This document shows positions 1-64,000 of a DNA stretch of 64,000 bases, one piece after another. Numbering within the stretch: the stretch's first letter is position 1; every line of letters begins with the position of its first letter. The stretch lies in NCBI GenBank assembly GCA_041665145.1, contig JBAYJK010000001.1, positions 99,464-163,463 of the forward strand, given 5' to 3'. The notes below the pieces were generated by a model. That model saw only the letters and a program-made list of their open reading frames with translations. It was not told the DNA's origin and did no database searches. The stretch comes from Patescibacteria group bacterium (lineage in GTDB: Bacteria; Patescibacteriota; Microgenomatia; UBA1406). A program made the position numbers and the translations under genes.

Positions 1-1
1 G

Positions 2-1465
2 GAGAAATTAATATTTACGCGCCCGAAGAACACTATTTTAGCGCCACATTTTGTTTTTTACGTTAAAAGTCTTTTGGAACAGGAATATGGGATAAAACGT
101 GTGCAGGAAGACGGCCTTAATGTGTACACGACGCTTGATTACCCAATTCAGAAAGACGCAGAAACAATTCTCAAAAAAGAGTTGGATGAAGTAGAAACAT
201 ATGATATCGGTAATGGCGCATTGTTGGTAACACGGCCGTCAACGGGAGAAATCTTGACCATGATCGGTTCAAAGGATTTTTTTGACGGACAATACGGGGC
301 ATACAATGTCACTACAGCTCTCAGACAGCCCGGAAGTTCCATAAAACCGCTGAATTTTGCGGTCGGTTTGGAACGCCGGTTAGTAACTCCTGCCACAATG
401 TTCCTGGACATTCCGACATGTTTTGCAGTACCTGACCAGAAAGGTTATTGCCCTCATAATTATGATGGTCAATTTCGCGGACCGGTTCAACTCCGTTTCG
501 CCCTTGCTAACTCATTGAATATTCCTGCAGTAAAAATGTTGGCAATAAACGGTGTGACCGATTTCATTGCTTCTTCTTCAGCAATGGGGATCAGTACCTT
601 TAAAGACCCTTCACAATACGGTTTATCGCTTACATTGGGGGGCGGGGAAATACACATGACTGATATGGCTGTTGCTTTCTCGTCATTTCCCAATCAGGGA
701 GTAGCTAAATCATTAATTGCCATACTGAAGGTAACCGACCGTTTTGGGAATGTTCTATATCAATACAAAGATCCGAATCTGGTGAAGGACGTCAGCAAGC
801 CTCTCGATTATCCAAATTTTCTCCTGATTAACGGTAAACGTGTGTTCAGTAAAGACACTTCATATTTAATCTCTCATATTTTGCTTGATAACGGGGCCCG
901 TTCGGCAGCATTTGGTACTTCCTCATATCTGGTGGTTAACGGGCATCAGGCTGTTTCGGTAAAAACCGGGACAACAGACGATCTTCGTGATAATTGGACC
1001 ATCGGGTACACACCCAATTTTATGACCTTGGTATGGGTAGGAAATAACGACAACAAACCGATGAATCCTTACTTAGTTTCCGGAGTTACGGGTGCTGCGC
1101 CGATTTGGAATAAGGTGATGCAACGGGTATTAAAAAATCAGAAAGATATGTGGCCTCAAAAACCGGACACCATTATTGGCTTAGAGGTTTGTGATGTTAC
1201 CGGACTTAAACCGACCATTAATCCTGACGGCACCAAATCCTGCAGCACGCGCTTTGAGTACTTTGCCAAAGGGACAGAGCCAAGCACCCAAGGAGCTATT
1301 AAGCAGCATGTCTTGATTGACAAATCGACAGGGGACCTCGCAAAACCCGGACAGACCGATAATGTGGAAGACCAGGAGAAAACAGTCGTGAAAGATAATT
1401 TCTCCACTTACTGTGTTGACTGCACTCATGACAGCAAAAACTTCACGACGGTACCGATCAGATAA
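2..1465 (+). CDS. Class A penicillin-binding protein, C-terminal transpeptidase portion (5'-truncated at window edge)
   Basis: The reading frame is open from position 2 with no stop, so the gene begins upstream of the window. SxxK (SSIK), KTG (KTGTTDD) and the surrounding PBP transpeptidase fold sequence are present. Confidence 0.8.
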   Translation, partial: EKLIFTRPKNTILAPHFVFYVKSLLEQEYGIKRVQEDGLNVYTTLDYPIQKDAETILKKELDEVETYDIGNGALLVTRPSTGEILTMIGSKDFFDGQYGAYNVTTALRQPGSSIKPLNFAVGLERRLVTPATMFLDIPTCFAVPDQKGYCPHNYDGQFRGPVQLRFALANSLNIPAVKMLAINGVTDFIASSSAMGISTFKDPSQYGLSLTLGGGEIHMTDMAVAFSSFPNQGVAKSLIAILKVTDRFGNVLYQYKDPNLVKDVSKPLDYPNFLLINGKRVFSKDTSYLISHILLDNGARSAAFGTSSYLVVNGHQAVSVKTGTTDDLRDNWTIGYTPNFMTLVWVGNNDNKPMNPYLVSGVTGAAPIWNKVMQRVLKNQKDMWPQKPDTIIGLEVCDVTGLKPTINPDGTKSCSTRFEYFAKGTEPSTQGAIKQHVLIDKSTGDLAKPGQTDNVEDQEKTVVKDNFSTYCVDCTHDSKNFTTVPIR

Positions 1466-1478
1466 TTAAACAAACCGA

Positions 1479-2708
1479 ATGCTCAATACAACAAACATCC
1501 GTAAAGATTTTCCCATCTTTACTTCATCAAAAAACCTTGTGTATCTCGATTCTGCTGCTACAGCGCTAAAACCGAGAGCAGTTATTGATGCAATGCATGA
1601 TTACTATGAAATGTATTCGGCAAATATCCACCGGGGAATTTATGGGATCTCTGAAAAAGCAACTCAGAATTACGAAGCAGCACGCGATACGGCGGCTCGG
1701 TTTATTCATGCCGCTTCCCGCGACGAAATTGTATTTACTCATGGGACTACGGAAGGGTTAAATTTACTTGCATATACGTTAGGGAGACTCACAGTGGACA
1801 AGAACTCGGAAATAGTTGTTTCTATGGCAGAGCATCATTCTAATTTCGTCCCCTGGCAACAGCTTGTTGCAGAAAACGGCGCTCAATTGAAAGTGATAGA
1901 CACGGATGAAGAGGGAATTGTCCCGCTTGATACGGTGGAGAAGGCAGAGAGGATAATTACCGAAAAAACCAAACTCGTTTGTCTGTATTTTGTTTCCAAT
2001 GTGTTGGGAACGATGAACCCGATACGAAACATCTGTGCGGCGGTTAAAAAAGTGAATCCGAAGACAATAGTAATTATTGATGCGGCACAAGCTGCTCCTT
2101 CACAACCCATTGACGTTCAGGAGTTGGGGTGTGATTTCATGGTATTTTCTTCGCACAAGATGTGCGGTCCGACGGGATTTGGCGTGTTATGGGGAAGAAA
2201 AGCGCTTCTCGAAGAGTTGCCGCCATTTCAATTCGGGGGTGACATGATAGAGCGTGTCACTCTTTCAGAGACTGCTTTTAAAACGGCCCCCGGGAAATTC
2301 GAAGCGGGCACTCCCCATATTGCCGGAGCGATTGGACTTGACGCTGCACTGAAATATTTAGAAACAGTCTCTTTAGCGGAAGTTTTTCAGCATGAATTAC
2401 GTTTGGGAGATGTGCTTCGAAACGAGCTTAAAAAAAATAAATATATTGAACTTATCAGTCCTGCTGAAAGTAAGTATCGTACCGGCATCGTGACATTTAA
2501 TCACAAGAAGGTGCATCCGCACGATCTTGCGTCTGTGCTCGCAAAGAATAACGTTTGCATACGTGCAGGCCACCATTGTGCAATGCCATTGCACGAGAAG
2601 CTCGGTCTTGCTGCCAGCGCGCGGGTTTCGCTATACTTGTATAACAACGAATTTGATATTGAGATGCTGCTTTCGGGAATCTCCCGGGCAGAAAAGATAT
2701 TCCTTTGA
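1479..2708 (+). CDS. sufS: Cysteine desulfurase, SufS/CsdA-type class V aminotransferase
   Basis: PLP-Lys motif SSHKMCGPTGFG and the RAGHHCA persulfide-loop motif are present. The N-terminal FPI...LVYLDSAAT segment is typical of SufS. Confidence 0.85.
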   Translation: MLNTTNIRKDFPIFTSSKNLVYLDSAATALKPRAVIDAMHDYYEMYSANIHRGIYGISEKATQNYEAARDTAARFIHAASRDEIVFTHGTTEGLNLLAYTLGRLTVDKNSEIVVSMAEHHSNFVPWQQLVAENGAQLKVIDTDEEGIVPLDTVEKAERIITEKTKLVCLYFVSNVLGTMNPIRNICAAVKKVNPKTIVIIDAAQAAPSQPIDVQELGCDFMVFSSHKMCGPTGFGVLWGRKALLEELPPFQFGGDMIERVTLSETAFKTAPGKFEAGTPHIAGAIGLDAALKYLETVSLAEVFQHELRLGDVLRNELKKNKYIELISPAESKYRTGIVTFNHKKVHPHDLASVLAKNNVCIRAGHHCAMPLHEKLGLAASARVSLYLYNNEFDIEMLLSGISRAEKIFL

Positions 2709-2720
2709 TACAATAGCCAA

Positions 2721-2987
2721 ATGCCGACACCAAAGAAAACAAACCCCTCAGGACCGACGATGGTGGGTGACTGGAAAGTTACCGTAGACCGTAAGCTTTG
2801 TATTGGTGCTGCAACCTGTGTGGCAATTGCAGAGAAAACATTTGCCCTCGACAGCGAAGCAAAAGCCGTCATTTTGGACACTGCGATTAACGATGCAAAA
2901 GAGGTCATACTTGATGCGGCAATGGCTTGTCCTGTTGCTGCAATAATCATCGAAGACAGTAAAGGTAAAAGAATTTTTCCGAAATAA
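2721..2987 (+). CDS. Single-cluster [4Fe-4S]/[3Fe-4S] ferredoxin-like protein
   Basis: CIGAATCVAIAE ... ACPVAAI cysteine pattern of mono-cluster ferredoxins; 88 aa; lies directly downstream of sufS. Confidence 0.6.
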   Translation: MPTPKKTNPSGPTMVGDWKVTVDRKLCIGAATCVAIAEKTFALDSEAKAVILDTAINDAKEVILDAAMACPVAAIIIEDSKGKRIFPK

Positions 2988-2990
2988 ATA

Positions 2991-3018
2991 TTGACTTTAG
3001 CAAATAGTCTGGTATACT
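2991..3018 (+). promoter_or_regulatory. Sigma70-type promoter upstream of lon (TTGACT -16- TATACT with TGn extended -10)
   Basis: TTGACT at 2991-2996, 16-nt spacer, TG at 3010-3011 and TATACT at 3013-3018, 7 nt before the lon ATG region. Confidence 0.55.
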
Positions 3019-3024
3019 GCTAAC

Positions 3025-5415
3025 ATGGCTACAGAAGCAAAAAAAATAGAAAATTTACTTCCGGTTATTCCCATTCGTGACGGTCTTGTTTTTCCAAAAA
3101 CAGAGTCTCCACTTATTTTTGGGCGACAGAAGACTATCAGCGCATTTGAAGTTGCAACTCAAAAAGATAAGAAGCTTATTCTTGCTTTGCAGAAAGATTC
3201 TCGGTTGAACGACCCTGATTCCGATGACCTGTATACTACGGGTGTGGTTATCTATATTGAGAGATATGCTTCACTTGAGCATGGCGAGCTTCAGGTGCTT
3301 GTTCGCGGAATGTCTAAAGTACGCATCAAAAACTATGTGTCTACGGAGCCATACTTTGTGGCCTCTTATGAGGAGATTGAGGAAATAGAAGATTCCGATG
3401 ATGAAACTAAAGCGATGGTATTACATTTGTCAAATGAGCTTAAAAAGGCCATAAACCTCGGGAAGAATATAGATTTTATGGCGTTGATGAATGTATTTTC
3501 CGAATTGCCGCCCCTTGATTTCTCATATCAAATCGCGGCAGTCTTGGACCTTAAGCCGCAAGAACGCCAAAACCTGTTGGAAGAAACTGTTGTTAAAGAG
3601 AGGTTGCAGAAAAGCGTTGATTATTTGAGTAAGGAAATTAAAGTTCTCGAAATAGAACGTAATATAAGTGCCAAAACCCAAAAGCAATTCGAAAAAGGTG
3701 TTAAAGAAACAGTGTTGCGCGAAAAGATGCGGGCAATTGAAAAGGAGTTGGGCGGAGACAAAGAGGACAAGGATATAACCGAGTACCGAAAGAAAATAAA
3801 GGATGCAAAGATGACGGAGGAAGTCGAAAAGAAGGCTCTGAAAGAACTTGAGCGATTGGCAAAAATGTCGCAATATAATCCGGAGACATCGTATTTACGA
3901 ACGTATATTGATTGGCTGACCGATCTTCCCTGGAATGTTTATTCGCCGAGCGATATCGACATAAAAGAAGCCGAAAAAGTTCTGAACACCGACCACTACG
4001 GTTTAAAGAAAATCAAAGAAAGAATTCTTGAATACCTCGCGGTAATGAAATTAAGAAAGTCTGATGAAAAGAAGGGTATGAAGTCGGTTAACCCTCCCAC
4101 AATTCTCTGTTTTGTCGGACCTCCGGGTGTCGGTAAAACATCTTTAGGCAAATCCATTGCGCGCTCACTGAAGAGAAAATTCATTAAAATTTCCCTGGGA
4201 GGAATTCGGGATGAAGCGGAGATTCGCGGTCACAGGAGAACATATGTTGGAGCACTTCCCGGACGTTTCATACAAGGTATAAAGCAGGCAGGTACGAACA
4301 ATCCGGTATTCATGCTTGATGAAATAGATAAACTGGGGAGAGATTTCCGCGGAGATCCATCAGCCGCCCTTCTTGAGGCGCTTGACCCTGAACAAAATCA
4401 CGCGTTTTCAGATCACTACCTTGAGGTGGATTTTGACTTATCTCAAGTAATGTTTATTACTACCGCAAACGTGCTTGATACTATTCCACCGGCCCTCTTG
4501 GATCGCTTGGAAGTAATACATTTTGCCGGTTATACCGAGGATGAGAAATTTGCAATAGCCAAGGAATATCTCGTTCCGAAGCAAAATGAGGCGCACGGTC
4601 TTTCTGCATATAACTATAAAATGCTGGATAACGCAGTCAGTTTGATAATTAAGCGCTATACAAGAGAAGCAGGTGTTCGCGAACTGGAACGTCAAGTCGC
4701 AACCATCTTCAGAAAGATTGCCCGTAAAGTTGCGGATGGCTCCGAAGCACAAGGTCAATCGGAAGCAAAATCGGCAACAAAAACAATTACAACCGCACAG
4801 GTAACGGAGCTTTTGGGACCATATAAATACAGTTCGCTCTTGGCTGAAAAAGAGGATGAGGTGGGTATGTCAACGGGACTCGCCTGGACTCAGGTGGGAG
4901 GAGAGATACTTTTTATTGAAGTTTCAATAATGCCGGGTAAAGGAAGATTAACGCTGACCGGTCAATTGGGAGACGTCATGAAAGAATCGTGTCAGGCAGC
5001 AGTTTCTTACACGCGCAGTCGTTGGGAGCAATTGGGATTAGATAAGAGTTTCTATGAAAAAATAGATATACATATTCATGTTCCGGAAGGAGCAGTTCCG
5101 AAAGACGGTCCGTCAGCCGGTCTGGCAATAACTACAGCTTTAATATCTGCTCTGACCAAGAATCCGGTAAAGAGGGATGTCGCTATGACTGGCGAGGTTA
5201 CGTTAAGAGGCCGCGCGCTTGAAATAGGCGGTTTGAAGGAAAAAGTTATTGCGGCACACAGTGCGGGTATCAAAACCGTAGTTGTACCTAAAGACAACAA
5301 AAAAGACTTGGTGGAATTTCCCAAAAAGATATTGGATGATTTGAAATTTGTTTTTGTAAGTCATATGGATGACGTTCTCGAAGTTGCATTTAAAAATAAA
5401 ATCAAAAGGAAATAA
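3025..5415 (+). CDS. lon: ATP-dependent Lon protease (LonA)
   Basis: N-terminal LON substrate domain, Walker A GPPGVGKTS, and the catalytic serine motif PKDGPSAGLAITTAL. Confidence 0.95.
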   Translation: MATEAKKIENLLPVIPIRDGLVFPKTESPLIFGRQKTISAFEVATQKDKKLILALQKDSRLNDPDSDDLYTTGVVIYIERYASLEHGELQVLVRGMSKVRIKNYVSTEPYFVASYEEIEEIEDSDDETKAMVLHLSNELKKAINLGKNIDFMALMNVFSELPPLDFSYQIAAVLDLKPQERQNLLEETVVKERLQKSVDYLSKEIKVLEIERNISAKTQKQFEKGVKETVLREKMRAIEKELGGDKEDKDITEYRKKIKDAKMTEEVEKKALKELERLAKMSQYNPETSYLRTYIDWLTDLPWNVYSPSDIDIKEAEKVLNTDHYGLKKIKERILEYLAVMKLRKSDEKKGMKSVNPPTILCFVGPPGVGKTSLGKSIARSLKRKFIKISLGGIRDEAEIRGHRRTYVGALPGRFIQGIKQAGTNNPVFMLDEIDKLGRDFRGDPSAALLEALDPEQNHAFSDHYLEVDFDLSQVMFITTANVLDTIPPALLDRLEVIHFAGYTEDEKFAIAKEYLVPKQNEAHGLSAYNYKMLDNAVSLIIKRYTREAGVRELERQVATIFRKIARKVADGSEAQGQSEAKSATKTITTAQVTELLGPYKYSSLLAEKEDEVGMSTGLAWTQVGGEILFIEVSIMPGKGRLTLTGQLGDVMKESCQAAVSYTRSRWEQLGLDKSFYEKIDIHIHVPEGAVPKDGPSAGLAITTALISALTKNPVKRDVAMTGEVTLRGRALEIGGLKEKVIAAHSAGIKTVVVPKDNKKDLVEFPKKILDDLKFVFVSHMDDVLEVAFKNKIKRK

Positions 5416-5443
5416 AGTTGCTTCCTTGCTATAATCTCCAGAT

Positions 5444-6097
5444 ATGCATATAGACACAATGCTCATTTCACTGATCCAGTATGGGCTGATCTTCGCCTAT
5501 ATAGTTTTATTCTTTATTATCTTTGCAGAATCAGGATTGTTAATCGGTTTTTTCTTGCCGGGAGACAGCTTGTTATTCACTGCAGGATTCCTTGCTTCGC
5601 AAGGATACATGAATATTTATGTTCTGGTCATTGGATTTTTCCTGGCAGCAGTTATTGGGGACAGTGTCGGATATTTATTCGGGCATAAAGTCGGCAAACG
5701 GTTGTTCCAGAGAGAGAACTCGTTACTGTTTCATAAAGACAATTTATTGAAGGCGAAAGCGTTCTACGAAAAACACGGCGGCAAGACGATTATTCTTGCG
5801 CGATTTATTCCCATGGTCAGAACTTTTGCACCGATTATTGCCGGTATCGGCGATATGCATTACCGGACGTTTCTCGCGTATAACGTTATCGGAGGTGTCT
5901 TTTGGGCGATTGGAATTACTCTGGCCGGTTATTTTCTGGGCAGGCTTATTCCGAATGTCGACCGATATTTATTGCCGATAGTTCTTGTCATTATCGTGCT
6001 TTCAGTAGCCCCGACAGCATATCATATTCTCAAGGATCCCGACAGTCGAAAGCAAATTCTGCAACTTATCAAGAAGACTCTTCGAATCACAAAATAG
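5444..6097 (+). CDS. DedA/SNARE-associated (VTT domain) family membrane protein
   Basis: Signature ESGLLIGFFLPGDSLLFTAGFLA and the multi-TM DedA architecture. Confidence 0.8.
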   Translation: MHIDTMLISLIQYGLIFAYIVLFFIIFAESGLLIGFFLPGDSLLFTAGFLASQGYMNIYVLVIGFFLAAVIGDSVGYLFGHKVGKRLFQRENSLLFHKDNLLKAKAFYEKHGGKTIILARFIPMVRTFAPIIAGIGDMHYRTFLAYNVIGGVFWAIGITLAGYFLGRLIPNVDRYLLPIVLVIIVLSVAPTAYHILKDPDSRKQILQLIKKTLRITK

Positions 6098-6165
6098 TCA
6101 TTTTCTTTCGTCAATTACCATTGAAGTTGTTTTGACAATATATTTTGATGTTGTAACATATAGGT

Positions 6166-7812
6166 ATGTTCGGACCACTGCGCCTATTTAAGAGAAACCA
6201 CGTTCTGCTGCTTATTCTGATTTTTGGAATCGGGTTGTTGGTTCGGTTTATCCATTTCAATCATATTACATTCGGGTATGACCAAGCACGGGACGCATTC
6301 ATGGCAATTGATATTATTAAAGGGGACCATTTGAAAATCGTCGGCCCGAATACTGACATTTTCGGATTGAATCACGGTGTTTTATATTGGTACCTCATGG
6401 CGCCGGTTTATTTTCTTTTCGGGGGCAGTGTCTCTGCCGCAAAACTATTCTTGGTATTAGTAAATTTAGGAGGAATTTTTACTACGTATTATGTCGGTTC
6501 AAAAGTCTTTAATAACACGAGAATCGGTCTGCTGTCAGCTTTTTTGTATGCAGTATCATTTGAGGCGGTGCAATACGCGAGGTGGTTGTCTAATCCGTCG
6601 CCGGCCTTAGTGACAACCCTACTTTCATTTTACGGCCTGTGGCTTTTATTGAAATCAAATCAGAAAGGTTTATTGCTTTTCTTTATATTCTGGCCGCTAT
6701 CGGTTCAATTTGAATTTTTTTTGGTTTCTCACATTGTTCTTTTTATGTTTGTATACGGATACATGATAGTGCATGAGAATCTTAAAATAGACTTCAGAAG
6801 ATTGGTTAGCTCAGCAGCGGTTGGTCTGTTGCTGCTTTCGCCGCTTATAATCGAACAGGTCAAATACGGATTTCGGGGAATTGTATCTCTCCTTGCCTTT
6901 CTGGGTACCGATAAATCCATTGTGAGAAGCGCTATGGCGAATTATATTTCTTTTTTGGACAAGATAATTAATACGTTCTATTGGAATATCTCCGGTTTGA
7001 ATTTATTTGTTGCGGGTATTCTGGCTGTATGCTTACTGGTCTATTCGGTAGAAAAAATCAGGAGCAAATCTCAATTGAGCAAACCCCTGATATTTTCCGT
7101 ATTTATTTTGCTCTCGCCAATGATACTGTTCCCGTTTGAGAAACTGACCGCTAATTTTGTGACTTTGGGTAATTTATACGGAGCGATTTTCTTAGTTGCC
7201 TTTGCACTTGATGGATTGCTGGCGAGCAAGAAACTTGTTTATAAATATGCGTTCGTACTGATTATGCTCGTGATTTTCGCAGGTAATTTGTCACTTATTT
7301 CGAGCCAAGGGAAGAAGGGTGAAATCTTGTTTTCTGTTCAAAAAAGTATGACATATAACGATGAAACGGCGCTTATTGATTGGGTTTACAAAGATGCTGC
7401 CGGAAAGGAATTTAGCATAAACACCATTACCAATCCGTTGTTCATAAACACAACATGGGCGTATCTCTTTGACCACTATGGCAGGAACACATATGGATAT
7501 ATGCCGGGGTGGGCGGGCACGACTCAAGTTGATGTGTTTGGAGGAAATATAACCATGGGTTTAACAGATATCTCTGTCGCATATGCTCCGTTGCAGTCAC
7601 CACGCATAGGCAAGCTGCTGTACCTTATTGCCGAGCCGGAGACCGGAATTCCGCTTGAATATTTTGGCGCGTATGAAGCGTTTGAAAATAAGCGTTCGAA
7701 GCTTTTGGAAAGTCATAAATTCGGCACATTTGTAGTAGAAAAGAGAATATATACATCCGATGAGGATGTCACTGCCGAGAAACTCTTCAATATCGCACGA
7801 GGAAAAAAGTAA
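6166..7812 (+). CDS. Polytopic membrane protein, putative GT-C-fold lipid-carrier-dependent glycosyltransferase ('YDQxRD' paralog family)
   Basis: Eleven or more predicted TM helices. A conserved first-loop motif GYDQARDAF...GPNT..G..HGVLYWY is shared with the genes at 19300 and 32964. Confidence 0.5.
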   Translation: MFGPLRLFKRNHVLLLILIFGIGLLVRFIHFNHITFGYDQARDAFMAIDIIKGDHLKIVGPNTDIFGLNHGVLYWYLMAPVYFLFGGSVSAAKLFLVLVNLGGIFTTYYVGSKVFNNTRIGLLSAFLYAVSFEAVQYARWLSNPSPALVTTLLSFYGLWLLLKSNQKGLLLFFIFWPLSVQFEFFLVSHIVLFMFVYGYMIVHENLKIDFRRLVSSAAVGLLLLSPLIIEQVKYGFRGIVSLLAFLGTDKSIVRSAMANYISFLDKIINTFYWNISGLNLFVAGILAVCLLVYSVEKIRSKSQLSKPLIFSVFILLSPMILFPFEKLTANFVTLGNLYGAIFLVAFALDGLLASKKLVYKYAFVLIMLVIFAGNLSLISSQGKKGEILFSVQKSMTYNDETALIDWVYKDAAGKEFSINTITNPLFINTTWAYLFDHYGRNTYGYMPGWAGTTQVDVFGGNITMGLTDISVAYAPLQSPRIGKLLYLIAEPETGIPLEYFGAYEAFENKRSKLLESHKFGTFVVEKRIYTSDEDVTAEKLFNIARGKK

Positions 7813-7830
7813 TCTAAATTATCCGAATGG

Positions 7831-7847
7831 GGTCAGCTGAGCTGACC
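7831..7847. terminator. Perfect 7-bp stem / 3-nt loop hairpin (GGTCAGC-TGA-GCTGACC) between convergent gene and tRNA
   Basis: The inverted repeat is seen directly in the sequence. There is no T-tract, so the terminator role is tentative. Confidence 0.3.
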
Positions 7848-7865
7848 AGTCACCTCGCTGAGCGT

Positions 7866-7929
7866 GGTGGGTCCAGTCCCGATTATATTGGGACAACCAA
7901 TCCGCGACGCAGTCGGGACTGCTCTACTA
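7866..7929 (-). pseudogene. Degenerate partial copy of the 3' two-thirds of tRNA-Lys (integration/duplication scar)
   Basis: It shares GTGGGTCCAG, CAACCAA and CTGCTCTAC blocks with the adjacent tRNA-Lys in the same order and orientation. The anticodon and T arms are replaced by unrelated hairpins, and there is no 5' acceptor strand. Confidence 0.5.
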
Positions 7930-7936
7930 ATCTAAG

Positions 7937-8008
7937 TGGGTCCAGCGGGACTCGAACCCGCAACCAACGGCTTAAAAGGCCGCTGCTCTACCATTGAGCT
8001 ATAGACCC
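7937..8008 (-). tRNA. tRNA-Lys (anticodon UUU)
   Basis: Manual cloverleaf: 7-bp acceptor GGGTCTA/TGGACCC, D-arm GCTC/GAGC with GG, anticodon loop CTTTTAA, T-arm GCGGG-TTCGAGT-CCCGC, discriminator A; 72 nt. Confidence 0.85.
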
Positions 8009-8033
8009 AAATCACTACTCCAAGACAGTACAA

Positions 8034-8042
8034 ATTATAGCA
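8034..8042 (-). promoter_or_regulatory. Extended -10 promoter (TGcTATAAT) for tRNA-Lys
   Basis: The reverse complement reads TGCTATAAT about 25 nt upstream of the mature tRNA 5' end. Confidence 0.45.
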
Positions 8043-8078
8043 CACAGAAGGCGCTTACTCATCTCAACCGTTTTCTGC

Positions 8079-9323
8079 TTATTTCTCAATAACATCTGCC
8101 GCTCCAACAGCGCCGTCCTGAGTGGGGCCCAGTGCGTTGAATCTTCGGATTGCCTGAACGTATTCGGGATAGCGTGCAAAGATGTGTTTGACTGCTGAAA
8201 GAACTTTTTTGGGATCCAGTTTTTTGCCGATATTTTCAATTGTGCCGAAATCCATCGACAGCAAGTCTATGACATTATCGATTCCCAGACGAAGAATGCA
8301 TTGACCCATGCCAAGTTCCTGTGAACGCCATCCATGAATTACCTGATCCGGATTGAACGGAATGGAAACTGCAGGTTTTTCTGCGCAAACAGCCTGCATC
8401 AACGTTCCATAACCCGCATGACATACCACAAGGTCTACTAGTTGAGAGACTTCTTCGCCGTTGAGAAACTTTGCCACAAACAGATTGGGATGTTTCGGGA
8501 AAACACTTGGTTCACAGATCGTTCCTGTTGAAATCACAACACGGTAATTGTTTTTAATCAGGAGGTTTGCGATCTGCACCAATTTTACCGAATCAAAACC
8601 CGTTCCACCAAAGGTTAGATAAATCGTTTTCCCGTCCGGCTTTATCTTTGATAACCATGACGGGGAATATTTTCTGAATCCTGACCAACCCCATGGACCC
8701 ACATAGTAAGCCGTAATCTTTTTGTTCTTTGAAGGCAAATAGAATGAAGATTCGGGAAGAATATATGTGACACTTTTATACCATGCATCCAAGTCCATCG
8801 TGTTACCGAACTTTCGGGAAACTTCAAGAAGCGGTTTAAGAAATGAGTTTTTCAGTCTATTGAATAATAAAAGCGCTATTTTACTCATCGGAGAAAACAT
8901 TATTTTCGGGAAACCCGGATTGGGTATAAATCCGCCATACGGCAGAGCACTGCCTTCGAAGATAGTGTATGTTTTAATGTTTCTTGCAGCGGCAGCACCG
9001 AGTGCGGATATTCGGAAGTCAACGATTATTTTGTGGGGTTTTATTTCATCAATAACCCGCAGTTCATCTTTCATGCGGGAATAGACGAACTCAGATTTCT
9101 TGAAGTCGTCTAAAAAAAGGATTGATTCACCGGTTAAGGTTGTCATCACATCTACGAATGAAACACTGCTTTGTTGAAACAGTTTTTGTTTTTCCTTCGG
9201 AAGGGCGAAAAATACATGGTGACCGCGTCTTTTTAACTCTTCTCCGATGGCCAATGAACGGGTTACGTGTGCTAAACCCACTTCGATCGGGAAAAAAAGA
9301 AACGTCTGTTTGTCGGTTTTCAT
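8079..9323 (-). CDS. GT1-family UDP-glycosyltransferase (MGT/UDP-glucuronosyltransferase-like)
   Basis: N-terminal FFPIEVGLAHVTRSLAIGEEL and a C-terminal donor-binding region CHAGYGTLMQA...PFNPDQ, as in the macrolide-GT/UGT fold. Confidence 0.7.
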   Translation of the reverse strand: MKTDKQTFLFFPIEVGLAHVTRSLAIGEELKRRGHHVFFALPKEKQKLFQQSSVSFVDVMTTLTGESILFLDDFKKSEFVYSRMKDELRVIDEIKPHKIIVDFRISALGAAAARNIKTYTIFEGSALPYGGFIPNPGFPKIMFSPMSKIALLLFNRLKNSFLKPLLEVSRKFGNTMDLDAWYKSVTYILPESSFYLPSKNKKITAYYVGPWGWSGFRKYSPSWLSKIKPDGKTIYLTFGGTGFDSVKLVQIANLLIKNNYRVVISTGTICEPSVFPKHPNLFVAKFLNGEEVSQLVDLVVCHAGYGTLMQAVCAEKPAVSIPFNPDQVIHGWRSQELGMGQCILRLGIDNVIDLLSMDFGTIENIGKKLDPKKVLSAVKHIFARYPEYVQAIRRFNALGPTQDGAVGAADVIEK

Positions 9324-9373
9324 GTTGCTTTTATACCGTAGTAATTAGTTTACTCTTATTATAGAATATCCCT

Positions 9374-10339
9374 ATGAATTTAGAGGCGCCTGTCGTCGGG
9401 CTTTTGGTTGTGTTCATCGGGGGAATATTCGTCTTTTTGCTAGTTCAATATCTCAAACAGATCAGCAAGAATGTCGAAGAAGGAAATCGTCGTCAGGATG
9501 ACTTATACAAAACGTTCATCACAACACTTCAGAAAAACTCTTCAGATCTCAACGCCCGTCTTGATAATGCCGCTCATGTTATTCAAGGTGTTCAGAAAGA
9601 AATCGGTACGATGTCTGAAATAGGAAGGTCCATGAAGGATTTGCAAGAGTACCTGGCCAGTCCCAAACTGCGCGGCAATCTCGGTGAACAAGTACTCTCT
9701 CAAGCTTTGCAACAACTCTTGCCTCACGACTTGTACGAATTGCAATATGCGTTTAAGGGTGGCGAGAAGGTGGATGCAATTGTGCGTTTGAATGACTATA
9801 TCATTCCCATCGATTCCAAGTTTCCGGTAGAAAACTATCGTGCAATGAACAAAGCAGAGCGGGAAGCAGACAAAGAAGAGTATAAAAAACTTTTCACCAA
9901 AGACGTAAAAAAGCATATTGATGACATCGCCAGAAAGTATATTCTTACGGAAGAGAAAACCGTCGATTATGCAATTATGTATATTCCTTCAGAAGGAATA
10001 TATTACGAGATAATCACCAACCAAAAGCTTTTCGATTACAGTAACGCGCAACGGGTTCTTTTGGTTTCTCCGACAAGTTTTTATGCCTATCTGAAAGCGA
10101 TTCTTATGTCGTTTCAAGGGCAAACCATTCAACAAAAAGCCCGTGAAATACTCAATATTCTTACGGCAACGCGGAAAGACTATGAAAAGGTGGAAGAATC
10201 TTTATCTATTCTTGAAAAACACCTCACGAATGCCTATAACCAGATGCAAAATGTCGGAAAATTCTTTGTACGTCTAGGTCAAAAGCTTGAGGGTACAAAA
10301 TTGCTTGAATCTAAAAAAGAAGATACTCATGAAGGGTAA
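9374..10339 (+). CDS. rmuC: DNA recombination protein RmuC
   Basis: N-terminal TM helix, coiled coil, and the conserved RmuC core KLRGNLGEQVL...PIDSKFPVENY...YAIMYIPSEGIYYE. Confidence 0.7.
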   Translation: MNLEAPVVGLLVVFIGGIFVFLLVQYLKQISKNVEEGNRRQDDLYKTFITTLQKNSSDLNARLDNAAHVIQGVQKEIGTMSEIGRSMKDLQEYLASPKLRGNLGEQVLSQALQQLLPHDLYELQYAFKGGEKVDAIVRLNDYIIPIDSKFPVENYRAMNKAEREADKEEYKKLFTKDVKKHIDDIARKYILTEEKTVDYAIMYIPSEGIYYEIITNQKLFDYSNAQRVLLVSPTSFYAYLKAILMSFQGQTIQQKAREILNILTATRKDYEKVEESLSILEKHLTNAYNQMQNVGKFFVRLGQKLEGTKLLESKKEDTHEG

Positions 10340-13277
10340 TGAAGAACAACTCCAAGCAATCAATTATCTGAATGGGCCGGCAATTATTGTGGCCGGCGCA
10401 GGTACGGGGAAGACGTATGTTCTGACCGAAAAGATCAAAAAAATAATCCTTGAAAAGCGTGCAGAACCGCAAGAAGTTCTCGCACTCACATTTACCGAGA
10501 AGTCTGCGCGTGAGATGGAGGAGCGAGTGGATAAGGCGCTGCCGTATGGGTACTTTCAGACCTGGATTATGACGTTTCATTCTTTTGCCGACACGATTTT
10601 AAGGGAGCATGGTGTACATATCGGTATCAGCCCTACATTTAAAATACTTACCCAAGTTGATGCAACTATGTTTTTTCGGAACAATCTGCATTTTTTCAAA
10701 CTTAAGTATTTTTACTCTACCGGCAACCCGACAGGTTTTGTACAGTCTGCACTTACTCATTTTTCCCGATTGAGGGACGAAAATGTAACGTCGGAAATGT
10801 ATTTGAAACTGGCAACACGTAAGAAGGCACAAGCAGAAACGAATGAAGAGGTACAGGAGGCGGAGAAGACTTTGGAGTTAGCGGGTCTTTACCGGGACTA
10901 TGAGCTGCACAAACTGAAACACAATTATTTGGATTTTTCCGACCTTATTTTTTACCTCGTACAGCTTCTTACTAAAAGAAAGAATGTCCTGAAAGTGCTT
11001 CGAAAACAGTTTGCCTACTGTTTAGTTGATGAATTTCAAGATACCAATACTGTTCAATACGATTTGCTGAAATTACTGTTTCCTCCTTCAAAAAAAACTC
11101 ACTTATTTGTTATTGGCGACGATAATCAATCGATTTACAAGTTTCGTGGTGCTTCAGTCTCGAATATTTTGAATTTCAAAAAGGACTACAAAGACGCGAA
11201 AATGTTTGTATTGACCGAAAATTATCGTTCTTATCAAGAGATTCTTGATACTTCGTACCGGTTGATTACCAACAATAACCCTGACACTCTCGAATCTACA
11301 CTTGGAATAAATAAGAAATTGTCCGCGTCGAGAGGTTCGAGTACGATTCAACCCGAATTTATGGCTAGTATCGACGGTGATGAAGAAGGGGAAAAGACTG
11401 CGCTCGAAATACAGAAATTGTGCACGGAAGGAAAGTTTTCTTACAAAGATGTGGCAATTCTGGTGAGGGCAAATGATCATGCTAAGCCGTTTATTCAGGC
11501 ACTTGAACGGTATGAAATTCCTTTTCAATTTTTAGGTCCGGCATTGTTGTATTACAAGAATGAAGTGAGGGATTTGATAGCGTATCTTAAATTTCTGTTC
11601 AACCCGAGTGACTCAACAAGCTTGTATAGGGTTCTTGCAATGCCTATATTTTCACTGGACAGGAAAGACCTTGTATACCTCATAACTTTTGCAAAACGAA
11701 TCAGCAGATCTTTGTTTGAAAGTTTGGACGCACTTTCGCAGATAGCCGCCGGGAGTATTGAAGAAGAATTGAATGGAATGAAAGCCCATATGCCTTTTTT
11801 GAAAGAGGAATCAAAGTCAAAGATTCTTCAGGTATTTACACTACTCGAGTCGCTTCTTACGCGTTCGCAGACAGCAAACGCACTTCAGCTCGTGTATGAT
11901 TTTTTGGAGGGGAGCGGCTATCTTAAGGAATTGTCCCACATCAAAAACCAAAACGAAGAGGAAGGATTGGCGAATATCACCAAGTTTTTTAACCGTTTAA
12001 AAAAAATAGAAGGGGAATATGGAGAACCGACAGTTACAGAGGCAGTTACCGCGATTAATTTGTCCCTTGAACTAGGCGATTCCCCAATGGCTGAAGAGAT
12101 AGATGGTTCAGGCGAAAATGCGGTGAACATACTTACTGTTCACGGTGCAAAAGGCTTAGAATTTCCCGTTGTGTTTTTGGTGAGTCTTTCGGCAGACAGG
12201 TTTCCAACACGAAACAGACAAGATCAACTTTCCATTCCAGATGAGTTGATTAAAGAGATACTTCCTTCCGGCGATGCGCATGTTCAGGAAGAGCGCCGAT
12301 TGTTTTATGTCGGGATGACGCGTGCACGAGACCGCTTGTTTTTAACTTTTGCAAATTATTACGGTAACGCAAAAAGAAAAAAGAAGGTATCTCCGTTTAT
12401 TGTAGAATCTTTGGGCGATAAAGTTATTGCTGTTGCTGTTCAGAAAGAAGATTCCCGCTCTCGACAACTCTCAATTTTTGAATTTGGAAACAGAAGGAAA
12501 CAAAAAAAGCTTCCCGAGAAAAATCAAGAAGCTGTGCCGGGAAAATTTTCCTATTCACAGCTTGAAACGTATGAAACCTGTTCGCTCCAATATAAGTATC
12601 GTTATATGTTAAAGATTCCCGAGCCGGATTCCCCTGCTTTATCCTTCGGATCCAGCATTCATAAGGCTCTCGAATTGTTTTATAAAGACATAAAAGAAGG
12701 GATAGATCAGAACGAAACAGATCTTCTGCAGAAGTTCAGAAGGCACTTTATTCCTCTCGGCTACATGGGAAAGGAACAACGTGAAAATGCGATTTCACAC
12801 GGAAACGAGATTTTGACTAATTTCTTTGAAAAATTCCATAAGGAACATGGGGAGGTGGTTGCTGTGGAACAATTTTTTACCTTGAAACTTCCTCATAATG
12901 ATCAGAATCTTATAATCAGCGGAAAAATAGACAGAATTGACAAAAAGGGATCACTATATGAAATAATCGACTACAAGACGGGAAAAATGCCCAAAGAGTC
13001 GGAACTTAAGAAGTCGTTACAGCTTGGTATATATTCTTTGGCGGCAATGAGTAAGGAGTTGTTGGGAATTTCCCAGGACAAAATACGACTCACTTATTAT
13101 TACCTTGATAAACAGGAAAAATTCAGCGTCTTGGCTGCTGAAAGGAATCTGAACGAAACTAAAGAGCATATAGCTGAAACGATAGGAAATCTGGAAAATG
13201 GTACATTTGAACCAACGGTTGGTAGACACTGTGACTGGTGCCCGTTTAAAATAATCTGCCCCGCGTGGGAAACGTGA
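10329..13277 (+). CDS. UvrD/PcrA-like SF1 helicase fused to C-terminal Fe-S PD-(D/E)XK nuclease (AddB/Cas4-like)
   Basis: Walker A GAGTGKT, UvrD motifs (VDEFQDTN, TVHGAKGLEF, GMTRARD), the C-terminal nuclease motif GKIDRIDK...IIDYKTGK, and Cys cluster C..CDWCPFKIIC. The ATG at 10329 overlaps the rmuC stop (ATGA-type overlap), so 10329 is used instead of the ORF-track start 10287. Confidence 0.8.
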   Translation: MKGNEEQLQAINYLNGPAIIVAGAGTGKTYVLTEKIKKIILEKRAEPQEVLALTFTEKSAREMEERVDKALPYGYFQTWIMTFHSFADTILREHGVHIGISPTFKILTQVDATMFFRNNLHFFKLKYFYSTGNPTGFVQSALTHFSRLRDENVTSEMYLKLATRKKAQAETNEEVQEAEKTLELAGLYRDYELHKLKHNYLDFSDLIFYLVQLLTKRKNVLKVLRKQFAYCLVDEFQDTNTVQYDLLKLLFPPSKKTHLFVIGDDNQSIYKFRGASVSNILNFKKDYKDAKMFVLTENYRSYQEILDTSYRLITNNNPDTLESTLGINKKLSASRGSSTIQPEFMASIDGDEEGEKTALEIQKLCTEGKFSYKDVAILVRANDHAKPFIQALERYEIPFQFLGPALLYYKNEVRDLIAYLKFLFNPSDSTSLYRVLAMPIFSLDRKDLVYLITFAKRISRSLFESLDALSQIAAGSIEEELNGMKAHMPFLKEESKSKILQVFTLLESLLTRSQTANALQLVYDFLEGSGYLKELSHIKNQNEEEGLANITKFFNRLKKIEGEYGEPTVTEAVTAINLSLELGDSPMAEEIDGSGENAVNILTVHGAKGLEFPVVFLVSLSADRFPTRNRQDQLSIPDELIKEILPSGDAHVQEERRLFYVGMTRARDRLFLTFANYYGNAKRKKKVSPFIVESLGDKVIAVAVQKEDSRSRQLSIFEFGNRRKQKKLPEKNQEAVPGKFSYSQLETYETCSLQYKYRYMLKIPEPDSPALSFGSSIHKALELFYKDIKEGIDQNETDLLQKFRRHFIPLGYMGKEQRENAISHGNEILTNFFEKFHKEHGEVVAVEQFFTLKLPHNDQNLIISGKIDRIDKKGSLYEIIDYKTGKMPKESELKKSLQLGIYSLAAMSKELLGISQDKIRLTYYYLDKQEKFSVLAAERNLNETKEHIAETIGNLENGTFEPTVGRHCDWCPFKIICPAWET

Positions 13278-13328
13278 AATAAGTTGTAAGCTGAAAGTTG
13301 TAACTCTAAATAAAGTTTAAAGCAAAAA

Positions 13329-14270
13329 ATGGACATAAAGAAGAAGCTATTAGTCATCGATGGGAGTGCGGTTTTGCACAGGGCGTATCATGCGTTGCCG
13401 CCGTTTACTTCACCCGACGGAACTCCGACAAATGCCTTATACGGGTTTATTAAAATGTTGCTTTCCCTGATTGACCAAGTACAGCCTATGTATTTAGTTG
13501 TGTGTTTCGACAGTCCTATTCCGACGTTCAGAAAAAAGCTTCTTCCGTCCTACCAAGCACAAAGACCAAAAACTCCTGACGAATACAAAGTACAGATACC
13601 TTTAACCCAAAAATATTTGGAAAAGGCTGGTATCGCACAGTATTTTTTACCCGGTTTTGAGGCAGACGATGTTATAGGTACGATTACTGCACTTTCGAAA
13701 CGCGAAGATCCGGATTTGCACGTGTACATAGTGACCGGGGATAAAGACATACTCCAATTGGTAGATGAAAGAACTACTGTGCTTATGCCAAAATCCGGTG
13801 TGGGAAACATTAACTACATGAGGGAGCAACAGGTGAAAGAGCGGTTGGGAGTGATGCCAAAACAGATTATTGATTATAAAGCACTTGTCGGAGACCCATC
13901 TGACAACTATGGTGGAATTCGCGGAATCGGCCCGAAAAAAGCCACCGATTTACTTATGAAGTACGGCAACCTGAAGAATATTTACGAGCATATAGAGGAA
14001 TTGGATCACAAGGTAAAATCCCTACTTGTAGAATGCAAAAAAGATGCAGAGCTATCTCAAACACTGGCAACCATTAAGACAGATTTAGACTTACCGATAC
14101 ATAATAGTGACCTTGATTTCAAAACCCGGACACCATCTCCCGAACTTATCGAGTACCTCGACAGCCTTTCGCTCCAAAGCATCAAACGTCAGTTGCAACA
14201 GATTAAAGCGCGTGAGGAAAAGATGCCGGTGAGTGTCAAAAAAAAAGATAACCAGCTCACTTTTTTTTGA
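13329..14270 (+). CDS. Standalone 5'-3' exonuclease / flap endonuclease (Pol I N-terminal nuclease homolog)
   Basis: LLVIDGSAVLHRAYHALPP, an acidic metal-binding cluster, and the H3TH motif GDPSDNYGGIRGIGPKKA. There is no polymerase domain. Confidence 0.85.
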   Translation: MDIKKKLLVIDGSAVLHRAYHALPPFTSPDGTPTNALYGFIKMLLSLIDQVQPMYLVVCFDSPIPTFRKKLLPSYQAQRPKTPDEYKVQIPLTQKYLEKAGIAQYFLPGFEADDVIGTITALSKREDPDLHVYIVTGDKDILQLVDERTTVLMPKSGVGNINYMREQQVKERLGVMPKQIIDYKALVGDPSDNYGGIRGIGPKKATDLLMKYGNLKNIYEHIEELDHKVKSLLVECKKDAELSQTLATIKTDLDLPIHNSDLDFKTRTPSPELIEYLDSLSLQSIKRQLQQIKAREEKMPVSVKKKDNQLTFF

Positions 14271-14320
14271 TACGAATCCACTATTTGACAAGCAGCGAAA
14301 AACTCCGTATTATAAGTCTA

Positions 14321-15001
14321 ATGTCAGTAAAAGAGAAAGAAGTCCAGAAAGGGAGTCAGATAGAGAGGGTTTTAACTGTTTGGGGTCTAATAGTTGTATT
14401 GTGGAGCATATTCCGTGCTAATTTCGGCGCCCCCTTATGGCTCAGTGAGTTTCTCATAAAACCACTAATTTTTCTCGTTCCGGTTATATTCTTCGTACAG
14501 AAATATATACAGGGAGGGTCGTTACTCAAGAAACTTGGGTTTCCTGAAAAGCGGATAGCAGAAGAACTTTTTCTGTCAGTCAGCTTGTTGTTTGTGGTTT
14601 TTGGAGCAGGAATGGTAATGTTGCTTATGAATAAACAGCCGTTTCTGTTGTTTCTCAACTCAATAAGTTTCGCAAAGGCATCGTATGTCTTCGGATTATC
14701 CATTGCCACCGCTACTGTCGAAGAGGTTGTCGGCCGGGGATTTATGTTCAATTATCTCAATAAATTCTCAAAGAATTTTGTAATGTCCATGTTTGTTTCG
14801 TCAACGCTGTTTTTTGTGTTGTATCTTCCGGGGGCGCTCACGATGCATGTCAGCGGACCGGCGTTATTCGTCAACCTTTTGATGAATTTTCTGCTCAGTT
14901 TTATGGCAGCAACCCTGTTTTACGTGAGACGAAACGTACTCGTTGCCATCGGATTTCATGCGGGTGTTCTCTTATGGTTTGATTTGTTACTCGGAGTATA
15001 A
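14321..15001 (+). CDS. CPBP (CAAX protease/Abi) family intramembrane metalloprotease
   Basis: EEVVGRGF (EExxxR) and FHAGV (FxxxH) motifs in a multi-TM protein. The start is ambiguous: the ORF-track start 14267 overlaps the preceding gene, and M at 14321 is used here. Confidence 0.6.
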   Translation: MSVKEKEVQKGSQIERVLTVWGLIVVLWSIFRANFGAPLWLSEFLIKPLIFLVPVIFFVQKYIQGGSLLKKLGFPEKRIAEELFLSVSLLFVVFGAGMVMLLMNKQPFLLFLNSISFAKASYVFGLSIATATVEEVVGRGFMFNYLNKFSKNFVMSMFVSSTLFFVLYLPGALTMHVSGPALFVNLLMNFLLSFMAATLFYVRRNVLVAIGFHAGVLLWFDLLLGV

Positions 15002-15003
15002 TA

Positions 15004-16617
15004 CTACGGGTTTTCGAATATCCAGAACATTTCCTCGGTCTCGATCTTGATTTTCTTCACGCGATCTTCTGGAACTTTCAGTATTTTACCTCCCTCACCA
15101 GAGAAAACATACACACTTTTTTTAGGGCGCATCTCGCTGTTGTAGGGATCGGTGCTGAAAGTGAACTTGTCAAACCCCGTAACTTGGCCGAACCCAAATT
15201 CATCAGGGAGTGTTAATTGTGCTGTCTTCTGATAGTTTTTGGGTGAATAACGGAGGTAAAAGAGTAGATAAATATAGGGTTGTCCGTTGTCTTTGGTAAT
15301 GTAAAAGTGATCAAACTTTGAGTAATTTTCCTTAATATAATCGGCAAGTTCGCGATAGCCCGCTTGAAGCGAACGTACTGCCACGGCTTTTTTAGGATAA
15401 TGTACGAAGAAATAAAAAGACGAAAGCATGGAACCAAGTATAACGAGCACAACAAGAACGTGTGTCATGTAGTGCAACCGCCGCGATTGTAAGAAACTGG
15501 TAATTCCGTAAGCGGAAAGCGGGATCAGGAGAGCAATAAGCGGATAGACTCTGGTGAGCGCATATTCCTGCCATGTAAGAGCCCCATTAAGTGGGGCAAC
15601 GAGAAGCACCACCCCCAGAACGAGAAACTCTTTTTTCCACTTAAAAACCACAAGAGCAATTCCGATGAGAAAACCCACGTACTCCATCAACGGAACGGGG
15701 GAAATATTTGGGTAACCAAACCTGTTATTTACGTCGCCGTGTTGGGTGAGAAACTCCGGGGAAAAGTAGGAGACATAGCGGCGCGAAATCTCCTGAATAC
15801 CAACGAGCAGTTTACTGCTAAATGGGGAAAATCGTTCTTCAATTTTGGCGCTTTCGGTCTTTATGGAAATGTCGGGGTTATTCAGGATAAAAAGGTTTTT
15901 AACCCGTTCAGCTGGCGTCAGTTTCTCTCCGACCACAAATAATCCAATTCCAGCAACAAATACTACCGCACAGATTATCGCCACTGTTTTTGTTTGAAAG
16001 AGTTTGGTTAGAACCTTCTTTTGCCAGGCGAAATAGAGTGCAATCATAAATACAGTGGGAGCGATGATTTTCCCGGTATGATAGGAAAATAAAATAAACG
16101 GAAGAAGACATATCGTTAGCCAGAAGAATTTTAATTTTGCTGTTTTAGCAAAAAGTGTCAGTGTATAGAGCGAAATTACCATAAATGCTGACGCAAGAAC
16201 TGTTTCATGAGCCTGTCGCGCTATTGTGTGTATCCATGGCGAAAATGCAGCGAAGAGTAGCGCAACCGTGGCTGTATATTCACTCTCAAATAATGCTTTC
16301 GTGAACAAATATATTCCCAACACCAAAACCAGCGCCGCTATACCGGCGACAAGGCGGGTGGAGAACTCGTTCAGACCGAAAACTCCCACCGCAGGTACCG
16401 TGAGATATGAATAAAGAGGAAGCTTGTAATCACCAAAGGATTTGAGGCGAAGAGGGAAAATTGAACCGTATTCATCCCGACCGGTTTTCAGAATGGAATA
16501 TGCGTTGTATCCGAAGGCGGCCTCATCCGCTGTAAAACCCGGCGGCGACTTAACTGGTAAGAAATGCCAGATCAGCGTAATGCTAATTGCAAGAGCGATC
16601 AGCAGTTTTTTTATCAT
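15004..16617 (-). CDS. ArnT/PMT-like GT-C glycosyltransferase (GT39/GT83-like)
   Basis: First-loop motif FTADEAAFGYNAYSIL...DYKLPLYSYL (DE catalytic pair, KPPL-like) and a multi-TM topology. Confidence 0.65.
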   Translation of the reverse strand: MIKKLLIALAISITLIWHFLPVKSPPGFTADEAAFGYNAYSILKTGRDEYGSIFPLRLKSFGDYKLPLYSYLTVPAVGVFGLNEFSTRLVAGIAALVLVLGIYLFTKALFESEYTATVALLFAAFSPWIHTIARQAHETVLASAFMVISLYTLTLFAKTAKLKFFWLTICLLPFILFSYHTGKIIAPTVFMIALYFAWQKKVLTKLFQTKTVAIICAVVFVAGIGLFVVGEKLTPAERVKNLFILNNPDISIKTESAKIEERFSPFSSKLLVGIQEISRRYVSYFSPEFLTQHGDVNNRFGYPNISPVPLMEYVGFLIGIALVVFKWKKEFLVLGVVLLVAPLNGALTWQEYALTRVYPLIALLIPLSAYGITSFLQSRRLHYMTHVLVVLVILGSMLSSFYFFVHYPKKAVAVRSLQAGYRELADYIKENYSKFDHFYITKDNGQPYIYLLFYLRYSPKNYQKTAQLTLPDEFGFGQVTGFDKFTFSTDPYNSEMRPKKSVYVFSGEGGKILKVPEDRVKKIKIETEEMFWIFENP

Positions 16618-17441
16618 AAGTTAGTCAAATACCTTGATAATGCCTGCTTAAATCCGACAATAAATTGCCGGTTTTTCCTCTGCGACCATAACAAAACGGG
16701 TAGTTTGACGATGTGTTCAATCAGATTCTTCCCCCTGATATTTTTCCAGATAAAAATAAACTGATTGCGGTTGGCTATGATACCAATCTCTTGCCTTGAG
16801 AAATAAGAAGATATTGTTGTCTCGTGGTGGTGTTCGACGAGAATCGCGGGATAATAGATGTTGTGGAACCCGGCTTTGCGGGCACGAAAGCCCAAATCCA
16901 CATCTTCCCAGTAAAATGGAGAATAGATTTTATCAAAGCCGTCTAGCCTGTTGAACATCTCCCTGCGGACAATACATGAACCACCCTCCGGCCACAAAAC
17001 TTCACAGGTGACTTCGGATTGTATACCCCGGTGGTGAAACAAACCGTTTTCGAAATAACCTTCATTGGCTCCGACAATTTTTCCGTCCCGTTCCTTCTGA
17101 GCGAAGGAAACAGCAAAGAGCAACGTATCATTATCAAATAATGTGAAAGCCTTCTCAAAAGACGAGTCATTAAGCAGGACATCGCTGTTCAGGAGCATTA
17201 CAAACTCTGTTTTACTTTCAGAAACCCCGCGATTGACTGATTGACCAAACCCGCAATTCTTTTTATTAACAATTACCGTTATATTTCGTGACACCTTTTC
17301 AGCCTCGTCAAGTGATACTTCTGGCGAGTCGTTTACTATAATAATTTTGAAATCCGAAAGAAATTTCTTGTTGTGTTTCAGGGTATTCAAGAGTCCGGAA
17401 AGGTCTTTGTAAAAGGGAATAATTACAGTAAGTCGACGCAT
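16614..17441 (-). CDS. GT2-family glycosyltransferase (GT-A fold)
   Basis: IIPFYKD...VNDS...NSDVLL DxD-like motifs and GT2 layout. Confidence 0.7.
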   Translation of the reverse strand: MRRLTVIIPFYKDLSGLLNTLKHNKKFLSDFKIIIVNDSPEVSLDEAEKVSRNITVIVNKKNCGFGQSVNRGVSESKTEFVMLLNSDVLLNDSSFEKAFTLFDNDTLLFAVSFAQKERDGKIVGANEGYFENGLFHHRGIQSEVTCEVLWPEGGSCIVRREMFNRLDGFDKIYSPFYWEDVDLGFRARKAGFHNIYYPAILVEHHHETTISSYFSRQEIGIIANRNQFIFIWKNIRGKNLIEHIVKLPVLLWSQRKNRQFIVGFKQALSRYLTNL

Positions 17442-17446
17442 ATACT

Positions 17447-18520
17447 CTATTTTACCATTCGCATTACATTCTGCGAAAAAACCTTAAAACTGTATTTCTC
17501 ACGTGCTCGAAGTACGGATTTTTCAGCAAACATTGTACGGAGCTTTGGGTCAGATATAAGTTTCTTTGTGTATGTTACTAATTCTGTTTTTTTGTCATAC
17601 AAATAACCACTATTTCCATGAAGAATTATTTCTTTCGGCCCGCCGCCATTGTAGGCAAGTGGTACACAGCCCGCCGCCATGGATTCGATAATCGAAATGC
17701 CGAAATGTTCCATTTTCTCCGGCTCTAGTAGTTCATTTTCTCCGTATCCGGCAGCATGCCAATAAAACGTGGATTTTGCGTAAAGTTCTTTCAATTCAGC
17801 AAATGATATGTTTTCGAATATCTGAATTTTTGAATTGTCCTGACTTAACTTTTTCAAGCTTTCCAAATATTTGTGGTCCTCCGGCCTGCAGCTTCCGGCA
17901 AGAATCAGTGAGTATTCGCGAAATTCTTTGTGATTCCTCTGAGCTTGACTGAACGCCTTTATGAGAATCTCCTGTTTTTTTGAGTGCAGATGTCCGAAGA
18001 ATCGCCCCACGGAAAGAATCATTTTTTCTTTGTTGTTTTTCGGTAGTGAAAAATATTCATCGCTTACGGCCGGGTTCAGAATATATTGTTTATCAGTCAA
18101 TTTTTTCTTTTCAAAGAAATGTTTGACGAAATTGTCATAGTATACCGGTTTGAATTTTTGTGACTTAAGTTTATTAAACAGTGAGACAGGTAATAAACGG
18201 GCGGTTGGTGCTTGCAGTATCACAAAATTCTTTTTAGCCAAACTGAAAAAGTAACTTCCGTCAGAGTGAAAAAATACTACATCGTACTTTCTGGTTCTTG
18301 CAATTTTTGACAGTAAACTACTCGACTGCCATTCTGTATCGATTCCAATAAAGTCGTATTCTTGACCGAATCGGTCAAGCACGTGTTTTTTTATTTCCAC
18401 ATCATGCCATAGAAATACACAATCGTATTTATTTTCATGAAGCACCCGAGCTATGTCAAAAAGGTATTTTTCACCTCCTCCCAGCGTTTCCAAATAGGGA
18501 GTGTAAAACGCTGCTTTCAT
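17447..18520 (-). CDS. GT4-family glycosyltransferase (GT-B fold)
   Basis: C-terminal EX7E-type motif GISIIESMAAGCVPLAYNGGGPKEII. Confidence 0.75.
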   Translation of the reverse strand: MKAAFYTPYLETLGGGEKYLFDIARVLHENKYDCVFLWHDVEIKKHVLDRFGQEYDFIGIDTEWQSSSLLSKIARTRKYDVVFFHSDGSYFFSLAKKNFVILQAPTARLLPVSLFNKLKSQKFKPVYYDNFVKHFFEKKKLTDKQYILNPAVSDEYFSLPKNNKEKMILSVGRFFGHLHSKKQEILIKAFSQAQRNHKEFREYSLILAGSCRPEDHKYLESLKKLSQDNSKIQIFENISFAELKELYAKSTFYWHAAGYGENELLEPEKMEHFGISIIESMAAGCVPLAYNGGGPKEIILHGNSGYLYDKKTELVTYTKKLISDPKLRTMFAEKSVLRAREKYSFKVFSQNVMRMVK

Positions 18521-19290
18521 GATTGTTTTGTATACTTTTTCTCGAATAGAAGCATCCAGGTAATAGTCTTGCTGTACGCCTGGTACATCGACTCGATAAC
18601 TCCGTATGTTCCGTCGAGGTGTCCCGATTTTTTTATGAGCCTTCGGAACAATTCCCCTAAGAATTTTCTGAAAAACGTGAACGTTCTAACATTTCTTCCT
18701 GCTTCCAGAAGTTGTTGAGCCTCAATTGTTTCGTAAACTATTGTCGACGCAACCATGTTTTCGAGACTGGAGTGAAAGTAATGTAAGAATGGCTCATTAA
18801 GCGTTCCTTCTTTCCCTGAAACGACAGGTTGGGAATGAATATGTTTCGGCCACGATATAAAAGACGGTTTGAACAGCAGCCTGCCGCCCACATAGTCGGG
18901 CCACCAGCCACCATGTTTGAGCCACTGTGTGTTGGCAAAAATATTTTTGCGTGGAATCCGGTAATGAGTGAAGGGGGGATTTTCCTCAGCCGCTATACTC
19001 TTAACCGTTCGGGCAAGTTCTCCGGTCAATTCTTCATCGGCATCAAGAATGAAAACCCATGGACCGGGGGACTTCTGCACATCAAATTCCCGCCCTGGTT
19101 CAACATAGGTTGTTATAGGGTGGGTTAGTACCGTTGCGCCTAATTTGTGAGAGAGAGATGCTGTTTTGTCCGTGCTTCCGGCATCCACAACCACAACATC
19201 GTCAGTAACCAAAAAAGCAGATGTAATACACCGGGAAATAATTTTTTCCGCGTTTCTGGTGTGAATAACTACGGTAATGTGTTTTGACAT
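18517..19290 (-). CDS. GT2-family glycosyltransferase
   Basis: VVIHTRNAEK...VVDAGSTDKT...ILDADEEL, a GT-A DXD-containing fold. Confidence 0.7.
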   Translation of the reverse strand: MSKHITVVIHTRNAEKIISRCITSAFLVTDDVVVVDAGSTDKTASLSHKLGATVLTHPITTYVEPGREFDVQKSPGPWVFILDADEELTGELARTVKSIAAEENPPFTHYRIPRKNIFANTQWLKHGGWWPDYVGGRLLFKPSFISWPKHIHSQPVVSGKEGTLNEPFLHYFHSSLENMVASTIVYETIEAQQLLEAGRNVRTFTFFRKFLGELFRRLIKKSGHLDGTYGVIESMYQAYSKTITWMLLFEKKYTKQS

Positions 19291-19299
19291 TTTTGCTGA

Positions 19300-20832
19300 T
19301 TAACGTATTTCATAGTAGCCGATGTCCGTATCCACAATGGTAATTCCCCGAAGTTTTACGCTTCTGTCAAGACCCTGGTCATTCATCCACTTAGTTCTTC
19401 GCTCTTCGAAGTCGTCGCGCTCAAGAACAAACCAGCATCTGTTATTCACCCACTGTGTTTGTGGTTGGGGCAGACCTTCGGTTAACTTACGGTGCAGGAA
19501 AAGATAATCATATGTGTAAGGAATTACCGGTGGGGTATAAACTTTGACACAATACTCTTTGTTTGAAGATTTTACTTGGCTGCTTATATAATCAACGACT
19601 TTCTCCATTTTTATTAAACCCTCGGTTTCAGGGACACTTTTGAAACTTTTGACAGTACCGGTAAATCCGGTCAACGTCATTACTACAATAAGCGTGGCCG
19701 TCAAAAACTTTTTCACAACACTGTCCGTAGCACGGTACAGCAATATGGACAAAACAACAAGAAACAGAAGATGTATTCCTTCATAGTAATTTGCCCAAAA
19801 ATTATCTTTATAGAAAGTCGATAAGAAAAAAAGCCCTCCGAGTATAAATACGTAGAACTTCAAAGGTGAATTACCGGAATGTTTTTTGAAGGCAGCTACG
19901 ATAAGGTAGATAAGTAAGACCGATAATAGTGCCAAAATCCACGGGTTTGCCGATAAGCCTTCATAGTAGCCCTTGAATAAAACAATTCTGTCCTGTATTA
20001 CATCCCAATAGGGTTTTGGGTTGTAAAGGTGGGGTTTGATAAAAAATCCGATCAGCGTTTTTGTTTGAAGGAATTCATGCCTTATTTCAAAAAAAATTCT
20101 CATGGAAAATGCGATGAAAAGTCCTAATCCGAATAAAATCCCCGGCCGGAATTTCAATAGTGCAGAACGCAGATCTTTAAACAAGAGTGTGCCCATGAAG
20201 AACAAAGGAATCAAGAACATTCCAAAAGACAACTCAAATTCTGCGACAAGTCCCAAAGAGATGCCGAGTGGAAAAAATACCCACAAAGCGGTATTTTTAC
20301 TTTTTTGCTGGTTGTGGAGAATAACGTAGCTCAGCAAAGCAAAAGCGAGCAAAGCAGGCAGCACCATTATGTTATTTCCTATAAAAACAGAAGTCATTTG
20401 AAAATACGGCGATGTGGCTATCAATAGAGCGACCAATGCAGTAGTTGTTTTGTTAAAATACCGCAACAGGAAATAGGCAAGTACAAGAAATACGCCGAAT
20501 TGCAGTGCGAAGTTAAAGAAATAGAATCCAATCGGCGATCCTTTAAAAAGGAGGAATGGCACGACCAGAACATAGTACCACCATGCTCCATGAAACATTC
20601 CCGTAACACCGGTAGTGGGACCAAGAAACGTTGGTTTTTTGTCCAAGATGATTTTTGCTGCCTGTAGCATATCTCTTCCCTGATCATAGGTGTAGGGGAC
20701 CATATGGTTTAACAGCGGTTGGATACGAAGGGCAATAAAGAAAACGACAGACAGTGAAAATACTACCGGAAACCACCATTTACTAAAAACGGCCCGAAAA
20801 TCGGTTTTGTTATTTTTTTTTGCCATGTACAT
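19300..20832 (-). CDS. Polytopic membrane protein, putative GT-C glycosyltransferase ('YDQGRD' paralog family)
   Basis: Motif YTYDQGRDMLQAAKII...GPTTGVTGMFHGAWWYY and more than 10 TM helices. The ORF-track start 21042 overlaps the upstream gene by 233 nt; M at 20832/20826 (MYMAKK...) is the likely start. Confidence 0.5.
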   Translation of the reverse strand: MYMAKKNNKTDFRAVFSKWWFPVVFSLSVVFFIALRIQPLLNHMVPYTYDQGRDMLQAAKIILDKKPTFLGPTTGVTGMFHGAWWYYVLVVPFLLFKGSPIGFYFFNFALQFGVFLVLAYFLLRYFNKTTTALVALLIATSPYFQMTSVFIGNNIMVLPALLAFALLSYVILHNQQKSKNTALWVFFPLGISLGLVAEFELSFGMFLIPLFFMGTLLFKDLRSALLKFRPGILFGLGLFIAFSMRIFFEIRHEFLQTKTLIGFFIKPHLYNPKPYWDVIQDRIVLFKGYYEGLSANPWILALLSVLLIYLIVAAFKKHSGNSPLKFYVFILGGLFFLSTFYKDNFWANYYEGIHLLFLVVLSILLYRATDSVVKKFLTATLIVVMTLTGFTGTVKSFKSVPETEGLIKMEKVVDYISSQVKSSNKEYCVKVYTPPVIPYTYDYLFLHRKLTEGLPQPQTQWVNNRCWFVLERDDFEERRTKWMNDQGLDRSVKLRGITIVDTDIGYYEIR

Positions 20833-21634
20833 ATGATAACAAGTAATTAACGACAAGATGAAGCTTGGTGCGGAAAGGTGCATAAAGAAGCCCGAAGTAT
20901 AATTGGGACCACTTCTGTGTCTTTTGGTGAAATAACGAGCCTGAACCTCCGGTAATTCCCGCGTTCTTATGATAGATAACAACGTCCGGATTATAGTACA
21001 ACCTGAAACCTTTTTTTCTGGCACGTATCGAAAAGTCGGCATCCTCGTAATACAAGAAAAAGTGCTCGTTCCATGGCCCTACTTTTTCCAGGACATCTTT
21101 GTTGAAACATACCATGCACCCGGTTATAAATTCGGTTTCTTCAAAACGGTCATATTGGCCGCTGTCGACTTCGTCCACTCCCCGATGAGTAGCATACATA
21201 TTAGCCCAATCAAACAATCCGCCCGCATACCAAATTACACGCCCAAGTTCGGTTTTTGAATAATTCTTTTTATGAAACTCAAAACCTTTGGCATAGTATA
21301 TTTTCCCGCCAAAAAAATCCGCTGATAAGAACCCTTTACTGACATTCTCAATAAAATTGGGGGACGTGGTTACATCGTAATTAAGTACGCAAAATTGATC
21401 AAAACCGCTTTTCAGTGCCTGTTTAATACATACGTTTATTCCATGACTATAACCTTTATTCGAGCTTTTTACGATTTGTATGGGAAATGGAAACTTGTCT
21501 GTCGGTATATTCAGATTATTCGAGAAGTCGGCAACAAACAACGTGAAATCTTTACCGGTGTTTTTCACGAGCGAAGCAAGAAACTCATCGAGCACATCAG
21601 GCTCGTGTAAATACACAATTATTAATGCCAGCAT
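20810..21634 (-). CDS. GT2-family glycosyltransferase (rhamnosyltransferase-like)
   Basis: LALIIVYLHEP...LFVADFS...YYEDADFSIRARKKGF layout. Confidence 0.7.
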   Translation of the reverse strand: MLALIIVYLHEPDVLDEFLASLVKNTGKDFTLFVADFSNNLNIPTDKFPFPIQIVKSSNKGYSHGINVCIKQALKSGFDQFCVLNYDVTTSPNFIENVSKGFLSADFFGGKIYYAKGFEFHKKNYSKTELGRVIWYAGGLFDWANMYATHRGVDEVDSGQYDRFEETEFITGCMVCFNKDVLEKVGPWNEHFFLYYEDADFSIRARKKGFRLYYNPDVVIYHKNAGITGGSGSLFHQKTQKWSQLYFGLLYAPFRTKLHLVVNYLLSYVHGKKK

Positions 21635-21676
21635 TGCAATAATTTTAGCATAAACTGTGCTACAATAACCCTTGAT

Positions 21677-22609
21677 ATGGACTATTCACTGGTTATCCCG
21701 GTATATAATGAACAAGATAACGTTGAGCAGTTATATGAGCGTACCCGGAAAGTAATGGTTACCCTGAAGAAGAAATTTGAGCTTATTTTCATTAATGACG
21801 GATCGCACGATTCAACACAGGAATTATTAACCAAACTACATGCGGCGGATGACAAGGTTAAGGTAATAAATTTCTCCCGAAACTTCGGTCACCAGGTCGC
21901 AGTAACCGCGGGTTTAAAATTTGCCACTGGAAAGAAAATCGCGATTCTTGATGCTGACCTGCAGGATCCTCCGGAAGTGTTACCAACGTTTTTTGCCAAA
22001 CTGGATGAAGGTTTTGATGTTGTTTACGCTATCAGAAAACATCGGAAAGAAAATTTCGTGAAACGTTTTTCATATTTTGTTTTTTATCGTTTGTTGAAAA
22101 CAATTGCAAGTATCTCCATACCGCTTGACAGCGGTGACTTCTGTGTTATGTCGAGTCGGGTTGTATCACTGCTCAACACGTTACCGGAGCGTAACAGATT
22201 TATCCGCGGATTACGCAGTTGGGTTGGTTTTAAACAGGTCGGTGTTGCATACGACCGGGATAACAGGCATGCAGGAAACAGCAAATATACACTCCATAAA
22301 ATGTTTAAGCTTGCCTTTGACGGAATATTTTCATTTTCATATGTTCCTCTGCAACTCTTAACTTTTGCCGGATTTTTGTTTTTTGTGCTTTCAATAGTCG
22401 GGAGCATTATTACCGTGTACGCTAAATTTTTTACCTCTGTCTATATTCCGCGCGGTTTTCCAACAACCATTATCACGATTCTATTCATAGGGGGAATAAA
22501 TATGCTGGCGCTCGGGATTATGGGTGAGTATATCGGCCGGATCTATGATGAAGTGAAGCATCGGTCTCCTTTTATTATTGAATCAACATTAGGTTTAGGT
22601 GAAAAATAA
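21677..22609 (+). CDS. Polyprenyl-phosphate glycosyltransferase, GtrB/ArnC/Dpm1-like GT2 with C-terminal TM pair
   Basis: SLVIPVYNEQDN, FINDGSHDST, ILDADLQDPPE, and two C-terminal TM helices, as in bactoprenol glucosyltransferase GtrB. Confidence 0.8.
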   Translation: MDYSLVIPVYNEQDNVEQLYERTRKVMVTLKKKFELIFINDGSHDSTQELLTKLHAADDKVKVINFSRNFGHQVAVTAGLKFATGKKIAILDADLQDPPEVLPTFFAKLDEGFDVVYAIRKHRKENFVKRFSYFVFYRLLKTIASISIPLDSGDFCVMSSRVVSLLNTLPERNRFIRGLRSWVGFKQVGVAYDRDNRHAGNSKYTLHKMFKLAFDGIFSFSYVPLQLLTFAGFLFFVLSIVGSIITVYAKFFTSVYIPRGFPTTIITILFIGGINMLALGIMGEYIGRIYDEVKHRSPFIIESTLGLGEK

Positions 22610-23702
22610 ATTAATTCTGGTTCTCTATTTTGTATTGCTCGGTTTGTTTTCTGTTTATTCGTATGCGTTAGTCGATCCCAATTACACTCCGATTACTTCT
22701 CAAATATGGGAGTGGTTTCGCAACATTATGGTGCAGCTCGGGTATTATCAGAGAACATGGTCATTTGTCATCTACGTATTACTGACAAGTGGACTTTTTG
22801 TATTCCAATGGTTAGTGCTGAAGCAACACAAGGTATCCGTTATTAAACTGGCAATCGGAGTCAGTCTTCTCACCCTCGTGGCTTATCCGTTTTTGTCGCA
22901 CGATTTTTTTAATTATTTGTTTGATGCGAAGATAATCACTCACTATCATCAGAGCCCGTATAAGTTTGCGGCGTGGGACTTTACGGGAGATCCTGATTTG
23001 CGGTTTATGCATTGGGTACAGAGAACGTATCCGTACGGTCCGGTGTTTTTGGCTTTGACTGTTATCCCATCCTTTTTATCGTTTGGAAAGTTTCTGCTCA
23101 GTTTTCTATTTTTTAAGATACTGTGGTCGATTTTATTTGTTCTGTCGGGTGCCATATTGGAAAAGGTGAATAAAAAGGCTGCTCTTTTTTATATTACTTC
23201 GCCGCTGATTATAGTTGAGGGTTTAATAAACAGCCATAATGACCTTATCGGCGTGTCTCTTGCTATGTTTGCTTTATATTATGTCGTAAAGAAAAAAAGC
23301 ATTATCAGTCAAGGACTATTTTTTCTTTTGTCTATCGGAATCAAGTACACAACTGCACCGTTTGCGTTTCTTATGGTAAAGCATAAATACACAACACCAC
23401 TTATTATTGCAGGGTTCATTGCAACACTATGTTACAGTTACACAAAGGTGGGAATTCAACAATGGTATTTTTTGAACCTGTTTATTTTATTACCTTTTCT
23501 CATGCCGTATCTTTTAGAGCTGTCCGTACTTAGTGGCTTTCTTTTGGCATCATACTACCCGTATATAGTGTTAGGCGGTTGGGATACGTCCGAAAAAGTA
23601 ATACTTAAGGAACAGATTATTTTCTTAGGAATTGCTGTCACGGTTGCGATTTTTATCTTCAGAAAAATCAAATCTCACTTCAGCGGTCGTAACTCACGGT
23701 AG
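22599..23702 (+). CDS. Polytopic membrane protein (GtrC-like position; putative GT-C transferase)
   Basis: About 10 TM helices with no cytoplasmic domain. It overlaps the stop of the GtrB-like gene, suggesting translational coupling. Confidence 0.4.
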   Translation: MKNKLILVLYFVLLGLFSVYSYALVDPNYTPITSQIWEWFRNIMVQLGYYQRTWSFVIYVLLTSGLFVFQWLVLKQHKVSVIKLAIGVSLLTLVAYPFLSHDFFNYLFDAKIITHYHQSPYKFAAWDFTGDPDLRFMHWVQRTYPYGPVFLALTVIPSFLSFGKFLLSFLFFKILWSILFVLSGAILEKVNKKAALFYITSPLIIVEGLINSHNDLIGVSLAMFALYYVVKKKSIISQGLFFLLSIGIKYTTAPFAFLMVKHKYTTPLIIAGFIATLCYSYTKVGIQQWYFLNLFILLPFLMPYLLELSVLSGFLLASYYPYIVLGGWDTSEKVILKEQIIFLGIAVTVAIFIFRKIKSHFSGRNSR

Positions 23703-26068
23703 ATTACCCTTGCTGATATAAGGAGAGAACACATGAAAAGCAAAATCCCGATTTTAAACACCTTGTCGTCATAGGACATAATTACAGAGTGTGTTCCGGG
23801 AGACAACTGTATTCCCTGAAATGCATAATCGGCCTTCAAAATCTGAGACGTACGTCCGTCTACCGTTGCTCTCCAAGTGGGATAATAGGTACTATTCACG
23901 AAAAAGACACCGTCGTTGTACGTAGTTATTCGAAACTTCTTTGTTTGAGAAGTTAATTCTATTACTTGAACATTCGCCTTCTTCGTCGTGCGTGTTCTTT
24001 CTGTGGTGTGTTTCTGTATTTTATCTGTCGTTATTGTTATTTCATTTTTCGGATCAAATGTATCTGAAAGCAATACTGCCAGCGCTTTGGAATTGTCTCT
24101 TGCAAGTCGGACGTTATTGCTGGGTACGAAATAAAATTGGGAGTTAGCGTCTGTATTATGACGGATTGAGTATATGCCGTCTGACCATATAGGAGGGAAA
24201 ACGGTATCGAATTTCCTGTTCGGATTTCTGTTTTCCCACGGGGATTGGAAGGTTCTGTTCTTATCTACAACATACTTCACACTTAAAATATTCATTATTC
24301 TATCGGAAAAAAGACCTTCGTTTAAGTTGACTGCCGCCCGGTCTTGCACGTCCGGTTTACCTGTTCTGGCTGAGTATAGGAGTTCGCCATATTCCCGTAT
24401 ATAAAGCGGATCGCTTCCGTTGACTGCGGTTCCACCGAGCATCATCGCAAAATTTCCGTCCACATAATTGTAATATTTCTGCCCAAAAAGATTGCTGTGC
24501 ATATATTGAGCAATTGGGGTAGGAGGATAAAAAAACTCCCGCGGAGAAAAAGGTGTGTATTTTTGTGAGAATCGAACTATATCAACAATCTGGACTGAAA
24601 AAAGCAGAACGGTAATTATAAGGACCGCTGTACGGTTCGTGTTTTTCGCTAACAGCACCAACAATGTTATATCGATTGCAATAAAAAGCGTAGGCAGTAT
24701 TAAGTTGCGAATGGCAACGGGAAACCATTGTTGCAAATCGGGAAAGCGCATGACTACAAGAGTGGTGGTCCAGATGAAAACGGTAATCCCGAATAGCACA
24801 CCACATGCTATTATCATTCTTTGAACCCGCAATTTTTGAACGGGAAGATGTTGTAAAAAAAGGCATCCGGCCACGATGGAAGAAAACATGGTGATGCTTA
24901 AATTCCGGGAGAAAGTCGAAGTAGAAAATATCGGTATATTAAGCTTCCACAGTATGAACAGAAGAGGATTCTCAACAGAAAGAATAATGCCGATTAACGA
25001 CAAGCAGACAAAAAATAATAGGTTTTTATCAAGCCTCTCCTTTTTATAAAGTTTGATAATAGTGAAGACAAGTTCGGTGATGAATAAAACAAAGAATAGC
25101 GTCCCGACAAAAGAAACAGTTTCTGCATAATTGTTTTTTCCCCACCAATTACGGGTTACCAGATTTCCAAAAAAATCCGGAGCAAACATGGAAACCAGAT
25201 GGGGGACTTGAATGGATTGATCGCGGTAGAAGCTTTCTCCGGAAACCATATTTCGAGCTGACAAACCGTTCAACTGAAGTGTCGGAAGCAGCTGAGGAGC
25301 GCCCAGACAAAAAAGAAGCATGCCATGGAGCAGAAGCATTTTGATGGATATTTTTTTAAACACAGCGTAAGCATAGAACAACATTATTACGATACATGCC
25401 GTTTGAATGTGCCCGGAAAAAATAGAAACAGAAAGAGGAAGTAGCGAAAGAAAAAAGTATTTCTCGACAAGTAGCAGTGCCCATGGCAACATGGCATATG
25501 CGTATCCGATGGTACCCCACGGCAGCCATACGGTCATATACCCCGAGAACGCAAAGCTTAACCCACCCATAACAGCCACGGTCTTTGTGCAGGATACTTT
25601 ACGGAGAAACAAATACATTCCGATGCATGCGATAATCAGCTGTGTGATTATAAACAGATTATATGCTGAAGCGTACCCGGCTATGAAAAAGAAGATGTTG
25701 AACGGATTGAATACAGACGATTGTGTATTTGCAAGATGAGGTGCTCCGCTCAAAATATGCGGATCCCACAAGGGGATAATCCCTTTTTTCAATGATTCAA
25801 TCGTGTAGTATTTCATGGGGAAAACTACCGAGACAACATCGGACATGAGTATATTTTTCGGTTTTGTATATTGAGCATATAGATCAGGAGTTTTCTCCCA
25901 CGGCAAGTCTTTGTACGGGTGATAGTAATTAACAAGGAAATCAAACGGACCGATAACCAATTTTTTGGTGACGATTGGCCGTGCAAAGTATCCAATGACG
26001 GAAATACAAATTACAAAAGGAATCAGTAAACGGAATATCGCGACTACTTTTTTTTGATTAGTGCCCAT
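23675..26068 (-). CDS. Large (797 aa) polytopic membrane protein, YfhO/GT-C-like
   Basis: An N-terminal block of about 14 TM helices plus a C-terminal extracytoplasmic domain of about 200 aa, an architecture like YfhO-type membrane glycosyltransferases. Confidence 0.4.
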   Translation of the reverse strand: MGTNQKKVVAIFRLLIPFVICISVIGYFARPIVTKKLVIGPFDFLVNYYHPYKDLPWEKTPDLYAQYTKPKNILMSDVVSVVFPMKYYTIESLKKGIIPLWDPHILSGAPHLANTQSSVFNPFNIFFFIAGYASAYNLFIITQLIIACIGMYLFLRKVSCTKTVAVMGGLSFAFSGYMTVWLPWGTIGYAYAMLPWALLLVEKYFFLSLLPLSVSIFSGHIQTACIVIMLFYAYAVFKKISIKMLLLHGMLLFCLGAPQLLPTLQLNGLSARNMVSGESFYRDQSIQVPHLVSMFAPDFFGNLVTRNWWGKNNYAETVSFVGTLFFVLFITELVFTIIKLYKKERLDKNLLFFVCLSLIGIILSVENPLLFILWKLNIPIFSTSTFSRNLSITMFSSIVAGCLFLQHLPVQKLRVQRMIIACGVLFGITVFIWTTTLVVMRFPDLQQWFPVAIRNLILPTLFIAIDITLLVLLAKNTNRTAVLIITVLLFSVQIVDIVRFSQKYTPFSPREFFYPPTPIAQYMHSNLFGQKYYNYVDGNFAMMLGGTAVNGSDPLYIREYGELLYSARTGKPDVQDRAAVNLNEGLFSDRIMNILSVKYVVDKNRTFQSPWENRNPNRKFDTVFPPIWSDGIYSIRHNTDANSQFYFVPSNNVRLARDNSKALAVLLSDTFDPKNEITITTDKIQKHTTERTRTTKKANVQVIELTSQTKKFRITTYNDGVFFVNSTYYPTWRATVDGRTSQILKADYAFQGIQLSPGTHSVIMSYDDKVFKIGILLFMCSLLISARVIYRELRPLK

Positions 26069-27486
26069 ATTTCGTTGATGAATGATCCTTTTGTCATGAA
26101 CATAATAGCTGCCGAGTAACTGATTGCTCCTGCACCGAAAAGAACAACAGACTTCATGTAGTACGAAAAATCAAATCTCTGTATGATAGTCAAAATGACG
26201 GCCATAATTACTGTTGCGACTGCCGGTTTAAAAACGGATTTAATAAATTGAAACGGAATATTCCGTTTTAATTGCCATATAACCAGAACGAATGACGTTG
26301 CGTTAAGTGCAAAAGCAATAGATACACCGACCAAACCGAAGAAATGTATCGACAGGGGAACCATGGTCCAATTCAGGATAATCCATAGAATCATGAATTT
26401 CACGGATATCCTAACTTTTCCTATCGCATTGAACATGTTTATCGCCGGAGTCGTGAAGCTGACCAATAATGATGAGATAAGAAAGAAACTAAACGAGGGA
26501 AGTGCCGTGGTCCATTTTTGATACTTCGGAATAATAGCTACAAAAAGGGGCATCATAAAATATGCTCCGACAAGCACGGGAAAAAGCAATAAGCAATTAT
26601 AAAAAATAATCTTTTCCAAGCTGTGTGCAAGTTTTTCTTTGTCATCCTGCATTTTGGAAAAAACCGGGAAAAGGACCTTGTTTAAGTTATCGATAATAAT
26701 CCGCAGAGGTGCCTCTGCCCATTTTTTTGCCCACCCGACATAACCGATTCCCGATAATCCGAGCACATTTGCCATATACAAATTCAAAAGGTCATCTTTT
26801 ACGAAAGCAAGTAGCACATTTGATTGAAACGGGATGCCGAAACTCAGAATGGCTTTCGCGTGCACTTTATCGAAATACAACCGCGGCCTCCATTTGGTAA
26901 GTCCGTAAATGAGGGTCATTCCGGCAATCGAGCGGATAATGACAGCTATTGCAAGTGCGTAGATTTTGAACCCCGCCAACAGAAAAACAATACTTACAAC
27001 GTAGAACAAAGTGCTTTCAATTGCCTGTGTTGCGACTATCTTTGAATATTCCAACTCGCGTTCCAATCGTGCAGACGGAATAGACTTTAATGAAAGCAAA
27101 AACAAAGAAATCAACATTGCGATGTACAGTGTTATTCCCGACACGGAAAAATGATAAAACGTGCCGATAACCGGAGTAAGCGCGGCACCTATGGCGACGA
27201 TAGTTGTTACGAGTCCTATCTGTATGGTGAAGGCAGTATGATACTCGTTATCGCCCGGATTTTTGTGCTGAATAAGAGAGGCGGCGAGTCCTACGTCGGT
27301 GAAATAGTTGAAGATGGTCATGATCGACAAAACTATGAAATATAAACCGTATTCAGATGGCTGAAGAAAAATAGTGAATACCAGATTGGCAACGAGCCCG
27401 AGAATTGCCGAATATGTACTGTTTCCCAGAAAATACGCTATGCCAAGCAGCCCTTTTCGTTTGATGTCTGGTATTTTGGTGTTCAT
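26044..27486 (-). CDS. Wzx-like oligosaccharide flippase (MOP/polysaccharide biosynthesis protein family)
   Basis: About 12-14 TM helices; the N-terminal GLLGIAYFLGNSTYSAILGLV...LQPSEYGLY is typical of PF01943 flippases. Confidence 0.65.
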   Translation of the reverse strand: MNTKIPDIKRKGLLGIAYFLGNSTYSAILGLVANLVFTIFLQPSEYGLYFIVLSIMTIFNYFTDVGLAASLIQHKNPGDNEYHTAFTIQIGLVTTIVAIGAALTPVIGTFYHFSVSGITLYIAMLISLFLLSLKSIPSARLERELEYSKIVATQAIESTLFYVVSIVFLLAGFKIYALAIAVIIRSIAGMTLIYGLTKWRPRLYFDKVHAKAILSFGIPFQSNVLLAFVKDDLLNLYMANVLGLSGIGYVGWAKKWAEAPLRIIIDNLNKVLFPVFSKMQDDKEKLAHSLEKIIFYNCLLLFPVLVGAYFMMPLFVAIIPKYQKWTTALPSFSFFLISSLLVSFTTPAINMFNAIGKVRISVKFMILWIILNWTMVPLSIHFFGLVGVSIAFALNATSFVLVIWQLKRNIPFQFIKSVFKPAVATVIMAVILTIIQRFDFSYYMKSVVLFGAGAISYSAAIMFMTKGSFINEIWALIKKK

Positions 27487-27504
27487 CTTACTATAATAGC
27501 TTCA

Positions 27505-29235
27505 ATGAAGAGATTATTTCTTTCGGTATTCTTTATAGTAATCGCTTTCTCGATTCTCGTTACCATTTTACCACTTTTGAATTCCCAATATTTCAGCATG
27601 CATGACCGTCAGCACATCGTGAGACTTTTTTTACTTGATACGGCGGTAAAACAGGGGGAATGGTATCCGCGATGGGTGGATGGATTGGGTTTTGGTTTCG
27701 GCTATGCACTGTTCAACTTTTACCCCCCATTAATTTACTATGTTGCCGAAGCATTTCGCCTTGTGGGGTTCGGGTATATCTGGTCAGTGAAATTGATGAT
27801 TATTACCGGATTTCTTGCTTCTTTCGTCGGCATGTATATGTTGCTGAATAAGTTGGTGAAAGACAAACCGATTGCCTTATTAGGAGCCGAGCTTTATCTA
27901 CTGTCACAATATCACGCAGCACTTGTATATGTACGCGGCGCATTTGCGGAGTTTTTTGGTTACAATCTGGTTCCGTGGGTATTCTATGGCTTTTATCTTC
28001 TGGTTACAACAGGAAATATCTATTGGTTTGCAGTATCGTTTGCACTTCTTATACTTGCTCACCCGTTTGTAGCATTTCCATTCGTATTACTTTTTATTGT
28101 TTTTTATGTTGTTTACTCGATTTTCAATACAAAAGAGTTTATTGCAACAACCGCAAAGTTGATTGCGAGCAGTTTACTCGGGTTGGGATTGTCAGCATTT
28201 TTTTGGTTGCCGTCCATGGTTGAGCGTTCATTTACTTTGGTGAACACGGTTCTTACGAAACAGCTTGCGGACTATCGCGTACATTTCGTGTTTATTCGCC
28301 AATTATTTAACTCGGCCTGGGGGTATGGTGGGTCAATACCCGGTCCCGATGACGGTATGTCGTTTGAGATTGGGAAGTTACACATATTGTTGATTGGAAT
28401 GACCTTGATGAGCGTGACCTGGATACTCGTTAGAAAGAAACATGCGGTAAACAGAACCCACCACATTATCATGCCATTTATTTTTCTGATCGTTTTTTCC
28501 GCTTTTATGGTCACCGGAAAGTCTCAATTTATTTGGGATAGCATATCCTTTTTGTGGTATTTGCAGTTTCCGTGGCGTTTCCTGGTGTTCGTATCGTTCT
28601 TCAGTAGTGTAGTCGGTGTCATGTGGTTGTTGTTCATAAGAAAAAACCACCAACCGCTGTTACTACTTATAATATCGCTGTCTGCGTTACTCTTTTACGG
28701 CAGGTTGTTTAAGCCTGAGAAATTGATCAGCGGAAATGACGATGTATATGTGACTCCCCATGAAATTTCCTGGGAACAAAGTCATAGTTCGTATGAATTC
28801 ATGTATAAAGATGTCCAAACAGTTGTTAAAGGTAATTCCAGAAGTTTTGTTTTGACGGAGAAAGAATTGCCGAAGGCGCTGTTTGCTACCGGGAGTATCG
28901 ACGCGCGAGGTAAAACTCTCGGAGATTTATATGAACGTAAATCATTTTCAGTAAGTTCCCGGCAAGGTACGTCATTTACTTTGAACCGTTCTTACTTTCC
29001 CGGATGGAAGGCGTTTATTGATGGGAAACAAACAGAAATTACTCCGATGGGACCGACTCAGGTAATGAATATCCAAGTGCCGCAAGGAATGCATACCGTG
29101 GTATTCAAATTTACGGATACCCCAATACGTAGTGTGGGGTGGGTTGTCACAGCTTTTTCTGTATTACTGCTATTTCAACCCAAAAAGATATACAACATTG
29201 CCACTCGGTCGGGGAAACCGCTGAAGCAGTCGTAG
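27505..29235 (+). CDS. Polytopic membrane protein, YfhO/PTPS-related-like GT-C
   Basis: N-terminal motif MHDRQHIVRL...GEWYPRWVDGLGFGFGYALFNFYPPL followed by many TM helices and a C-terminal beta-rich domain. Confidence 0.45.
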   Translation: MKRLFLSVFFIVIAFSILVTILPLLNSQYFSMHDRQHIVRLFLLDTAVKQGEWYPRWVDGLGFGFGYALFNFYPPLIYYVAEAFRLVGFGYIWSVKLMIITGFLASFVGMYMLLNKLVKDKPIALLGAELYLLSQYHAALVYVRGAFAEFFGYNLVPWVFYGFYLLVTTGNIYWFAVSFALLILAHPFVAFPFVLLFIVFYVVYSIFNTKEFIATTAKLIASSLLGLGLSAFFWLPSMVERSFTLVNTVLTKQLADYRVHFVFIRQLFNSAWGYGGSIPGPDDGMSFEIGKLHILLIGMTLMSVTWILVRKKHAVNRTHHIIMPFIFLIVFSAFMVTGKSQFIWDSISFLWYLQFPWRFLVFVSFFSSVVGVMWLLFIRKNHQPLLLLIISLSALLFYGRLFKPEKLISGNDDVYVTPHEISWEQSHSSYEFMYKDVQTVVKGNSRSFVLTEKELPKALFATGSIDARGKTLGDLYERKSFSVSSRQGTSFTLNRSYFPGWKAFIDGKQTEITPMGPTQVMNIQVPQGMHTVVFKFTDTPIRSVGWVVTAFSVLLLFQPKKIYNIATRSGKPLKQS

Positions 29236-30777
29236 TGGCCATGTACTTGGAAACGCCGTCCGTTCACTGAACACCAGATATACTGTTTTGGTTTTCGATA
29301 GGTTCACCGCATATGTCAGATCTTCATCCTTCATCGGCCATCGTGGTTCATAACGGATGGGCAATCCCGTGTAGTCCGTATAAATATCCAATGAATAAGG
29401 GAGTAAACCAAACGTTCCTTCGGTGAAAACAACAATTTCTTCCCCGGTTTTTGCTTTGTTTACTAGAAAGTTTTTAATGTCACTCATTCCGTGACCGACC
29501 GAATTTCCTTCAATATATTGTCCCCGATCGACCGGTGGGAACGGAATGTTATTTGGGGAAAACAAAATAGAGTAATCAAAATATGCAACGGACAGGAAAT
29601 AAAGAACAATAAGAATTTTGCTGCCGGTTGATTTCAAGAGGTACACAAATCCGATAAGCAGCGGAACGGTAAGAAAGATGAGGTACCTTGGAAATACCAC
29701 GTTTCCGAAAAGCGAGATTGCGGCAAGCGGGACCAAAATTGCGATATATAAGTAAATAGCAAGATAAACAGGATTGAACACATTAATTTCTTTCTGTTCT
29801 TCGGTTTTGATTCTGAACAACCCCAGTATCTTTTTGAAATACAAAGTAATTCTTCCTCTTTGTGTCAACGCAATTTCCTCGTCCCTGACAAGCATGATAA
29901 TAAGTCCCGCAAGCCCCATGATCGGCAGAATGAATGCACTTTCAACGAAAGTGTATACGGGAATAGTGCGCAAATTGTGGAATAGTGGATCAAACGGGTT
30001 TTTAAGAAAATCTGCAAATGACTTAGTAAAAGCCAAATTCTTCTGTTCAATAAAGTGCATGAACGGAGAAAGTCGCTGAATGTTGTAAACAACGAAGGCA
30101 AGGGCTGCGCTTATGCCGAAAAGGAAGTAATAGTTGCAACATTTTTTGACATAGTCCTTTTCTTTCAGATAAAAGAGGAGTGGGGCAAATAACGGGAATA
30201 TAAAGAAAATACGCATTGTCGACTTACTTAATGTGCCGAGTCCCGCCACCAATCCGAATATAATTGCCACATCAAGGCGTCTGTATTTAATAAGTAATAA
30301 AGAGAACAGTAGTGTCCAGATAAAAAACCCGTTGACCGCAGCGTCCACCAGCGCCATGCGTTCATAAAACAGATAATATGGGTTCAGGATATAAATCAAA
30401 GTTCCGAGGTAGGCGTATTTTTTTCCGAAGAGGTAATACAGAAGAATGAAGACTCCGATTATTGCAAACAAACCACTCACCACTCCGAACAGTCTGCCGG
30501 CAAACAGCGGGTCCGAAAACATTTTAAGCAGCGGGATCGTGGCCCAAGTTTGCAGAGGCTGGCGTCCGTCAGTGAGTGAAACGAATCTCCATGTTGCATC
30601 TTTCCAGGCGAGTCGAGCCCAATGTATATAAATGGCTTCATCAGTAAATATCGTTAGTTTGGTTAGGTTCACGATTCGGGTAGACAGGAATGTCAACAGT
30701 AAAGATGCGATGACCAAAAGGTCTTTCTTGTTCCAGGCAGACTTAAGCTTTTTAATTATTTCAAAAATATCAATCAT
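29170..30777 (-). CDS. ArnT/PMT-like GT-C glycosyltransferase
   Basis: IFTDEAIYIHWA...SLTDGRQPLQTW, i.e. the DE motif and a KPPL-like loop. Confidence 0.6.
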   Translation of the reverse strand: MIDIFEIIKKLKSAWNKKDLLVIASLLLTFLSTRIVNLTKLTIFTDEAIYIHWARLAWKDATWRFVSLTDGRQPLQTWATIPLLKMFSDPLFAGRLFGVVSGLFAIIGVFILLYYLFGKKYAYLGTLIYILNPYYLFYERMALVDAAVNGFFIWTLLFSLLLIKYRRLDVAIIFGLVAGLGTLSKSTMRIFFIFPLFAPLLFYLKEKDYVKKCCNYYFLFGISAALAFVVYNIQRLSPFMHFIEQKNLAFTKSFADFLKNPFDPLFHNLRTIPVYTFVESAFILPIMGLAGLIIMLVRDEEIALTQRGRITLYFKKILGLFRIKTEEQKEINVFNPVYLAIYLYIAILVPLAAISLFGNVVFPRYLIFLTVPLLIGFVYLLKSTGSKILIVLYFLSVAYFDYSILFSPNNIPFPPVDRGQYIEGNSVGHGMSDIKNFLVNKAKTGEEIVVFTEGTFGLLPYSLDIYTDYTGLPIRYEPRWPMKDEDLTYAVNLSKTKTVYLVFSERTAFPSTWPLRLLQRFPRPSGNVVYLFGLK

Positions 30778-32251
30778 GTTTAAGTAAACTCATGTCTGAA
30801 TAATGACCGATTCTTGTGAACTTCTTTCCTTTCAGTAATTGTACATCATTATCGTAGATACTTGCACATTCAAATTTCGAAAAAGCTTGGAGAAATTCAC
30901 CGGTATAATAAAAGAACTCAAGCCTCCCTTGAAAATAGAATACCATACTCGGGTGGTCGCCCCACCAATCCGTAGTGGTAATGGTTAAACCAAGTTTTTT
31001 CAGCGTGTTGTACGTATTTCTCGTCGATGGAGAAACAAGTACGGCTAAACTTGAGCACTTATTGTGTGCATCTTTTGAAATAAGTATATGCGGATCATAA
31101 CCGGAATAGTATGTTGTGAAAAAAGCACTTTTCACGAAAGCGACGTAAATAATCGAAGCTGAAAGTATTAGAAAAAATGCTCCAAAAAGAATCCGTTTTT
31201 TTGCAAACACAAATAACGGGTACGCGGCAAAGAAAAAGAATTGAGGAACAACGGGATACAGATACCACGAAATTTTTGTTTTCGTCAGATTCAAGAAAAT
31301 GAACCATGGAACGAATGCCATGCCCAGAAAGTAAGTCTCATCGGATACCTTTTTTTTGAACCACTGAACGGTAAATAAAACAAATCCGATTATTGAAGGG
31401 AAAATAAATACACCTAGTTGCTCTCTGAGTAAGTCGATATAAAAGGTCTTTTGACCGAAATGAGATTCGATGGAGGCGGTAACCCGACGAAAGTGGCTTT
31501 CAATGATATGTGCGTGCCAAAATTTTTGTTTGTACAGAATGAGCATTACTACGTACCACAGAGTAAGCAATGCACCTTGCACGATGAGAATTTTTATTCT
31601 TCTCCTAAATTCCGGTAGGGCTATTTCTTTCTTGAATAACAAAAAGAATAAAAAAAGAGCGTAAATGCCCAGAGGATAGAATCCTAGTAACGATTTGCTT
31701 TGAACACTGAGAAACAGAAACAGTACTGAAACAACGGGGTTATGTATGAACACTAGGTATCCAACCCAACCGAGTAACAAGAATATATCGAGACTAACTA
31801 CCTGGGATCGTTGGAGGAAAATGGGCGAGTAGGCAGTTGCGATGAGGGTAAGCGTTGCTATAAAACTTTTTCTAGTCACTCGGTAATACAGTATGTACAG
31901 CAGAATGAAAATCACTGTAGTTGTCGCTAACACGAGTAATCGGGCGCTGATTTCGGGTTGAACAGGCAGACCAAGTGTGACGATCCCGTAGAAAAGTGAG
32001 GATAGAGGAGGTTTGTCGAACCAGATTTTTCCTTGCCACACAGGGGCGAGAAAAAAATTGTTTTGAACCATTTCTCTACCGACTTGGACATACAACGACT
32101 CATCCCAATCGAAAAAAGGCCTGACAGAGCTGATTAACTTGAATGCTGTTGTTACAAAGAAAAAAGTCAAAAACAGAATGATACTCCAATGCTCAAGAAA
32201 GTATTTTTTTATACGGTTCGTCAGTCGTATTTTTTGGTTATGTCGTTCCAT
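30770..32251 (-). CDS. ArnT/PMT-like GT-C glycosyltransferase (GT39/GT83)
   Basis: FDWDESLYVQVGREM...IWFDKPPL, a textbook DE...KPPL signature. Confidence 0.75.
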   Translation of the reverse strand: MERHNQKIRLTNRIKKYFLEHWSIILFLTFFFVTTAFKLISSVRPFFDWDESLYVQVGREMVQNNFFLAPVWQGKIWFDKPPLSSLFYGIVTLGLPVQPEISARLLVLATTTVIFILLYILYYRVTRKSFIATLTLIATAYSPIFLQRSQVVSLDIFLLLGWVGYLVFIHNPVVSVLFLFLSVQSKSLLGFYPLGIYALFLFFLLFKKEIALPEFRRRIKILIVQGALLTLWYVVMLILYKQKFWHAHIIESHFRRVTASIESHFGQKTFYIDLLREQLGVFIFPSIIGFVLFTVQWFKKKVSDETYFLGMAFVPWFIFLNLTKTKISWYLYPVVPQFFFFAAYPLFVFAKKRILFGAFFLILSASIIYVAFVKSAFFTTYYSGYDPHILISKDAHNKCSSLAVLVSPSTRNTYNTLKKLGLTITTTDWWGDHPSMVFYFQGRLEFFYYTGEFLQAFSKFECASIYDNDVQLLKGKKFTRIGHYSDMSLLKHD

Positions 32252-32967
32252 TTGATCACGATAATATCCCGGAGTGTTTCAAACGTATCTTTTATGAAAT
32301 TAACGTTTTTTGTCTCCACATGCCTCCATACAACCGGGATCTCTGTAATTTTACAGCGGAGTTTTTTTGCTATAAACAAAAATTCAAGGTCGAACCCGGC
32401 GCTTACCGAAGAACCTTTAATTTCTTTTTCCGTGCCGAAAACCCGCATTTTTTTGATTATTGTCAGTGCCTTTTCGCGATTGAATATCTTAAATCCGCAC
32501 TGGGTGTCTCGTATGCCATGTAATCCGATTACAATATTCCGAATAATCATAAATCCCCGTGCCATTATTTTTCTGGTAAGCGGTGCTCCTTCTCTTGTTG
32601 AGCTTCTGGATCCGATAACGATATCCGCTCCACGTTCAGCGGAAGCAATAAGCTTGTCTGCTTCTTCAATGGGAGTTGCGAGATCGATGTCAGAAAACAA
32701 CACGTGAGTACCTTTAGCTTGCTTTATGCCTTCCATTACGGTGAAGGCTTTTCCGGAGTGGACCTTTTGAACAAGCTTCAAAAGTGGGAGCTCCTTAAGA
32801 TAATCTTTTTTAATTACATCAATACTTTGATCGGTTGACCCGTCATCGACGATAAGAATTTCACATATTTCCGGGTGGTGTTTAGCATAGTGAACAACCC
32901 GATCAACAACTCCTTTTTGCAGATTCTTTATTTCATTGTAAATCGGAAGTATCAGCGAAACTTTCAT
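32221..32967 (-). CDS. Dpm1-like polyprenyl-phosphate mannose/glucose synthase (soluble GT2)
   Basis: SLILPIYNEIKNL, LIVDDGSTDQS, FSDIDLATPIEE; no TM segments. Confidence 0.75.
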   Translation of the reverse strand: MKVSLILPIYNEIKNLQKGVVDRVVHYAKHHPEICEILIVDDGSTDQSIDVIKKDYLKELPLLKLVQKVHSGKAFTVMEGIKQAKGTHVLFSDIDLATPIEEADKLIASAERGADIVIGSRSSTREGAPLTRKIMARGFMIIRNIVIGLHGIRDTQCGFKIFNREKALTIIKKMRVFGTEKEIKGSSVSAGFDLEFLFIAKKLRCKITEIPVVWRHVETKNVNFIKDTFETLRDIIVIKWNDITKKYD

Positions 32968-34445
32968 GGTGTATGAATAAGTTTATAAACCTTGATGTCA
33001 TTAATCTGCCATATTGTATCAATTTTTGATTTGCCGAACATAGTGATGTTCCATGAGGGGGAGTTGATGATTCTGCACGGTTCTTTTGCGCAGATAACAA
33101 ACATCTGCTCTGTAATCTCAACTTTCGTTCGATCTGCCGGTCGGAGACCTGCACGTTCGAGAAAGTATACAACCGTATCCTCTTCATATTCTATCGGCCA
33201 GCTGGCGAAATTAAAGGGTTTATTTTTTATTTTTGGAGCAATAAAGTGCGCGATTTTCTCTGCCCGTTCTACCTGTCTACTTCCTTCGGAAAAATATATT
33301 TTGAACTGCCTGAAGTTTGTGTTGGCATATAACCCCGCCACAATCAGAACAGAGAACAATATGAATCTCTTTTTAGTAATCGTCGATACGAGATATCCGA
33401 TTGTTGCATAGAAGGGAATATAAATCGGCGTAAAATAATGCGGGTAGCGCGGACTTTGAATGAGCGCGAACATCAGTAAAAAGCACACAATGCTGAGAAA
33501 GTTGATAGTAAAGAAAATATTTCTGCTCTTCTTGATGTACCATAACGAGCTTCCCAGAAATATGATTAACACAAGTACAGTCAACAAGTAAGGGAGAGGA
33601 ACAACGAATATATGACTGAAAAATGCGATGAGTGTTTCGCGTAAGCGGTCAATATAACTGCTGTGATTTGCAAGCGAACCTTGTTGGAACAAGCCCATGA
33701 AAGCCTTTGAATTAATGAACCCGTGTCTTATATCGAACCAAATGAGCGGGAAAAGAGCTGCAGCAAAACCGACCGTTGCAACTGCATAATTAAGAATTAT
33801 TTCACGTCGTTTTTTTACAAATACTAATTTTGTGAGTAAGACTGTGGCCAGTAATGGAGAAATCATCAGGCTAAGGTAGTGGAGTTGAACCGAAAAACCG
33901 TAGAGGAAAAAAATCGTGAAGACAATTATTTTAGAAGGTTTTTTCCACCATAATGCGGTGAGCCAAACAATCAAAAAGGAAAAAATAGGCAGAGGATTTG
34001 GATTCCATGAAAACCGTGAGAATTCGATATTGACTGCTGAAAATCCGACCATAAACAACATTACCAAGGCTGCTGTTCTATTTTCTTTTACAACAAATAC
34101 ATACGCAAGCAAATATCCGACGATAGAGTAGAACAAGACGCCGTAAGCAAGTCCGACCGGATTAAAATTCCATAATAATAGAAATGGTGCCACCAGATAG
34201 TAATAGAACGGGCCAAGAAATACTGTACCAATGGATGTGGTCGGTCCGATCGCCGGAAAATGTCGAAAAGTGACAATGTCTGCTATTACCCGTGCGTCCC
34301 GCCCTTGATCACCGAGAAACGTGACGTGTTGATCAAAGTTAATGATGCGAAAAAGCAGGGCAATTAACAGTAGTGCCATAGCAAGACGATTCTTTTTTAT
34401 AAAAAGAAGGAGCTTTGCTACAATAGTATTGATGGTTAAGCGCAT
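32964..34445 (-). CDS. Polytopic membrane protein, putative GT-C ('GDQGRD' paralog family)
   Basis: FLGDQGRDARVIADI...GPTTSIGTVFLGPFYYY aligns with the 6166 and 19300 proteins. The start is uncertain (M at 34445, 34379 or 34550) because of a divergent overlap with the next gene. Confidence 0.5.
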   Translation of the reverse strand: MRLTINTIVAKLLLFIKKNRLAMALLLIALLFRIINFDQHVTFLGDQGRDARVIADIVTFRHFPAIGPTTSIGTVFLGPFYYYLVAPFLLLWNFNPVGLAYGVLFYSIVGYLLAYVFVVKENRTAALVMLFMVGFSAVNIEFSRFSWNPNPLPIFSFLIVWLTALWWKKPSKIIVFTIFFLYGFSVQLHYLSLMISPLLATVLLTKLVFVKKRREIILNYAVATVGFAAALFPLIWFDIRHGFINSKAFMGLFQQGSLANHSSYIDRLRETLIAFFSHIFVVPLPYLLTVLVLIIFLGSSLWYIKKSRNIFFTINFLSIVCFLLMFALIQSPRYPHYFTPIYIPFYATIGYLVSTITKKRFILFSVLIVAGLYANTNFRQFKIYFSEGSRQVERAEKIAHFIAPKIKNKPFNFASWPIEYEEDTVVYFLERAGLRPADRTKVEITEQMFVICAKEPCRIINSPSWNITMFGKSKIDTIWQINDIKVYKLIHTP

Positions 34446-35571
34446 ACTTCCATATTGTATTATATCTGCAGTCGTTTTGCTGAGTACCTTTATACTATGG
34501 TTGCCGTTTCTTTTACGCGTCAGCGCGATAGGTTCCATACCTACACCCAATCTTTCGTTTCTTGATGTGTATAAACACTGGGACGGTGTGCTTTACGTAG
34601 TTGTTGCCAAGACATTCTATAATATTCAGAGTCCCTTATTGCAAGACAGTCTATTAGCAATTCCCCTCTCACCGCAATATTTTGCCGCACATTTACCCCT
34701 GTATCCGTTTCTGATATGGTTAGGTAGTGTTGTGATCGGCTACTTGAAAAGTATGGTTCTGTGGCCGGTTATATTTGCCTGTCTGTATGGCGGAGCTGTC
34801 TACAATTTCAGTAAAAAATTGAAGCTTACCGATCATCCGCTTATCTTGGCGATTGTGGCTTTGTTTGTTACTCCCAGATTCTTCATCGTCAGATCTGTCG
34901 GCGCACCGGAAACAATATTCTTATTTTTTGTTGTCATGTCACTGTATTTTTTTCTACAGGAAAAGTATTGGTATGCGGGCTTCATGGGAGCTTTGGCATT
35001 CTTAACGAAAAGCCCGGGGATTTTGCTTTTCATCGGATACTCAATGTACTTTGCTGAAGAGCTCATTAAAACAAGAAAAATAAAGCTATCTTGGCTGGGG
35101 ATTTCGCTCATTCCGTTGGCATTCGTTGGTTTATGTACGTTGTATGCGGTACAAATGAATGATTTTCTTGCCTATTTTCATTCCGGAGATAATATCCACC
35201 TGCTGTTTCCACCTTTTCAGGTTTTTAACAGCAAGGCCAATTGGGTGGGTTCAGCCCGATTGGAAGAAATTCTTTTCATTTTTGTCTTCTATATTCTGGC
35301 TCTCATTACCGTGTGGGGAAACAGAAGACTGCGACCGGTTTTCTATACAATGCTGGTTTTTTTCCTCGCAATCATCAGCGTACAGCATATAGATATTGCT
35401 CGGTACAGTTTGCCGCTCTTGCCTTTTGCTCTGGTTATTTTTGAGAAGTTTTTTACTTCAAGAAAATTTTTGATTGCGCTCGTGGTGTTGCTTCCGGCGG
35501 TGTATATGTATGCCTGGAATTTTATGCTGTACAACCAAGCACCGATCACTCTATGGGGTCCGCTTATGTAA
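34432..35571 (+). CDS. Polytopic membrane protein, PIG-V/GT-C-like mannosyltransferase candidate
   Basis: First-loop motif YKHWDGVLYVVVAKTFY and 9-10 TM helices. The start is taken at MVKR (34432) rather than the ORF-track 34342. Confidence 0.4.
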   Translation: MVKRILPYCIISAVVLLSTFILWLPFLLRVSAIGSIPTPNLSFLDVYKHWDGVLYVVVAKTFYNIQSPLLQDSLLAIPLSPQYFAAHLPLYPFLIWLGSVVIGYLKSMVLWPVIFACLYGGAVYNFSKKLKLTDHPLILAIVALFVTPRFFIVRSVGAPETIFLFFVVMSLYFFLQEKYWYAGFMGALAFLTKSPGILLFIGYSMYFAEELIKTRKIKLSWLGISLIPLAFVGLCTLYAVQMNDFLAYFHSGDNIHLLFPPFQVFNSKANWVGSARLEEILFIFVFYILALITVWGNRRLRPVFYTMLVFFLAIISVQHIDIARYSLPLLPFALVIFEKFFTSRKFLIALVVLLPAVYMYAWNFMLYNQAPITLWGPLM

Positions 35572-36696
35572 CTATTTCTTCTTCCAAATGATCTTGTTGT
35601 ACATGAAGTACGAATAGGGAATGATCAAAAAAGCGATGATACCGATTTTGTAGATAATCCATGTAGGAACTCCCAGAAGCACCGTATCGCCAAGAAGAAG
35701 CAAAGCAACATACATTCCGACCGCCTGAATCAGAATATTGCCGGATGATACGATGTTGAAAAGCAGAAGCTTCGGTACGAATGCCGTCAATCCACCGGTA
35801 ATCTGTTTATGTCTGAAGCTCCAAAAATTATTAAGGAAGAAGTTACAGATAATTGCAAATTCCGAACTTATACCGTTTGCCAGGGGCTTGTTGTCAGTTA
35901 TAAATTTGATGAGTACATATGCAATGCTAAAATCTATGCCGAAGCCGATGAAACCAACAATAACAAATTTAACAAAACCGGAGTTCTGTAAAAGATAACC
36001 GAAGATGTTTGTTATAAACTCGCGGGCATTGATTTTTGAAACTCCTTTTTCTCTGTCAACGAACTTCAGAGGAACTTCCTCGATGATGGCGTTTTTCTTG
36101 ATTGCTTTGTCGAGAAGTGCGATCTGGAAAATATATCCGTTATATTTCTCAAGATCGGTCAACATGTCTTTCACGACCCACGCCCGAATCGCGCGGTAAC
36201 CCGAACTCCAATCATGAACCTTGAGATTCATGAATCCGAACCGAATAAACAGATTGGCAGTTATCGAATAAATTTTTCGGTTCAAACCCCAGTTTGCCGG
36301 TATTCCGCCGCCTTTCATGTACCGTGATCCGATAACAAAATCTGCCCCTTCCTCAATTTTTTTTAGCATTACCGGAATGAGCAGCGGATCGTGTGAAAGA
36401 TCAGCATCCATTTCAAACAGGACAAACGGGTTGAGTTTTTCAAGCGCATTTCGGAAACCGTTTACATATGCTTTTCCGAGTCCTTGTTTCTTGCCGATGA
36501 TAAGATGAAGGTTCTTGGTTCCCCCCATAAGTTTCTTTACTATTTTTCCCGTCCCGTCAGGGGAGGAATCATCGACCACCATAATCTGTATATCCCAGTT
36601 ATGCACCGTTCGAATAATTTTATTGAGAGACTCCAGCATTTTTTCTATATTGCCGGCTTCGTTATAGGTCGGTAATACTACAACAGCTTTTTTCAT
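35572..36696 (-). CDS. Dpm1-like polyprenyl-phosphate glycosyltransferase fused to GtrA-like membrane domain
   Basis: VVLPTYNEAGNIEKM, MVVDDSSPDGT, EMDADLSHDP, then a C-terminal 4-TM GtrA-like region. Confidence 0.8.
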   Translation of the reverse strand: MKKAVVVLPTYNEAGNIEKMLESLNKIIRTVHNWDIQIMVVDDSSPDGTGKIVKKLMGGTKNLHLIIGKKQGLGKAYVNGFRNALEKLNPFVLFEMDADLSHDPLLIPVMLKKIEEGADFVIGSRYMKGGGIPANWGLNRKIYSITANLFIRFGFMNLKVHDWSSGYRAIRAWVVKDMLTDLEKYNGYIFQIALLDKAIKKNAIIEEVPLKFVDREKGVSKINAREFITNIFGYLLQNSGFVKFVIVGFIGFGIDFSIAYVLIKFITDNKPLANGISSEFAIICNFFLNNFWSFRHKQITGGLTAFVPKLLLFNIVSSGNILIQAVGMYVALLLLGDTVLLGVPTWIIYKIGIIAFLIIPYSYFMYNKIIWKKK

Positions 36697-37643
36697 AGTG
36701 AGAATCTGTTTTTGAAATAAGTAATAGTATACTGCAATCCCTGTTCAAGTGAAATAACAGGCTGCCATCCGAGAAGTTTATGAACTTTTTCCATATGTGG
36801 GTTTCTCTTCTTCGGGTCGTCCTGAGGAAGTTTTTTGAAAACTATTTCCGAATCCGATGCGGTAAGCTTTTTTATAAGCAGTGCAATTTCATGTATAGTA
36901 TGTTCCATAGGATTACCGAGGTTCACAACCTCTCCGGGAATGGGTTCTTGTCCTGCTGCGACAAGACCCAAAACGAGATCCTCAACATAACAGAAAGATC
37001 TGGTTTGGGAGCCGTCACCATAAATAGTTATCGGTCTGTCGGTGAGTGACTGGACAATAAAATTTGAAATAACACGACCATCCTCTTTTTCCATGTTCGG
37101 ACCGTATGTATTGAAAATACGGACCGTCCGAGTATCCACTCCATACTTGCTGTGGTAGACATAGCATAGAGTTTCTCCCAAGCGCTTTGACTCGTCATAA
37201 CAGGAACGGGGGCCGCGTGTATTTACATTTCCCCAATACGTTTCCTTTTGTGGATGTTCCAAAGGGTCGCCGTATATTTCTGAAGTTGAAGCGTATACGA
37301 GTCGGGCCTTTTTTTTATGGGCAAGCTCAAGCAAGAAGGATGTTCCCATAGAATTTGCTTTCAATGTTTCAAGGGGAAACCGTGCGTACTGTATTGGGGA
37401 GGCCGGCGAGGCGAGGTGGTAAACGAGATCGATCTCAATGTTCGAGAGAGCCTCAAAACTTTTGTGTGACGTGATGTCAGCATTGATGAACAAAAAGCTC
37501 TTGTTGTCTGAAAACTGTTTGATATTTTCCACGGAACTTGTGATGAGATTATCGATGACGGTTACAGAGTGTCCGGTATTCAGCAAGTGCTTGGTAAGGT
37601 TTGATCCTATAAATCCACAGCCACCCGCTATGAGAATATTCAT
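36693..37643 (-). CDS. uxs: UDP-glucuronate decarboxylase (UDP-xylose synthase)
   Basis: GGCGFIGSNL, YASTSEIYGDP, and the near-diagnostic QKETYWGNVNTRGPRSCYDESKR plus GDGSQTRSFCYV, which is a very close match to the UXS signature. Confidence 0.85.
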   Translation of the reverse strand: MNILIAGGCGFIGSNLTKHLLNTGHSVTVIDNLITSSVENIKQFSDNKSFLFINADITSHKSFEALSNIEIDLVYHLASPASPIQYARFPLETLKANSMGTSFLLELAHKKKARLVYASTSEIYGDPLEHPQKETYWGNVNTRGPRSCYDESKRLGETLCYVYHSKYGVDTRTVRIFNTYGPNMEKEDGRVISNFIVQSLTDRPITIYGDGSQTRSFCYVEDLVLGLVAAGQEPIPGEVVNLGNPMEHTIHEIALLIKKLTASDSEIVFKKLPQDDPKKRNPHMEKVHKLLGWQPVISLEQGLQYTITYFKNRFSL

Positions 37644-38965
37644 ATCTCTGAAATAACCGGCTTTCTGCCGATAGAATAATACATAAATCCCGCTTTGGCC
37701 ATTATCGCGGGCTCATAAATATTTCTTCCGTCAAACACGAGAGGAGTTTTCATGAGTTCTTTGACTTTTTTCAGATCCGCCTGCTTAAATTCGTTCCACT
37801 CGGTGAGAATGCACAATGCGTCTGCATTTTGCAATGCTTCATACGGATCTTCTGCGTAATTCAGAGAGTCGCCGAACGTTCTTCGGATATGTTTTGTAGC
37901 TTCAGGATCATATACTGACAATTGGTAGCCATGGTGTAGAAGTGCTTTTATAATCGATACGGAAGGGGCTTCGCGGATGTCATCGGTATTCGGTTTAAAA
38001 CTTAATCCCCAGATAGCAATGTTCTTTCCGGCGATATGTTCATGCACTTTATCTACAAACTGTTCACGTGCCTGTTTATTGATTTTTTCGACCGACTCCA
38101 AGAGCTCCACATCAAGCTTCAACCCTTTGCCGGAATGAGTAAGAGCCTTAACATCTTTCGGGAAACACGCCCCTCCGTAACCAATTCCAGCATACAAAAA
38201 CATGCGCCCTATTCGTTTGTCAAAACCCACCGCATCCAATACGGTTTCAACGTCAGCTCCGGTTTTTTCACAATAGAAAGATATGAGATTTGCAAACGAA
38301 ATCTTAGTAGCCAACATCGAATTTGAGGTATATTTAATTAACTCTGCGCTCGCAAGGTCGGTAACTACCCGCTTTCCGGGTAATGGCTTGTGGAGCTCGA
38401 GAATAAGGTTGATGGCTTTTTGTGAATGCGACCCGATAACTACGCGATCCGGGTTTAAAGTATCATACAGGCCTGTCCCTTCACGGAGAAATTCGGGACA
38501 TGAAGCAACTGCAAATTGCGCATCCTTCGGTTTGATGTCCGTAATAATTTCTTCAACCCGCTTGTTTGTTCCGACAGGAACGGTGCTTTTACAGGAAACG
38601 ACGGTAAAACCATTCTTGAGATTTTGTCCTATTTTCTGAGCAACATCAAAAACTGTGGAAAGATCAGCATCTCCGTTTGTTTTTGAAGGTGTTCCTACGG
38701 TTATAAACACAATTTCAGATTCCTGAATAGCGGGGTCGTAATCCGTCGTGAAAAACAAACGTTCTGCAGCAATATTCTTTTTCAGCATTTCCTGCAACCC
38801 GGGCTCAAAAATGATCGGATCTCCGTTTTTTAGGCGGTTTATCTTGTCTTGTGTATGTCCGACGACCCACACCTTGTTACCGAAGTCGGCGAAGATACAC
38901 GCCGTCACTAGTCCGACGTAACCGTGTCCAACGAATGTTATTGTCATAGGAGTATATGATACCAA
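37640..38965 (-). CDS. ugd: UDP-glucose 6-dehydrogenase
   Basis: N-terminal Rossmann GHGYVGL and the catalytic GGACFPKDV motif; 441 aa. Confidence 0.85.
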   Translation of the reverse strand: MVSYTPMTITFVGHGYVGLVTACIFADFGNKVWVVGHTQDKINRLKNGDPIIFEPGLQEMLKKNIAAERLFFTTDYDPAIQESEIVFITVGTPSKTNGDADLSTVFDVAQKIGQNLKNGFTVVSCKSTVPVGTNKRVEEIITDIKPKDAQFAVASCPEFLREGTGLYDTLNPDRVVIGSHSQKAINLILELHKPLPGKRVVTDLASAELIKYTSNSMLATKISFANLISFYCEKTGADVETVLDAVGFDKRIGRMFLYAGIGYGGACFPKDVKALTHSGKGLKLDVELLESVEKINKQAREQFVDKVHEHIAGKNIAIWGLSFKPNTDDIREAPSVSIIKALLHHGYQLSVYDPEATKHIRRTFGDSLNYAEDPYEALQNADALCILTEWNEFKQADLKKVKELMKTPLVFDGRNIYEPAIMAKAGFMYYSIGRKPVISEI

Positions 38966-38982
38966 ATATGACCGTGTTTTGC

Positions 38983-39804
38983 TTAAATGGCTTTCAGGCC
39001 ATCTTCAAACGAATGCATCGGAATAAAGGCAATTTTATTGCTTACTATTTTACTCATTTTCGGGCGTAACGCTTTACCTGTAAAATACTCGTCATATGTT
39101 GTCTGAGTTATTGGTGAAGCATCCAACCCGTATTTCTGAGCTATCAGTTTTCCCGCTTCATACGGGGAAAGCGAACTGCTTCCGACGAGGTGGAAAAGGG
39201 AAGGTGAATAATGGTTACATAAGTATGCCAAACCATGCGCGATATCATCGATATACGTGGGGGTAAAAATGCTGTCGGTCACCATAGCGAGTGGAACTTT
39301 TTTGGTGAGCAACGCACGAATACGCTGCACAAAATCGGGTTTTCCGCCATATGGGGCGCGATACGGGTAGCTTATCCGTACTATCATTCCCTTGTTTTTC
39401 ACGATTAACTCTCCTTCATGTTTGGTTTGGCCGTAATAGCCGAGGGGATGCGGCGCGCTGTCTTCGTTATAAAACTGCTCTTTTCCGTCGAAAACAAAAT
39501 CGGTTGAGATGTAGATAAACGGTTTTGATTTTCTTTGTGTTTCAGTAAACAAGTTTCTAGTTCCCGTGACATTTATACCGTAGGCAAGTTCTTTATTGTT
39601 TTCCGCTTGATCAACGTTGGTGTAAGCAGCCAAATGAAGAAGGAGATCATATTCTGTATGTTCAAGTGCCTCGTGAACGGAATCGGGCTTTGTTATATCA
39701 CATAAAGCTTGTGTGAGTGGGATAAGCTCAAATTGTTTTCCAAGTATCTCGACAATACGCGAGCCAACAAGACCAGTAGAGCCGGTTATGACAACTCTCT
39801 TCAT
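38983..39804 (-). CDS. rmlD: dTDP-4-dehydrorhamnose reductase-like (RmlD family) 4-ketoreductase
   Basis: ITGSTGLVGS Rossmann motif and ISTDFVFDGK (RmlD STDYVFDG motif). The protein is short at 273 aa. Confidence 0.7.
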   Translation of the reverse strand: MKRVVITGSTGLVGSRIVEILGKQFELIPLTQALCDITKPDSVHEALEHTEYDLLLHLAAYTNVDQAENNKELAYGINVTGTRNLFTETQRKSKPFIYISTDFVFDGKEQFYNEDSAPHPLGYYGQTKHEGELIVKNKGMIVRISYPYRAPYGGKPDFVQRIRALLTKKVPLAMVTDSIFTPTYIDDIAHGLAYLCNHYSPSLFHLVGSSSLSPYEAGKLIAQKYGLDASPITQTTYDEYFTGKALRPKMSKIVSNKIAFIPMHSFEDGLKAI

Positions 39805-40818
39805 TTATGAATGATACTGCTTTTGGTAATATTGCTGATATTCACCGGATTTTATTTCCTTCCACCAATCAGTATTTTTCCCATACCACGCAATGGTTTT
39901 CTGTAGTGCTGTGTCAAAATCAAACTGAGGTTTCCATCCCAATTCACGGTTGATTTTTGACCAATCCATCGCATATCTCCGATCATGGCCGGGGCGGTCT
40001 TTTACGTAATCAATTATGTCTTCGGTTTTTTGCATGAATTTCAAAATTCGTTTGCTCACTTCAATATTCGGAATGTCTTCGGTCAATCCACCTATGAGAT
40101 ATGTTTCACCGAGGGCACCTTTTTTCAGAATCGCATCAATCGCACTGCAGTGATCCTCTACATATAACCAGTCTCGCACATATTGACCATCTCCGTAAAT
40201 GGGTATCCGTTTCCCCTCCAAAATATTTGTAATGGCAAGAGGTATCAGTTTCTCGGGAAACTGATACGGCCCGAAATTATTTGAGCAATTGGAGATTGTT
40301 ATCGGTAAACCGTACGTGGTAGCGTATGCTCGTACCAGATGATCCGATCCTGCTTTTGATGCGGAATAAGGGCTGTGGGGGTTATAGTTAGTTGTCTCGG
40401 AAAATTTATCTTTGGTTCCAAGTTCCAGTGCCCCGAAAACCTCATCTGTTGATATGTGATGAAAGCGTGCGACTTTATGCTCGAGTGCGGACTGTAAAAG
40501 CACAAATGTTCCTTCTACATTAGTTTTAATAAACGGAGAAGGATCCGAAATAGACCGGTCGACATGCGATTCTGCTGCAAAGTGGACGACAATATCAATT
40601 CCCTGCATAACCCGGTTAACAACTTGGGAATCACAAATATCTCCTTTAACAAACGAGTAACGAGGATCATTTTCGACCGAAGCCAAATTTTTCAAATTGC
40701 CTGCATAAGTTAGTGCGTCGAGATTAACAATTTCGTCTTGAGGATATTTTTGTAGCCAATACTGGATGAAATTGCTTCCGATAAATCCCGCACCGCCGGT
40801 AACAAGCAGCTTGCTCAT
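39805..40818 (-). CDS. rmlB: dTDP-glucose 4,6-dehydratase
   Basis: TGGAGFIGSN, HISTDEVFG, YSASKAGSDHLVRAY (catalytic YxxxK). Confidence 0.9.
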   Translation of the reverse strand: MSKLLVTGGAGFIGSNFIQYWLQKYPQDEIVNLDALTYAGNLKNLASVENDPRYSFVKGDICDSQVVNRVMQGIDIVVHFAAESHVDRSISDPSPFIKTNVEGTFVLLQSALEHKVARFHHISTDEVFGALELGTKDKFSETTNYNPHSPYSASKAGSDHLVRAYATTYGLPITISNCSNNFGPYQFPEKLIPLAITNILEGKRIPIYGDGQYVRDWLYVEDHCSAIDAILKKGALGETYLIGGLTEDIPNIEVSKRILKFMQKTEDIIDYVKDRPGHDRRYAMDWSKINRELGWKPQFDFDTALQKTIAWYGKNTDWWKEIKSGEYQQYYQKQYHS

Positions 40819-41576
40819 GAAAATTTGACGTATTCGAGGAACTTAGTTAACCCCGGCGCATTGGCTTTTTTTGCCCAGTACAGGTTTGCGGTTATGAGTG
40901 TCTCGAACGTTCCTGCATCCAACCAATATCCGTCCAACTCAGCAAAATGCAGTTGTTTCTTTTCTATATACAGATTATTGACGTCGGTTATTTCCATTTC
41001 CCCCCGACCTGACGGTTTACAATCCCTAATGACATCAAAAATATGGTTGTCGTACAGGTAAAGACCGGTGACGGCGAAGTCCGAAGGAGGGTCTTGCGGT
41101 TTCTCTATAATTTCAACAATTGTTTTCCCATCGTCGGAAAAACGGGGAACACCGAAGCGTTTCGGATCCGGTACCTTCTTAAGAAAAATGGTTGCCCCGC
41201 CCGTGAAATCCTTCACCGCCTTACTGATGTTCGCATCAGTCGTATTGTCCCCAAGAATAACCGCTATTGAGTCACCGTCAGCAAACTTCTCAGCAAGCGC
41301 TACCGCGTCTGCAATTCCGCCTTTGGGATTCTCCTGAAAAGCATATTCGACGTGTTTCAATCCGAATTCCTCGCCGTTTTTCAAAACATTCAAAAAATGC
41401 CCGGTGTGCGGTCCTGAAGTAACGATAAGTATTTCGTCGACACCTGCCTGAACCAGCGTCTGTATCGGATAATACACCATCGGTTTGTCATATACCGGCA
41501 ACAAATGTTTATTAGTAGCATACGTCAATGGGTATAGCCGGGTGGCAAGACCTCCTGCGCAAATTACACCTTTCAT
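40815..41576 (-). CDS. rmlA: Glucose-1-phosphate thymidylyltransferase
   Basis: MKGVICAGGLATRLYPLTYATNKHLLPV nucleotidyltransferase signature. The internal M at 41576 is used because the ORF-track N-terminal extension (to 41693) overlaps the upstream gene. Confidence 0.85.
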   Translation of the reverse strand: MKGVICAGGLATRLYPLTYATNKHLLPVYDKPMVYYPIQTLVQAGVDEILIVTSGPHTGHFLNVLKNGEEFGLKHVEYAFQENPKGGIADAVALAEKFADGDSIAVILGDNTTDANISKAVKDFTGGATIFLKKVPDPKRFGVPRFSDDGKTIVEIIEKPQDPPSDFAVTGLYLYDNHIFDVIRDCKPSGRGEMEITDVNNLYIEKKQLHFAELDGYWLDAGTFETLITANLYWAKKANAPGLTKFLEYVKFS

Positions 41577-41836
41577 AATAAAGGAAAGAAAATAACTTGT
41601 AATGTTACGAAACCGAGAATTGTTATCAATAGGTATTCTAGCACAACGCTGAAGGTTATTCTCTTGATTCGAACGTGGTGAAGAACCGCCCATATAAAAT
41701 AATATAGTGCAAACAAAGTCCCGACAATCAATCGCTGTTGTGGATCGTGGCGTACAGAAAGTAGTGCAACGCTCACTAATGCGTATACCAATAAAACAAG
41801 GTAGTCGACAGGATACTTTTTAATATCATTCATCAT
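41573..41836 (-). CDS. Small 2-3 TM membrane protein of unknown function
   Basis: 87 aa and hydrophobic; the stop abuts the rmlA start and the start overlaps the upstream stop, so it is operon-embedded. Confidence 0.4.
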   Translation of the reverse strand: MMNDIKKYPVDYLVLLVYALVSVALLSVRHDPQQRLIVGTLFALYYFIWAVLHHVRIKRITFSVVLEYLLITILGFVTLQVIFFPLL

Positions 41837-42720
41837 AGGATAAGTCCTGAACTCATAGTCAAGATGCCCAAAAGAAAGAAAGCGATGAATATGAAATGCG
41901 CAACGTGTTTTCCAGACAATCTGAATGCCCCCTGTTTTTCCATATAGTACAGGTCGATCGCGAGAACGAAGATAAATCCCATAAGAACTATAAACATAAT
42001 CTGTTTCTGTAATATCCCGATGTCAATGAGCGGTTTTTTGTAAACGGAGCCTGCAACTTGTTGTGTGGTAACAGATTTATTCTTGACAGTTTGTTTCGCG
42101 AGTACCGGTTTAGTCTCAGCGGATGGGTTTGTAGTATCCGATGTCATGAACGAAGGATCTTGTTTTCCGAATAACTGGACCACAAGGACGGTCGGTTGTC
42201 CGAGGAGAGTCCCTTCCTGAATAGAGAAACCTATTTCGGTATACTCAGGTTTAAGGATGTTCTCTCGGTGCTTCGGGGAATTCATCCAGGCGGTGACGAC
42301 CGCTTGACTGTCTGTAAAATCTTTAGCAAGGTTTTCTCCTGCATATAAATAATGATAATTTTCCTTTTCGAAAAAAAACCATGGGGAGGTGCCTGTCGGT
42401 GAAAAATGAGCCCAATAGTTTTCCTGAAACATATCAATGGCTTTGTCATTTGCAGCAAGGTTCAATTTTTGGTTCAAAGTCAATGGTTCCAAGCCATTTT
42501 TTGCCCGTTCTGCATTCGTATCGTTTAATAAAACATCAACAGAAATATTTGTGCTGACTCCTAAAATGTTATTGTTAAAGTTTTTGAAGGCAATCTTGAA
42601 TGTGAGATTCAGAAGTATAAGAACAGCAATCAAACCTGTCAGAAAATCATGGTGCAGATATTTTGCTTTGAAATCATTGCTTTCGTGGGGAACAAATAGA
42701 TGTTGTAAGAACCGGAACAT
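41833..42720 (-). CDS. CAP/SCP (PR-1-like, YkwD-like) domain protein with TM anchors
   Basis: CAP motifs in ANDKAIDMF...NYWAHFSP...HYLYAGENLA...VTAWMNSPKHRENIL...TEIGFSI, with N- and C-terminal hydrophobic segments. Confidence 0.65.
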   Translation of the reverse strand: MFRFLQHLFVPHESNDFKAKYLHHDFLTGLIAVLILLNLTFKIAFKNFNNNILGVSTNISVDVLLNDTNAERAKNGLEPLTLNQKLNLAANDKAIDMFQENYWAHFSPTGTSPWFFFEKENYHYLYAGENLAKDFTDSQAVVTAWMNSPKHRENILKPEYTEIGFSIQEGTLLGQPTVLVVQLFGKQDPSFMTSDTTNPSAETKPVLAKQTVKNKSVTTQQVAGSVYKKPLIDIGILQKQIMFIVLMGFIFVLAIDLYYMEKQGAFRLSGKHVAHFIFIAFFLLGILTMSSGLIL

Positions 42721-42740
42721 AGTAAAAAGTATAGCAGATT

Positions 42741-43952
42741 TTACAGCGACTGTTTAGTGTGCAGGTAGTGCTTCATGGTGAGCAGAGGCAGGGTGAGTGA
42801 CTGCAGCAATATCAGAAGATATATTATTAAAAAATACGAAAGTATATTTTTCAAATCACGGGTTTTGCCGAGGTTGCGATTTGTTGAAACACCGAGAATC
42901 TCTGATCGATCAATAGACAGGTAGTAAGTCTGTTCGTTTATAGTGGGAAATATCTGTAGGGTAGGGTGCGGACTGGGAAGTGTGGTAATTGATGAAACAG
43001 CAAGTGCCGATTCGCTTGTTGTCGCTTGATTAATACACATAGTGTTTACTAAACCATAACTCGGTTCAGTTATACACCAATTACTGTCATCATTGATATC
43101 CTGGTTACTGAAACTCTTTCCCTGCATGCTTGAGTTGTATTCAATAGTGGCAATAACGTTCTTGTTTTGATCTAAAATTCGAATACTGTCATAATCATTG
43201 TTAAACATACTGCTTACAAATTCGATAGTTTGAAATCCGCGAGAAGAGACGGTCAAGGAGAAGGATTTTGGTGCGCTTCCGCTGTCTTCCTGGTCGTCAG
43301 CATACCATGTAGATAAAACTGCTTCTATGGGACAAGAATTGTACAACTCAATCCACTCATGGTTGTCGGGTAGCGGATTAATCATGACTTCAGAGAGATG
43401 AATGCATCCGGTCAGATCGGGGACGGGAGTCGTAGTTGGAGTTTGAGTTGGAATACGTGTAGGCGTTGTTGTCGGTGTAGGTGTCGGAGTTACGACGCAT
43501 GATATGCCCAACGCATTTTGAAAACCAAAACTTGCCGATCCCGTGGCCCATAAACTTCCTCCGTCAGGTAACCTTAGCCAGGAAATATTTATACCCGGAC
43601 TTTTCAGATACGAATAGTTGTCTATCAGTCGGGAGCTTGATGTCGTTGGAAGATCGGTATTATCAAACAGACGGATAGTGTCTCCCGATGATTTATTTAA
43701 GTTAAGGTTTTCGTTGAAAACAACGCAAGAATTAGGATGGAGAAGCGTACCGTGTGGAACAGTGAAAAACGTTGTTCCTCCGGCGTCATCGATAAACCAA
43801 TTTGAAATATCAACTATGCTTGTTGAGTTATTCCACAGTTCTATTCTTTGCTCAGGTTCGACGGAAAACTCGTTAATAACAATTGAACTTTCACCCTGAG
43901 TTATATGAGGATTTAATGCTGCTAAGACGATCAAGATTATGATAAGCCACAC
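42741..43952 (-). CDS. Secreted cell-surface protein with two lamin-tail (LTD) domains, Thr/Pro linker and C-terminal TM anchor
   Basis: VINEFSVEPEQRIELWNNS...DISNW and HLSEVMINPLPDNHEWIELYNSC (LTD INE..P....E[WF]IEL[YW]N motif) appear twice. TPTPTPTTTPTRIPTQTPTTTP linker; C-terminal hydrophobic tail. Confidence 0.6.
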   Translation of the reverse strand: MWLIIILIVLAALNPHITQGESSIVINEFSVEPEQRIELWNNSTSIVDISNWFIDDAGGTTFFTVPHGTLLHPNSCVVFNENLNLNKSSGDTIRLFDNTDLPTTSSSRLIDNYSYLKSPGINISWLRLPDGGSLWATGSASFGFQNALGISCVVTPTPTPTTTPTRIPTQTPTTTPVPDLTGCIHLSEVMINPLPDNHEWIELYNSCPIEAVLSTWYADDQEDSGSAPKSFSLTVSSRGFQTIEFVSSMFNNDYDSIRILDQNKNVIATIEYNSSMQGKSFSNQDINDDSNWCITEPSYGLVNTMCINQATTSESALAVSSITTLPSPHPTLQIFPTINEQTYYLSIDRSEILGVSTNRNLGKTRDLKNILSYFLIIYLLILLQSLTLPLLTMKHYLHTKQSL

Positions 43953-44016
43953 TGAAAATAGTATAACGGCGTAAGGAAGTGATCAACGGTTTATATACAT
44001 CAAATTGAAACAAACA

Positions 44017-45204
44017 TTACTGAACATGGAGGTAATACGACATTATTCCGTTACCATGGTCGATAAACTTGATATTTATTGTTGCACTACCACAGGCTTG
44101 TGAAGAAGAGTACAATACCCCGTCTGCAACGGCTCGAATAACCTGACTCCCTGTGCTATCAAGATCGATTCCTGTATGGACATGCCCGCTATAGGCATAT
44201 CGATATGACCAAGGCGTATTTCCATATCTCTGGTTAACTTGCATTGGATCAGATAATGGCCAATCCCAAGAACCTGATCCTATTACCATATCCTGATAAT
44301 TAGAATCGTCAACGGCAACAGCTAATGTTTTAGGACTTAAATAATTCTCCGCATTGACCCACTGGCCGTTTTGGTGAACCTCAAAATGCAAGTGGGCTCC
44401 TGTTGAGCAATAGGGATAACCACTGTTTCCTACAATTGCAATAGGATCACCTTTTTTGACATCTCCCACCCTGGATCCAGTTGCTGTTGCCTGGTCTATA
44501 GCTTTTCTTTCTGCTAAAGCTTGACTAAGTATGGTTTGATATCTTGCTTCATCATTTCTTGTTGCATCTAGCAGACGTTTCTTTTCTTGTTGTTGTTGTG
44601 CAAGAGTAACTTTGTATTGTTCCAACTTTGCGGTAAGCCGCTTCAGTTCGATTTCTTTTTCTTCACGAAGCTCCTTCTGTTCCTGAAAATTTACCTTGGT
44701 GTCCTGAACCTTAAGTAAAAGATTGCGGTCATTTTTTTGCGATTGCTGCAGGTATTGCATCGAGCGCAAAAGGGCAGGCAAATTGCCCGCATTAAAAAGT
44801 GTGTGAAAGGTGCTGGTATTTTGTTGTTGTTTGTACGTTTCGACGATTTTTTTGTTCACCGCGACCGAAACATTGGTTAGTGTCGTATCAAGCTCTGAAA
44901 TTCTGCTTCCCAGATTTGCAATTTCATCGGTTAACATGCTAACTTCCTTTGTATTTTTACTGATCTCAAGCTCGGTAATATACGCTTGAGTGTCCATATA
45001 TTTAATCTGAGAAGCGAGTGTATCGATCTTTTTGCGCGAGTCGGAAACCTGTCTGTTACAGGCATCTATGACTTGTTGAATTTTTTCCGGTCCGGCAGAG
45101 GAATCAACCTGTACGCAGTCGGAACTCTGGGCAAATGTTGCAGTGTGAAAAAATAGAAATGCGAGAAGGAGGAAGAAAGTAGAAAATCCCAATCGTCTTA
45201 ACAT
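44017..45204 (-). CDS. EnvC-like coiled-coil M23 (LytM) peptidase / murein hydrolase activator
   Basis: Signal peptide, a long coiled coil, M23 motifs HTGIDL and GNSGYPYCSTGAHLHFEV; it sits directly downstream of ftsEX. The start is taken at MLRRLG (45204); ORF-track 45237 is the alternative. Confidence 0.75.
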   Translation of the reverse strand: MLRRLGFSTFFLLLAFLFFHTATFAQSSDCVQVDSSAGPEKIQQVIDACNRQVSDSRKKIDTLASQIKYMDTQAYITELEISKNTKEVSMLTDEIANLGSRISELDTTLTNVSVAVNKKIVETYKQQQNTSTFHTLFNAGNLPALLRSMQYLQQSQKNDRNLLLKVQDTKVNFQEQKELREEKEIELKRLTAKLEQYKVTLAQQQQEKKRLLDATRNDEARYQTILSQALAERKAIDQATATGSRVGDVKKGDPIAIVGNSGYPYCSTGAHLHFEVHQNGQWVNAENYLSPKTLAVAVDDSNYQDMVIGSGSWDWPLSDPMQVNQRYGNTPWSYRYAYSGHVHTGIDLDSTGSQVIRAVADGVLYSSSQACGSATINIKFIDHGNGIMSYYLHVQ

Positions 45205-45237
45205 ATGCTTATTATAAATGATTCTCGGATAATCCAT

Positions 45238-46131
45238 TTACTTGACGTATTTGGAGGCAGCGACAAATGTAGTAAGCCAAATGATGATATAGCCGACAAT
45301 AAACGATATGCTTGCGAGCAATATGAATACATATGCATTCGGCGGCCAGATAGTGATGGCAAATGTACCCTGATTGTAGAGCGATAATGCGGGTATGCCG
45401 ACAAGAAAAGCGGAAAGCTGAGATTGAAAACCGAAGAAAAGTGACATAAAAACAGTAGAGCTTGTAATAGAAGCGGCAAAATTGATAAGCAAATTTTCTG
45501 CAAGAAACGGGCGGATAACAAAATATCTTGATGCTCCCAGAAGCCGCAATATTTCGATCTCTTCTTTGCGGGACATAATTTTGAACGTAATAGTCGCAAA
45601 TATTACAAAAAACACAATCAGAAACTGGGCGGTCAAAAAGGCGATTGCTGACCATTTAATAGTGTTGGTAACTCGTATAAGACTATCGATAATATCCTGC
45701 TGAAAAGATACATCTTCAACTCCCGGTACTTTTTTAGCCTCCTGTGCTACTTCACTCAAAAATTCCGGCTGTTTGGTAAATACCTCGAGGGATGCGGGAA
45801 GCGCGTCCTTGGTTACCATTTCAAGGAGTAGTGGTTCATTTTTATTCAGATCTTTGTAGATTTTGAGCGCTTCTTCTTTCGAGATGTATCGTGCTTCTTT
45901 AACCTTTCCCTGTGTAAGCAGCTCTTCACGGAACTTGAATATTTGTGATTCCGGTGTTGTTTTGAGGAAATAGACAGTTACTTGCGGTTGAGTTTCAATG
46001 TATGAAACAAGCTTTGTTAAAAGAAGTATGGTAAATGAAAACAAAAGAAGCATGAAGAAACTGAATGTCAGTGCAAAAAAAATACTGAGGGATTGATACG
46101 GGTTCCTTCTTAAAGATAAAAGAGCTTTCAT
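45238..46131 (-). CDS. ftsX: Cell division ABC-transporter permease FtsX
   Basis: Four-TM FtsX topology with a large first extracytoplasmic loop; overlaps the ftsE stop. Confidence 0.8.
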   Translation of the reverse strand: MKALLSLRRNPYQSLSIFFALTFSFFMLLLFSFTILLLTKLVSYIETQPQVTVYFLKTTPESQIFKFREELLTQGKVKEARYISKEEALKIYKDLNKNEPLLLEMVTKDALPASLEVFTKQPEFLSEVAQEAKKVPGVEDVSFQQDIIDSLIRVTNTIKWSAIAFLTAQFLIVFFVIFATITFKIMSRKEEIEILRLLGASRYFVIRPFLAENLLINFAASITSSTVFMSLFFGFQSQLSAFLVGIPALSLYNQGTFAITIWPPNAYVFILLASISFIVGYIIIWLTTFVAASKYVK

Positions 46132-46811
46132 GTTTTATCTAAACTATATACCCCCTCATGGGAATCTTTAATTATTTTTCCTTGTTTCAAAACAATCACG
46201 CGTTTACGCAATGTATTTACAATATCATGATTGTGGGTTGCAAAGAGTATCGTTGTATCTTTTGTCTGAATTTTCCTGAATAAACGGATAATTTCCCAAG
46301 TAGTGACCGGATCAAGGTTTCCTGTCGGTTCATCGGCAAGAATTATGTTGCGGCCTCCGGCGACAGCACGCGCAATTGCGAGTCGCTGTAATTCACCTGC
46401 AGAAAGCTGCAGAGGGAAAAACAAACTCTTTTTTTCGAGACCGACCTGTCGCAAATGTGACAAAGCCTCTTCTTTTGCATTCTTTATTTTTAATATTGAG
46501 AGTGCAATCATTACATTTTCCAGAATATTCTTGTCGGAAACAATCTTAAAATCCTGGAAAATCACTCCCATCTTCTTCCTCAATACGTCCGTATGTCTGA
46601 ACCGCCGTTCCGAGATTATTTCATTGTCAACATACACATTTCCTTCAGACGGCAATAATTCTCTCATCAGAAGCTTGAGAAGTGTGGTTTTACCAGAACC
46701 GGACGGCCCAATCAGAAAGACAAACTCGCCTTTTTCGATTTCAAGATTTATATCCTCCAGTGCGAAATTTCCTGCTTGGTAGTTTTTGTAGACGTGCTCA
46801 AACCGAATCAT
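46128..46811 (-). CDS. ftsE: Cell division ATP-binding protein FtsE
   Basis: Walker A GPSGSGKTT, ABC signature LSAGELQRLAIARA, Walker B ILADEPTGNLD. Confidence 0.85.
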   Translation of the reverse strand: MIRFEHVYKNYQAGNFALEDINLEIEKGEFVFLIGPSGSGKTTLLKLLMRELLPSEGNVYVDNEIISERRFRHTDVLRKKMGVIFQDFKIVSDKNILENVMIALSILKIKNAKEEALSHLRQVGLEKKSLFFPLQLSAGELQRLAIARAVAGGRNIILADEPTGNLDPVTTWEIIRLFRKIQTKDTTILFATHNHDIVNTLRKRVIVLKQGKIIKDSHEGVYSLDKT

Positions 46812-46812
46812 A

Positions 46813-47277
46813 TTATTCTACTTCCAGATAACCAATATCCATGAGCCAACCGGCAGTTTGGGCAGCGTACGTCTTTCCCCAGACCTTGACTTTCTTTCCG
46901 ACAACTGCAGTCAGATCGATAGATGATGAAGTGAGATATACGTATTGTGATTTTCCGCCTGGTCGTTCGAGGTGATGTGTTCCTTCACCGTCAATGCCGC
47001 CTGACTTCAGAATTCCTTCCGCAGAATCAGGAAACAGTTTGGTATTTTTGGTGCCGAACGAGTTTCCTCCGGATGTACCGCCAGAGGAGCCGCCTGCGGA
47101 CATTGTCGACGAGCCGGTCCCTTTAGGTCCTACGACTTTTGCCAACACATATCCGGATCCGATACCAAAAATAACAACAAGCGCAATAATCGAAGCTATT
47201 ATAACGGCTTGAGATGGCTGTTTCGCAGCAGTGTTCACGGGCTTTTGTTCAAGTGGGTGAATTAAATTTTCTGTCAT
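46813..47277 (-). CDS. Small single-pass membrane protein with Gly/Ser-rich linker and C-terminal beta domain (unknown function)
   Basis: N-terminal TM VIIASIIALVVIFGIGSGYVLA, a GGSSGGTSGG linker, and a conserved-looking C-terminus. It is wedged between prfB and ftsE on the same strand. Confidence 0.45.
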   Translation of the reverse strand: MTENLIHPLEQKPVNTAAKQPSQAVIIASIIALVVIFGIGSGYVLAKVVGPKGTGSSTMSAGGSSGGTSGGNSFGTKNTKLFPDSAEGILKSGGIDGEGTHHLERPGGKSQYVYLTSSSIDLTAVVGKKVKVWGKTYAAQTAGWLMDIGYLEVE

Positions 47278-47295
47278 AATTACATTCTACTAAAT

Positions 47296-48303
47296 TTATG
47301 AAAATTTTAGCAAATAAGCTTTAATAAACTCGTCAAGCTTTCCGCCGAGCACTTCATCGGGATTATTACTCTCGAAATCAGTCCGCAGATCCTTGATTAG
47401 TTTGTAGGGGTGAAGGACATAGGACCGTATTTGCAGTCCCCAGCTTGCCATTTTACTTGTTCTGAACTGGGCAGTTTCCTGTTTTCTTTTCTCTTCTTCA
47501 ATCTGCCATAGTTTTCCCCGTAGCATTTGTAATGCAAAGGTTCTGTTTTGTTGCTGATATCGCTCTTCCTGGCACGTGACAATTATACCCGTCGGTTTGT
47601 GGGTCAAGCGAACTGCGGTTGCAACCTTATTGACGTTTTGGCCGCCGTGCCCTCCGCTTCTGAAAAATTGCCATTCCAATTCGTCGTCCTTCACCACGAA
47701 TTCCTGTTCGGCAAGAATAGGAAAAACTTCCACGAGAGCAAACGAAGTCTGACGAAGCGCATTGGCGTTGAATGGCGATTGTCTCACTAACCGGTGCACT
47801 CCTGCCTCTGCTTTCATGTTGCCAAATGCAAAGTCCCCATAAACATTCATTACGACGGTTTTCAATCCTGCCTCTTCACCTTCTATCTGATCAACCATTT
47901 CAACTTTCCAGCCTTTATTTTCGAAATATTTGGTGTACATTCTGAAAAGCATGGCTGTCCAATCCATCGCCTCGGTTCCGCCTTGGCCGGCATGAATGGA
48001 GAAGATTACATTAGCATTATCGAATTTGCCGCTGAAAAGCAGCAATGTCTCATATTTTGCCAATTCTTTCTGTAGATTCTCGTAATCCTTATCCTCATAC
48101 AGAAGTTCCATGAGTTCGAAATCGTCAATCTGCTTTTGTAGATTGCTTTGCTCCTTCAACAGGTCTTTTGCGGCGTTAGGGTCTTTCCAGAGGTTTGGTT
48201 TGTTTACTTCGCTTTCGAGAATAAGCAACCGTTGCCGCTTGTTATCAATATCGAATTTATGTCTAAGCTCAAGATATTTTGTGGCTGGGTCTTGTTGGGT
48301 CAT
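47296..48303 (-). CDS. prfB: Peptide chain release factor 2 (no programmed frameshift evident)
   Basis: GGQ motif [11 protein letters not shown] and the RF2-specific SPF motif (RQSPFNAN). There is a single continuous ORF. Confidence 0.85.
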
Positions 48304-48320
48304 GCAAAAAATACTAAGAC

Positions 48321-49790
48321 TTACGGAATCTGTAAGTCGGTGCCGATAATGATGGTCGTTTTCTTGGTATCACTGGTCTTTTCAAACTGGGCATTTTTTC
48401 CTCCTATGGGCGTAAGATCAGCTTTAATAAGCTTGTATGCCTCCTGGCTGCTTGAAATAATGAGCGTCTTCTCATAATCATAATTGTCTGCATTTGTCGC
48501 CGACTCGACTGTGTATTTCTGTTTTTCCAGATAGGACCGGAAGCGTCCCGCAAGTCCGGGTGTTCCGACTCCGTTTTGGATTTCGATAACAAGTTCATCT
48601 TTACTTACTGCCGGCGTCGGTTCTGTGGTCGGTATTGGTTCAGCTGTTGGAGCGGGAGTAGCCGTCGGTTTGAAGAGAGTGATTGAAGGAATCGACGGAA
48701 ATGACTTTACGGAGGCAAGTACACCCCGTAGCAGGAAATAACTTGCAGCAAATGACACGACAACAAGAGCGACTGTTTTTAAGTGATTTGTATACGAGAC
48801 CCCTCTTTTATGCACGGACGGTGTTCCAGGCACCGGAACGGTGTATTGTTTGGTGTTTGTTATCGCGATTTGTCGCGCAGATTTATCTTCCAGTCGTTTG
48901 AGTAATACGAGTTCCCGGCTGTATTCCAGTATTACATCCTGGAAACCATACAATTGCGCAACTTCCGAAATGGAAGAGGTGGGAAGAATCTTTTGCAGGG
49001 GATTTGTCCATACTCCGACATCTTTGGTGAAATTATCCTGACGGACTGCTGTAGATTCAGTGCCGCTCAGAATTAATCGTGCCAACTTGTTCTTTTCTTG
49101 GCTGTTAACTTTTTTTATCTCATCCTTCATGTCTTTTGAGGCAAAAAAGACCGTGCTGTTTGAGCAAAGTCCAATCGCATCAAACAAAAGACCATAACTC
49201 ATAGTGGCGTCGTATTCCAAAAATAATGACGGCTCCTCCTTTGTTTTATTCAAAGTGTGTGAAAACAGATCAAAAATCAGGAGCGACTCGGGGTAAATAT
49301 CCGATATCGTTAACTCGTAGAAAGACAGCAAAGTCTTTATCCGGTCATATATCTCCGGAGTAAGGATATAGGCTTGAGCAAACTTCTTTCCCCTGTTTTC
49401 CATCAAAAAATATTGTATCGTTGCCGATTCCAGATTTTGCGGAAACGTTTCGACAATTTTTGATTTGACATATTGATCAATGGCGCTGTCCTGAATGTCC
49501 GTTGGTATTTCAACCCGGGCAAACTGAAAGAATCTTTGGCCAAGAATAAGCGAAACTTTCTGTGCGGTGAACTTTGTTACCGCAGTTTCGGTAAGGGCTT
49601 TTTTCAGGTACAAAGCCCACGCGTCGATATTGAAGTGTTCAACTTCTCCCGCCGGAATTACTACTTCGGAGTGACTGATCTTCTTTTGACCCATCAAAGG
49701 AGTGTCTATTCGAAGATAGTGGATTGTATCGTGGAGAATACTTAAAATATTCATTACCCTTATTCTGTCACAAATCGTCGTATGCTGCAA
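48321..49790 (-). CDS. Membrane-anchored protein with C-terminal LytR_C domain and uncharacterised ~340-aa N-terminal cytoplasmic domain
   Basis: Single TM ([16 protein letters not shown]). The C-terminal [29 protein letters not shown]...TTIIIGTDL matches the LytR C-terminal domain pattern. Confidence 0.5.
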
Positions 49791-49791
49791 G

Positions 49792-50229
49792 TCAATTATT
49801 GTGGTCTGAAGTGAGAATGTGTGTCGTGGAAAAAGGTTTAATTAGTGGCGTGACAACCGCCAGCTCCGCACCGATGTCCGCAGCCATCTGTCGTTTATTG
49901 TCCTCCTGAGGGTCCTGCTCGGTAATTGCAATAACCGTCGGATGAACGGTTTGAACGAGCTTTTTATACTCCTCCGTTGTGGCAAAAAAGGGAAGAGGTA
50001 TTACTTTATCAACGTATCGCAGAGCCTCGAGAATTATTTTGCGTTCGGCTTGCGTATGAACAGGAATTCGGTGTTTGTGTGTTTTAATAAATTCGTCGCT
50101 TTCGAGTGCTACGATCAGGAAGTTTCCGCGTGCTTTTGCAGCTTTGAGAAACTGAATGTGGCCATAATGCAAGACGTCGAAGCAACCCCCGACAAGTACT
50201 ACTTGTTGTGCCGAATTTTCGTCAGACAT
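49792..50229 (-). CDS. Cytidylyltransferase-like nucleotidyltransferase (TagD / RfaE-domain-II family)
   Basis: GGCFDVLHYGHIQFLKAAK (HxGH motif); 145 aa. Confidence 0.7.
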   Translation of the reverse strand: MSDENSAQQVVLVGGCFDVLHYGHIQFLKAAKARGNFLIVALESDEFIKTHKHRIPVHTQAERKIILEALRYVDKVIPLPFFATTEEYKKLVQTVHPTVIAITEQDPQEDNKRQMAADIGAELAVVTPLIKPFSTTHILTSDHNN

Positions 50230-51154
50230 TTATTTTGTCTTTTAACAGATACTGTGGACGATTCTGAACCTCCCTATAAATTTTTCCGGTGTACTCACCG
50301 ATAATACCTATTGTGACGAGCTGTGCCCCTCCGATAAACAGAACGGCAACAAATAATGCGGTCCAACCGGTCACCCAGTATTGGTGCGGCATGAAAAAAC
50401 GGATGAATAATGCATACAGAATACCGGTAAAACCCAGCAGCGAAGCAAGAAACCCGGTGTAGGTGGCAAGTCTCAGAGGTTTGACGGAAAACGATACAAT
50501 CCCGTCCAATGCGAAATTGATCATTTTAGAGAGCGTGTAATGGGTAGTTCCCGCGAATCTTTTATCTCTATTAAATTCCACAACTTCCTCACGAAAACCG
50601 CCCCACGCGGCGAGGCCTCTATAAAATTTATTGTGTTCCGGCAAATTCTTCAGAAAATCATTCACTTTTTTATCCTGTAATCGATAATCACCCACATCCG
50701 TGGGGATGGGAATGTCCGACAGAAAATTAAGACAACGGTAAAAAATAAATGCTGTGACGCGCTTGAAAATAGAGTCGTCACGTTTCTTCCGTTTGGCATA
50801 GACTAAATCAGCACCTTCCTGCCATTTCTTTATCAGTTCCGGTATTATCTCAGGCGGATCTTGCAGGTCTGCATCTATTGTTACGGTACAATCACCGGTT
50901 GCGTGCGAATATCCGCATGACAAAGCCACCTGATGGCCGAAATTGCGCGTAAACGAAAGGACTTTAATCTGTTTATTTTTGCCTGCCTCCTTTTTGAGGA
51001 GAGCGTAAGTGTTGTCGGTTGATCCGTCATCAATGGTAATTATCTCGTATTGATAGCGGGACAATAGGGGAATGAGTCGTTTGAAAAGCGCTTCAATATT
51101 GTGTTCTTCATTGTGAATCGGTATGACAACTGAAAGAAGGAAGTTGGTTTTCAT
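50222..51154 (-). CDS. Polyprenyl-phosphate glycosyltransferase, GtrB/ArnC-like GT2 with C-terminal TM pair
   Basis: LSVVIPIHNEEHNIE, ITIDDGSTDNT, TIDADLQDPPE, and two C-terminal TM helices; a paralog of the 21677 gene. Confidence 0.8.
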   Translation of the reverse strand: MKTNFLLSVVIPIHNEEHNIEALFKRLIPLLSRYQYEIITIDDGSTDNTYALLKKEAGKNKQIKVLSFTRNFGHQVALSCGYSHATGDCTVTIDADLQDPPEIIPELIKKWQEGADLVYAKRKKRDDSIFKRVTAFIFYRCLNFLSDIPIPTDVGDYRLQDKKVNDFLKNLPEHNKFYRGLAAWGGFREEVVEFNRDKRFAGTTHYTLSKMINFALDGIVSFSVKPLRLATYTGFLASLLGFTGILYALFIRFFMPHQYWVTGWTALFVAVLFIGGAQLVTIGIIGEYTGKIYREVQNRPQYLLKDKINV

Positions 51155-51160
51155 GCTTGT

Positions 51161-51229
51161 GTTGCGGGGCTGGGAGTCGGACCCAGCCTAAAAGGTTATG
51201 AGCCTTTTGTGCACCGTACACTACCCCGC
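51161..51229 (-). tRNA. Atypical initiator-like tRNA-Met (anticodon CAU), 69 nt
   Basis: Manual fold: acceptor TGCGGGG/CCCCGCA plus A (matching the E. coli tRNA-fMet acceptor strand apart from a U1-A72 pair in place of the C1xA72 mismatch; a 3' A also follows CCCCGCA in both), U8, anticodon stem AAAGG/CCTTT with loop CTCATAA (U33, CAU, A37), T-arm CTGGG-TCCGACT-CCCAG. Oddities are a 5-nt D-loop and C55 instead of U55. An extended -10 lies upstream. Confidence 0.5.
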
Positions 51230-51244
51230 ACTAATTTACGAGAT

Positions 51245-51253
51245 AGTATAACA
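51245..51253 (-). promoter_or_regulatory. Extended -10 (TGtTATACT) promoter for the tRNA-Met-like gene
   Basis: The reverse complement reads TGTTATACT, ending 15 nt upstream of the tRNA 5' end. Confidence 0.4.
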
Positions 51254-51284
51254 CATACAGAGCTAATATCGAAGATCAGAAGGA

Positions 51285-51995
51285 TTATTCTTCTACAATA
51301 GTTAGATTCAGAATCTTGTCAGGCTTTACCGGTTGCGAGTCTTCTCCCGACGGACTGGTGGTAACCGGTGCTGTTGCGATTTTATCGACCACATCAAGAC
51401 CGGTAACGACATGCCCGAAAATAACGTAATTTTTTGGCAGTCCGGCGTCTGCATGCATGATAAAAAATTGACTCCCGTTTGTGTTCGGTCCTGCGTTTGC
51501 CATGGCCACCGTTCCTCTCGTGTATTCACCGGTAAATGGTTCGTCATCAAATCGGTATCCTGGTCCGCCGGTACCGTCACCTTTCGGGTCACCGCTCTGA
51601 ATCATAAAGCCGTCAATTATCCGATGAAAAATAACATTATCATAGAACTTCTGACGGGCAAGAAACACAAAATTATTTACGGTCTGTGGTACAGTGTCAG
51701 CAGCAAGTTCTATAACAATCTCTCCCTGCGAAGTTTTCAATGTTGCAGTGTACTTTTTTGCAGAGTCTATGGTTAACTCGGGGGGAGTGTTCCACTGTTT
51801 CTTCGCCGTACTGTTTTTGGTATTTTTTTTCATAGTATCTTCTGTTGGTTCCTCTGTAACTTGTATTAATTGACTGTCCGGCGTTGGGGTGGGTGTTGCT
51901 GAAATTGTCGGTGTGCCACCGTTTGTCACAATAAAATAAACTACGACTACGAGAGTTGCAGCTACGGCGATGAGGTAATAGATTTCTTTTTTCAT
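51285..51995 (-). CDS. ppiB: Secreted cyclophilin-type peptidyl-prolyl cis-trans isomerase
   Basis: FHRIIDGFMIQSGDP, GGPGYRFDDE, AMANAGPNTNGSQFFI; N-terminal TM/signal plus a TPTPTP linker. The start is at MKKE (51995); 52010 is the alternative. Confidence 0.85.
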   Translation of the reverse strand: MKKEIYYLIAVAATLVVVVYFIVTNGGTPTISATPTPTPDSQLIQVTEEPTEDTMKKNTKNSTAKKQWNTPPELTIDSAKKYTATLKTSQGEIVIELAADTVPQTVNNFVFLARQKFYDNVIFHRIIDGFMIQSGDPKGDGTGGPGYRFDDEPFTGEYTRGTVAMANAGPNTNGSQFFIMHADAGLPKNYVIFGHVVTGLDVVDKIATAPVTTSPSGEDSQPVKPDKILNLTIVEE

Positions 51996-52017
51996 GTTGT
52001 GAGCATACAAAAAAATA

Positions 52018-52827
52018 TTAATTTTGTCTAATTGTATATTGTTTATCCGATAGAATAATAAGACCGTCTTCGATGAGCTTGTCTAAAATTGCATTTCCCC
52101 GTAGCATGTCCGTGGACTGTAAGAGTTCCTTTTTCGTCCGGTGACCATGCTTCAAAAGTTCTCTAATTATCTGTCCGCGAAGTTGACGTGCTGATCCGGA
52201 AAATACGGACTGTTTTGAATAATGAGCGCTTTCGCGACCGGGATTTTTGTATGTCTTTTTGATAAAAGTTCCATAGTCCATTAACGCCCAGTACCACTCG
52301 CGGGGATTCTTGAGATCGATTGTTTTTTTAATTAATGGGATTATTTCACGATCGTGAATCCCGGGTTTATTGGGGAAAAAGTGATGTAAATATACGGATC
52401 TGATATTTGTTTCAATAAATAGTGCCGGTATATTGAACGCGTATGCAAGAATTGCTCCGGCAGTATTCGGACCGATGCCGGGAAGACTTTGTAAAATCTT
52501 TTTATCGGTGGGAAAAACTCCCTGCAATTTGCCCGAAACAATTACTGCTGTTTGTTTCAGGTATAGCGCACGACGGTTGTATCCCAATCCCTGCCATTTC
52601 GCAAGAATGGCGTTCAATGGCGCTCGGGCAAGCGCATAAATATTGGGAAAAGCCGCTATAAAAGACAGGTATTTATCAATTACCCGATTTACCTGCGTCT
52701 GTTGCAACATTATTTCGGAAACGAAAATACGATAGGGGTCGTCTGTTTCTCTCCAAGGAAACTTACGGTTATTTGTTACGTAATAGGACCGGACAGTTTC
52801 TCTGAATAACGAGAATCGCATGTGCAA
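52018..52827 (-). CDS. HhH-GPD superfamily DNA glycosylase (Nth/MutY-like) lacking the C-terminal 4Cys Fe-S loop
   Basis: Helix-hairpin-helix LPGIGPNTAGAIL followed by a conserved Asp region, and no CX6CX2CX5C cluster. Confidence 0.6.
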   Translation of the reverse strand: MHMRFSLFRETVRSYYVTNNRKFPWRETDDPYRIFVSEIMLQQTQVNRVIDKYLSFIAAFPNIYALARAPLNAILAKWQGLGYNRRALYLKQTAVIVSGKLQGVFPTDKKILQSLPGIGPNTAGAILAYAFNIPALFIETNIRSVYLHHFFPNKPGIHDREIIPLIKKTIDLKNPREWYWALMDYGTFIKKTYKNPGRESAHYSKQSVFSGSARQLRGQIIRELLKHGHRTKKELLQSTDMLRGNAILDKLIEDGLIILSDKQYTIRQN

Positions 52828-52835
52828 AAGTTTAT

Positions 52836-53834
52836 CTACTTGCTGTTACTGCTAATTGTTTCGTAAACAATGCGTGAAATTCCGGAGATTACTTCGGGAA
52901 GGATTCCTTTTGTGTCGGATCGTGTCATGATGCAGATAAGGTAGGGCATTGAAGGATAATAGACAATTCCACAGTCGTGTAATTGGGAAATGTTCTCATC
53001 GCCCACCTGACGTTCACCGAATTTGTGTGCTACAACGGTTCCTTTTTTAACGCCTGCAATTAAACCGTCTTTAAAAACAGATCTTGTCAATAAATCCAAA
53101 GCTTGCTCAGAAGACTGTTTGTTTAAGTAGGAGCTGTTGTAAAGTATTCGGAAAAAAGAAGCATATTCACGGACGCTGATAACAGCATCTTCATGCCCAG
53201 TAGGAGTGGGCATCTGCAAACCGAGCTCGTGGTAAGTTTGTTCAATCTTGCCGCTGGGCAAATAGCTGAATAACGATGCGGTAGCATCGTTATCGGAATA
53301 TGTGATCATGCGGTACAGTAATTCATCGATAGAGTAATTTTTGGTTGGATCAAGTTGTCGATCGGGCTTAATTGTCTGTTGAATCATTGTCGGCGCTGCG
53401 GTAACCGGAAGCAGCGTTTTCAGTAACGTGGGGTTTGTCTCCGATTCTTTGAGATATGAAATAAGCAACGGTACTTTGAGCAAACTTGCCGGAGAAAATT
53501 TTTCAGTAGCGTTAATGCCGATCCATGGCCCGTTATTTAAGTCTCTGAAGTAAACAGAGACATTCAAAACATCTGACTTGGCAGTTTCTTCTTCGATAAA
53601 ATCGTTAATTCTACTCCGCAATGAGTTGTATTTGATGACCCCTATCTCTTGAGAATCGTCACACTCTAATAACGGACTAATGTATTTGTAGCCGCTCTGA
53701 TGCTTCTCCTGAAAAGTGCTTTCAGCAGTAATTGCGTCGTTCTGAATGAATAGAAGCGAAAAAACGACACCCAAAAAAAAGGTAAGCAATAATGCAAATA
53801 GACCGGAGTATTTACGATACGGTAGGGTTATCAT
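52836..53834 (-). CDS. Class A beta-lactamase-like / PBP-fold serine hydrolase, membrane-anchored
   Basis: SxxK (PASLLK), SDN (YSDNDA), and a KFG element in place of KTG; N-terminal TM. Confidence 0.55.
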   Translation of the reverse strand: MITLPYRKYSGLFALLLTFFLGVVFSLLFIQNDAITAESTFQEKHQSGYKYISPLLECDDSQEIGVIKYNSLRSRINDFIEEETAKSDVLNVSVYFRDLNNGPWIGINATEKFSPASLLKVPLLISYLKESETNPTLLKTLLPVTAAPTMIQQTIKPDRQLDPTKNYSIDELLYRMITYSDNDATASLFSYLPSGKIEQTYHELGLQMPTPTGHEDAVISVREYASFFRILYNSSYLNKQSSEQALDLLTRSVFKDGLIAGVKKGTVVAHKFGERQVGDENISQLHDCGIVYYPSMPYLICIMTRSDTKGILPEVISGISRIVYETISSNSK

Positions 53835-53853
53835 GTATTAGAATAGGATTATA

Positions 53854-54510
53854 TCATGCTTCCAGAATATTCTTTACGGTCTTAAACGTTTCTTCTGCGG
53901 TTAAGATTCTGGTGTGCCCGACAACATTGATTTTGATGTTAGTTGCCTGTGGTAGCTGAAGGTTTCTGTTAGGTAATACGTGATTATCAAACTCAGGGTA
54001 GAGGGCAAAGATCTTGCCGTTATTCTCCGTACACTGCATACATTTCCGTATTGCCGCGCTGTTGGGGATAAGTTCAGATAATGAATTAATATAAAGATAC
54101 CCGAACACAGATCCTTGGTAGGGAGTGGAGAGCGATACGGACAGTTTTATCCGCTGGTTAATCTCCGGGAAATTATCCATAAGATATTTGGCGACAACTC
54201 CGCCCTTGCTGTGCGAAATGCACACGATGTTGTCCAACTTATTTTCCATGATGAAGTTTGCATAAGTGTCCGCGAGATCCTTGATTTTATTGAACGTATT
54301 TAATAATGAAGGGACATAAATAGGATGTCCGAGTTTGTGTATGAAGTTTGCGAGTTGTAGCAAGGAAACAAAGGTTTCCGACAACCCGGGAAAAAGTAAA
54401 ACCGGATTCTTTTTTCCTTCTTTCCACGCAAGTGGAGGGGTTTTGATTTTGAGAGCACGGGCGTGCAGTTGAGCGATTAATACATACTCTTTTAGTAAAT
54501 CGATGAACAT
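53854..54510 (-). CDS. Alpha/beta-hydrolase fold esterase/lipase-like protein
   Basis: Nucleophile-elbow-like ISHSKGG and the typical VLLFPGL...H order. The start is at MFIDLL (54510) to avoid a divergent overlap with the nudix gene; ORF-track 54561 is the alternative. Confidence 0.45.
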   Translation of the reverse strand: MFIDLLKEYVLIAQLHARALKIKTPPLAWKEGKKNPVLLFPGLSETFVSLLQLANFIHKLGHPIYVPSLLNTFNKIKDLADTYANFIMENKLDNIVCISHSKGGVVAKYLMDNFPEINQRIKLSVSLSTPYQGSVFGYLYINSLSELIPNSAAIRKCMQCTENNGKIFALYPEFDNHVLPNRNLQLPQATNIKINVVGHTRILTAEETFKTVKNILEA

Positions 54511-54546
54511 CAAGAAGATTATACCAATGTTTGTTACACTGCTCAG

Positions 54547-54972
54547 ATGGAGAGGGAACACTTAGGTGTATGTGTGATTGTTCTTGACGCTACTAAAACA
54601 AAAGTATTACTGGGGAAGCGGAAAAATAGTTACCGTTCTGGAACATTCGGTTTGCCAGGAGGCAGGTTAGAACTTAAAGAATCATTACAAGATTGTGGTA
54701 CAAGAGAGCTTATTGAAGAAACAGGTTTGCGCTCAAAAACATTACGTTATGTGGGTGTGGTTCGAGAACTGCAGGAGAAATTCAATTTTATTCATTTTGT
54801 CTTTCTGTGCGACTCATATGAGGGAAGTCCTTCGTTGACGGAACCTGAAAAGTGTGAGGGCTGGGAGTGGTTCTTGCTAGAAAACTTGCCGGAAAATATT
54901 TTACCAGGGCACAAAGCTGCTCTTGATTTTTTAATCAACAAGAATAAAAAGACGATTCGAGATTTAATCTAA
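54547..54972 (+). CDS. NUDIX hydrolase
   Basis: Nudix box GGRLELKESLQDCGTRELIEETGL (GX5EX7REUXEEXGU). Confidence 0.85.
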   Translation: MEREHLGVCVIVLDATKTKVLLGKRKNSYRSGTFGLPGGRLELKESLQDCGTRELIEETGLRSKTLRYVGVVRELQEKFNFIHFVFLCDSYEGSPSLTEPEKCEGWEWFLLENLPENILPGHKAALDFLINKNKKTIRDLI

Positions 54973-55508
54973 ACAAGTAATTGGAGTGCTTCCAAAGCTC
55001 TGTCCTCAAATATGTGAACTATCTCAAGTTTCTCCTCAAGCGAGTCAGTATCATTATACCGAGTACCTGTGAGCAGCTCTTTGGTAATCCTTCCTCTCTG
55101 ATGAAGCGCATTAGCTAATTCTTGATAGGTGTCTGCTCTTACACAGCCGGCCAAGTCGTTTATCCCCGCATTAACTAACCCCAATCTTCCACGCCTAAGC
55201 TGATTCGTTCTATAATAAATGTCCAAAAATGCATCTCCAAATTTTCTGTACATTTCTGCTCGCCAAACCCTTCTTGCAGAGTGATTTTTCCCAAAGTTAT
55301 CGCCGACAGCTTGGGCACGTAAAAATCTTTGGAGATCATCAACACTGCTTAAAACCAAATCTGCGTCTTCAGGTTTGAATCTTGTTAAATATTTCTCTGC
55401 TTCGAGCTGAGGCAGTACTAGCAATCTTCTGGGGAAAAAAATCACTCCATATTCACTGGTAAGAATATCTCGCAGAGGTGTCTCATGGTCCTGATCAGTT
55501 TGTTTCAT
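54969..55508 (-). CDS. Hypothetical protein (179 aa, Arg-rich, no recognised domain)
   Basis: A clean ORF whose stop overlaps the nudix stop region, located upstream of the tRNA-Pro promoter. No motif was recognised. Confidence 0.4.
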   Translation of the reverse strand: MKQTDQDHETPLRDILTSEYGVIFFPRRLLVLPQLEAEKYLTRFKPEDADLVLSSVDDLQRFLRAQAVGDNFGKNHSARRVWRAEMYRKFGDAFLDIYYRTNQLRRGRLGLVNAGINDLAGCVRADTYQELANALHQRGRITKELLTGTRYNDTDSLEEKLEIVHIFEDRALEALQLLV

Positions 55509-55563
55509 ACATATAGTATATCAATTTGCCTTGCCTCCACAACATATTAACGTTTTGTAACTA

Positions 55564-55596
55564 TTGACTAGTATCGTAGTGTATTTGTTATATAAT
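55564..55596 (+). promoter_or_regulatory. Promoter for tRNA-Pro (TATAAT -10 at 55591-55596; possible TTGACT -35 at 55564-55569 with long 21-nt spacer)
   Basis: Consensus hexamers are seen directly; the -10 lies 10 nt upstream of the tRNA 5' end. Confidence 0.45.
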
Positions 55597-55606
55597 GGTG
55601 CACAAT

Positions 55607-55680
55607 CGGGGTGTAGTTCAGATGGCTAGAACGTACGCATGGGGTGCGTAAGGTCGCCGGTTCAAGTCCGGCCACCCCGA
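55607..55680 (+). tRNA. tRNA-Pro (anticodon GGG)
   Basis: Manual fold: C1-G72 acceptor CGGGGTG/CACCCCG (C1:G72 is typical of bacterial tRNA-Pro), U8, D-arm GTTC/GAAC with GG, anticodon loop ATGGGGT, T-arm GCCGG-TTCAAGT-CCGGC, discriminator A; 74 nt. Confidence 0.8.
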
Positions 55681-55684
55681 CAGC

Positions 55685-55713
55685 GGCCTTCCGAAGCTTT
55701 AGCGAAGGAGGCC
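55685..55713. terminator. GC-rich hairpin (GGCCTTCCG ... CGAAGGaGGCC) shared by tRNA-Pro and the convergent small gene
   Basis: A stem of about 9 bp with a one-nucleotide bulge and a 9-nt loop; a T-run (CTTTTT) lies about 20 nt downstream. Confidence 0.4.
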
Positions 55714-55756
55714 ATTAGAACTCTTGCAACAACTTTTTAGCAGAGCGAAGGGGGAC

Positions 55757-55984
55757 TCAGTTTTCCGTATGTTCAACCTTCAGAATTATGTTGGGTTTAA
55801 CCTGCGCAATAGCCGGCAATAAGTGATTTAAAACTTGTTCGGCAGTCATTCTGAATTTTTTACCCTTGGCTGAAATTTTTAGCCACCCATCTTTGTCCTT
55901 GTAATACTTTTCAGTAAAATTCTTTGTCCCGAGGTATATTACATAACTGCTATTTTTAAGATCCATTATTAATGATAATAACAC
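55757..55984 (-). CDS. Small hypothetical protein (75 aa)
   Basis: A compact ORF with good coding character, convergent on the tRNA-Pro terminator hairpin; no domain was recognised. Confidence 0.35.
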   Translation of the reverse strand: MLLSLIMDLKNSSYVIYLGTKNFTEKYYKDKDGWLKISAKGKKFRMTAEQVLNHLLPAIAQVKPNIILKVEHTEN

Positions 55985-56024
55985 GTCTTCATAAGCTAGT
56001 GTGTGTATTTGTTATACTATTTTC

Positions 56025-56357
56025 ATGACAGATATACTCTTGGTTTATATCACGTGCGAAAGTGTCGAGCAGGCGAAGTCGATCGGAAAGCATTTAATGA
56101 ATAAAAGACTATGTGCTTGCGTAAATATTTTTCCGGATATGCACCCTATGTTTTTCTGGCCGCCGAAAGAAAACAAAATTGATGAAAGTAAAGAAGTGGT
56201 GTTAATTGCCAAAACAACCGAAAGCAAATATCAAGCATTGGAAGACGAGGTTCATAAAGTACACACATATGATGTTCCGTGTGTTATTGCTATCCCCACT
56301 GCACATGTCTCCAAAAAATATTATGACTGGTTAGTCGGGGAGATAAACGAACCGTAG
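56025..56357 (+). CDS. cutA: Divalent-cation tolerance protein CutA
   Basis: Conserved CutA1 blocks LCACVNIFP..MHPMFFWP, KTTESKYQAL, HTYDVPCVIAIP, YYDWL. The start may instead be 56001. Confidence 0.75.
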   Translation: MTDILLVYITCESVEQAKSIGKHLMNKRLCACVNIFPDMHPMFFWPPKENKIDESKEVVLIAKTTESKYQALEDEVHKVHTYDVPCVIAIPTAHVSKKYYDWLVGEINEP

Positions 56358-56367
56358 AGTTGAACTT

Positions 56368-57396
56368 ATGGATAAGCTATATATTCAACATGAAGGTCGA
56401 GTAATTACCACAGACAGTCAACATACTCATGTAATGGCTCTTGCCCTTGACCAGAAAAACAATTACCAACAAGGAATTGTGCGATGTATTACTGACAGAA
56501 TTGGGGATGTAAGGGTTAAGGGTTATGTTGATCGAAGTGAATTGTATAGGGTCGACGGTAATTCTCTAGAGTACTTTAAAATCGGTAAGAAACTTCAAAT
56601 GAAAAACGAGTCGAAAATATTGAATAGATTGGTTGCTAAAGATGAAGATTTTATTGGTTTTGAAGATCCGGATATCTGGCACGATGAAAAATTGAACCAG
56701 ATGCATGTTTATTTTACCGTACCGATTATACCTAAGGATAAAACTAAAAAGATTAAAATCCACCTTGGTCATGCGGTTGGCGAGAATCTTGACTCTCTTG
56801 AAATGACGATGCCAGTTCTTAATGGCTTTGCGGATAAAAGCGCGAAAGAGTTAGCTATAGCACCCGTAAACAAGAAAGGTTTCCGGTTTAACTTAATCGA
56901 ATCCCGTGATCGCTCGAACGGAACAACGTATTCGGTAGTGATGACGGCAATAGCTAAAGATATGAATGGCCCATGGCAGTATGGCAAAATAGTTTGTCAC
57001 CCAGGGATGCTCAATATCCCATGGATCGGTGGCCACGCCTCCCCGGGACCTCTCTTCTCTCAGAACTTTATTAATGTCGGGGAAGGTAAAGTAATAGGGT
57101 TGATGAATGGACGTGAAGCAGATAAGGTTGTTGGAGAAACTACAACGTATGGTATGTTTTCTATAGGACTATTTCTCTACGACTATGAAAACGGGATTAT
57201 TGATTGGATATCCCCCGAGCCATTTATAAGGGACGACGAAGCGCAGACGATCACCTTTGCCAGTCAATTCATCGAAACAGGTAGGGGTGAAGGAATTTTG
57301 TATGCACATGTGGACGACTCATTTGTCAGGGCCTACACATTGAAAGCGAATCTAATAAAAAGATTACTTCCTAGTACGAAAGTAGTACAATATTGA
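56368..57396 (+). CDS. Beta-propeller glycosidase-like protein (GH130/DUF377-like)
   Basis: An FEDPDIW element resembling the GH130 EDPR motif and predicted all-beta repeats; the assignment is tentative. Confidence 0.35.
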   Translation: MDKLYIQHEGRVITTDSQHTHVMALALDQKNNYQQGIVRCITDRIGDVRVKGYVDRSELYRVDGNSLEYFKIGKKLQMKNESKILNRLVAKDEDFIGFEDPDIWHDEKLNQMHVYFTVPIIPKDKTKKIKIHLGHAVGENLDSLEMTMPVLNGFADKSAKELAIAPVNKKGFRFNLIESRDRSNGTTYSVVMTAIAKDMNGPWQYGKIVCHPGMLNIPWIGGHASPGPLFSQNFINVGEGKVIGLMNGREADKVVGETTTYGMFSIGLFLYDYENGIIDWISPEPFIRDDEAQTITFASQFIETGRGEGILYAHVDDSFVRAYTLKANLIKRLLPSTKVVQY

Positions 57397-57399
57397 GCA

Positions 57400-58578
57400 A
57401 TGTCAACCTCCACTATTGTTTGCCCCCATTGTCACGAACCCATTGAATTAACAGATGCGCTGTCGCACCAAATACGAGAGGGTGTGGTTAAGGAATTTGA
57501 AGACAAACTGAAAGCAAAAGACGTAGAGGTTGAAAAACAGAAGCGTGCCATGTGGGAAAAAGCACAGGTAGAGGCAAAAAAGAAAATAGAAGCAGCACAA
57601 AAAGAACAGATGAAGGAATTGGAAGAAGAATTGGTTGAGAAAACTAAGAAATTGGACGAAGCGCGGAAAGTGGAACTCGAGATCCGTAAACAGCAGCGCC
57701 AACTCGAAGAAGACAGAAAAGATCTTGAATTGCAGGTTGCCCGAAAACTGGATGAAGAACGGAAAAAGGTTACCGAAGATGTTTTGAAAAAATCCCAGGA
57801 GGAACATGCTCTCAAAGACCGGGAAAAAGAAAAAGTAATTCAGGATCTTCAGAAATCTCTTGAAGATGCGCAACGTAAAGCGGCACAAGGTTCGCAGCAA
57901 ACACAAGGCGAAGTTCAGGAACTTGCGCTTGAAGAACTGTTAAAATCCGAGTTTCCATATGACGAAATTTTGGAAGTTGCCAAAGGTGTCCGCGGAGCGG
58001 ACGCAATACAAAAAGTGCGGGACCAGCGGGGCAGGGAATGCGGAACAATCGTATGGGAATCGAAACGGACAAAAGCCTGGACTGATGGGTGGATTCCTAA
58101 ATTAAAAGAAGACCAGCGCGCGTCGCATGCAGATGTCGCGGTTTTAGTGACGGAAGCGTTGCCGAAAGATATTACGAATTTCGGATACAAGAGCAATGTG
58201 TGGATAACCAACTACCCGTCTTTAATCGGTGTGGTTACTGTTTTGCGAACAATGCTCATACAACTCTCGAGCATCAAACAATCACAAACGGGTAAGGATG
58301 AAAAAATGGAAGCGTTGTATAACTACTTAATCGGTACGGAGTTCCGTCAGAAAATAGAAGCCATCGTCGACGGATTCACCACGATGAGAGATGACTTGCA
58401 ACGTGAAAAAGATGCATTCAGAAAGTTGTGGGCAAAACGCGAAAAACAGATCCAACAGGTTCTTGAAAATACCATCGACATGCATGGAAGTCTGCAGGGA
58501 CTGATCGGGAAGTCTTTGCCGGAGATAGGTAGTCTCGAGTTGCCCGCAGCTGAAGATACGCAAGATACTCTGCTTTGA
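57400..58578 (+). CDS. DUF2130-like protein: N-terminal CxxC zinc-ribbon, ~200-aa K/E-rich coiled coil, conserved C-terminal domain
   Basis: CPHCHEPIEL at the N-terminus, a long EEKLK-type heptad region, and the C-terminal block VRGADAIQKV...GTIVWESKRTKAWTDGWIPKLKED...VAVLVTEALP. Confidence 0.45.
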   Translation: MSTSTIVCPHCHEPIELTDALSHQIREGVVKEFEDKLKAKDVEVEKQKRAMWEKAQVEAKKKIEAAQKEQMKELEEELVEKTKKLDEARKVELEIRKQQRQLEEDRKDLELQVARKLDEERKKVTEDVLKKSQEEHALKDREKEKVIQDLQKSLEDAQRKAAQGSQQTQGEVQELALEELLKSEFPYDEILEVAKGVRGADAIQKVRDQRGRECGTIVWESKRTKAWTDGWIPKLKEDQRASHADVAVLVTEALPKDITNFGYKSNVWITNYPSLIGVVTVLRTMLIQLSSIKQSQTGKDEKMEALYNYLIGTEFRQKIEAIVDGFTTMRDDLQREKDAFRKLWAKREKQIQQVLENTIDMHGSLQGLIGKSLPEIGSLELPAAEDTQDTLL

Positions 58579-58608
58579 GAATTTTACTGCTTATATTCCA
58601 AATCTTGC

Positions 58609-58636
58609 TTGACAAATTTCTGTTACCTGGTATCCT
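58609..58636 (+). promoter_or_regulatory. Sigma70-type promoter of the copper operon (TTGACA -16- TGgTATCCT)
   Basis: TTGACA at 58609-58614, TG at 58628-58629, -10 TATCCT at 58631-58636. Confidence 0.5.
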
Positions 58637-58649
58637 GGGGGGGAGGATA
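58631..58649. promoter_or_regulatory. Putative CsoR/RcnR-family operator: TATCCT-GGGGGGG-AGGATA inverted repeat flanking a G7 tract
   Basis: A perfect 6-bp inverted repeat around G7, overlapping the -10 element. It has the same architecture as known RcnR/CsoR sites (AT-rich inverted repeat flanking a G/C tract). Confidence 0.55.
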
Positions 58650-58666
58650 GGAGAGGGGGAGATAGT

Positions 58667-58719
58667 TTTCAATTTTCAATTTACAGTTTTCAATAAATTA
58701 ACAAGTTTCAATTTTCAAT
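58667..58719 (+). repeat. Five copies of TTTCAAT (two tandem pairs) in the csoR 5' leader, last copy abutting the ATG
   Basis: TTTCAAT at 58667, 58674, 58688, 58706 and 58713; there is no Shine-Dalgarno sequence. Confidence 0.6.
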
Positions 58720-58983
58720 ATGAATAACTACCAGGAAAAACTTTTGCATCGGCTCAAAATAATTCGGGGACACCTGGATAAAGTTATCAAGATGGTTGAA
58801 GCGGATGAATATTGTATGGATATTATGCAGCAAACTACGGCCGTCGGGTCCGCATTAAAGGAAGCGGAAAATATGATTTTGGAGAATCACCTGAAAACAT
58901 GCGTAACCGAATCCATCGTCAATCATCGCGGCGTCGAGAAGAAAGTAGACGAAGTAATAAAAGTTTTCAGGGCGAGGAAATAA
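58720..58983 (+). CDS. csoR: CsoR-family copper-sensing transcriptional repressor (DUF156)
   Basis: LKIIRGHLDKVIKMVEADEYCMDIMQQTTAVGSALKEAENMILENHLKTCV: a C...H...C ligand fingerprint (x-C-H-C, Cu(I)-type) in the conserved helix pattern. Confidence 0.8.
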   Translation: MNNYQEKLLHRLKIIRGHLDKVIKMVEADEYCMDIMQQTTAVGSALKEAENMILENHLKTCVTESIVNHRGVEKKVDEVIKVFRARK

Positions 58984-58986
58984 TAT

Positions 58987-59343
58987 ATGGAAAAAATTAT
59001 TGTTACTCTATTCGGGATCATAGGAATTGCTGTAACGTATTGGTTTTTCTTTAAGAAGGAAGAACGGCAAGTTGAAGCGCATGGAACTATTCATATTACG
59101 GTTGATGGTGGTTATGTTCCGCAAGTTATCTCCATAAAAAATAATTCCAAAACAAAAATCATATTTACCAGGAAAGATCCAAACCCGTGCCTTGAAGATG
59201 TTCTTATTCCTGATTTCAAAATTAAACGCGCACTGCCGTTAAAAATACCCGTTTCAGTAACTCTCGAACCTCACAAAATCGGAGAATACCAGTTGTCGTG
59301 CGGCATGCACATGTTCCACGGCAAAATAATTGTCCATGAGTAA
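58987..59343 (+). CDS. Membrane-anchored cupredoxin-like copper-binding protein
   Basis: N-terminal TM; the C-terminal [18 protein letters not shown] matches the Cupredoxin_1 C-x-M-H-M-x-x-G motif of copper-resistance operon proteins. Confidence 0.7.
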
Positions 59344-61615
59344 AACAAAACAAGTGATCAAAATCAAGGGTATGCATTGCGCGTCTTGTGTATACACACT
59401 CGAGAAAGCGCTGAAAAATGTAAACGGTGTAGTGAATGCAAATGTTAATCTCGCAACTGAGCAGGCGCATGTTGAGTATGACTCCTCTGTTGCTCGTGAG
59501 CAAGATCTTAGTGATGCGGTGCAGGGGGCGGGGTATCAAACACAAATAGCATTAGAAGATGAAGTGCGCGAAAAGGAACAGGCAAAATCTGAAAAGAAAA
59601 AAGAGCTTAACGCGTTGCGCATTAAAGTTGTAGTCAGTTTAATTTTAGGAGGACTTATTGTATGGGGTAGCTTTCCTGGACTTGTTGCTACGTCACCACT
59701 GTTTTTACGCAACGGGATACTGCAGCTAGTTTTAGCGACTATTATCCAGTTCTGGGCGGGTCTGGATTTTTATCGTGCAACGATTCCTGCACTTAAACAC
59801 AGAACCGCAAATATGGACACCCTTGTTGCGGTGGGAACAAGTGTTGCATACATCTATTCCGTTGTTGTTACTTTTTTCCCGGGAATTGTTGCACAAACAG
59901 GGATAGAAGTAATGTCTTACTTTGACGTCTCGACGGTTGTTATTGCACTTATTCTGCTCGGGCGGTATTTTGAAGCGAAAGCGAAATCGGGAACATCGGA
60001 GGCAATAACTAAGTTGATAGGTCTTCAAGCAAAAACTGCACGTGTTTTGAGAAACGGAAAAGAAATTGATATTCCGCTTTCAGAAGTTGTGGTTGGTGAC
60101 ATTATTCGGGTACGACCGGGGGAAAAAATACCCGTTGATGGAGTTATTACCGAAGGAAGTTCATCTGTTGATGAATCTATGGTTACGGGAGAAAGTATGC
60201 CCACAGATAAAATAAAAGGAAGTCCTGTTATCGGAGCTACCATAAACAAAAATGGATCATTTCTCTATAAAGCAACCAAAATAGGATCTGAAACCGTGCT
60301 ATCTCAAATAATCAAACTTGTGCAGGAAGCACAAGGCAGTAAGGCGCCCATACAACGTTTAGCTGACGTGGTGTCGTCATATTTTGTTCCCATTGTGATT
60401 ATGCTCGCGTTGGCAACATTTGTTGTATGGTTTGACTTTGGCGGACAATCAGCGTTTATTTTTGCCATGCTTAATATGGTCGCGGTTCTGGTGATTGCGT
60501 GTCCGTGTGCAATGGGTCTTGCGACCCCAACGGCAATCATGGTCGGAACCGGAATAGGTGCTGAACATGGCATTCTCATTAAAGATGCGCAGGCACTGGA
60601 AACTGCACATAAAATCAATACGATTGTTTTTGATAAAACAGGAACGCTAACGAACGGAAAGCCGGTAATAACTGATATTATTGAAATTCAAAATCCTGCC
60701 TCGCCGGCAGGCGGGTCAAATGACAAACATCAAATGAAACCCAAAATTCAAAAGGAAGAAATTTTGAGGATAGCTGCGTCGTTGGAGAAGAATTCGGAAC
60801 ATCCGTTGGCAGAAGCTATTGTCAAAGAGTCGGAACATAGAAAAATTACGTTGGAAAAAGTCACCTCTTTCAAAGCTATTCCCGGTCACGGCGTTCAAGG
60901 TGCAATTGGTAAAAAGAACTATGTATTGGGCAAACCGTCTTTCATTAAAAATGCGCACAAAGTATCGGAAATTGAAGAATTGGAACGTGCCGGAAAAACG
61001 GTTATGGTTTTGGCACAGAACGAAACAGTAATTGGTGCGATCGCGGTTGCCGACACCGTGAAAGACACGGCCAAGAATGCAGTTTTAACGCTGCAGAGAA
61101 TGGGAATCGAGGTTCTCATGATTACCGGTGATAATGAAAGAACTGCACAAACGATCGGTAAGGAGATCGGGGTAGACAGGGTGCTTGCGGAAGTGCTTCC
61201 CGGCGAGAAGGAAACCGAAATCCGTAAATTGCAAAAAGACAACAAAGTTGTTGCGATGGTCGGTGACGGAATAAATGATGCTCCGGCACTCGCTGCGGCT
61301 GACGTTGGAATAGCTGTCGGAACTGGAACAGATGTAGCGATCGAAACCGCGGATATTATTCTGGTTAACAAAAACTTATTTACAGTTGTCTCGGCAATTC
61401 AACTTTCCAAGTCTACCATGAGGACCATTAAAACAAATCTCTTTTGGGCTTTCGGCTACAATATTGTTCTTATTCCTGTCGCAATGGGAGTGTTGTATCC
61501 GTTGTTTAACATCTTATTGAGTCCGATTTTTGCTTCAGCTGCTATGGCACTGTCAAGCATTTCAGTGGTTACGAATTCCTTATTATTAAAAAAAATTAAA
61601 CTTCAGAATGCTTAA
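59330..61615 (+). CDS. copA: Copper-translocating P1B-type ATPase
   Basis: N-terminal [18 protein letters not shown], the TM CPC motif ([12 protein letters not shown]), [15 protein letters not shown], and SEHPLA. Confidence 0.95.
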
Positions 61616-62966
61616 AAAAACAACGCTACATGTTCAGGGCATGCACTGTCCGTCATGCGAAATTCTTGTTACGGACAAATTTAAAGAAGTCGGTGGGGTG
61701 AAAAACGTGAAAGCAAATTTCAGAAATTGTGAAGCAGAAGTTACGTATTCGGGAGACCTTAATCTTAATAAACTGAACAGAAAAATCGAGAACTTCGGAT
61801 ACAAGGTCGTTCACGGGCCGATTCAAGAAGAGATTCAGGAACCGTTATTAAGTAGATTAATGGATGTATCGATAATTTCATTGGTTTTACTTTTCGTATA
61901 TTTTATCGCTCAGAAGTTAGATCTCATTCCGACAATAGGGGGATCGGCTGGTTTGACAGTAATAACGGCGGTTCTTTTGGGTTTGGTTGCTTCTGTTTCC
62001 ACCTGTATGGCTACTTCAGGAGCGCTGTTTTTGTCTACAATAGGGACGTTAACAACCAACAGTAAAGAGTTGATAGTTGATAGTCGATGGTCAACACACA
62101 AACTCATTCCGGCGATCAGTTTCAGTTTAGGAAGAATTATTTCATACGCGGTTGTCGGCTTTATAGCAGGGTATGTAGGAAACACGCTTACAAACAACCT
62201 GCAACTGGGGGCGCTGTTAACATTAGTCGTCTCGATTTTTATGATTCTGGTCGGTCTTGATATGGCTAAAATAATTTCCCTACAAAAGTATATGGCACAA
62301 ACTTTCTCAAAAGGGATATTCGAGAAATTGTCCGGTAAATTACGAGAAAACCCCCGAAGAACCGCCTTGTTTTTGGGTATGGTGACGGTATTACTGCCGT
62401 GCGGATTTACACAAACAGTTCTGGTTTACAGCATCGGTTTAGCAGACCCCGTACAAAGCATGTTGATGATGGCAGCGTTTGCTGTTGGCACAGTGCCGAC
62501 GCTTATAGTTATCGGGTTTGTGAATTCGTTTACCACATCGAGCTGGTACCCGATTTTGCAAAAAATTATGGGAGTGGTGGTTTTGTTTATCGGTGTCACC
62601 TATGTCATGAATTTCCTCTCATTGGCGGGTGTTTCTTTCCCGAATCTAGCCGTGCCATCTGCCAGACAACAGGAAGTGACAAATGAACCCGTGGTGAAAA
62701 ACGGCGTTCAGGAAATTGTCATGACGGTAGACGGACGCGGTTACTCACCGAGTTTTTTCAAAGTCAAGAAGGGAGTTCCTGTCCGATGGATAATTAAGGG
62801 AGAAAATGTTTACGGTTGTCAGGGATATTTAGTTGCTCCGAGAATGAATGTGCAGCAGGCGCTGAAACCGGGAGATAATGTTATCGAATTTACTCCAACG
62901 GAAAATGGAACATTACCTTTTTCGTGCGGTATGGGAATGTATCGCGGACAATTTCAGGTCGAGTAA
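61608..62966 (+). CDS. Tri-domain protein: N-terminal HMA (CxxC) domain + polytopic Cys-containing membrane domain (DsbD/CcdA- or TauE-like) + C-terminal cupredoxin-like domain
   Basis: [14 protein letters not shown] (HMA); 8-10 TM helices with intramembrane Cys ([18 protein letters not shown]); C-terminal [13 protein letters not shown] (Cupredoxin_1-like). The start overlaps the copA stop. Confidence 0.6.
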
Positions 62967-62982
62967 GCACGTGTCGTAAATT

Positions 62983-63831
62983 GTGCTATTATTTTTGATA
63001 ATGGATATTTCGGTTACCAAAGCAAACGGGCTCACTGAAGCATACAAAACGGAAAAGGTGCGAGCATCAATGACCCGCGCCGGTGTTCCCGAAGAATTTC
63101 AACCCCGATTGTTGTCAAAAATAGAAGGAGAACTGTACGACAAAATTTCCACGGCAAAAATTCTGGATATCATTATCGGCAGTCTGAAACAGATATACCC
63201 CCAAGGTCAGACGCGGTACCAACTGAAACGCGCAATTATGGAAATGGGACCAAGCGGGTTTCCGTTCGAGAAATTTGTCGCCCGTCTTCTGCACGAGTAT
63301 GGTTATTCGGTTACCACAGACGTTGTTTTGTGGGGAGAATGTGTCAGTCATGAAGTAGATGTGCTGGCAACAAAAGACATTCGGGAGTATTTTGTCGAAT
63401 GTAAATATCACAATCAACCGGGAAGCAGATCAGATGTTAAAACAGCCCTTTATGTGAAATCTCGCGGTGATGACTTGGCAGCGAAGATGAGACAGGACCC
63501 GAAAAATGCTGGGACACAATACGGTCCGTGGGTATTCACGAACACCAAATTTTCTTCTGATGCCATCACGTACGCCGAATGCAAGAACATCCGTCTGACG
63601 GGATGGAGTTATCCGCAGAAGGGTAATCTGCAGGAGATGGTTGAAACTAAACATTTGTATCCGATAACCTGCCTTACCTCTCTGACGCATGACGAAAAAA
63701 TGAAACTTTTGGACAGAAATATCGTTCTCATTAGCGAGTTGTACAAAGACACGGCACTTATCGACAGTTTTAATTTAACAGAAGAGCAACGCGATGCTTT
63801 GGAATACGAACACAAGTATTTATCCGACTAG
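62983..63831 (+). CDS. ATP-cone domain fused to Mrr-cat-like PD-(D/E)XK restriction-endonuclease-fold domain
   Basis: An N-terminal ATP-cone-like segment of about 90 aa (VTKANGLTEAYKTEKVRASM...KILDIIIGSL), followed by FEKFVARLLHEYGY...HEVDVLAT...YFVECKYH (D ... E-C-K nuclease motif). Confidence 0.55.
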   Translation: MLLFLIMDISVTKANGLTEAYKTEKVRASMTRAGVPEEFQPRLLSKIEGELYDKISTAKILDIIIGSLKQIYPQGQTRYQLKRAIMEMGPSGFPFEKFVARLLHEYGYSVTTDVVLWGECVSHEVDVLATKDIREYFVECKYHNQPGSRSDVKTALYVKSRGDDLAAKMRQDPKNAGTQYGPWVFTNTKFSSDAITYAECKNIRLTGWSYPQKGNLQEMVETKHLYPITCLTSLTHDEKMKLLDRNIVLISELYKDTALIDSFNLTEEQRDALEYEHKYLSD

Positions 63832-64000
63832 AATAAGCTAATTAACCCCCGCTTTTTTGCTACCTCGAACGACCGTTTCATGTAGATAATGACGAGAAAA
63901 AGATAAAAAAAGTTCAATCCGAAACTGATCAACAGGTCGGATATCTGAACCTGACCGGTACGAACAAACTGTCGTGTACTTTCAAAAATGTAGCTTGGCG
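63830..64000 (-). CDS. Partial CDS (C-terminal ~56 aa of a hydrophobic protein; 5' end outside window)
   Basis: The minus-strand frame is open from the window edge down to a stop at 63830-63832, which overlaps the convergent stop of the upstream gene; it carries no start codon within the window. Confidence 0.3.

Follow-up and report, generated by a model that had tools for sequence, protein, structure and literature searches.

The 64,000-nucleotide stretch of DNA analysed here (the window) harbours a locus that we interpret, with a probability of roughly 0.6, as a lineage-conserved locus for envelope glycan assembly that operates as a much enlarged multi-component transmembrane glycosylation system. 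It comprises 22 tightly packed genes with overlapping or abutting reading frames (15004-41693), which encode nine polytopic GT-C-type glycosyltransferases, three polyprenyl-phosphate-sugar synthases, four cytoplasmic GT2/GT4 enzymes, one Wzx-type flippase and enzymes supplying UDP-glucuronate, UDP-xylose and dTDP-6-deoxyhexose (Table 1). A tenth GT-C (6166) and a fourth synthase (50222) lie outside this core. The products of the cluster most likely assemble or decorate a glycan of the cell surface on the outer side of the membrane. Chemistry of this type is known while the expanded version is undescribed; our literature searches yielded no published account of the locus, in line with the initial annotation, which had called the system not described as such.

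The source is a 919-kb contig of an uncultured, Roizmanbacteria-like member of the Patescibacteria (Candidate Phyla Radiation, CPR), and the cluster takes up about 3% of this tiny (0.9-Mb) genome. All genes named in the initial annotation were found at or near their assigned positions, and its count of about ten GT-Cs in 27 kb resolves into nine within the cluster and the one at 6166, which it had itself placed outside. The GC content (0.39-0.43) is the same as that of the flanks; the locus is a resident one and no 'island' in the sense of horizontal acquisition.

Table 1. Genes of the locus, its left-edge neighbour and its satellites, named in the text by their first position
Feature	Position	Strand	Evidence
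GT-C, PMT_2/GT39-like, 537 aa, ~9 TM, soluble C-terminal domain	15004..16617	-	Pfam PMT_2
Cytoplasmic GT2, 275 aa, 0 TM	16614..17441	-	Glyco_tranf_2_3 68 bits, Glycos_transf_2 62 bits
Cytoplasmic GT4, 357 aa	17447..18520	-	Pfam Glycos_transf_1 92.9 bits
GT2, 257 aa	18517..19290	-	Pfam Glycos_transf_2 44.9 bits
GT-C, 'DQxRD' family, 509 aa from M72	19300..20829	-	hhalign, conserved motif
Cytoplasmic GT2, weakly rhamnosyltransferase-like, 274 aa	20810..21634	-	Pfam Glyco_trans_2_3 37.7 bits
Polyprenyl-phosphate-sugar synthase, GtrB/ArnC/PgfS type, 310 aa, 2 C-terminal TM	21677..22609	+	GtrB 5EKP
Small GT-C, GT87-related, ALG3/PimE-like, 367 aa	22599..23702	+	Invariant residues
YfhO-family GT-C, 797 aa, accessory	23675..26068	-	Pfam YfhO
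Wzx-type (MOP superfamily) flippase, 480 aa, ~11 TM	26044..27486	-	Pfam Polysacc_synt_3
GT-C, PTPS_related/YfhO-like family, 576 aa	27505..29235	+	PF10131 in homologues
GT-C, PMT_2/GT39-like, 535 aa	29170..30777	-	Pfam PMT_2
GT-C, ArnT-like, 493 aa, DWDE...KPPL	30770..32251	-	hhalign, conserved motif
Soluble GT2 like polyprenyl-P-sugar synthase catalytic domain, 248 aa	32221..32967	-	PDB matches
GT-C, 'DQxRD' family, 493 aa (NCBI start), beta-rich C-terminal domain	32964..34445	-	
Probable GT-C, 379 aa from M31, weakest assignment	34432..35571	+	hhalign 86%
Polyprenyl-phosphate-sugar synthase, archaeal DPMS type, 374 aa	35572..36696	-	Pfam + PDB
UDP-glucuronate decarboxylase (UDP-xylose synthase, UXS)	36693..37643	-	Human UXS1 match
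UDP-glucose 6-dehydrogenase (Ugd)	37640..38965	-	UDPG_MGDP_dh domains
RmlD-like dTDP-4-keto-6-deoxyhexose reductase	38983..39804	-	Pfam RmlD_sub_bind 204 bits
dTDP-glucose 4,6-dehydratase (RmlB-like)	39805..40818	-	Pfam + context
Glucose-1-phosphate nucleotidyltransferase (RmlA-like)	40815..41693	-	Pfam NTP_transferase
CPBP/Rce1-like intramembrane protease, left-edge neighbour	14267..15001	+	Pfam Rce1-like 39.8 bits
Satellite pair: DedA/VTT-domain protein (5444-6097), third DQxRD GT-C (6166-7812)	5444..7812	+	
Satellite: second GtrB/ArnC/PgfS-type polyprenyl-P-sugar synthase, 310 aa	50222..51154	-	NCBIfam PgfS

GT-C glycosyltransferases and polyprenyl-phosphate-sugar synthases

Each GT-C candidate contains 7-10 hydrophobic segments in a crude Kyte-Doolittle scan, and conserved acidic motifs (positions conserved at >=90% in orthologue alignments) are placed right after TM1 in the first outer loop. 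The DE...KPPL-type loops described earlier are present as D31-E32 ... K65xP67 in 15004 (conserved), D46-E47 ... Q73-P74-L75 in 29170 (D46-E47 conserved) and D50-E51 ... K80-P81-P82 in 30770 (D48, D50, E51, K80, P81 and P82 conserved). Proteins 15004 and 29170 exceed the Pfam PMT_2 cut-off of 26.1 bits (33.8 and 42.6 bits) and are named 'glycosyltransferase family 39 protein' and 'GT39 family' by NCBI. 30770, named 'Ara4N transferase-like' by JGI, has no Pfam match and is linked to the 15004, 29170, 27505 and 6166 families by hhalign (95.7-96.9% over 315-325 columns). The proposed 'DQxRD' family of three is borne out by blastp (E 1e-12 to 1e-16, 24-26% identity) and by profile comparison (hhalign probability 99.8-100%; 19300 to the 32964 family and 6166 to the 32964 family 100%, 19300 to the 6166 family 99.8%), with the residues D39 Q40 R42 D43 in 6166, the conserved D120 Q121 R123 D124 in 19300 and the form GDQGRD in 32964. 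6166 also reaches 98.9% with the 15004 family, and 19300 gives a sub-threshold PMT_2 score of 17 bits; the 19300 reading frame extends to 21042, M72 being the probable start (orthologues have 486-520 aa).

The YfhO/PTPS-related character assigned to 23675 and 27505 is corroborated by a YfhO match of 23675 (42.1 bits, cut-off 28.5, C-terminal part only; NCBI name 'YfhO family protein') and by PF10131 PTPS_related on nearly all 27505 homologues among the matches listed (120 of 1,345), some of which additionally carry YfhO or PMT_2. The 27505 protein itself remains below the YfhO threshold (25.1 bits) and its family reaches 92-96% with PMT_2-type families; 23675 matches the TM core of this family (97.7%) and, weakly, PgfM2. 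Residues D26, N28, T30, H101, D102 and D109 are invariant in 22599. No PIG-V match was obtained for 34432, and this earlier identification was dropped; PMT_2 is sub-threshold here (24.0 bits), an NCBIfam 'cell surface glycopolymer formation' family is far under its cut-off (E 6.6e-8), and in hhalign the protein aligns with the 30770 family (300 columns). Pfam PMT (PF02366) matches none of the window proteins. All GT-C families are linked to one another by hhalign (84-100%), while a Wzx control stays at <=4%. Structure models of two of the ten proteins and the profile evidence establish GT-C fold or homology; several individual calls were reached by profile-profile transitivity and are best termed probable, among them 34432 and the N-terminal core of 23675 (through 27505). 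Identity between paralogues does not exceed 26%, against up to 62% between orthologues, indicating that the duplications are old and the functions probably distinct.

Three of the four polyprenyl-phosphate-sugar synthases originally proposed were confirmed at the level of predicted function. 21677 aligns over its full length with GtrB 5EKP (2e-82; ArnC 1.5e-44) and scores 261 bits with NCBIfam PgfS, and 50222, 42% identical to it, reaches 277 bits with PgfS and 178 bits with ArnC, also full length. In 35572 a GT2 catalytic domain is fused to a four-helix GtrA/DPMS TM domain (Glycos_transf_2 91.7 bits, GtrA_DPMS_TM 53.2 bits), and the match to P. furiosus DPMS 5MLZ (5.5e-33, residues 3-353) includes the TM domain. 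For 32221 this role is plausible, judged from the catalytic domain only: the best PDB matches are DPMS (6e-15), ArnC (9e-13) and GtrB (9e-9), and NCBIfam PgfS, ArnC, AglJ and PpgS are each under cut-off.

Cytoplasmic enzymes, flippase and conservation in relatives

The four cytoplasmic GT2/GT4 enzymes expected between 16614 and 21634 all have Pfam matches. The GT4 resembles PimA/MshA-type enzymes, 18517 shows a weak N-terminal match to PpgS, and 20810 scores 37.6 bits with the rhamnosyltransferase model TIGR01556, under its cut-off. The flippase call stands with 176.7 bits for Polysacc_synt_3 (Polysacc_synt 78.6, MurJ only 27.3). The UDP-xylose and dTDP-deoxyhexose genes were likewise recovered: 36693 matches human UXS1 structures (2e-103, 349 bits; next-best family 143 bits), 37640 carries all three UDPG_MGDP_dh domains (199, 116 and 125 bits), 38983 scores 188 bits with TIGR01214 (cut-off 224), and 39805 (GDP_Man_Dehyd 291 bits, Epimerase 228 bits) is taken for RmlB because it is placed between RmlA and RmlD. 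In 40815 the NTP_transferase match (181.9 bits) begins at residue 41 and an alternative gene call has 253 aa, so that the true start may lie downstream. RmlC is missing from the window, which makes the dTDP product uncertain, and no GDP-mannose genes occur in it. Neither the window nor 80 related loci contain a priming phosphoglycosyltransferase (WbaP/WecA type), Wzy polymerase, ligase or LCP catalytic domain, so that the pathway, as it presents itself, is incomplete in its cytoplasmic half.

Gene order is strongly conserved over these 80 species-level loci from different Roizmanbacteria/Microgenomates (30-68% identity), which speaks against a chance juxtaposition. Sub-modules kept are 32964-32221-30770, 29170/21677 and Ugd-UXS-35572, the last again in L034, L054, L070 and L081. 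The 32221 orthologue (52-64% identity) directly follows the 30770 orthologue in every locus having it; 16614 and 17447 are kept in nearly all loci, 20810 in most, an 18517 homologue in 72 and the 15004 orthologue in 55, adjoined in 51 by a homologue of the 14267 protease. Forty full-length loci served for component counts: 32 contain Wzx and 38 have 4-5 cytoplasmic GTs. 23675 is absent from all 80 (no tblastn match). The label 'GtrC-position' for 22599 is loose: the gene follows a GtrB-like gene here and in only four relatives (L004, L027, L044, L045). Several relatives have 6166-type paralogues within the locus, further GT-C families also occur there, and two frequent polytopic families have no assignable fold. 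The median for the related loci is six GT-C-like genes in 21 kb. The GT-C density is normal for the lineage and unusual for bacteria in general; the 'unusual copy number' noted initially is above the 1-3 pairs listed for other systems (PMC8035078).

Possible function of the locus

The reading as lipid-carrier-dependent extracytoplasmic glycosylation is supported by these data, and the architecture fits the definition published for multi-component systems of transmembrane glycosylation (PMC8035078). In the envelope glycan assembly that we favour, the four cytoplasmic GTs would draw on UDP- and dTDP-sugars, three of them of local make (UDP-GlcA, UDP-Xyl and dTDP-6-deoxyhexose), to put together a lipid-linked oligosaccharide, and the Wzx-type flippase would bring it to the outer face. 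Alongside this route, three to four GT-A enzymes would load polyprenyl phosphate with single sugars, which nine to ten GT-Cs of at least four ancient families would transfer outside the membrane to the exported glycan and possibly also to surface proteins. 35572 may carry xylose or glucuronate as it is operon-linked to Ugd/UXS, a connection suggested by gene order only. The carrier lipid is perhaps recycled by the DedA-type protein 5444 (VTT_dom 72.9 bits).

It is conceivable, albeit doubtful, that proteins are the main acceptors and that Ser/Thr/Pro-rich linkers of membrane-anchored proteins undergo general extracytoplasmic O-glycosylation, as by streptococcal GtrB+PgtC2 or Pgf or by actinobacterial PMT. 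The locus is dominated by PMT_2-type GT-Cs, PgfS gives the best scores for 21677 and 50222, and 23675 resembles PgfM2, if weakly. TP/ST-rich segments by a TM helix are present in four proteins encoded just downstream, namely 42741 (LTD; 'TPTPTPTTTPTRIPTQTPTTTP'), 46813, 48321 (LytR_C) and 51285 (a membrane-anchored cyclophilin); orthologues show such linkers again (L009, L022, L019, L049), and in streptococci it is precisely regions of this type that are glycosylated in PrsA (a foldase), LytR, PBP1a and PknB (PMC12041528). However, secreted proteins commonly have TP-rich linkers, whether or not these are glycosylated, and several 48321 orthologues lack them; protein glycosylation would also leave unexplained why Wzx and the four cytoplasmic GTs, signs of a lipid-linked oligosaccharide, are conserved, and PF02366 and GDP-mannose genes are missing from the window. 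An extracellular polymerisation following mycobacterial arabinogalactan/lipomannan logic seems rather unlikely. Here, a small lipid- or wall-anchored primer would be flipped and then lengthened one step at a time by many linkage-specific GT-Cs that draw on polyprenyl-P-sugars, among them a new polyprenyl-P-xylose donor; we know of no established donor of this kind in bacteria. About ten GT-Cs face four synthases, so that each donor must serve several enzymes; the GT-C families are ancient and non-redundant, relatives add further ones, 22599 is GT87/PimE-like, the core GT4 is of PimA/MshA-like type, and the order Ugd-UXS-DPMS-like synthase is kept. Many acceptors would explain the GT-C number equally well, however, and the window contains neither DPA-pathway homologues (UbiA-type, DprE) nor any for the supply of GDP-Man.

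A conventional locus for exopolysaccharide or capsule of the Wzx/Wzy type, in which some polytopic proteins would be polymerases or ligases acting on polyprenyl-diphosphate-linked donors, is in our view improbable. The combination of Wzx with four cytoplasmic GTs and nucleotide-sugar genes is what such loci typically show, and the two families of relatives lacking an assignable fold could be accommodated, but the locus includes, as integral and conserved parts, three to four synthases dedicated to polyprenyl-monophosphate-sugars, Pfam gives no match for Wzy_C/O-antigen ligase, a chain-length regulator or a priming transferase, and the WWDYG-type oligosaccharyltransferase motif is missing from the conserved DQxRD-family columns. 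That there is no system at all, only transporters or unrelated membrane proteins clustered by chance, might be suspected from the NCBI label 'hypothetical protein' on five of the ten GT-C candidates and the lack of a Pfam match for four; this is refuted by the order kept over 80 loci, the overlapping reading frames and the structure and profile evidence for GT-C.

Comparison with known systems

Closest to the proposed glycan assembly locus are the Gram-positive three-component systems of B. subtilis, Listeria, L. lactis (Csd) and S. pyogenes (GacI-K-L), which combine a CsbB/GtrB-type synthase, a GtcA/GtrA or Wzx-type flippase and a YfhO/PMT_2-type GT-C, with 1-3 usually scattered synthase/GT-C pairs in each organism listed (PMC8035078). 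The same classes stand side by side here, namely membrane-linked GT-A synthases, a Wzx-type flippase, a GtrA-like TM domain and GT-Cs of the PMT_2 and YfhO types whose first outer loop carries the conserved acidic motif; next to them is a dTDP-sugar pathway of the rhamnose type, which is also the case in the streptococcal Gac locus. In contrast, one conserved locus in a 0.9-Mb genome holds 9-10 GT-Cs that outnumber the 3-4 synthases, extra families occur (DQxRD, GT87-like, PTPS_related), a DPMS-type synthase is tied to UXS, and teichoic-acid or ABC-exported rhamnan genes were not seen. The O-glycosylation of streptococcal proteins by Pgf (PgfS, PgfM1, PgfE, PgfM2) or GtrB+PgtC2 (PMC5856776; PMC12041528) shares the GtrB/PgfS-type synthases, the use of one synthase for more than one GT-C and candidate acceptors with membrane-proximal linkers (foldase, LytR_C) adjoining the locus. 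The PgfS scores of 261-277 bits against an equivalog cut-off of 500 nevertheless indicate that 21677 and 50222 are not Pgf orthologues, and the present locus differs in lacking a PgfE-type epimerase and in having many more GT-Cs, Wzx and cytoplasmic GTs.

The Arn pathway of Gram-negative bacteria (Ugd, ArnA, ArnB, ArnC, ArnD, ArnE/F, ArnT) follows a similar operon logic, leading from Ugd via a UDP-GlcA decarboxylase and a polyprenyl-P-sugar synthase to an ArnT-like GT-C, and the best matches in structure or sequence include ArnC and ArnT. As decarboxylase, the locus has an ordinary UXS (2e-103 to UXS1 versus 1e-26 to ArnA), an ArnB-type aminotransferase, formyltransferase and deformylase are absent, and the pentose, if lipid-linked, would be xylose rather than Ara4N; lipid A is not expected in CPR bacteria. 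To our knowledge, the mycobacterial/corynebacterial set (EmbA/B/C, AftA-D, PimE and MptA/B, acting on decaprenyl-P-arabinose and polyprenyl-P-mannose) is the sole well-known bacterial case of comparable GT-C number and local density. There is no orthology at the sequence level, the DPA pathway and GDP-mannose genes are absent from the window, the genome is five times smaller, and phylum and envelope differ. What the two have in common is a GT87/PimE-like member and, as it would appear, step-wise extracytoplasmic assembly by linkage-specific GT-Cs from a few shared lipid-linked donors.

Genomic setting and gene order

The initial annotation had described the region from 15004 to 41693 as a 27-kb envelope glycosylation island, an observation that is borne out, with minor corrections, by Pfam, fold, profile and synteny evidence. 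The locus measures 26.7 kb, corresponding to ~2.9% of the source contig. The product of the UXS gene (36693) is identical on a JGI metagenome contig and on a contig assembled independently from a sequencing run; a further contig and two MAG records at NCBI contain other proteins of the region. As its proteins recur on separately assembled contigs, the region is reproducibly assembled. Homologues stem overwhelmingly from Candidatus Roizmanbacteria and other Microgenomates, the flanking genes are of the housekeeping type (PBP, Lon, AddA-like helicase-nuclease, RF2, FtsEX, tRNAs), and GC content is 0.39-0.43 inside the region versus 0.40-0.44 outside. The locus is a resident chromosomal one in a CPR bacterium with a genome of ~0.9 Mb; acquisition by horizontal transfer, as the term genomic island would suggest, was rejected in view of uniform GC content and conservation within the lineage.

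Neighbours among the 22 tightly packed genes overlap or lie a few bases apart, and the genes appear to be grouped into five or six transcription units that alternate in strand (see table). Scanning for consensus promoters and terminators yielded hits at chance level (45 versus 45.2 and 23 versus 18.6 in shuffled sequence) and is silent on operon structure. The starts of three long open reading frames, 19300 (to 21042), 32964 (to 34550) and 34342, overlap neighbouring genes and all three are probably shorter than called, with starts near 20829 and 34445 indicated by orthologue lengths and the NCBI gene call. For the last of the three GT-C candidates we adopt the start of the initial annotation, 34432.

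Outside the locus, a gene for a DedA/VTT protein lies immediately upstream of the third DQxRD GT-C gene (6166). Near the other end of the window, a copper-type P-type ATPase gene directly precedes one for an unusual 452-aa fusion of heavy-metal-associated, DsbD_2 membrane and C-terminal cupredoxin-like domains, a fusion unrelated to the glycosylation locus. Two open reading frames of 179 and 342 aa have no match in Pfam and adjoin a tRNA-Pro gene and a gene for a DUF2130 protein. Four others of 150-172 aa each lie inside a longer, well-supported gene on the opposite strand and are probably not genes.

Transcription units of the locus and other features of the window (gene handles in brackets are start coordinates)
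Feature	Coordinates	Strand	Content or remark
DedA/VTT protein	5444-6097	+	
Third DQxRD GT-C (6166)	6166-7812	+	
CPBP/Rce1-like intramembrane protease	14267-15001	+	
Unit 1	21634 to 15004	-	GT2 (20810), DQxRD GT-C (19300), GT2 (18517), GT4 (17447), GT2 (16614), PMT_2 GT-C (15004)
Unit 2		+	GtrB-type synthase (21677), small GT-C (22599)
Unit 3		-	Wzx (26044), YfhO protein (23675)
YfhO-family protein (23675)	23675-26068	-	797 aa
27505		+	stands alone
Unit 4		-	DQxRD GT-C (32964), soluble synthase-like GT2 (32221), ArnT-like GT-C (30770), PMT_2 GT-C (29170)
34432		+	stands alone
Unit 5	41693 to 35572	-	RmlA, RmlB, RmlD-like, Ugd, UXS, DPMS-type synthase
UXS (36693)	36693-37643	-	
RmlA, RmlB, RmlD-like reductase	38983-41693	-	
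Lamin-tail-domain protein (42741)	42741-43952	-	membrane-anchored, Thr/Ser/Pro-rich linker; candidate acceptor
Small protein (46813)	46813-47277	-	membrane-anchored, Thr/Ser/Pro-rich linker; candidate acceptor
LytR_C protein (48321)	48321-49790	-	membrane-anchored, Thr/Ser/Pro-rich linker; candidate acceptor
Cyclophilin (51285)	51285-52010	-	membrane-anchored, Thr/Ser/Pro-rich linker; candidate acceptor
ORF, 179 aa	54969-55508	-	
ORF, 342 aa	56368-57396	+	
Copper-type P-type ATPase	59330-61615		
Fusion protein, 452 aa	61608-62966	+	
ORFs of 150-172 aa	32189-32707	+	probably not a gene
	46303-46782	+	probably not a gene
	57448-57906	-	probably not a gene
	60919-61371	-	probably not a gene

Assignment of the polytopic proteins to the GT-C superfamily

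Pfam recognized three of the polytopic proteins above threshold: 15004 (33.8 bits) and 29170 (42.6 bits) as PMT_2, and 23675 as YfhO (PF09586; 42.1 bits, cut-off 28.5), the latter alignment covering only positions 742-834, i.e. the C-terminal part, of the 835-position profile. The matches of 19300, 34432 and 27505 all remained below threshold (YfhO with 25.1 bits versus 28.5 for 27505), and 6166, 22599, 30770 and 32964 gave zero matches even at E up to 10. NCBIfam offered no useful match for any GT-C, and searching the PDB with sequence profiles alone brought no meaningful match for the DQxRD and 22599 families. Because these searches gave nothing, structure was used for the two families lacking a match. 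The predicted structure of 22599 (pLDDT 95.0, pTM 0.93) has exclusively GT-C proteins among its 16 best structural matches, with scores of 15.2 for ALG3, 14.0 for ALG6, 13.9 for PIG-U, 12.4 for PIG-M, 12.3 for PimE and 10.7 for ArnT; in Foldseek, PimE came out on top, not significantly. In the 22599 family, ten of the 67 members match Pfam GT87 (PF09594, best E 4.6e-9), and all 22599 homologues carry PF26314, a model not contained in the Pfam copy used.

Profiles of orthologue alignments built from 80 related loci were compared with hhalign. The families of 15004, 29170, 30770, 6166, 19300, 32964 and 27505 are joined with 84-100% probability over 200-460 columns, a few single pairs being weaker (e.g. 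27% for 19300 versus 30770), while the Wzx family, which served as polytopic negative control, never exceeded 4%. The 34432 family is linked to 30770 at 86% over 300 columns, and 23675 as a single sequence to the transmembrane core of the 27505 family at 97.7%. Almost all 27505 homologues match Pfam PTPS_related, a family of the GT-C clan. GT-C catalytic residues are located directly after the first transmembrane helix, and acidic residues are kept at exactly this place in each family (DE, DQxRD, D26 or WD). The two modelled proteins, 22599 and 32964, match the superfamily in its conserved N-terminal transmembrane module with a long first outer loop and are superposable on ArnT/PMT/ALG/OST. 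The initial annotation had counted about ten GT-C proteins within the region. We count nine: the fold identifies two (22599 and 32964), curated Pfam thresholds identify three, and the remaining four rest on profile links, 34432 being the weakest. The tenth, 6166, is situated outside. As to individual families, PMT_2 matches 15004 and 29170, and YfhO matches the C-terminal part of 23675. The designation of 34432 as PIG-V-like had to be dropped, with no match to PF04188 even at E up to 10 and PMT_2 at 24.0 bits as its only hit.

None of the window proteins matches Pfam PMT (PF02366), PMT_2 (PF13231) being the only related model found, and a gene of the GDP-mannose pathway is lacking in the window. 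The proteins are therefore not assigned to GT39/PMT, and the 'GT39 family' names given by NCBI are family-level labels only. An oligosaccharyltransferase function of the DQxRD family was set aside since there is no WWDYG-like motif among the conserved columns. In NCBI records, three of the ten GT-Cs are named as glycosyltransferases and five as hypothetical proteins. With half of these enzymes annotated as hypothetical, CAZyme surveys of CPR genomes undercount GT-Cs.

Conservation in related loci

In 185,579 species-representative genomes, pattern scanning identified 447 with a relative of 22599, and the best 80 of these 447 loci, nearly all from Roizmanbacteria/Microgenomates by record title, were compared with the window. 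Many records with a Roizmanbacteria-type locus (L007, L009, L010, L016 and others) bear the title 'uncultured Gammaproteobacteria bacterium', which is clearly a placeholder or a wrong label. As expected for more than a chance juxtaposition, gene order is conserved across the 80 loci, and tblastn with the window proteins revealed a recurrent CPBP protease > 15004 < 16614 < 17447 < 18517 < (19300 <) 22599 > 20810 < 26044 < 27505 > 29170 < (21677 >) 30770 < 32221 < 32964 arrangement. Loci L004 and L027 are near-colinear with the window at 33-68% identity. The 40 loci for which the full 21 kb are available contain a median of 6 GT-C-like open reading frames (range 2-8), Wzx is present in 32 of them and four or five cytoplasmic glycosyltransferases in 38. 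The 32964-32221-30770 trio is kept in every locus extending that far, and in L034, L054, L070 and L081 the opposite edge of the locus again carries the Ugd-UXS-35572 trio. The CPBP/Rce1-like intramembrane protease gene, divergent to the first GT-C gene, is the conserved left neighbour in 51 of the 80 loci.

Within the window, paralogues share at most 26% identity, compared to 30-62% for orthologues. Paralogues are thus more diverged than orthologues, so the duplications are older than the radiation of the group, and redundancy among the copies is unlikely. Additional GT-C-like families occur in the loci of the relatives, one with a PMT/PMT_2 match of 73 bits and three linked at 93% or more by hhalign. 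Two polytopic families of ~556 and 570 aa are encoded within 28 and 23 of the 80 loci, respectively (e.g. L069:11872-13542 (+) and L015:16883-18595 (+)); they have no Pfam match and no confident link to a GT-C profile (best 70%) and are absent from the window. For 23675 no counterpart was found in any of the 80 loci; there, the gene after the 22599 orthologue is usually either a GT2 gene of the 20810 type or the Wzx gene itself. 23675 appears to be an accessory, strain- or species-specific insertion into a conserved locus.

Sugar donors, possible acceptors and relation to known systems

The synthases 21677 and 50222 share 42% identity and align with PgfS at 261 and 277 bits, respectively. With two transmembrane helices, 21677 matches Synechocystis GtrB (5EKP) end-to-end at 2e-82 and ArnC at 1.5e-44. 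Residues 3-353 of 35572, including the transmembrane domain, align with Pyrococcus dolichol-P-mannose synthase (DPMS, 5MLZ; 5.5e-33), and the protein carries a fused Pfam GtrA_DPMS_TM domain (53.2 bits). By their sequences, these three are predicted membrane-linked GT-A enzymes producing polyprenyl(C55)-P-sugars. 32221 consists of the catalytic domain only, its best solved relatives all being polyprenyl-P-sugar synthases. By homology, 26044 is a Wzx-type MOP flippase (Polysacc_synt_3, 176.7 bits); a stand-alone GtrA was found neither in the window nor among recurrent extra open reading frames of the 80 loci. 36693 is a UDP-xylose synthase (2e-103 with human UXS1, 349 bits versus ~97 for ArnA and also far above RmlB) and its gene adjoins ugd. 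RmlA, RmlB and an RmlD-like reductase are encoded as well, the latter scoring below the equivalog cut-off (188 versus 224 bits). An RmlC epimerase is found neither among window open reading frames of at least 150 aa (Pfam) nor among the recurrent extra ones of the 80 loci, and the window thus lacks a full RmlABCD set for dTDP-L-rhamnose. In the absence of RmlC the dTDP-sugar may be a 6-deoxyhexose other than L-rhamnose.

In multi-component transmembrane glycosylation, a GT-A enzyme forms the C55-P-sugar, a flippase of the GtrA or Wzx type is required, and a GT-C that has an acidic motif in one of its outer loops transfers the sugar to an envelope polymer (PMC8035078). GT-C-fold transferases with a DxD-like acidic motif in the extracellular loop are present here, and lipid-carrier-dependent extracytoplasmic glycosylation, as originally proposed, is supported as far as computation reaches. 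Wzx and four cytoplasmic glycosyltransferases imply a lipid-linked oligosaccharide. We consider it likely (probability about 0.6) that a glycan is exported by Wzx and that GT-Cs fed from a few lipid-linked monosaccharides would then lengthen and decorate it on the outer side of the membrane. DedA proteins are implicated in undecaprenyl-phosphate recycling, and by analogy the DedA/VTT protein encoded next to the third DQxRD gene may serve as a partner that recycles the carrier lipid. Neither a priming phosphoglycosyltransferase nor a polymerase, ligase or LCP catalytic domain is encoded in the window or by recurrent genes of the 80 loci; such genes may reside elsewhere in the genome.

A plain Wzx/Wzy locus is improbable, given that monophosphate-sugar synthases are integral to the locus and that Wzx is present but a priming enzyme, Wzy, chain-length regulator or ligase is missing in the scanned open reading frames: Bac_transf, Glycos_transf_4, Wzy_C and Wzz matched neither any window open reading frame of at least 150 aa nor the frequent extra ones of the 80 loci. 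Genes for teichoic acids, LtaS or ABC-type polymer export are likewise lacking in the window. A less likely function, whether alternative or additional, is O-glycosylation of proteins. It is supported by the four downstream proteins listed as candidate acceptors, which have Thr/Ser/Pro-rich segments beside a transmembrane helix; the linker 'TPTPTPTTTPTRIPTQTPTTTP', for example, joins two lamin-tail domains. Such linkers are common anyway, however, and some orthologues lack them. In streptococci, a GtrB-type synthase acts with a GT-C to O-glycosylate regions of this kind in PrsA, LytR, PBP1a and PknB (PMC12041528), and comparable O-glycosylation is brought about by the streptococcal Pgf system (PMC5856776). 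The LytR_C protein and the cyclophilin next to the locus recall the streptococcal glycoproteins LytR and PrsA.

Assembly taking place mostly outside the membrane, in mycobacterial style, appears unlikely. It is likewise a speculative proposition, to which we assign a low likelihood, that Roizmanbacteria/Microgenomates build a surface glycoconjugate in this way with ~10 linkage-specific GT-Cs of partly unannotated families and a few lipid-linked monosaccharides including polyprenyl-phosphate-xylose (or -glucuronate), as a CPR counterpart of mycobacterial arabinogalactan/lipomannan assembly that would probably be central to host-cell attachment. We know of no bacterium for which a polyprenyl-phosphate-xylose (or -glucuronate) donor has been established.

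CPR/Patescibacteria are ultra-small, mostly uncultured episymbionts whose surfaces mediate host contact, and to our knowledge the chemistry of CPR envelopes is almost uncharted. A conserved locus that occupies ~3% of a 0.9-Mb genome, with nine to ten ancient, non-redundant GT-Cs and a distribution over hundreds of species, implies that a complex surface glycan or glycoproteome is under strong selection. Its conserved catalytic residues, along with the candidate donors and possible acceptor proteins, can serve as targets in glycomics of enrichments, in assays of heterologously expressed enzymes and in cell sorting with lectins or antibodies. Open-access papers and bioRxiv preprints on GT-Cs or protein glycosylation in CPR/Patescibacteria/Roizmanbacteria yielded no description of the locus; multiple Dol-P-Man-synthase-like genes are mentioned in passing for Peregrinibacteria (PMC4736985), as are GT87 and DPM synthases for a saccharibacterium (PMC6031116).

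The kind of system is already known, and what is new is its scale and conservation in a reduced CPR genome, the ratio of GT-Cs to synthases, the UXS-linked synthase and two families without any match to the Pfam copy used among their members in the window. In its logic the Ugd-UXS-synthase arrangement mirrors the Arn pathway, and gene order suggests a possible polyprenyl-P-xylose or -glucuronate donor. The functions of ArnA, ArnB and ArnD are lacking: the window contains no DegT/ArnB-type aminotransferase, 1479 being a class-V NifS/IscS-like protein, and the locus is therefore not an Arn system. The multi-component systems listed in review comprise at most three synthase/GT-C pairs per organism (PMC8035078), whereas one conserved locus here combines three or four synthases with nine or ten GT-Cs.

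Follow-up and report, generated by a model that had tools for sequence, protein, structure and literature searches.

A D-x-G-R-D family of predicted GT-C glycosyltransferases in Patescibacteria glycan loci

We analyzed a stretch of 64,000 nucleotides from a Patescibacteria group bacterium (hereafter the window) that encodes three related membrane proteins, termed A, B and C. Judged by modelled fold, sequence and gene context, the three are probably integral-membrane GT-C glycosyltransferases (GT-CA, ArnT-like) that transfer a polyprenyl-phosphate-linked sugar onto an envelope glycan or glycoconjugate. From its alignments, the family appears to be a divergent but mechanistically ordinary GT-C branch that has kept the universally required Asp.

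Three paralogs with a common loop-1 motif

The three genes and the segments of their products considered below are as follows.

6166-7812, plus strand: paralog A, 548 aa; motif G-Y-D39-Q-A-R-D43 at 6274-6294
19300-20832, minus strand: paralog B, predicted D-x-G-R-D family GT-C glycosyltransferase; 510 aa (508 by the NCBI start)
20671-20694, minus strand: B residues 45-52, Y-T-Y-D48-Q49-G50-R51-D52, at the start of JM1 (helix 47-61), the predicted first extracytoplasmic juxtamembrane helix
20587-20628, minus strand: B residues 67-80, F-L-G69-P-T-T-G-V-T-G76-M-F-H-G80, predicted glycine-rich beta-hairpin between JM1 and JM2
32964-34445, minus strand: paralog C, 493 aa; motif D46-Q-G-R-D50 at 34296-34310

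All three open reading frames (ORFs) named in the earlier note, with the peptides quoted from them, were found where it had placed them. Pairwise BLASTP comparisons gave 25-26% identity over 370-450 residues with E values of 6e-14, 7e-15 and 1e-15, so that the similarity reflects homology rather than chance, and A, B and C are on this basis regarded as true paralogs. Immediately after TM1 they share D-Q-[GA]-R-D...GP-T...G...Y, and D39, Q40, R42, D43, G60, P61, T63, G71 and Y76 (A numbering) are invariant in the three-way alignment. In NCBI the start of B lies at 20826, two codons later than 20832, and this 508-aa product (P0001, to which B is 100% identical) is named 'hypothetical protein WC775_03235 [Patescibacteria group bacterium]'. 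The longest ORF for B reaches 21042, but it overlaps the upstream GT2 gene; the longest ORF for C begins with a TTG at 34550.

A scan of every ORF of the window with the family profile returned A, B and C as the only members (437, 321 and 286 bits) and a weak match to a DE-type PMT_2 protein at 15004-16617 (27 bits, E 7e-9). The description of the family as three-membered thus holds within the window but not overall, as the profile detected 6,733 representatives of 50%-identity clusters at E<=1e-3 and 1,126 at E<=1e-30, mainly from Roizmanbacteria/Microgenomates. The family is large, uncurated and centred on Patescibacteria.

Predicted fold of B

The AlphaFold (AF2) model of B (pLDDT 90.7, pTM 0.91) contains about 11 TM helices and a C-terminal alpha/beta domain (residues ~404-508). 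By DSSP, TM1 spans residues 10-39, JM1 spans residues 47-61 and starts at Y47-D48, and the hairpin strands cover residues 68-71 and 78-80; setting aside the first 10 residues, which are disordered, the block 71-80 has the lowest pLDDT (67). When the model was searched with Foldseek, every significant match, the top 18 included, was a GT-C enzyme. The best was ArnT (5f15/5ezm; E 3e-7, TM 0.59/0.56), followed by ALG12, ALG9, Pmt4, STT3, AftA, AglB, AftB and PglB; STT3, PglB and AglB ranked lower (TM 0.46-0.49), and the PMT structures were aligned over only ~275 columns or with a TM below that of ArnT. On the strength of the model, whose TM1-7 core with a pair of juxtamembrane helices in loop 1 corresponds to that of solved GT-C enzymes, B belongs to the GT-C superfamily and has the GT-CA fold, in agreement with the earlier proposal of a GT-C enzyme comparable to ArnT. 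The N-terminus of B is rich in Lys/Arg, and Lys/Arg also occur in short loops assigned to the cytoplasm (KSKNTA, FKDLRSALLK). This positive-inside pattern suggests that the N-terminus is cytoplasmic and loop 1 extracytoplasmic.

Conservation of the loop-1 motif

Conservation was counted in 99 diverse family members (alignment A3). The earlier note had made persistence of the DQ..RD motif in other genomes one check of its proposal, and the outcome differs by position: D48 (99/99), G50 (93/99), R51 (96/99) and D52 (98/99) are kept, but position 49 is Gln in only 45 members, the others having mainly Val (28), His (6), Thr (5), Asn (3) or Ala (3). Gln is invariant at this position only among B orthologues and in some subfamilies. 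An approximate-pattern screen of ~225 sequences found no acidic residue following the Asp. Conservation in the family peaks in the hairpin at residues 67-80, with G69 in 99, G76 in 98, G80 in 97 and P70 in 88 of the 99 members. Distant paralogs adjoining B orthologues read E-Q-G-R-D, and the carboxylate is therefore kept in them too.

The signature of loop 1 in the family can be written [FY]-x-[YF]-D-x-G-R-D...LIGPTTG...G-x-F-[HY]-G-x-W-W-Y-Y, whereas DE-type relatives read W-D-E-S-L-Y...G-x-E-M...D-K-P-P-L. The alignments thus point to D-x-G-R-D plus the glycine hairpin as the true signature and to Q49 as a subfamily-specific, incidental residue. A GT-C fold match combined with a conserved loop-1 signature of its own supports the view that this is a distinct GT-C subfamily.

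Position of D48 relative to the DE dyad of ArnT and PMT

Published active-site dyads are D55/E56 in ArnT and D77/E78 in Pmt1 (PMC7801869). The proposal that the motif sits where these enzymes carry the dyad was upheld by profile alignments and by two AF2 models. In a full-length hhalign alignment of the family with the DE-type family of the protein encoded at 30770-32251 (71% probability, E 3.6e-5), D48 pairs with the D of WDESLY and Q49 with the E; the DESLY of this DE-type family in turn aligns with DETRY of E. coli ArnT (D31-E32; hhalign, 70%). In the control AF2 model of the 30770-32251 protein, TM1 spans residues 2-41 and JM1 spans residues 50-63, starting at the invariant D50-E51. The TM1-JM1-hairpin-JM2-TM2 layout and its spacing are alike in both models, with the Asp at the N-terminus of JM1, and the hairpin appears longer in B, with strands 68-71 and 78-80 against the two-residue strands 71-72 and 75-76 of the control.

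The residue mapping of D48 is based on these profile-profile alignments of ~70% probability together with matching secondary-structure elements. Alignment to a low-diversity ArnT profile, for which a search seeded with E. coli ArnT had given only relatives with at least 76% identity, took a shifted register that placed R51-D52 on ArnT R40-E41 with 9% probability and was discounted, and hhalign of the A2 profile with E. coli ArnT as a lone sequence gave an uninformative 0.2% probability. Around the TM7 motif 'PRxxFExRH' and through the latter half of loop 1, the hhalign and secondary-structure registers differ by several residues, and no reliable counterparts of the Lys/Arg that bind the donor phosphate in ArnT emerged. 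Combined, the alignments and models support the assignment of D48 to the position of the D in the ArnT/PMT dyad and make it a candidate catalytic carboxylate.

Relation to known families

Neither Pfam nor NCBIfam has a family of its own for A, B or C when the three are scanned. B matches PMT_2 (PF13231) with 17.2 bits, under the gathering cut-off of 26.1, and A and C have no Pfam match at E<=0.1; membership of A, B and C in PMT_2 was thus rejected. Among 35 family members, 14 match PMT_2 at E<=0.01, several divergent relatives exceed its cut-off (27-35 bits), and one homologue carries the NCBI name 'glycosyltransferase family 39 protein'. The family, called possibly uncharacterised in the earlier note, therefore does have no entry of its own but is not wholly outside known families. 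Its relation to PMT_2/COG1807-type 'ArnT-like' proteins is one of homology over the TM2-TM6 core and of co-location in the same glycan loci; the difference lies in loop 1 (D-x-G-R-D...LIGPTTG versus W-D-E-S-L-Y) and in the scores of A, B and C under the cut-off. A literature search on the family in Patescibacteria/CPR returned nothing relevant.

Membership in PMT/GT39 was rejected, as A, B, C and the 35 family members match neither PF02366 (PMT) nor a MIR domain; the same set lacks a Pfam match to STT3, and membership in the STT3/PglB/AglB family was rejected likewise. NCBI names the homologue P0079 'YfhO family protein', an assignment also rejected (0/35 family members match PF09586); true YfhO-like genes occur elsewhere in the window, at 23675-26068 and 27505-29235.

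B resembles its best structural match, ArnT, in the TM1-JM1-JM2-TM2 opening with the Asp at the N-terminus of JM1, in an Arg three residues past this Asp (DETRY in ArnT, DQGRD in the family) and in a C-terminal domain, extracytoplasmic in ArnT and predicted to be so in B. Unlike ArnT, the family has no second acid after the Asp, has Asp rather than Tyr at +4 and carries the conserved Gly-rich hairpin; the B model has about 11 TM helices against 13 in ArnT, and the host genome is that of a Patescibacteria. Similarity to ArnT was not detected at the sequence level: profiles A2 and A3 found nothing significant among PDB sequences, ArnT included, nor did phmmer with two DE-type neighbours, and A, B and C gave no NCBIfam ArnT match. 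No arnA, arnB or arnD was found in the window. Membership in ArnT/GT83 was rejected given the motif (D-Q/x, not D-E), the NCBIfam result and the missing arn operon context.

Gene cluster around B

The genes surrounding B are listed here.

15004-19290, minus strand: conserved downstream block on the strand of B (Pfam)
18517-19290, minus strand: GT2 downstream of B (Pfam)
17447-18520, minus strand: GT1 downstream of B (Pfam)
16614-17441, minus strand: GT2 downstream of B (Pfam)
15004-16617, minus strand: DE-type PMT_2 GT-C at the end of the downstream block (Pfam)
20810-21634, minus strand: upstream GT2
21677-22609, plus strand: polyprenyl-phosphate hexose synthase of the GtrB type, 310 aa, transcribed away from the B operon
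22599-23702, plus strand: membrane protein, 367 aa, with homologues elsewhere labelled PF26314 MptA_B_family
26044-27486, minus strand: Wzx/MOP-type flippase (Polysacc_synt_3, E 8e-52; NCBIfam MOP flippase)

Synteny was followed in ~80 loci of other species that had been retrieved with the motif itself as search pattern, a set used only for synteny and adjacent paralogs and not as independent evidence of motif conservation. Across these species, the order GT2, MptA_B-like GT-C, B, GT2-GT1-GT2, PMT_2 GT-C is kept; the conserved genes encode three GT-C proteins, three GT2 enzymes and a single GT1, and a Wzx flippase gene is close by. In 47 of the 59 loci with enough flank, GT2-GT1-GT2 comes after the B orthologue, a PMT_2 homologue was found in 40/80 and the 20810-type GT2 in 55/80, and the MptA_B-like gene lies upstream of B on the opposite strand in 53 of 70 eligible loci. 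A Wzx-type homologue occurs within 6 kb of B in 29/80, and the flippase at 26044-27486 belongs to the glycan locus of B. In roughly 30/80, the gene immediately past the B orthologue encodes an A-type paralog (150-490 bits to A). Some ten GT-C-type membrane proteins are encoded in ~30 kb of this small Patescibacteria genome.

The GtrB-type protein is related to Synechocystis GtrB (5ekp, E 2e-82) and ArnC (E 1.5e-44) and scores 261 bits to NCBIfam PgfS, under the 500-bit cut-off. Since only 3/80 other loci carry its gene within 6 kb of B, the assignment of a donor to B is indirect.

Neighbours of A and C

The genes beside A and C, and the DE-type paralogs of the window, are the following.

5444-6097, plus strand: DedA-family protein (Pfam VTT_dom), 69 bp upstream of A
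32221-32967, minus strand: DPMS/ArnC-like GT2, 248 aa (Pfam Glycos_transf_2), adjoining C
35572-36696: GT2 fused to a GtrA-type TM domain, beside C
29170-30777, 30770-32251 and 15004-16617: DE-type GT-C paralogs (PMT_2/COG1807-type)

The protein upstream of A scores 193.6 bits to NCBIfam DedA, under the cut-off of 236, and 56 and 44 bits to UptA models, also under theirs; a DedA/UptA-like role as polyprenyl-phosphate recycling partner of A is possible. The ATG of the GT2 at 32221-32967 overlaps the stop codon of C (ATGA), from which the two genes are predicted to be translationally coupled. Among solved structures, this GT2 is closest to P. furiosus Dol-P-Man synthase (5mlz, E 6e-15) and to ArnC (E 9e-13), making it a candidate polyprenyl-phosphate-sugar synthase. 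No relative emerged when related loci were sought with protein C as the only query; a C orthologue in another genome (P0362, 408 bits) has the same neighbours as C, and in locus L087 a GT2 of 250 aa likewise overlaps the C orthologue, so the pairing is conserved there.

Three-component GtrA/GtrB/GT-C systems, in which the GT-C protein is presumed to be the final transferase, are an established precedent (PMC11127046). The GtrB homologue beside B, and the GtrA-type-fused and DPMS-like GT2 beside C, recall this arrangement; the rarity of the GtrB gene near B orthologues, the many GT-C genes per locus and the lack of a serotype-converting phage context set the present loci apart from it.

Alternative explanations

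B could instead be an oligosaccharyltransferase or ligase of the PglB/AglB/STT3 kind, moving a whole polyprenyl-diphosphate-linked, Wzx-flipped glycan to protein, peptidoglycan or a lipid anchor, a reading we consider unlikely. The flippase in the cluster, the significant fold matches to PglB, AglB and STT3, and the C-terminal, predicted extracytoplasmic alpha/beta domain of the model would agree with it. Neither a Wzy polymerase nor a WaaL ligase nor an LCP catalytic domain was found among ~50 window ORFs scanned, and some GT-C protein may consequently fill the ligase role; up to nine other GT-C-type candidates in the locus could do so equally well. In the Foldseek ranking, the monophosphate-donor enzymes ArnT, ALG12, ALG9 and Pmt4 outscore the oligosaccharyltransferases, the STT3 model is not matched, and synthases of monophosphate donors (GtrB- and DPMS-like) adjoin B and C. 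A protein O-glycosyltransferase of the PMT/GT39 type, acting on Ser/Thr of secreted, S-layer or pilin proteins, is highly improbable. PMT_2 is indeed the sole Pfam relationship, one homologue bears the GT39 name, and Pmt4 and Pmt1/2 are among the fold matches, but PF02366, a MIR domain and the DE dyad are all lacking, the PMT structures align less well than ArnT, and the conserved neighbouring genes encode GT1/GT2 enzymes of glycan synthesis and a flippase, with no obvious protein substrates.

We give hardly any credence to the idea that DQ..RD in place of DE defines the family by a changed chemistry, be it loss of metal binding, another nucleophile or another class of donor. It could draw on the lack of an acidic residue after the Asp (with the approximate pattern), on the near-invariant D52, which could supply a second carboxylate at i+4, and on the apparently longer Gly-rich hairpin of B relative to the DE-type control. 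However, the Gln itself varies, and only the first Asp is common to GT-C enzymes (PMC7801869); those of the GT-CA type, for example PimE, have a single catalytic Asp at the tip of JM1 (PMC12041525), and several GT-C enzymes with a lone Asp are metal-independent (PMC7801869, PMC12041525). For these reasons the altered chemistry, or different donor or acceptor, that the earlier note had read from the replacement of E by Q is unsupported.

Proposed function and implications

As an ArnT-like transferase using a polyprenyl-phosphate-linked sugar, B would work as follows. TM1 would bring JM1, the D-x-G-R-D helix, together with the Gly-rich 'LIGPTTG' hairpin to the extracytoplasmic side of the membrane, where D48 would serve as the catalytic carboxylate, either as base or as the residue positioning the acceptor. 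R51 and D52, one helical turn past D48, would complete with the hairpin the loop-1 part of the site, and position 49 would be non-essential and subfamily-specific. The sugar would move from the lipid-linked donor to a glycan or glycoconjugate of the cell envelope, which the co-conserved GT2/GT1 enzymes would assemble and the Wzx-type flippase would export; in this scheme the donor, the acceptor, the topology and the role of D48 are all inferred.

A further-reaching version is possible, if on balance doubtful. The D-x-G-R-D/'LIGPTTG' clade might be a distinct GT-C family, and a new CAZy family once characterised, in which the hairpin and the i/i+4 Asp pair replace the donor- or metal-binding residues of ArnT/PMT-type enzymes. 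Together with two other GT-C proteins it might build a lineage-specific envelope glycopolymer of Roizmanbacteria/Microgenomates, and C-type members might use pentose donors such as polyprenyl-P-xylose.

Existing knowledge of GT-C enzymes is not overturned by these results. Separating the true signature from the incidental Gln guards against reading 'DQ' as a new chemistry, and the profile, the candidate catalytic residues and the candidate donor synthases provide a handle for annotating thousands of 'hypothetical proteins'. As the cluster is kept in many uncultured species, its glycan is probably important for the envelope or for attachment to a host.

Three paralogous membrane proteins share a motif in loop 1

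The earlier note had described three ORFs of the window with a common motif in the first loop, directly after the N-terminal TM helix (loop 1), and all three were found where it had placed them, with the motif invariant:

A, 6166-7812, + strand, ORF of 548 aa
B, 19300-20832, - strand, ORF of 510 aa
C, 32964-34445, - strand, ORF of 493 aa

BLASTP comparisons gave pairwise identities of 25-26% across 370-450 residues (E 6e-14, 7e-15 and 1e-15), and in a three-way alignment D-Q-x-R-D, G-P-x-T, one G and one Y of loop 1 were invariant. Judged by sequence, A, B and C are genuine paralogs. When all window ORFs were searched with the family profile, exactly A, B and C were recovered (437, 321 and 286 bits), with a weak extra match to the PMT_2 protein at 15004-16617, one of the window's GT-C proteins with an Asp-Glu dyad after TM1 (DE-type).

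B is 100% identical to the NCBI entry 'MAG: hypothetical protein WC775_03235 [Patescibacteria group bacterium]', which starts two codons later, at 20826. Longer ORFs reaching 21042 (B) and 34550 (C) run into neighbouring genes and probably do not mark the true starts. The longest ORF of C (minus, to 34550) and the divergent GT-C gene at 34342-35571 (plus) overlap head-to-head by ~100-200 nt (34342-34550), so at least one of the two starts further in. The ORFs antisense to the DPMS-like GT2 gene and to C (32189-32707, +, 172 aa; 32992-33411, +, 139 aa) are most likely shadow ORFs and not genes.

The family has a predicted GT-C fold with its motif at the probable position of the catalytic dyad

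Sequence methods detected the GT-C relationship weakly. B scored 17 bits against PMT_2, below the cut-off of 26.1, A and C had no match, and NCBIfam returned none. Among 35 family members, 14 matched PMT_2 at E<=0.01, and several divergent members exceeded the cut-off (27-35 bits). The structure of B was predicted with AlphaFold2 on a 35-sequence alignment (pLDDT 90.7, pTM 0.91; residue numbers are those of B):

10-39, TM1
47-61, helix starting at Y47-D48
68-71 and 78-80, strands of a hairpin
82-93, helix after the hairpin
98-123, TM2, followed by about nine further TM helices
404-508, C-terminal alpha/beta domain

In Foldseek searches the only significant PDB matches of this model were GT-C enzymes, ArnT ranking first (5f15/5ezm, E 3e-7, TM 0.59/0.56), followed by ALG12, ALG9, Pmt4, STT3, AftA, AglB, AftB and PglB. 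The N-terminus (MAKKNNK...) and the short TM4/5 and TM6/7 loops are rich in Lys/Arg. Applied to the model, the positive-inside rule would therefore place loop 1 and the C-terminal domain outside, together with E196/E198 (a conserved pair), the W344/Y347 loop and, following TM7, the P-R-x-x-F-E-x-R-H-x-F motif. This predicted topology is what the active site of a GT-C enzyme would require.

The catalytic Asp of GT-CA enzymes lies at the tip of the juxtamembrane helix JM1 and is equivalent in ALG6, ArnT, PglB and PimE (PMC12041525). In profile-profile comparison (hhalign), the full length of the family could be aligned to the homologues of 30770-32251, a Patescibacteria family of DE-type in which W49-D50-E51 is invariant (probability 71%, E 3.6e-5), pairing D48 with D, Q49 with E, R51 with L and D52 with Y. 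The DESLY of the DE-type family paired in turn with DETRY of E. coli ArnT (probability 70%). One low-confidence hhalign run (probability 9%) gave a shifted register. A control AlphaFold model of 30770-32251 (pLDDT 93.0; ArnT again the top fold match, TM 0.68) comprised TM1 (2-41), JM1 from D50 (50-63), a small hairpin, JM2 (83-94) and TM2 (99-126), which is the layout and spacing of B. The Asp follows TM1 at a distance of 8-10 residues in B as well as in the DE-type paralogs and E. coli ArnT. Profile alignment, the helix layout of the control model and distance from TM1 thus agree in placing the motif at the probable site of the ArnT/PMT dyad, which bears out the structural intuition of the earlier note.

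The control protein itself (493 aa) has a textbook ArnT-like loop 1 (W-D-E-S-L-Y...G-R-E-M...F-D-K-P-P-L); it has no Pfam or NCBIfam match and is a further uncurated GT-C family with >390 relatives.

The signature is D-x-G-R-D

In the 35-sequence alignment (B orthologues, A and C), D48, Q49, R51, D52, G69, P70, T72, G80 and Y85 were invariant. A 99-sequence alignment added divergent subfamilies from an exhaustive profile search.

Conservation of loop-1 residues in the 99-sequence alignment
D48: 99/99
G69: 99/99
D52: 98/99
G76: 98/99
G80: 97/99
R51: 96/99
G50: 93/99
Q49: Q 45, V 28, H 6, T 5, N 3, A 3, others

Because of this pattern, the family signature at the sequence level is [FY]-x-[YF]-D-x-G-R-D ... 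L-I-G-P-T-T-G-x-x-G-x-F-[HY]-G-x-W-W-Y-Y and not 'DQ'. An approximate pattern screen of ~225 sequences found no Asp/Glu at +1 after the motif Asp. The proposal that the Gln implies altered catalysis is not supported, as the second dyad residue varies within the family and is not universal in GT-C enzymes.

Distant paralogs adjoining B orthologues elsewhere read FGYDQARD, HTDIARD, DFGRD or FGFEQGRD; in the last, Glu replaces the first Asp and the carboxylate is thus kept. These E-Q-G-R-D paralogs (L019 4813-6312, L049 7590-9137 and L057 7539-9059, loci of other genomes) are a natural Asp-to-Glu swap where Asp is otherwise invariant.

A very large family centred on Patescibacteria

A word-indexed search started from B returned 312 relatives. 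Those with a named source are almost all Roizmanbacteria, Woesebacteria or 'Patescibacteria group', and few carry an annotation other than hypothetical. The exhaustive profile search, run on representatives of 50%-identity clusters, gave 6,733 representatives at E<=1e-3 and 1,126 at E<=1e-30. A pattern scan that took a single genome for each GTDB species detected a B-type gene in 112 species, mostly Roizmanbacteria and Microgenomates. A few record titles name Nitrosocosmicus, Limisphaerales or Woesearchaeota; these are short contigs and look like mis-binning. The Roizmanbacteria-type cluster also occurs in many GTDB-representative MAGs titled 'uncultured Gammaproteobacteria bacterium' (TPA; L011, L012, L014, L019 and others), which looks like a placeholder or wrong taxonomy.

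B lies in a conserved, putative glycan cluster

Read in the direction of B, the genes around it form an operon-like block, GT2-B-GT2-GT1-GT2-PMT_2, with divergent genes upstream:

22599-23702, divergent, MptA_B-like GT-C
21677-22609, divergent, GtrB homologue immediately upstream of the first GT2
20810-21634, - strand, GT2, first of the block
18517-19290, - strand, GT2 directly after B
17447-18520, - strand, GT1
16614-17441, - strand, GT2
15004-16617, - strand, DE-type PMT_2 GT-C
14267-15001, strand opposite to the block, Rce1-like

Past the GtrB homologue and the MptA_B-like gene come those for a YfhO-like protein and a Wzx flippase.

Neighbours of B orthologues in 80 loci of other species
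GT2-GT1-GT2 after B: 47/59 loci with enough flank
MptA_B-like gene before B, opposite strand: 53/70 loci
PMT_2 homologue nearby: 40/80 loci
Wzx flippase nearby: 29/80 loci
GtrB homologue <=6 kb away: 3/80 loci

The order GT2, MptA_B-like GT-C, B, (A-type paralog), GT2, GT1, GT2, PMT_2 GT-C, Rce1-like, with Wzx nearby (window 14267-27486; L007-L086), is kept in dozens of Roizmanbacteria/Microgenomates species; it resembles a cluster for the assembly of an envelope glycan, common to the lineage, whose product is undescribed. In ~30 of the 80 loci an A-type paralog directly follows B; the A/B duplication is therefore old, with both types usually acting side by side, and in this genome A has moved beside a DedA-family (VTT domain) gene (5444-6097, 69 bp upstream of A). 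The DedA-family protein has weak similarity to UptA, an undecaprenyl-phosphate transporter, scores under the NCBIfam cut-offs and may be a lipid carrier recycler.

A span of 30 kb contains about ten membrane proteins that are GT-C-type or GT-C-like (6166, 15004, 19300, 22599, 23675, 27505, 29170, 30770, 32964 and 34342), an unusually high density (6166-35571) for a reduced genome of GC ~0.41.

C lies in a putative pentose module

A second conserved module surrounds C (29170-38965), with four GT-C genes, C among them:

37640-38965, UDP-glucose dehydrogenase
36693-37643, UDP-glucuronate decarboxylase (human UXS1 match, E 2e-103)
35572-36696, GT2 fused with a GtrA-type TM domain
34342-35571, + strand, opposite to the module, GT-C of 409 aa
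32221-32967, DPMS-like GT2, its ATG overlapping the C stop codon (5mlz match, E 6e-15)
30770-32251 and 29170-30777, two DE-type GT-Cs

This order is kept around a C orthologue in an unrelated assembly (L087 1-9440). The content suggests a polyprenyl-phosphate-xylose or other pentose/GlcA extracytoplasmic glycosylation pathway, and the adjoining genes of the UDP-xylose pathway make a pentose a possible donor for C, in a module shared by four GT-Cs.

Downstream of the glycan locus, 38983-49790 carries dTDP-rhamnose genes (RmlD-, RmlB- and RmlA-like), secreted CAP-domain and lamin-tail-domain proteins, an M23 peptidase with FtsE/FtsX, RF-2-like release factor domains and a LytR_C-domain protein. 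The window also encodes tRNA-Lys (7936-8008), tRNA-Met (51161-51230) and tRNA-Pro (55607-55681).

Proposed function

Three-component extracytoplasmic glycosylation (PMC11127046) and GT-CA structures (PMC12041525) provide precedents for a mode of action predicted to be like that of ArnT-type and PMT_2-type enzymes. By analogy, a GtrB/DPMS-type GT2 would put a sugar on polyprenyl phosphate, the lipid-linked sugar would cross the membrane by flipping, and the D-x-G-R-D enzyme would move it onto an exported glycan; D48 would activate the acceptor hydroxyl or hold it in position. One turn further along the same face of the helix lie R51 and D52, which with the Gly-rich hairpin probably give the donor and acceptor pockets their shape. 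Some of these enzymes may instead transfer a PP-linked oligosaccharide, which seems less likely to us than transfer of a single lipid-linked sugar.

By membership tests the proteins fell outside ArnT/GT83, PMT/GT39, YfhO and STT3, and they scored under the Pfam PMT_2 cut-off; the family is best described as a very large uncurated GT-CA subfamily, Patescibacteria-centred and with its own loop-1 signature. The GT-C class itself was already known; what is new is the unnamed subfamily and its signature. For a specialist this holds little surprise; its use lies in annotation and as a way into the envelope biology of these bacteria.

Follow-up and report, generated by a model that had tools for sequence, protein, structure and literature searches.

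A conserved ugd-uxs gene pair predicted to make UDP-xylose at a surface glycosylation locus of a Patescibacteria genome

The question raised by this locus is which nucleotide sugar is supplied by two overlapping genes, one for a UDP-glucose dehydrogenase and one for a decarboxylase of the extended SDR type, and which of the adjacent glycosyltransferases would use it. The genes lie in a 64-kb stretch of DNA (64,000 nucleotides, hereafter the window) from a Patescibacteria genome about 0.92 Mb in size. Judged from its sequence, the pair very probably encodes the usual two-step conversion of UDP-glucose into UDP-xylose, and would as such feed a large cell-surface glycosylation locus. Both enzymes are already familiar, and many related genomes carry this gene pair at an equivalent position. 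The relevant features of the window are these:

40815..41693, minus strand: rmlA-like glucose-1-phosphate thymidylyltransferase (Pfam NTP_transferase, E 2e-53, from residue 41)
39805..40818, minus strand: rmlB, dTDP-glucose 4,6-dehydratase (TIGR01181, 492 bits, cut-off 365)
38983..39804, minus strand: rmlD-like dTDP-4-dehydrorhamnose reductase (Pfam RmlD_sub_bind, E 3e-60)
37640..38965, minus strand: ugd, UDP-glucose 6-dehydrogenase (Pfam, TIGR03026 and PDB matches, Cys motif)
36693..37643, minus strand: uxs, predicted UDP-glucuronate decarboxylase / UDP-xylose synthase (316 aa; UXS1 match, active-site residues)
35572..36696, minus strand: GT2 with a fused GtrA-like 4-TM domain, DPMS-like polyprenyl-phosphate glycosyltransferase (Pfam Glycos_transf_2 and GtrA_DPMS_TM), hereafter GT2/GtrA
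27505..35571, strand unassigned: GT-C/PMT_2/YfhO-like membrane proteins and a short GT2 (Pfam PMT_2/YfhO, several matches weak or absent)
32221-32967, within the preceding block: the short ArnC/DPMS-like GT2

A preliminary description of this DNA had placed uxs directly after ugd with a 4-nt overlap, and the two minus-strand ORFs do meet in this manner, the stop of ugd and the start of uxs sharing an ATGA at 37640-37643; the stop of uxs and the start of GT2/GtrA share a second ATGA at 36693-36696. Together with the genes ahead of them, rmlA-rmlB-rmlD-ugd-uxs would form a co-directional nucleotide-sugar run with overlapping stops and starts, and this run is predicted to supply a surface glycosylation locus of about 15-42 kb of the window. 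Two of the dTDP-sugar assignments carry qualifications: the rmlD-like protein reaches 188 bits on TIGR01214, under the cut-off of 224, and the true start of the rmlA-like protein is probably M40 at 41576, its relatives being 251-253 aa in length. A scan of 34-43 kb for promoters and terminators returned sites no more numerous than in shuffled sequence, and is uninformative on operon boundaries. The GC content of the genes (0.43) matches that of the window (0.39-0.44) and so gives no hint of a recently acquired foreign island.

The first enzyme of the pair is readily placed. Pfam detects in Ugd all three domains of the UDPG_MGDP_dh type (E 6e-59, 1e-33 and 2e-36); the protein also has the catalytic-Cys motif GGACFPKD, and scores 439 bits on the NCBIfam nucleotide-sugar dehydrogenase model TIGR03026 against a cut-off of 189.8. 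Its best solved relatives in the PDB are bacterial UDP-glucose dehydrogenases (355-378 bits), with GDP-mannose dehydrogenase at 202 bits. The assignment as UDP-glucose 6-dehydrogenase is one of sub-family level, since the protein falls under the equivalog cut-offs of both TuaD (505 against 700) and AglM (357 against 670). The ORF encodes 441 aa from a TTG start; given that relatives are 431-432 aa long and that the Pfam N-terminal domain begins at residue 7, the ATG at 38947, which encodes that residue, is the more likely true start. For the ugd and uxs gene calls alike, domain E-values at or below 1e-50 rule out chance.

The identity of the second enzyme decides what the pathway yields. The signature motif attributed to it in the preliminary description, KETYWGNVNTRGPRSCYDESKR, is present letter for letter in the 316-aa ORF at 36693..37643. 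Pfam Epimerase covers the full length of the protein (E 2e-54), as for an extended SDR, and the N-terminal GGCGFIG at residues 7-13 is the GxxGxxG NAD-binding motif. By bit score, the nearest characterised SDR class is UXS: human UXS1 (PDB 4gll/2b69) matches over its full length with 349 bits (E 2e-103) and 54% identity across 305 aligned residues, against 143 bits for UDP-GlcA 4-epimerase (6zl6) and about 107 and 97 for RmlB and ArnA, respectively. Residues T120, Y149 and K153 align with the hUXS1 catalytic triad T118, Y147 and K151, and S121, E122 and R280 align with S119, E120 and R277, which are distinct to the UXS group (PMC3438964). NCBIfam holds no UXS equivalog model, and hence there is no curated cut-off against which to read these scores. 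Because the structures of UXS, ArnA and EvdS6 leave the release of a 4-keto-pentose by some members unexplained (PMC10338323), we infer the product from orthology rather than from residues. These comparisons support, at the level of sequence, a UXS-type rather than an ArnA-type UDP-glucuronate decarboxylase.

If so, Ugd would oxidise UDP-glucose to UDP-glucuronic acid with 2 NAD+, after which Uxs, following the mechanism of hUXS1, would oxidise C4 with a tightly bound NAD+, decarboxylate, and re-reduce C4 to release UDP-alpha-D-xylose. The glycosyltransferases of the locus would then use up UDP-GlcA, UDP-Xyl and a dTDP-6-deoxyhexose, and incorporation of xylose into a surface glycan may reasonably be inferred. 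This reading predicts glucuronic acid, xylose and 6-deoxyhexose in the surface glycans of Microgenomates-type Patescibacteria, a prediction that could help in the choice of lectin or antibody probes and in the interpretation of host attachment. It also narrows the public annotation, which goes no further than the generic 'NAD-dependent epimerase/dehydratase family protein', by naming the enzyme as a UDP-xylose synthase; knowledge of the UXS and Ugd enzymes and of their pathway is unchanged by it.

The arrangement is not peculiar to this genome. Among 80 species-representative genomes, retrieved via the GT2/GtrA gene, the block rmlB-rmlD-ugd-uxs-GT2/GtrA occurs in 17, labelled mostly Roizmanbacteria, Microgenomates or Levybacteria. 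The genes ugd and uxs are adjacent in the related loci L003, L005, L007, L008 and L009 and in 14 genomes of the set of 80, and three more carry gmd/rmd between the two. The preliminary description had taken UDP-xylose synthases to be uncommon in bacteria and had seen in this pair an unusual envelope chemistry for the lineage. Neither view is supported, as a homologue search with Uxs returned at least 8000 scored candidates at E<=1e-30, with the 120th best cluster (388 bits) still above human UXS1, and numerous Patescibacteria genomes share the ugd-uxs arrangement. Literature searches on UDP-xylose and Patescibacteria returned nothing relevant.

Which transferase would accept the xylose is a separate matter, and any possibly new point is limited to the sugar carried by the adjacent polyprenyl-phosphate transferase. 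GT2/GtrA matches the type-III DPMS of P. furiosus (5mlz) over its full length with 118 bits, and ArnC with about 40. Its MDAD motif (DxD) spans residues 96-99, and D97 and D99 are invariant across 14 orthologues. In a hand-read alignment the polar pocket of PfDPMS (N248, N277 and R341) and its gate F338 (PMC12992685) are only partly kept: the counterparts read D255, N285, Ile and Ile, and the aligned region stops just short of the position of the Arg. The membrane proteins of 27505..35571, a block syntenic in L003, L005 and L007, are probably users of lipid-phosphate sugars. A three-component system may be postulated, in which UDP-xylose would be passed directly to GT2/GtrA, and the resulting polyprenyl-phosphate-xylose flipped and used outside by the GT-C (PMT_2/YfhO-like) neighbours. 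We consider this rather unlikely, though several aspects of gene order speak for it: the start of GT2/GtrA overlaps the stop of uxs, the GT-C genes come after it in the window, and uxs lies immediately upstream of it in every related locus with a true UXS except L008, including L025, L028 and L046, where gmd/rmd stand ahead of uxs and uxs is still directly before the transferase. At L009, L013 and the like, moreover, GT2/GtrA is the sole transferase homologue seen beside uxs, and its alignment along the full length of a polyprenyl-phosphate mannose synthase suits the proposed chemistry. However, GT2/GtrA orthologues also occur without uxs. Those of clade B have gmd directly upstream, the GDP-D-rhamnose genes occupying the position of uxs, and L038, sister to the uxs-bearing L046, has GT2/GtrA without uxs. 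As such, the adjacency can be an inherited gene order for sugar supply. Two extra SDR genes beside GT2/GtrA in distant relatives, considered as possible modifiers of UDP-GlcA that would link the transferase to sugars derived from GlcA, proved to be Gmd and Rmd (GDP-D-rhamnose), which weakens a xylose-specific reading of the transferase. Furthermore, its closest solved relative uses GDP-mannose, and donor specificity is not a property readable from the sequence of GT2/GtrA. Full-text literature searches returned no description of a lipid-phosphate-xylose donor; were the three-component reading true, such a donor would lack any earlier bacterial description found in those searches, and several GT-C enzymes encoded nearby would act as extracytoplasmic xylosyltransferases.

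A different fate for UDP-GlcA would follow if the decarboxylase were ArnA-like or RsU4kpxs-like and released a UDP-4-keto-pentose for 4-amino-4-deoxy-arabinose (Ara4N), with the ArnC-like GT2 and the ArnT-like GT-C completing the pathway. The catalytic residues are common to UXS and ArnA, and the neighbours superficially resemble ArnC (GT2; 53 and 61 bits on NF007986) and ArnT (a PMT_2-type GT-C). Nonetheless, we regard this as highly improbable. Uxs scores 97 bits to ArnA against the 349 to UXS, 110 on the ArnA equivalog NF005998 against a cut-off of 777, and 108 on NF008872, the model of the Ralstonia 4-keto-pentose synthase (RsU4kpxs), against 294; the protein consists of SDR domains only, its 316 aa holding no formyltransferase domain. 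GT2/GtrA, for its part, is nearer to DPMS, with 118 bits, than to ArnC, with 41 bits, and falls under the ArnC model cut-off of 529. A DegT/ArnB aminotransferase, a formyltransferase and a deformylase were each sought and found neither in the scan of the 64-kb window, which covered some 50 ORFs of 150 aa or more, nor among the called genes of related loci. The Ara4N reading is therefore largely refuted by the differences in score, by the curated cut-offs and by the lack of partner genes in the window, in agreement with the preliminary description, which had favoured UDP-xylose and had proposed both the comparison with characterised UXS and ArnA enzymes and the check for ArnA-type partners. The sole aminotransferase among the scanned window ORFs is of class V (Aminotran_5), at 1479-2708.

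It is scarcely credible that Uxs is another UDP-GlcA-acting SDR, either a UDP-GlcA 4-epimerase, the second-best solved class (6zl6, 143 bits), or a UDP-apiose/xylose synthase, UDP-apiose synthases being known in bacteria (PMC5607165), as this is contradicted by the score gap (the epimerases trail UXS by 200 bits) and by E122 and R280, at whose equivalents (E120 and R277 of hUXS1) the epimerases have Ser and Thr (PMC3438964); the 47 solved structures that Uxs matches at E<=1e-20 include none named as a UDP-apiose/xylose synthase.

The UDP-xylose route proposed here may finally be set against known systems. Uxs belongs to the same SDR sub-class as the C-terminal decarboxylase of ArnA and the Ralstonia enzyme RsU4kpxs, and the first two steps (oxidation of UDP-GlcA at C4, then decarboxylation) are alike in these and in UXS; the similarity of Uxs to them is much lower, however (about 97-110 bits), and it has neither the formyltransferase domain nor an aminotransferase partner in the window. 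Like PfDPMS (5mlz), GT2/GtrA joins a GT2 catalytic domain and a GtrA-like TM domain in a single chain. Among three-component lipid-phosphate-sugar systems, those of GtrB/GtrA/Gtr-type, CsbB/GtcA/YfhO, Ppm1/Pmt and ArnC/ArnEF/ArnT form the comparison set, and the window resembles them in having GT-C (PMT_2, YfhO-like) genes after the transferase, although its GT-C paralogues are unusually many. Uxs shares with UXS-type enzymes the GxxGxxG motif for NAD, the catalytic T/Y/K triad and the S/E/R residues specific to UXS, and is of the same length class as human UXS1, lacking the N-terminal membrane anchor of the eukaryotic protein. The characterised bacterial enzymes named in two published accounts include Sinorhizobium meliloti Uxs1, Bacteroides fragilis Uxs1/2 and Rhodothermus marinus UXS (PMC10338323, PMC5607165); unlike these, Uxs comes from an uncultured Patescibacteria MAG and its activity is predicted. 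In its adjoining ugd and uxs genes, the locus would present the same two-enzyme UGD and UXS route as that described for Rhodothermus in a work whose title is cited in PMC10338323.

Over its whole length, the uxs product aligns with the catalytic domain of human UXS1 (hUXS1; PDB 4gll/2b69) at 349 bits (E 2e-103), with 54% identity across 305 aligned residues, whereas the second-ranked class of solved structures, the UDP-glucuronate 4-epimerases, scores 143 bits, dTDP-glucose dehydratases about 107 bits and ArnA about 97 bits. The gene and its surroundings are:

36693-37643, minus strand: uxs, predicted UDP-glucuronate decarboxylase (UDP-xylose synthase, UXS), 316 aa, ATG start
37640-38965, minus strand: ugd, predicted UDP-glucose 6-dehydrogenase, 441 aa, TTG start
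35572-36696, minus strand: GT2/GtrA, a GT2 domain fused to a GtrA-like transmembrane domain (Pfam)
15004-41693: putative glycosylation locus, about 27 kb, roughly 3% of the about 0.92-Mb contig

The active site of hUXS1 consists of six residues, including the SDR triad Thr118, Tyr147 and Lys151, and epimerases have Ser and Thr in place of its Glu120 and Arg277 (PMC3438964). In the alignment the window protein has T120, S121, E122, Y149, K153 and R280 at these six positions. As far as its sequence allows them to be tested, all features that define the UXS family are present, in agreement with the decarboxylase identity proposed in the preliminary description. Assignment as ArnA or RsU4kpxs was rejected, as the defining features of neither were found. 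Its matches included no UXS-specific NCBIfam model, which is probably the reason that the public record of the identical protein bears just the generic name 'NAD-dependent epimerase/dehydratase family protein'. The ugd product contains three UDPG_MGDP_dh domains (Pfam) and the GGACFPKD catalytic-cysteine motif, and scores 439 bits with the nucleotide-sugar dehydrogenase model of NCBIfam, above the cut-off of 189.8. Its nearest solved structures are bacterial UDP-glucose dehydrogenases (355-378 bits, versus 202 bits for GDP-mannose dehydrogenase and about 134 bits or less for UDP-ManNAc dehydrogenases), and it is predicted to be a UDP-glucose dehydrogenase at the sub-family level. Because relatives measure 431-432 aa and the Pfam N-domain starts with residue 7, translation of ugd probably begins from the ATG at 38947 (M7); for rmlA the probable start is M40 (41576). 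The described 4-nt overlap of ugd and uxs is present, both ORFs lying on the minus strand with an ATGA common to the ugd stop and the uxs ATG, and a further ATGA-type overlap joins uxs to GT2/GtrA.

Ugd would convert UDP-glucose to UDP-glucuronate, which the UXS-type enzyme would convert to UDP-xylose via UDP-4-keto-GlcA and UDP-4-keto-pentose, using bound NAD+/NADH. This mechanism is established for hUXS1 (PMC3438964), and we infer from orthology and residue conservation that it applies to the window enzyme. The genes rmlA, rmlB, rmlD, ugd, uxs and GT2/GtrA follow one another in the same direction, overlapping or separated by tiny gaps, and this run probably supplies the surrounding glycosylation locus. 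The latter holds six GT2 genes (the GT2/GtrA fusion and five others), one GT1-family (GT4-type) gene, a Wzx-like flippase and seven or more membrane proteins of GT-C, PMT_2 or YfhO-like type; the large membrane proteins at 30770-32251, 32964-34550, 19300-21042 and 22599-23702 have no Pfam match. Mechanically called ORFs at 34342-35571 (plus) and 32964-34550 (minus) overlap by about 200 nt, an overlap removed by the shorter gene calls of an identical Logan contig (327 aa, equal to 34588-35571, and 524 aa with its start at 34538). Incorporation of both xylose and glucuronate into a surface glycan is a reasonable supposition.

The preliminary description held UDP-xylose synthases to be uncommon in bacteria, a view that finds no support here: all 8000 candidates scored in a homologue search (thus at least 8000) lay at E<=1e-30, and the 120th best 90%-identity cluster scored 388 bits to the window UXS, above hUXS1. 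Characterised bacterial glucuronate decarboxylases include those of Escherichia, Streptomyces, Ralstonia, Sinorhizobium, Bacteroides, Rhodothermus and Actinomadura (PMC10338323). Named homologues include those of Pacebacteria, Roizmanbacteria and an FCB-group bacterium. A 2011 paper cited in PMC10338323 was reportedly devoted to the 'prevalence in bacteria' of glucuronate decarboxylases. The suggestion that the chemistry is unusual for this lineage is likewise not supported. Contigs with 55-62%-identical UXS proteins share the neighbourhood: L003, L005 and L007 have the order M23 peptidase, LTD protein, CAP protein, rmlA, rmlB, rmlD, ugd, uxs, GT2/GtrA, followed by GT-C genes; rmlB-rmlD-ugd-uxs-GT2/GtrA occurs on L009, a contig of Roizmanbacteria, and the ugd-uxs pair on L008, a contig of Pacebacteria. 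When one genome per species was scanned with a GT2/GtrA protein alignment, a true UXS (46-59% identity, 282-374 bits) lay directly upstream of GT2/GtrA in 17 of the 80 loci returned; ugd directly precedes uxs in 14 of these 17, usually with rmlB and/or rmlD before it. The homologues and the recurring neighbourhood therefore make the ugd-uxs pair a regular feature of the lineage and no oddity. GC content at ugd/uxs equals that of the window. Many species-representative MAGs with the block (L010-L012, L019-L023 and others) are TPA assemblies titled 'uncultured Gammaproteobacteria bacterium'; these look like mislabels, because by gene content and by protein similarity these MAGs belong with Roizmanbacteria/Microgenomates loci.

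Genes rmlA, rmlB and rmlD are present at 38983-41693 and in the syntenic L003, L005 and L007, but rmlC (3,5-epimerase) was seen neither in the window nor in these loci; either this gene is located elsewhere or the pathway yields a D-configured 6-deoxyhexose instead of L-rhamnose. The rmlD-like protein falls under its equivalog cut-off (188 vs 224 bits). At 41833-43952, directly upstream of the sugar genes and with synteny in L003, L005 and L007, two proteins are encoded, one with a CAP domain and one with a lamin-tail domain and a Thr/Pro-rich linker (TPTPTPTTTPTRIPTQTPTTTPVP). As such linkers are typical O-glycosylation targets, both proteins could be substrates of the locus.

GT2/GtrA matches the type-III dolichyl-phosphate mannose synthase of Pyrococcus furiosus (5mlz) over its full length at 118 bits, whereas its scores against ArnC structures are just about 40 bits and its 53 bits with the ArnC equivalog fall short of the 529-bit cut-off; it is thus very probably a polyprenyl-phosphate glycosyltransferase. 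That it makes lipid-phosphate-xylose we consider unlikely. It does adjoin uxs in every related true-UXS locus except L008, where no gene is called for about 1 kb after uxs, and at some loci, L009 and L013 among them, no other transferase homologue was seen beside uxs. However, in a neighbour-joining tree of 58 GT2/GtrA proteins a sister clade has gmd (GDP-mannose 4,6-dehydratase; 430-453 bits, cut-off 415) directly upstream instead of uxs, with rmd (GDP-6-deoxy-D-lyxo-4-hexulose reductase; 202 bits to 2pk3) in front of gmd and a UGD-type dehydrogenase still present. Evidently, orthologues do not need uxs beside them. Full-text literature searches found no description of a lipid-phosphate-xylose donor. 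The GDP-D-rhamnose genes rmd and gmd occupy the place of uxs, between ugd and GT2/GtrA, in L029, L031, L032, L034-L036, L038-L043 and L065, which are more distant Patescibacteria relatives (e.g. L034:5047-6981). Within the gmd clade, L025, L028 and L046 carry both gene sets (gmd-uxs-GT2/GtrA), and L038, sister of L046 in this tree, is without uxs. The supply block looks modular, and the uxs-GT2/GtrA adjacency can be explained as inherited order in a block that lost uxs or gmd/rmd.

Synthesis of 4-amino-4-deoxy-arabinose (Ara4N) instead of xylose is not supported in a view spanning 64 kb of the about 919-kb contig: Pfam scans of about 50 of the 55 window ORFs of at least 150 aa (the others being four embedded in longer opposite-strand ORFs and one at 47296-48303) revealed no DegT/ArnB-type aminotransferase, formyltransferase or polysaccharide deacetylase, and none is present among the called genes around orthologues on five other contigs; the absence of formyltransferase and aminotransferase partners had been named as a check. 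The sole aminotransferase among the scanned ORFs is of class V (Aminotran_5, 452 bits), at 1479-2708.

The predicted conversion of UDP-glucose to UDP-xylose by Ugd and UXS is, in its pathway, its enzymes and their pairing, already known; what is new here is only the lineage-specific instance and a functional name better than the public annotation.
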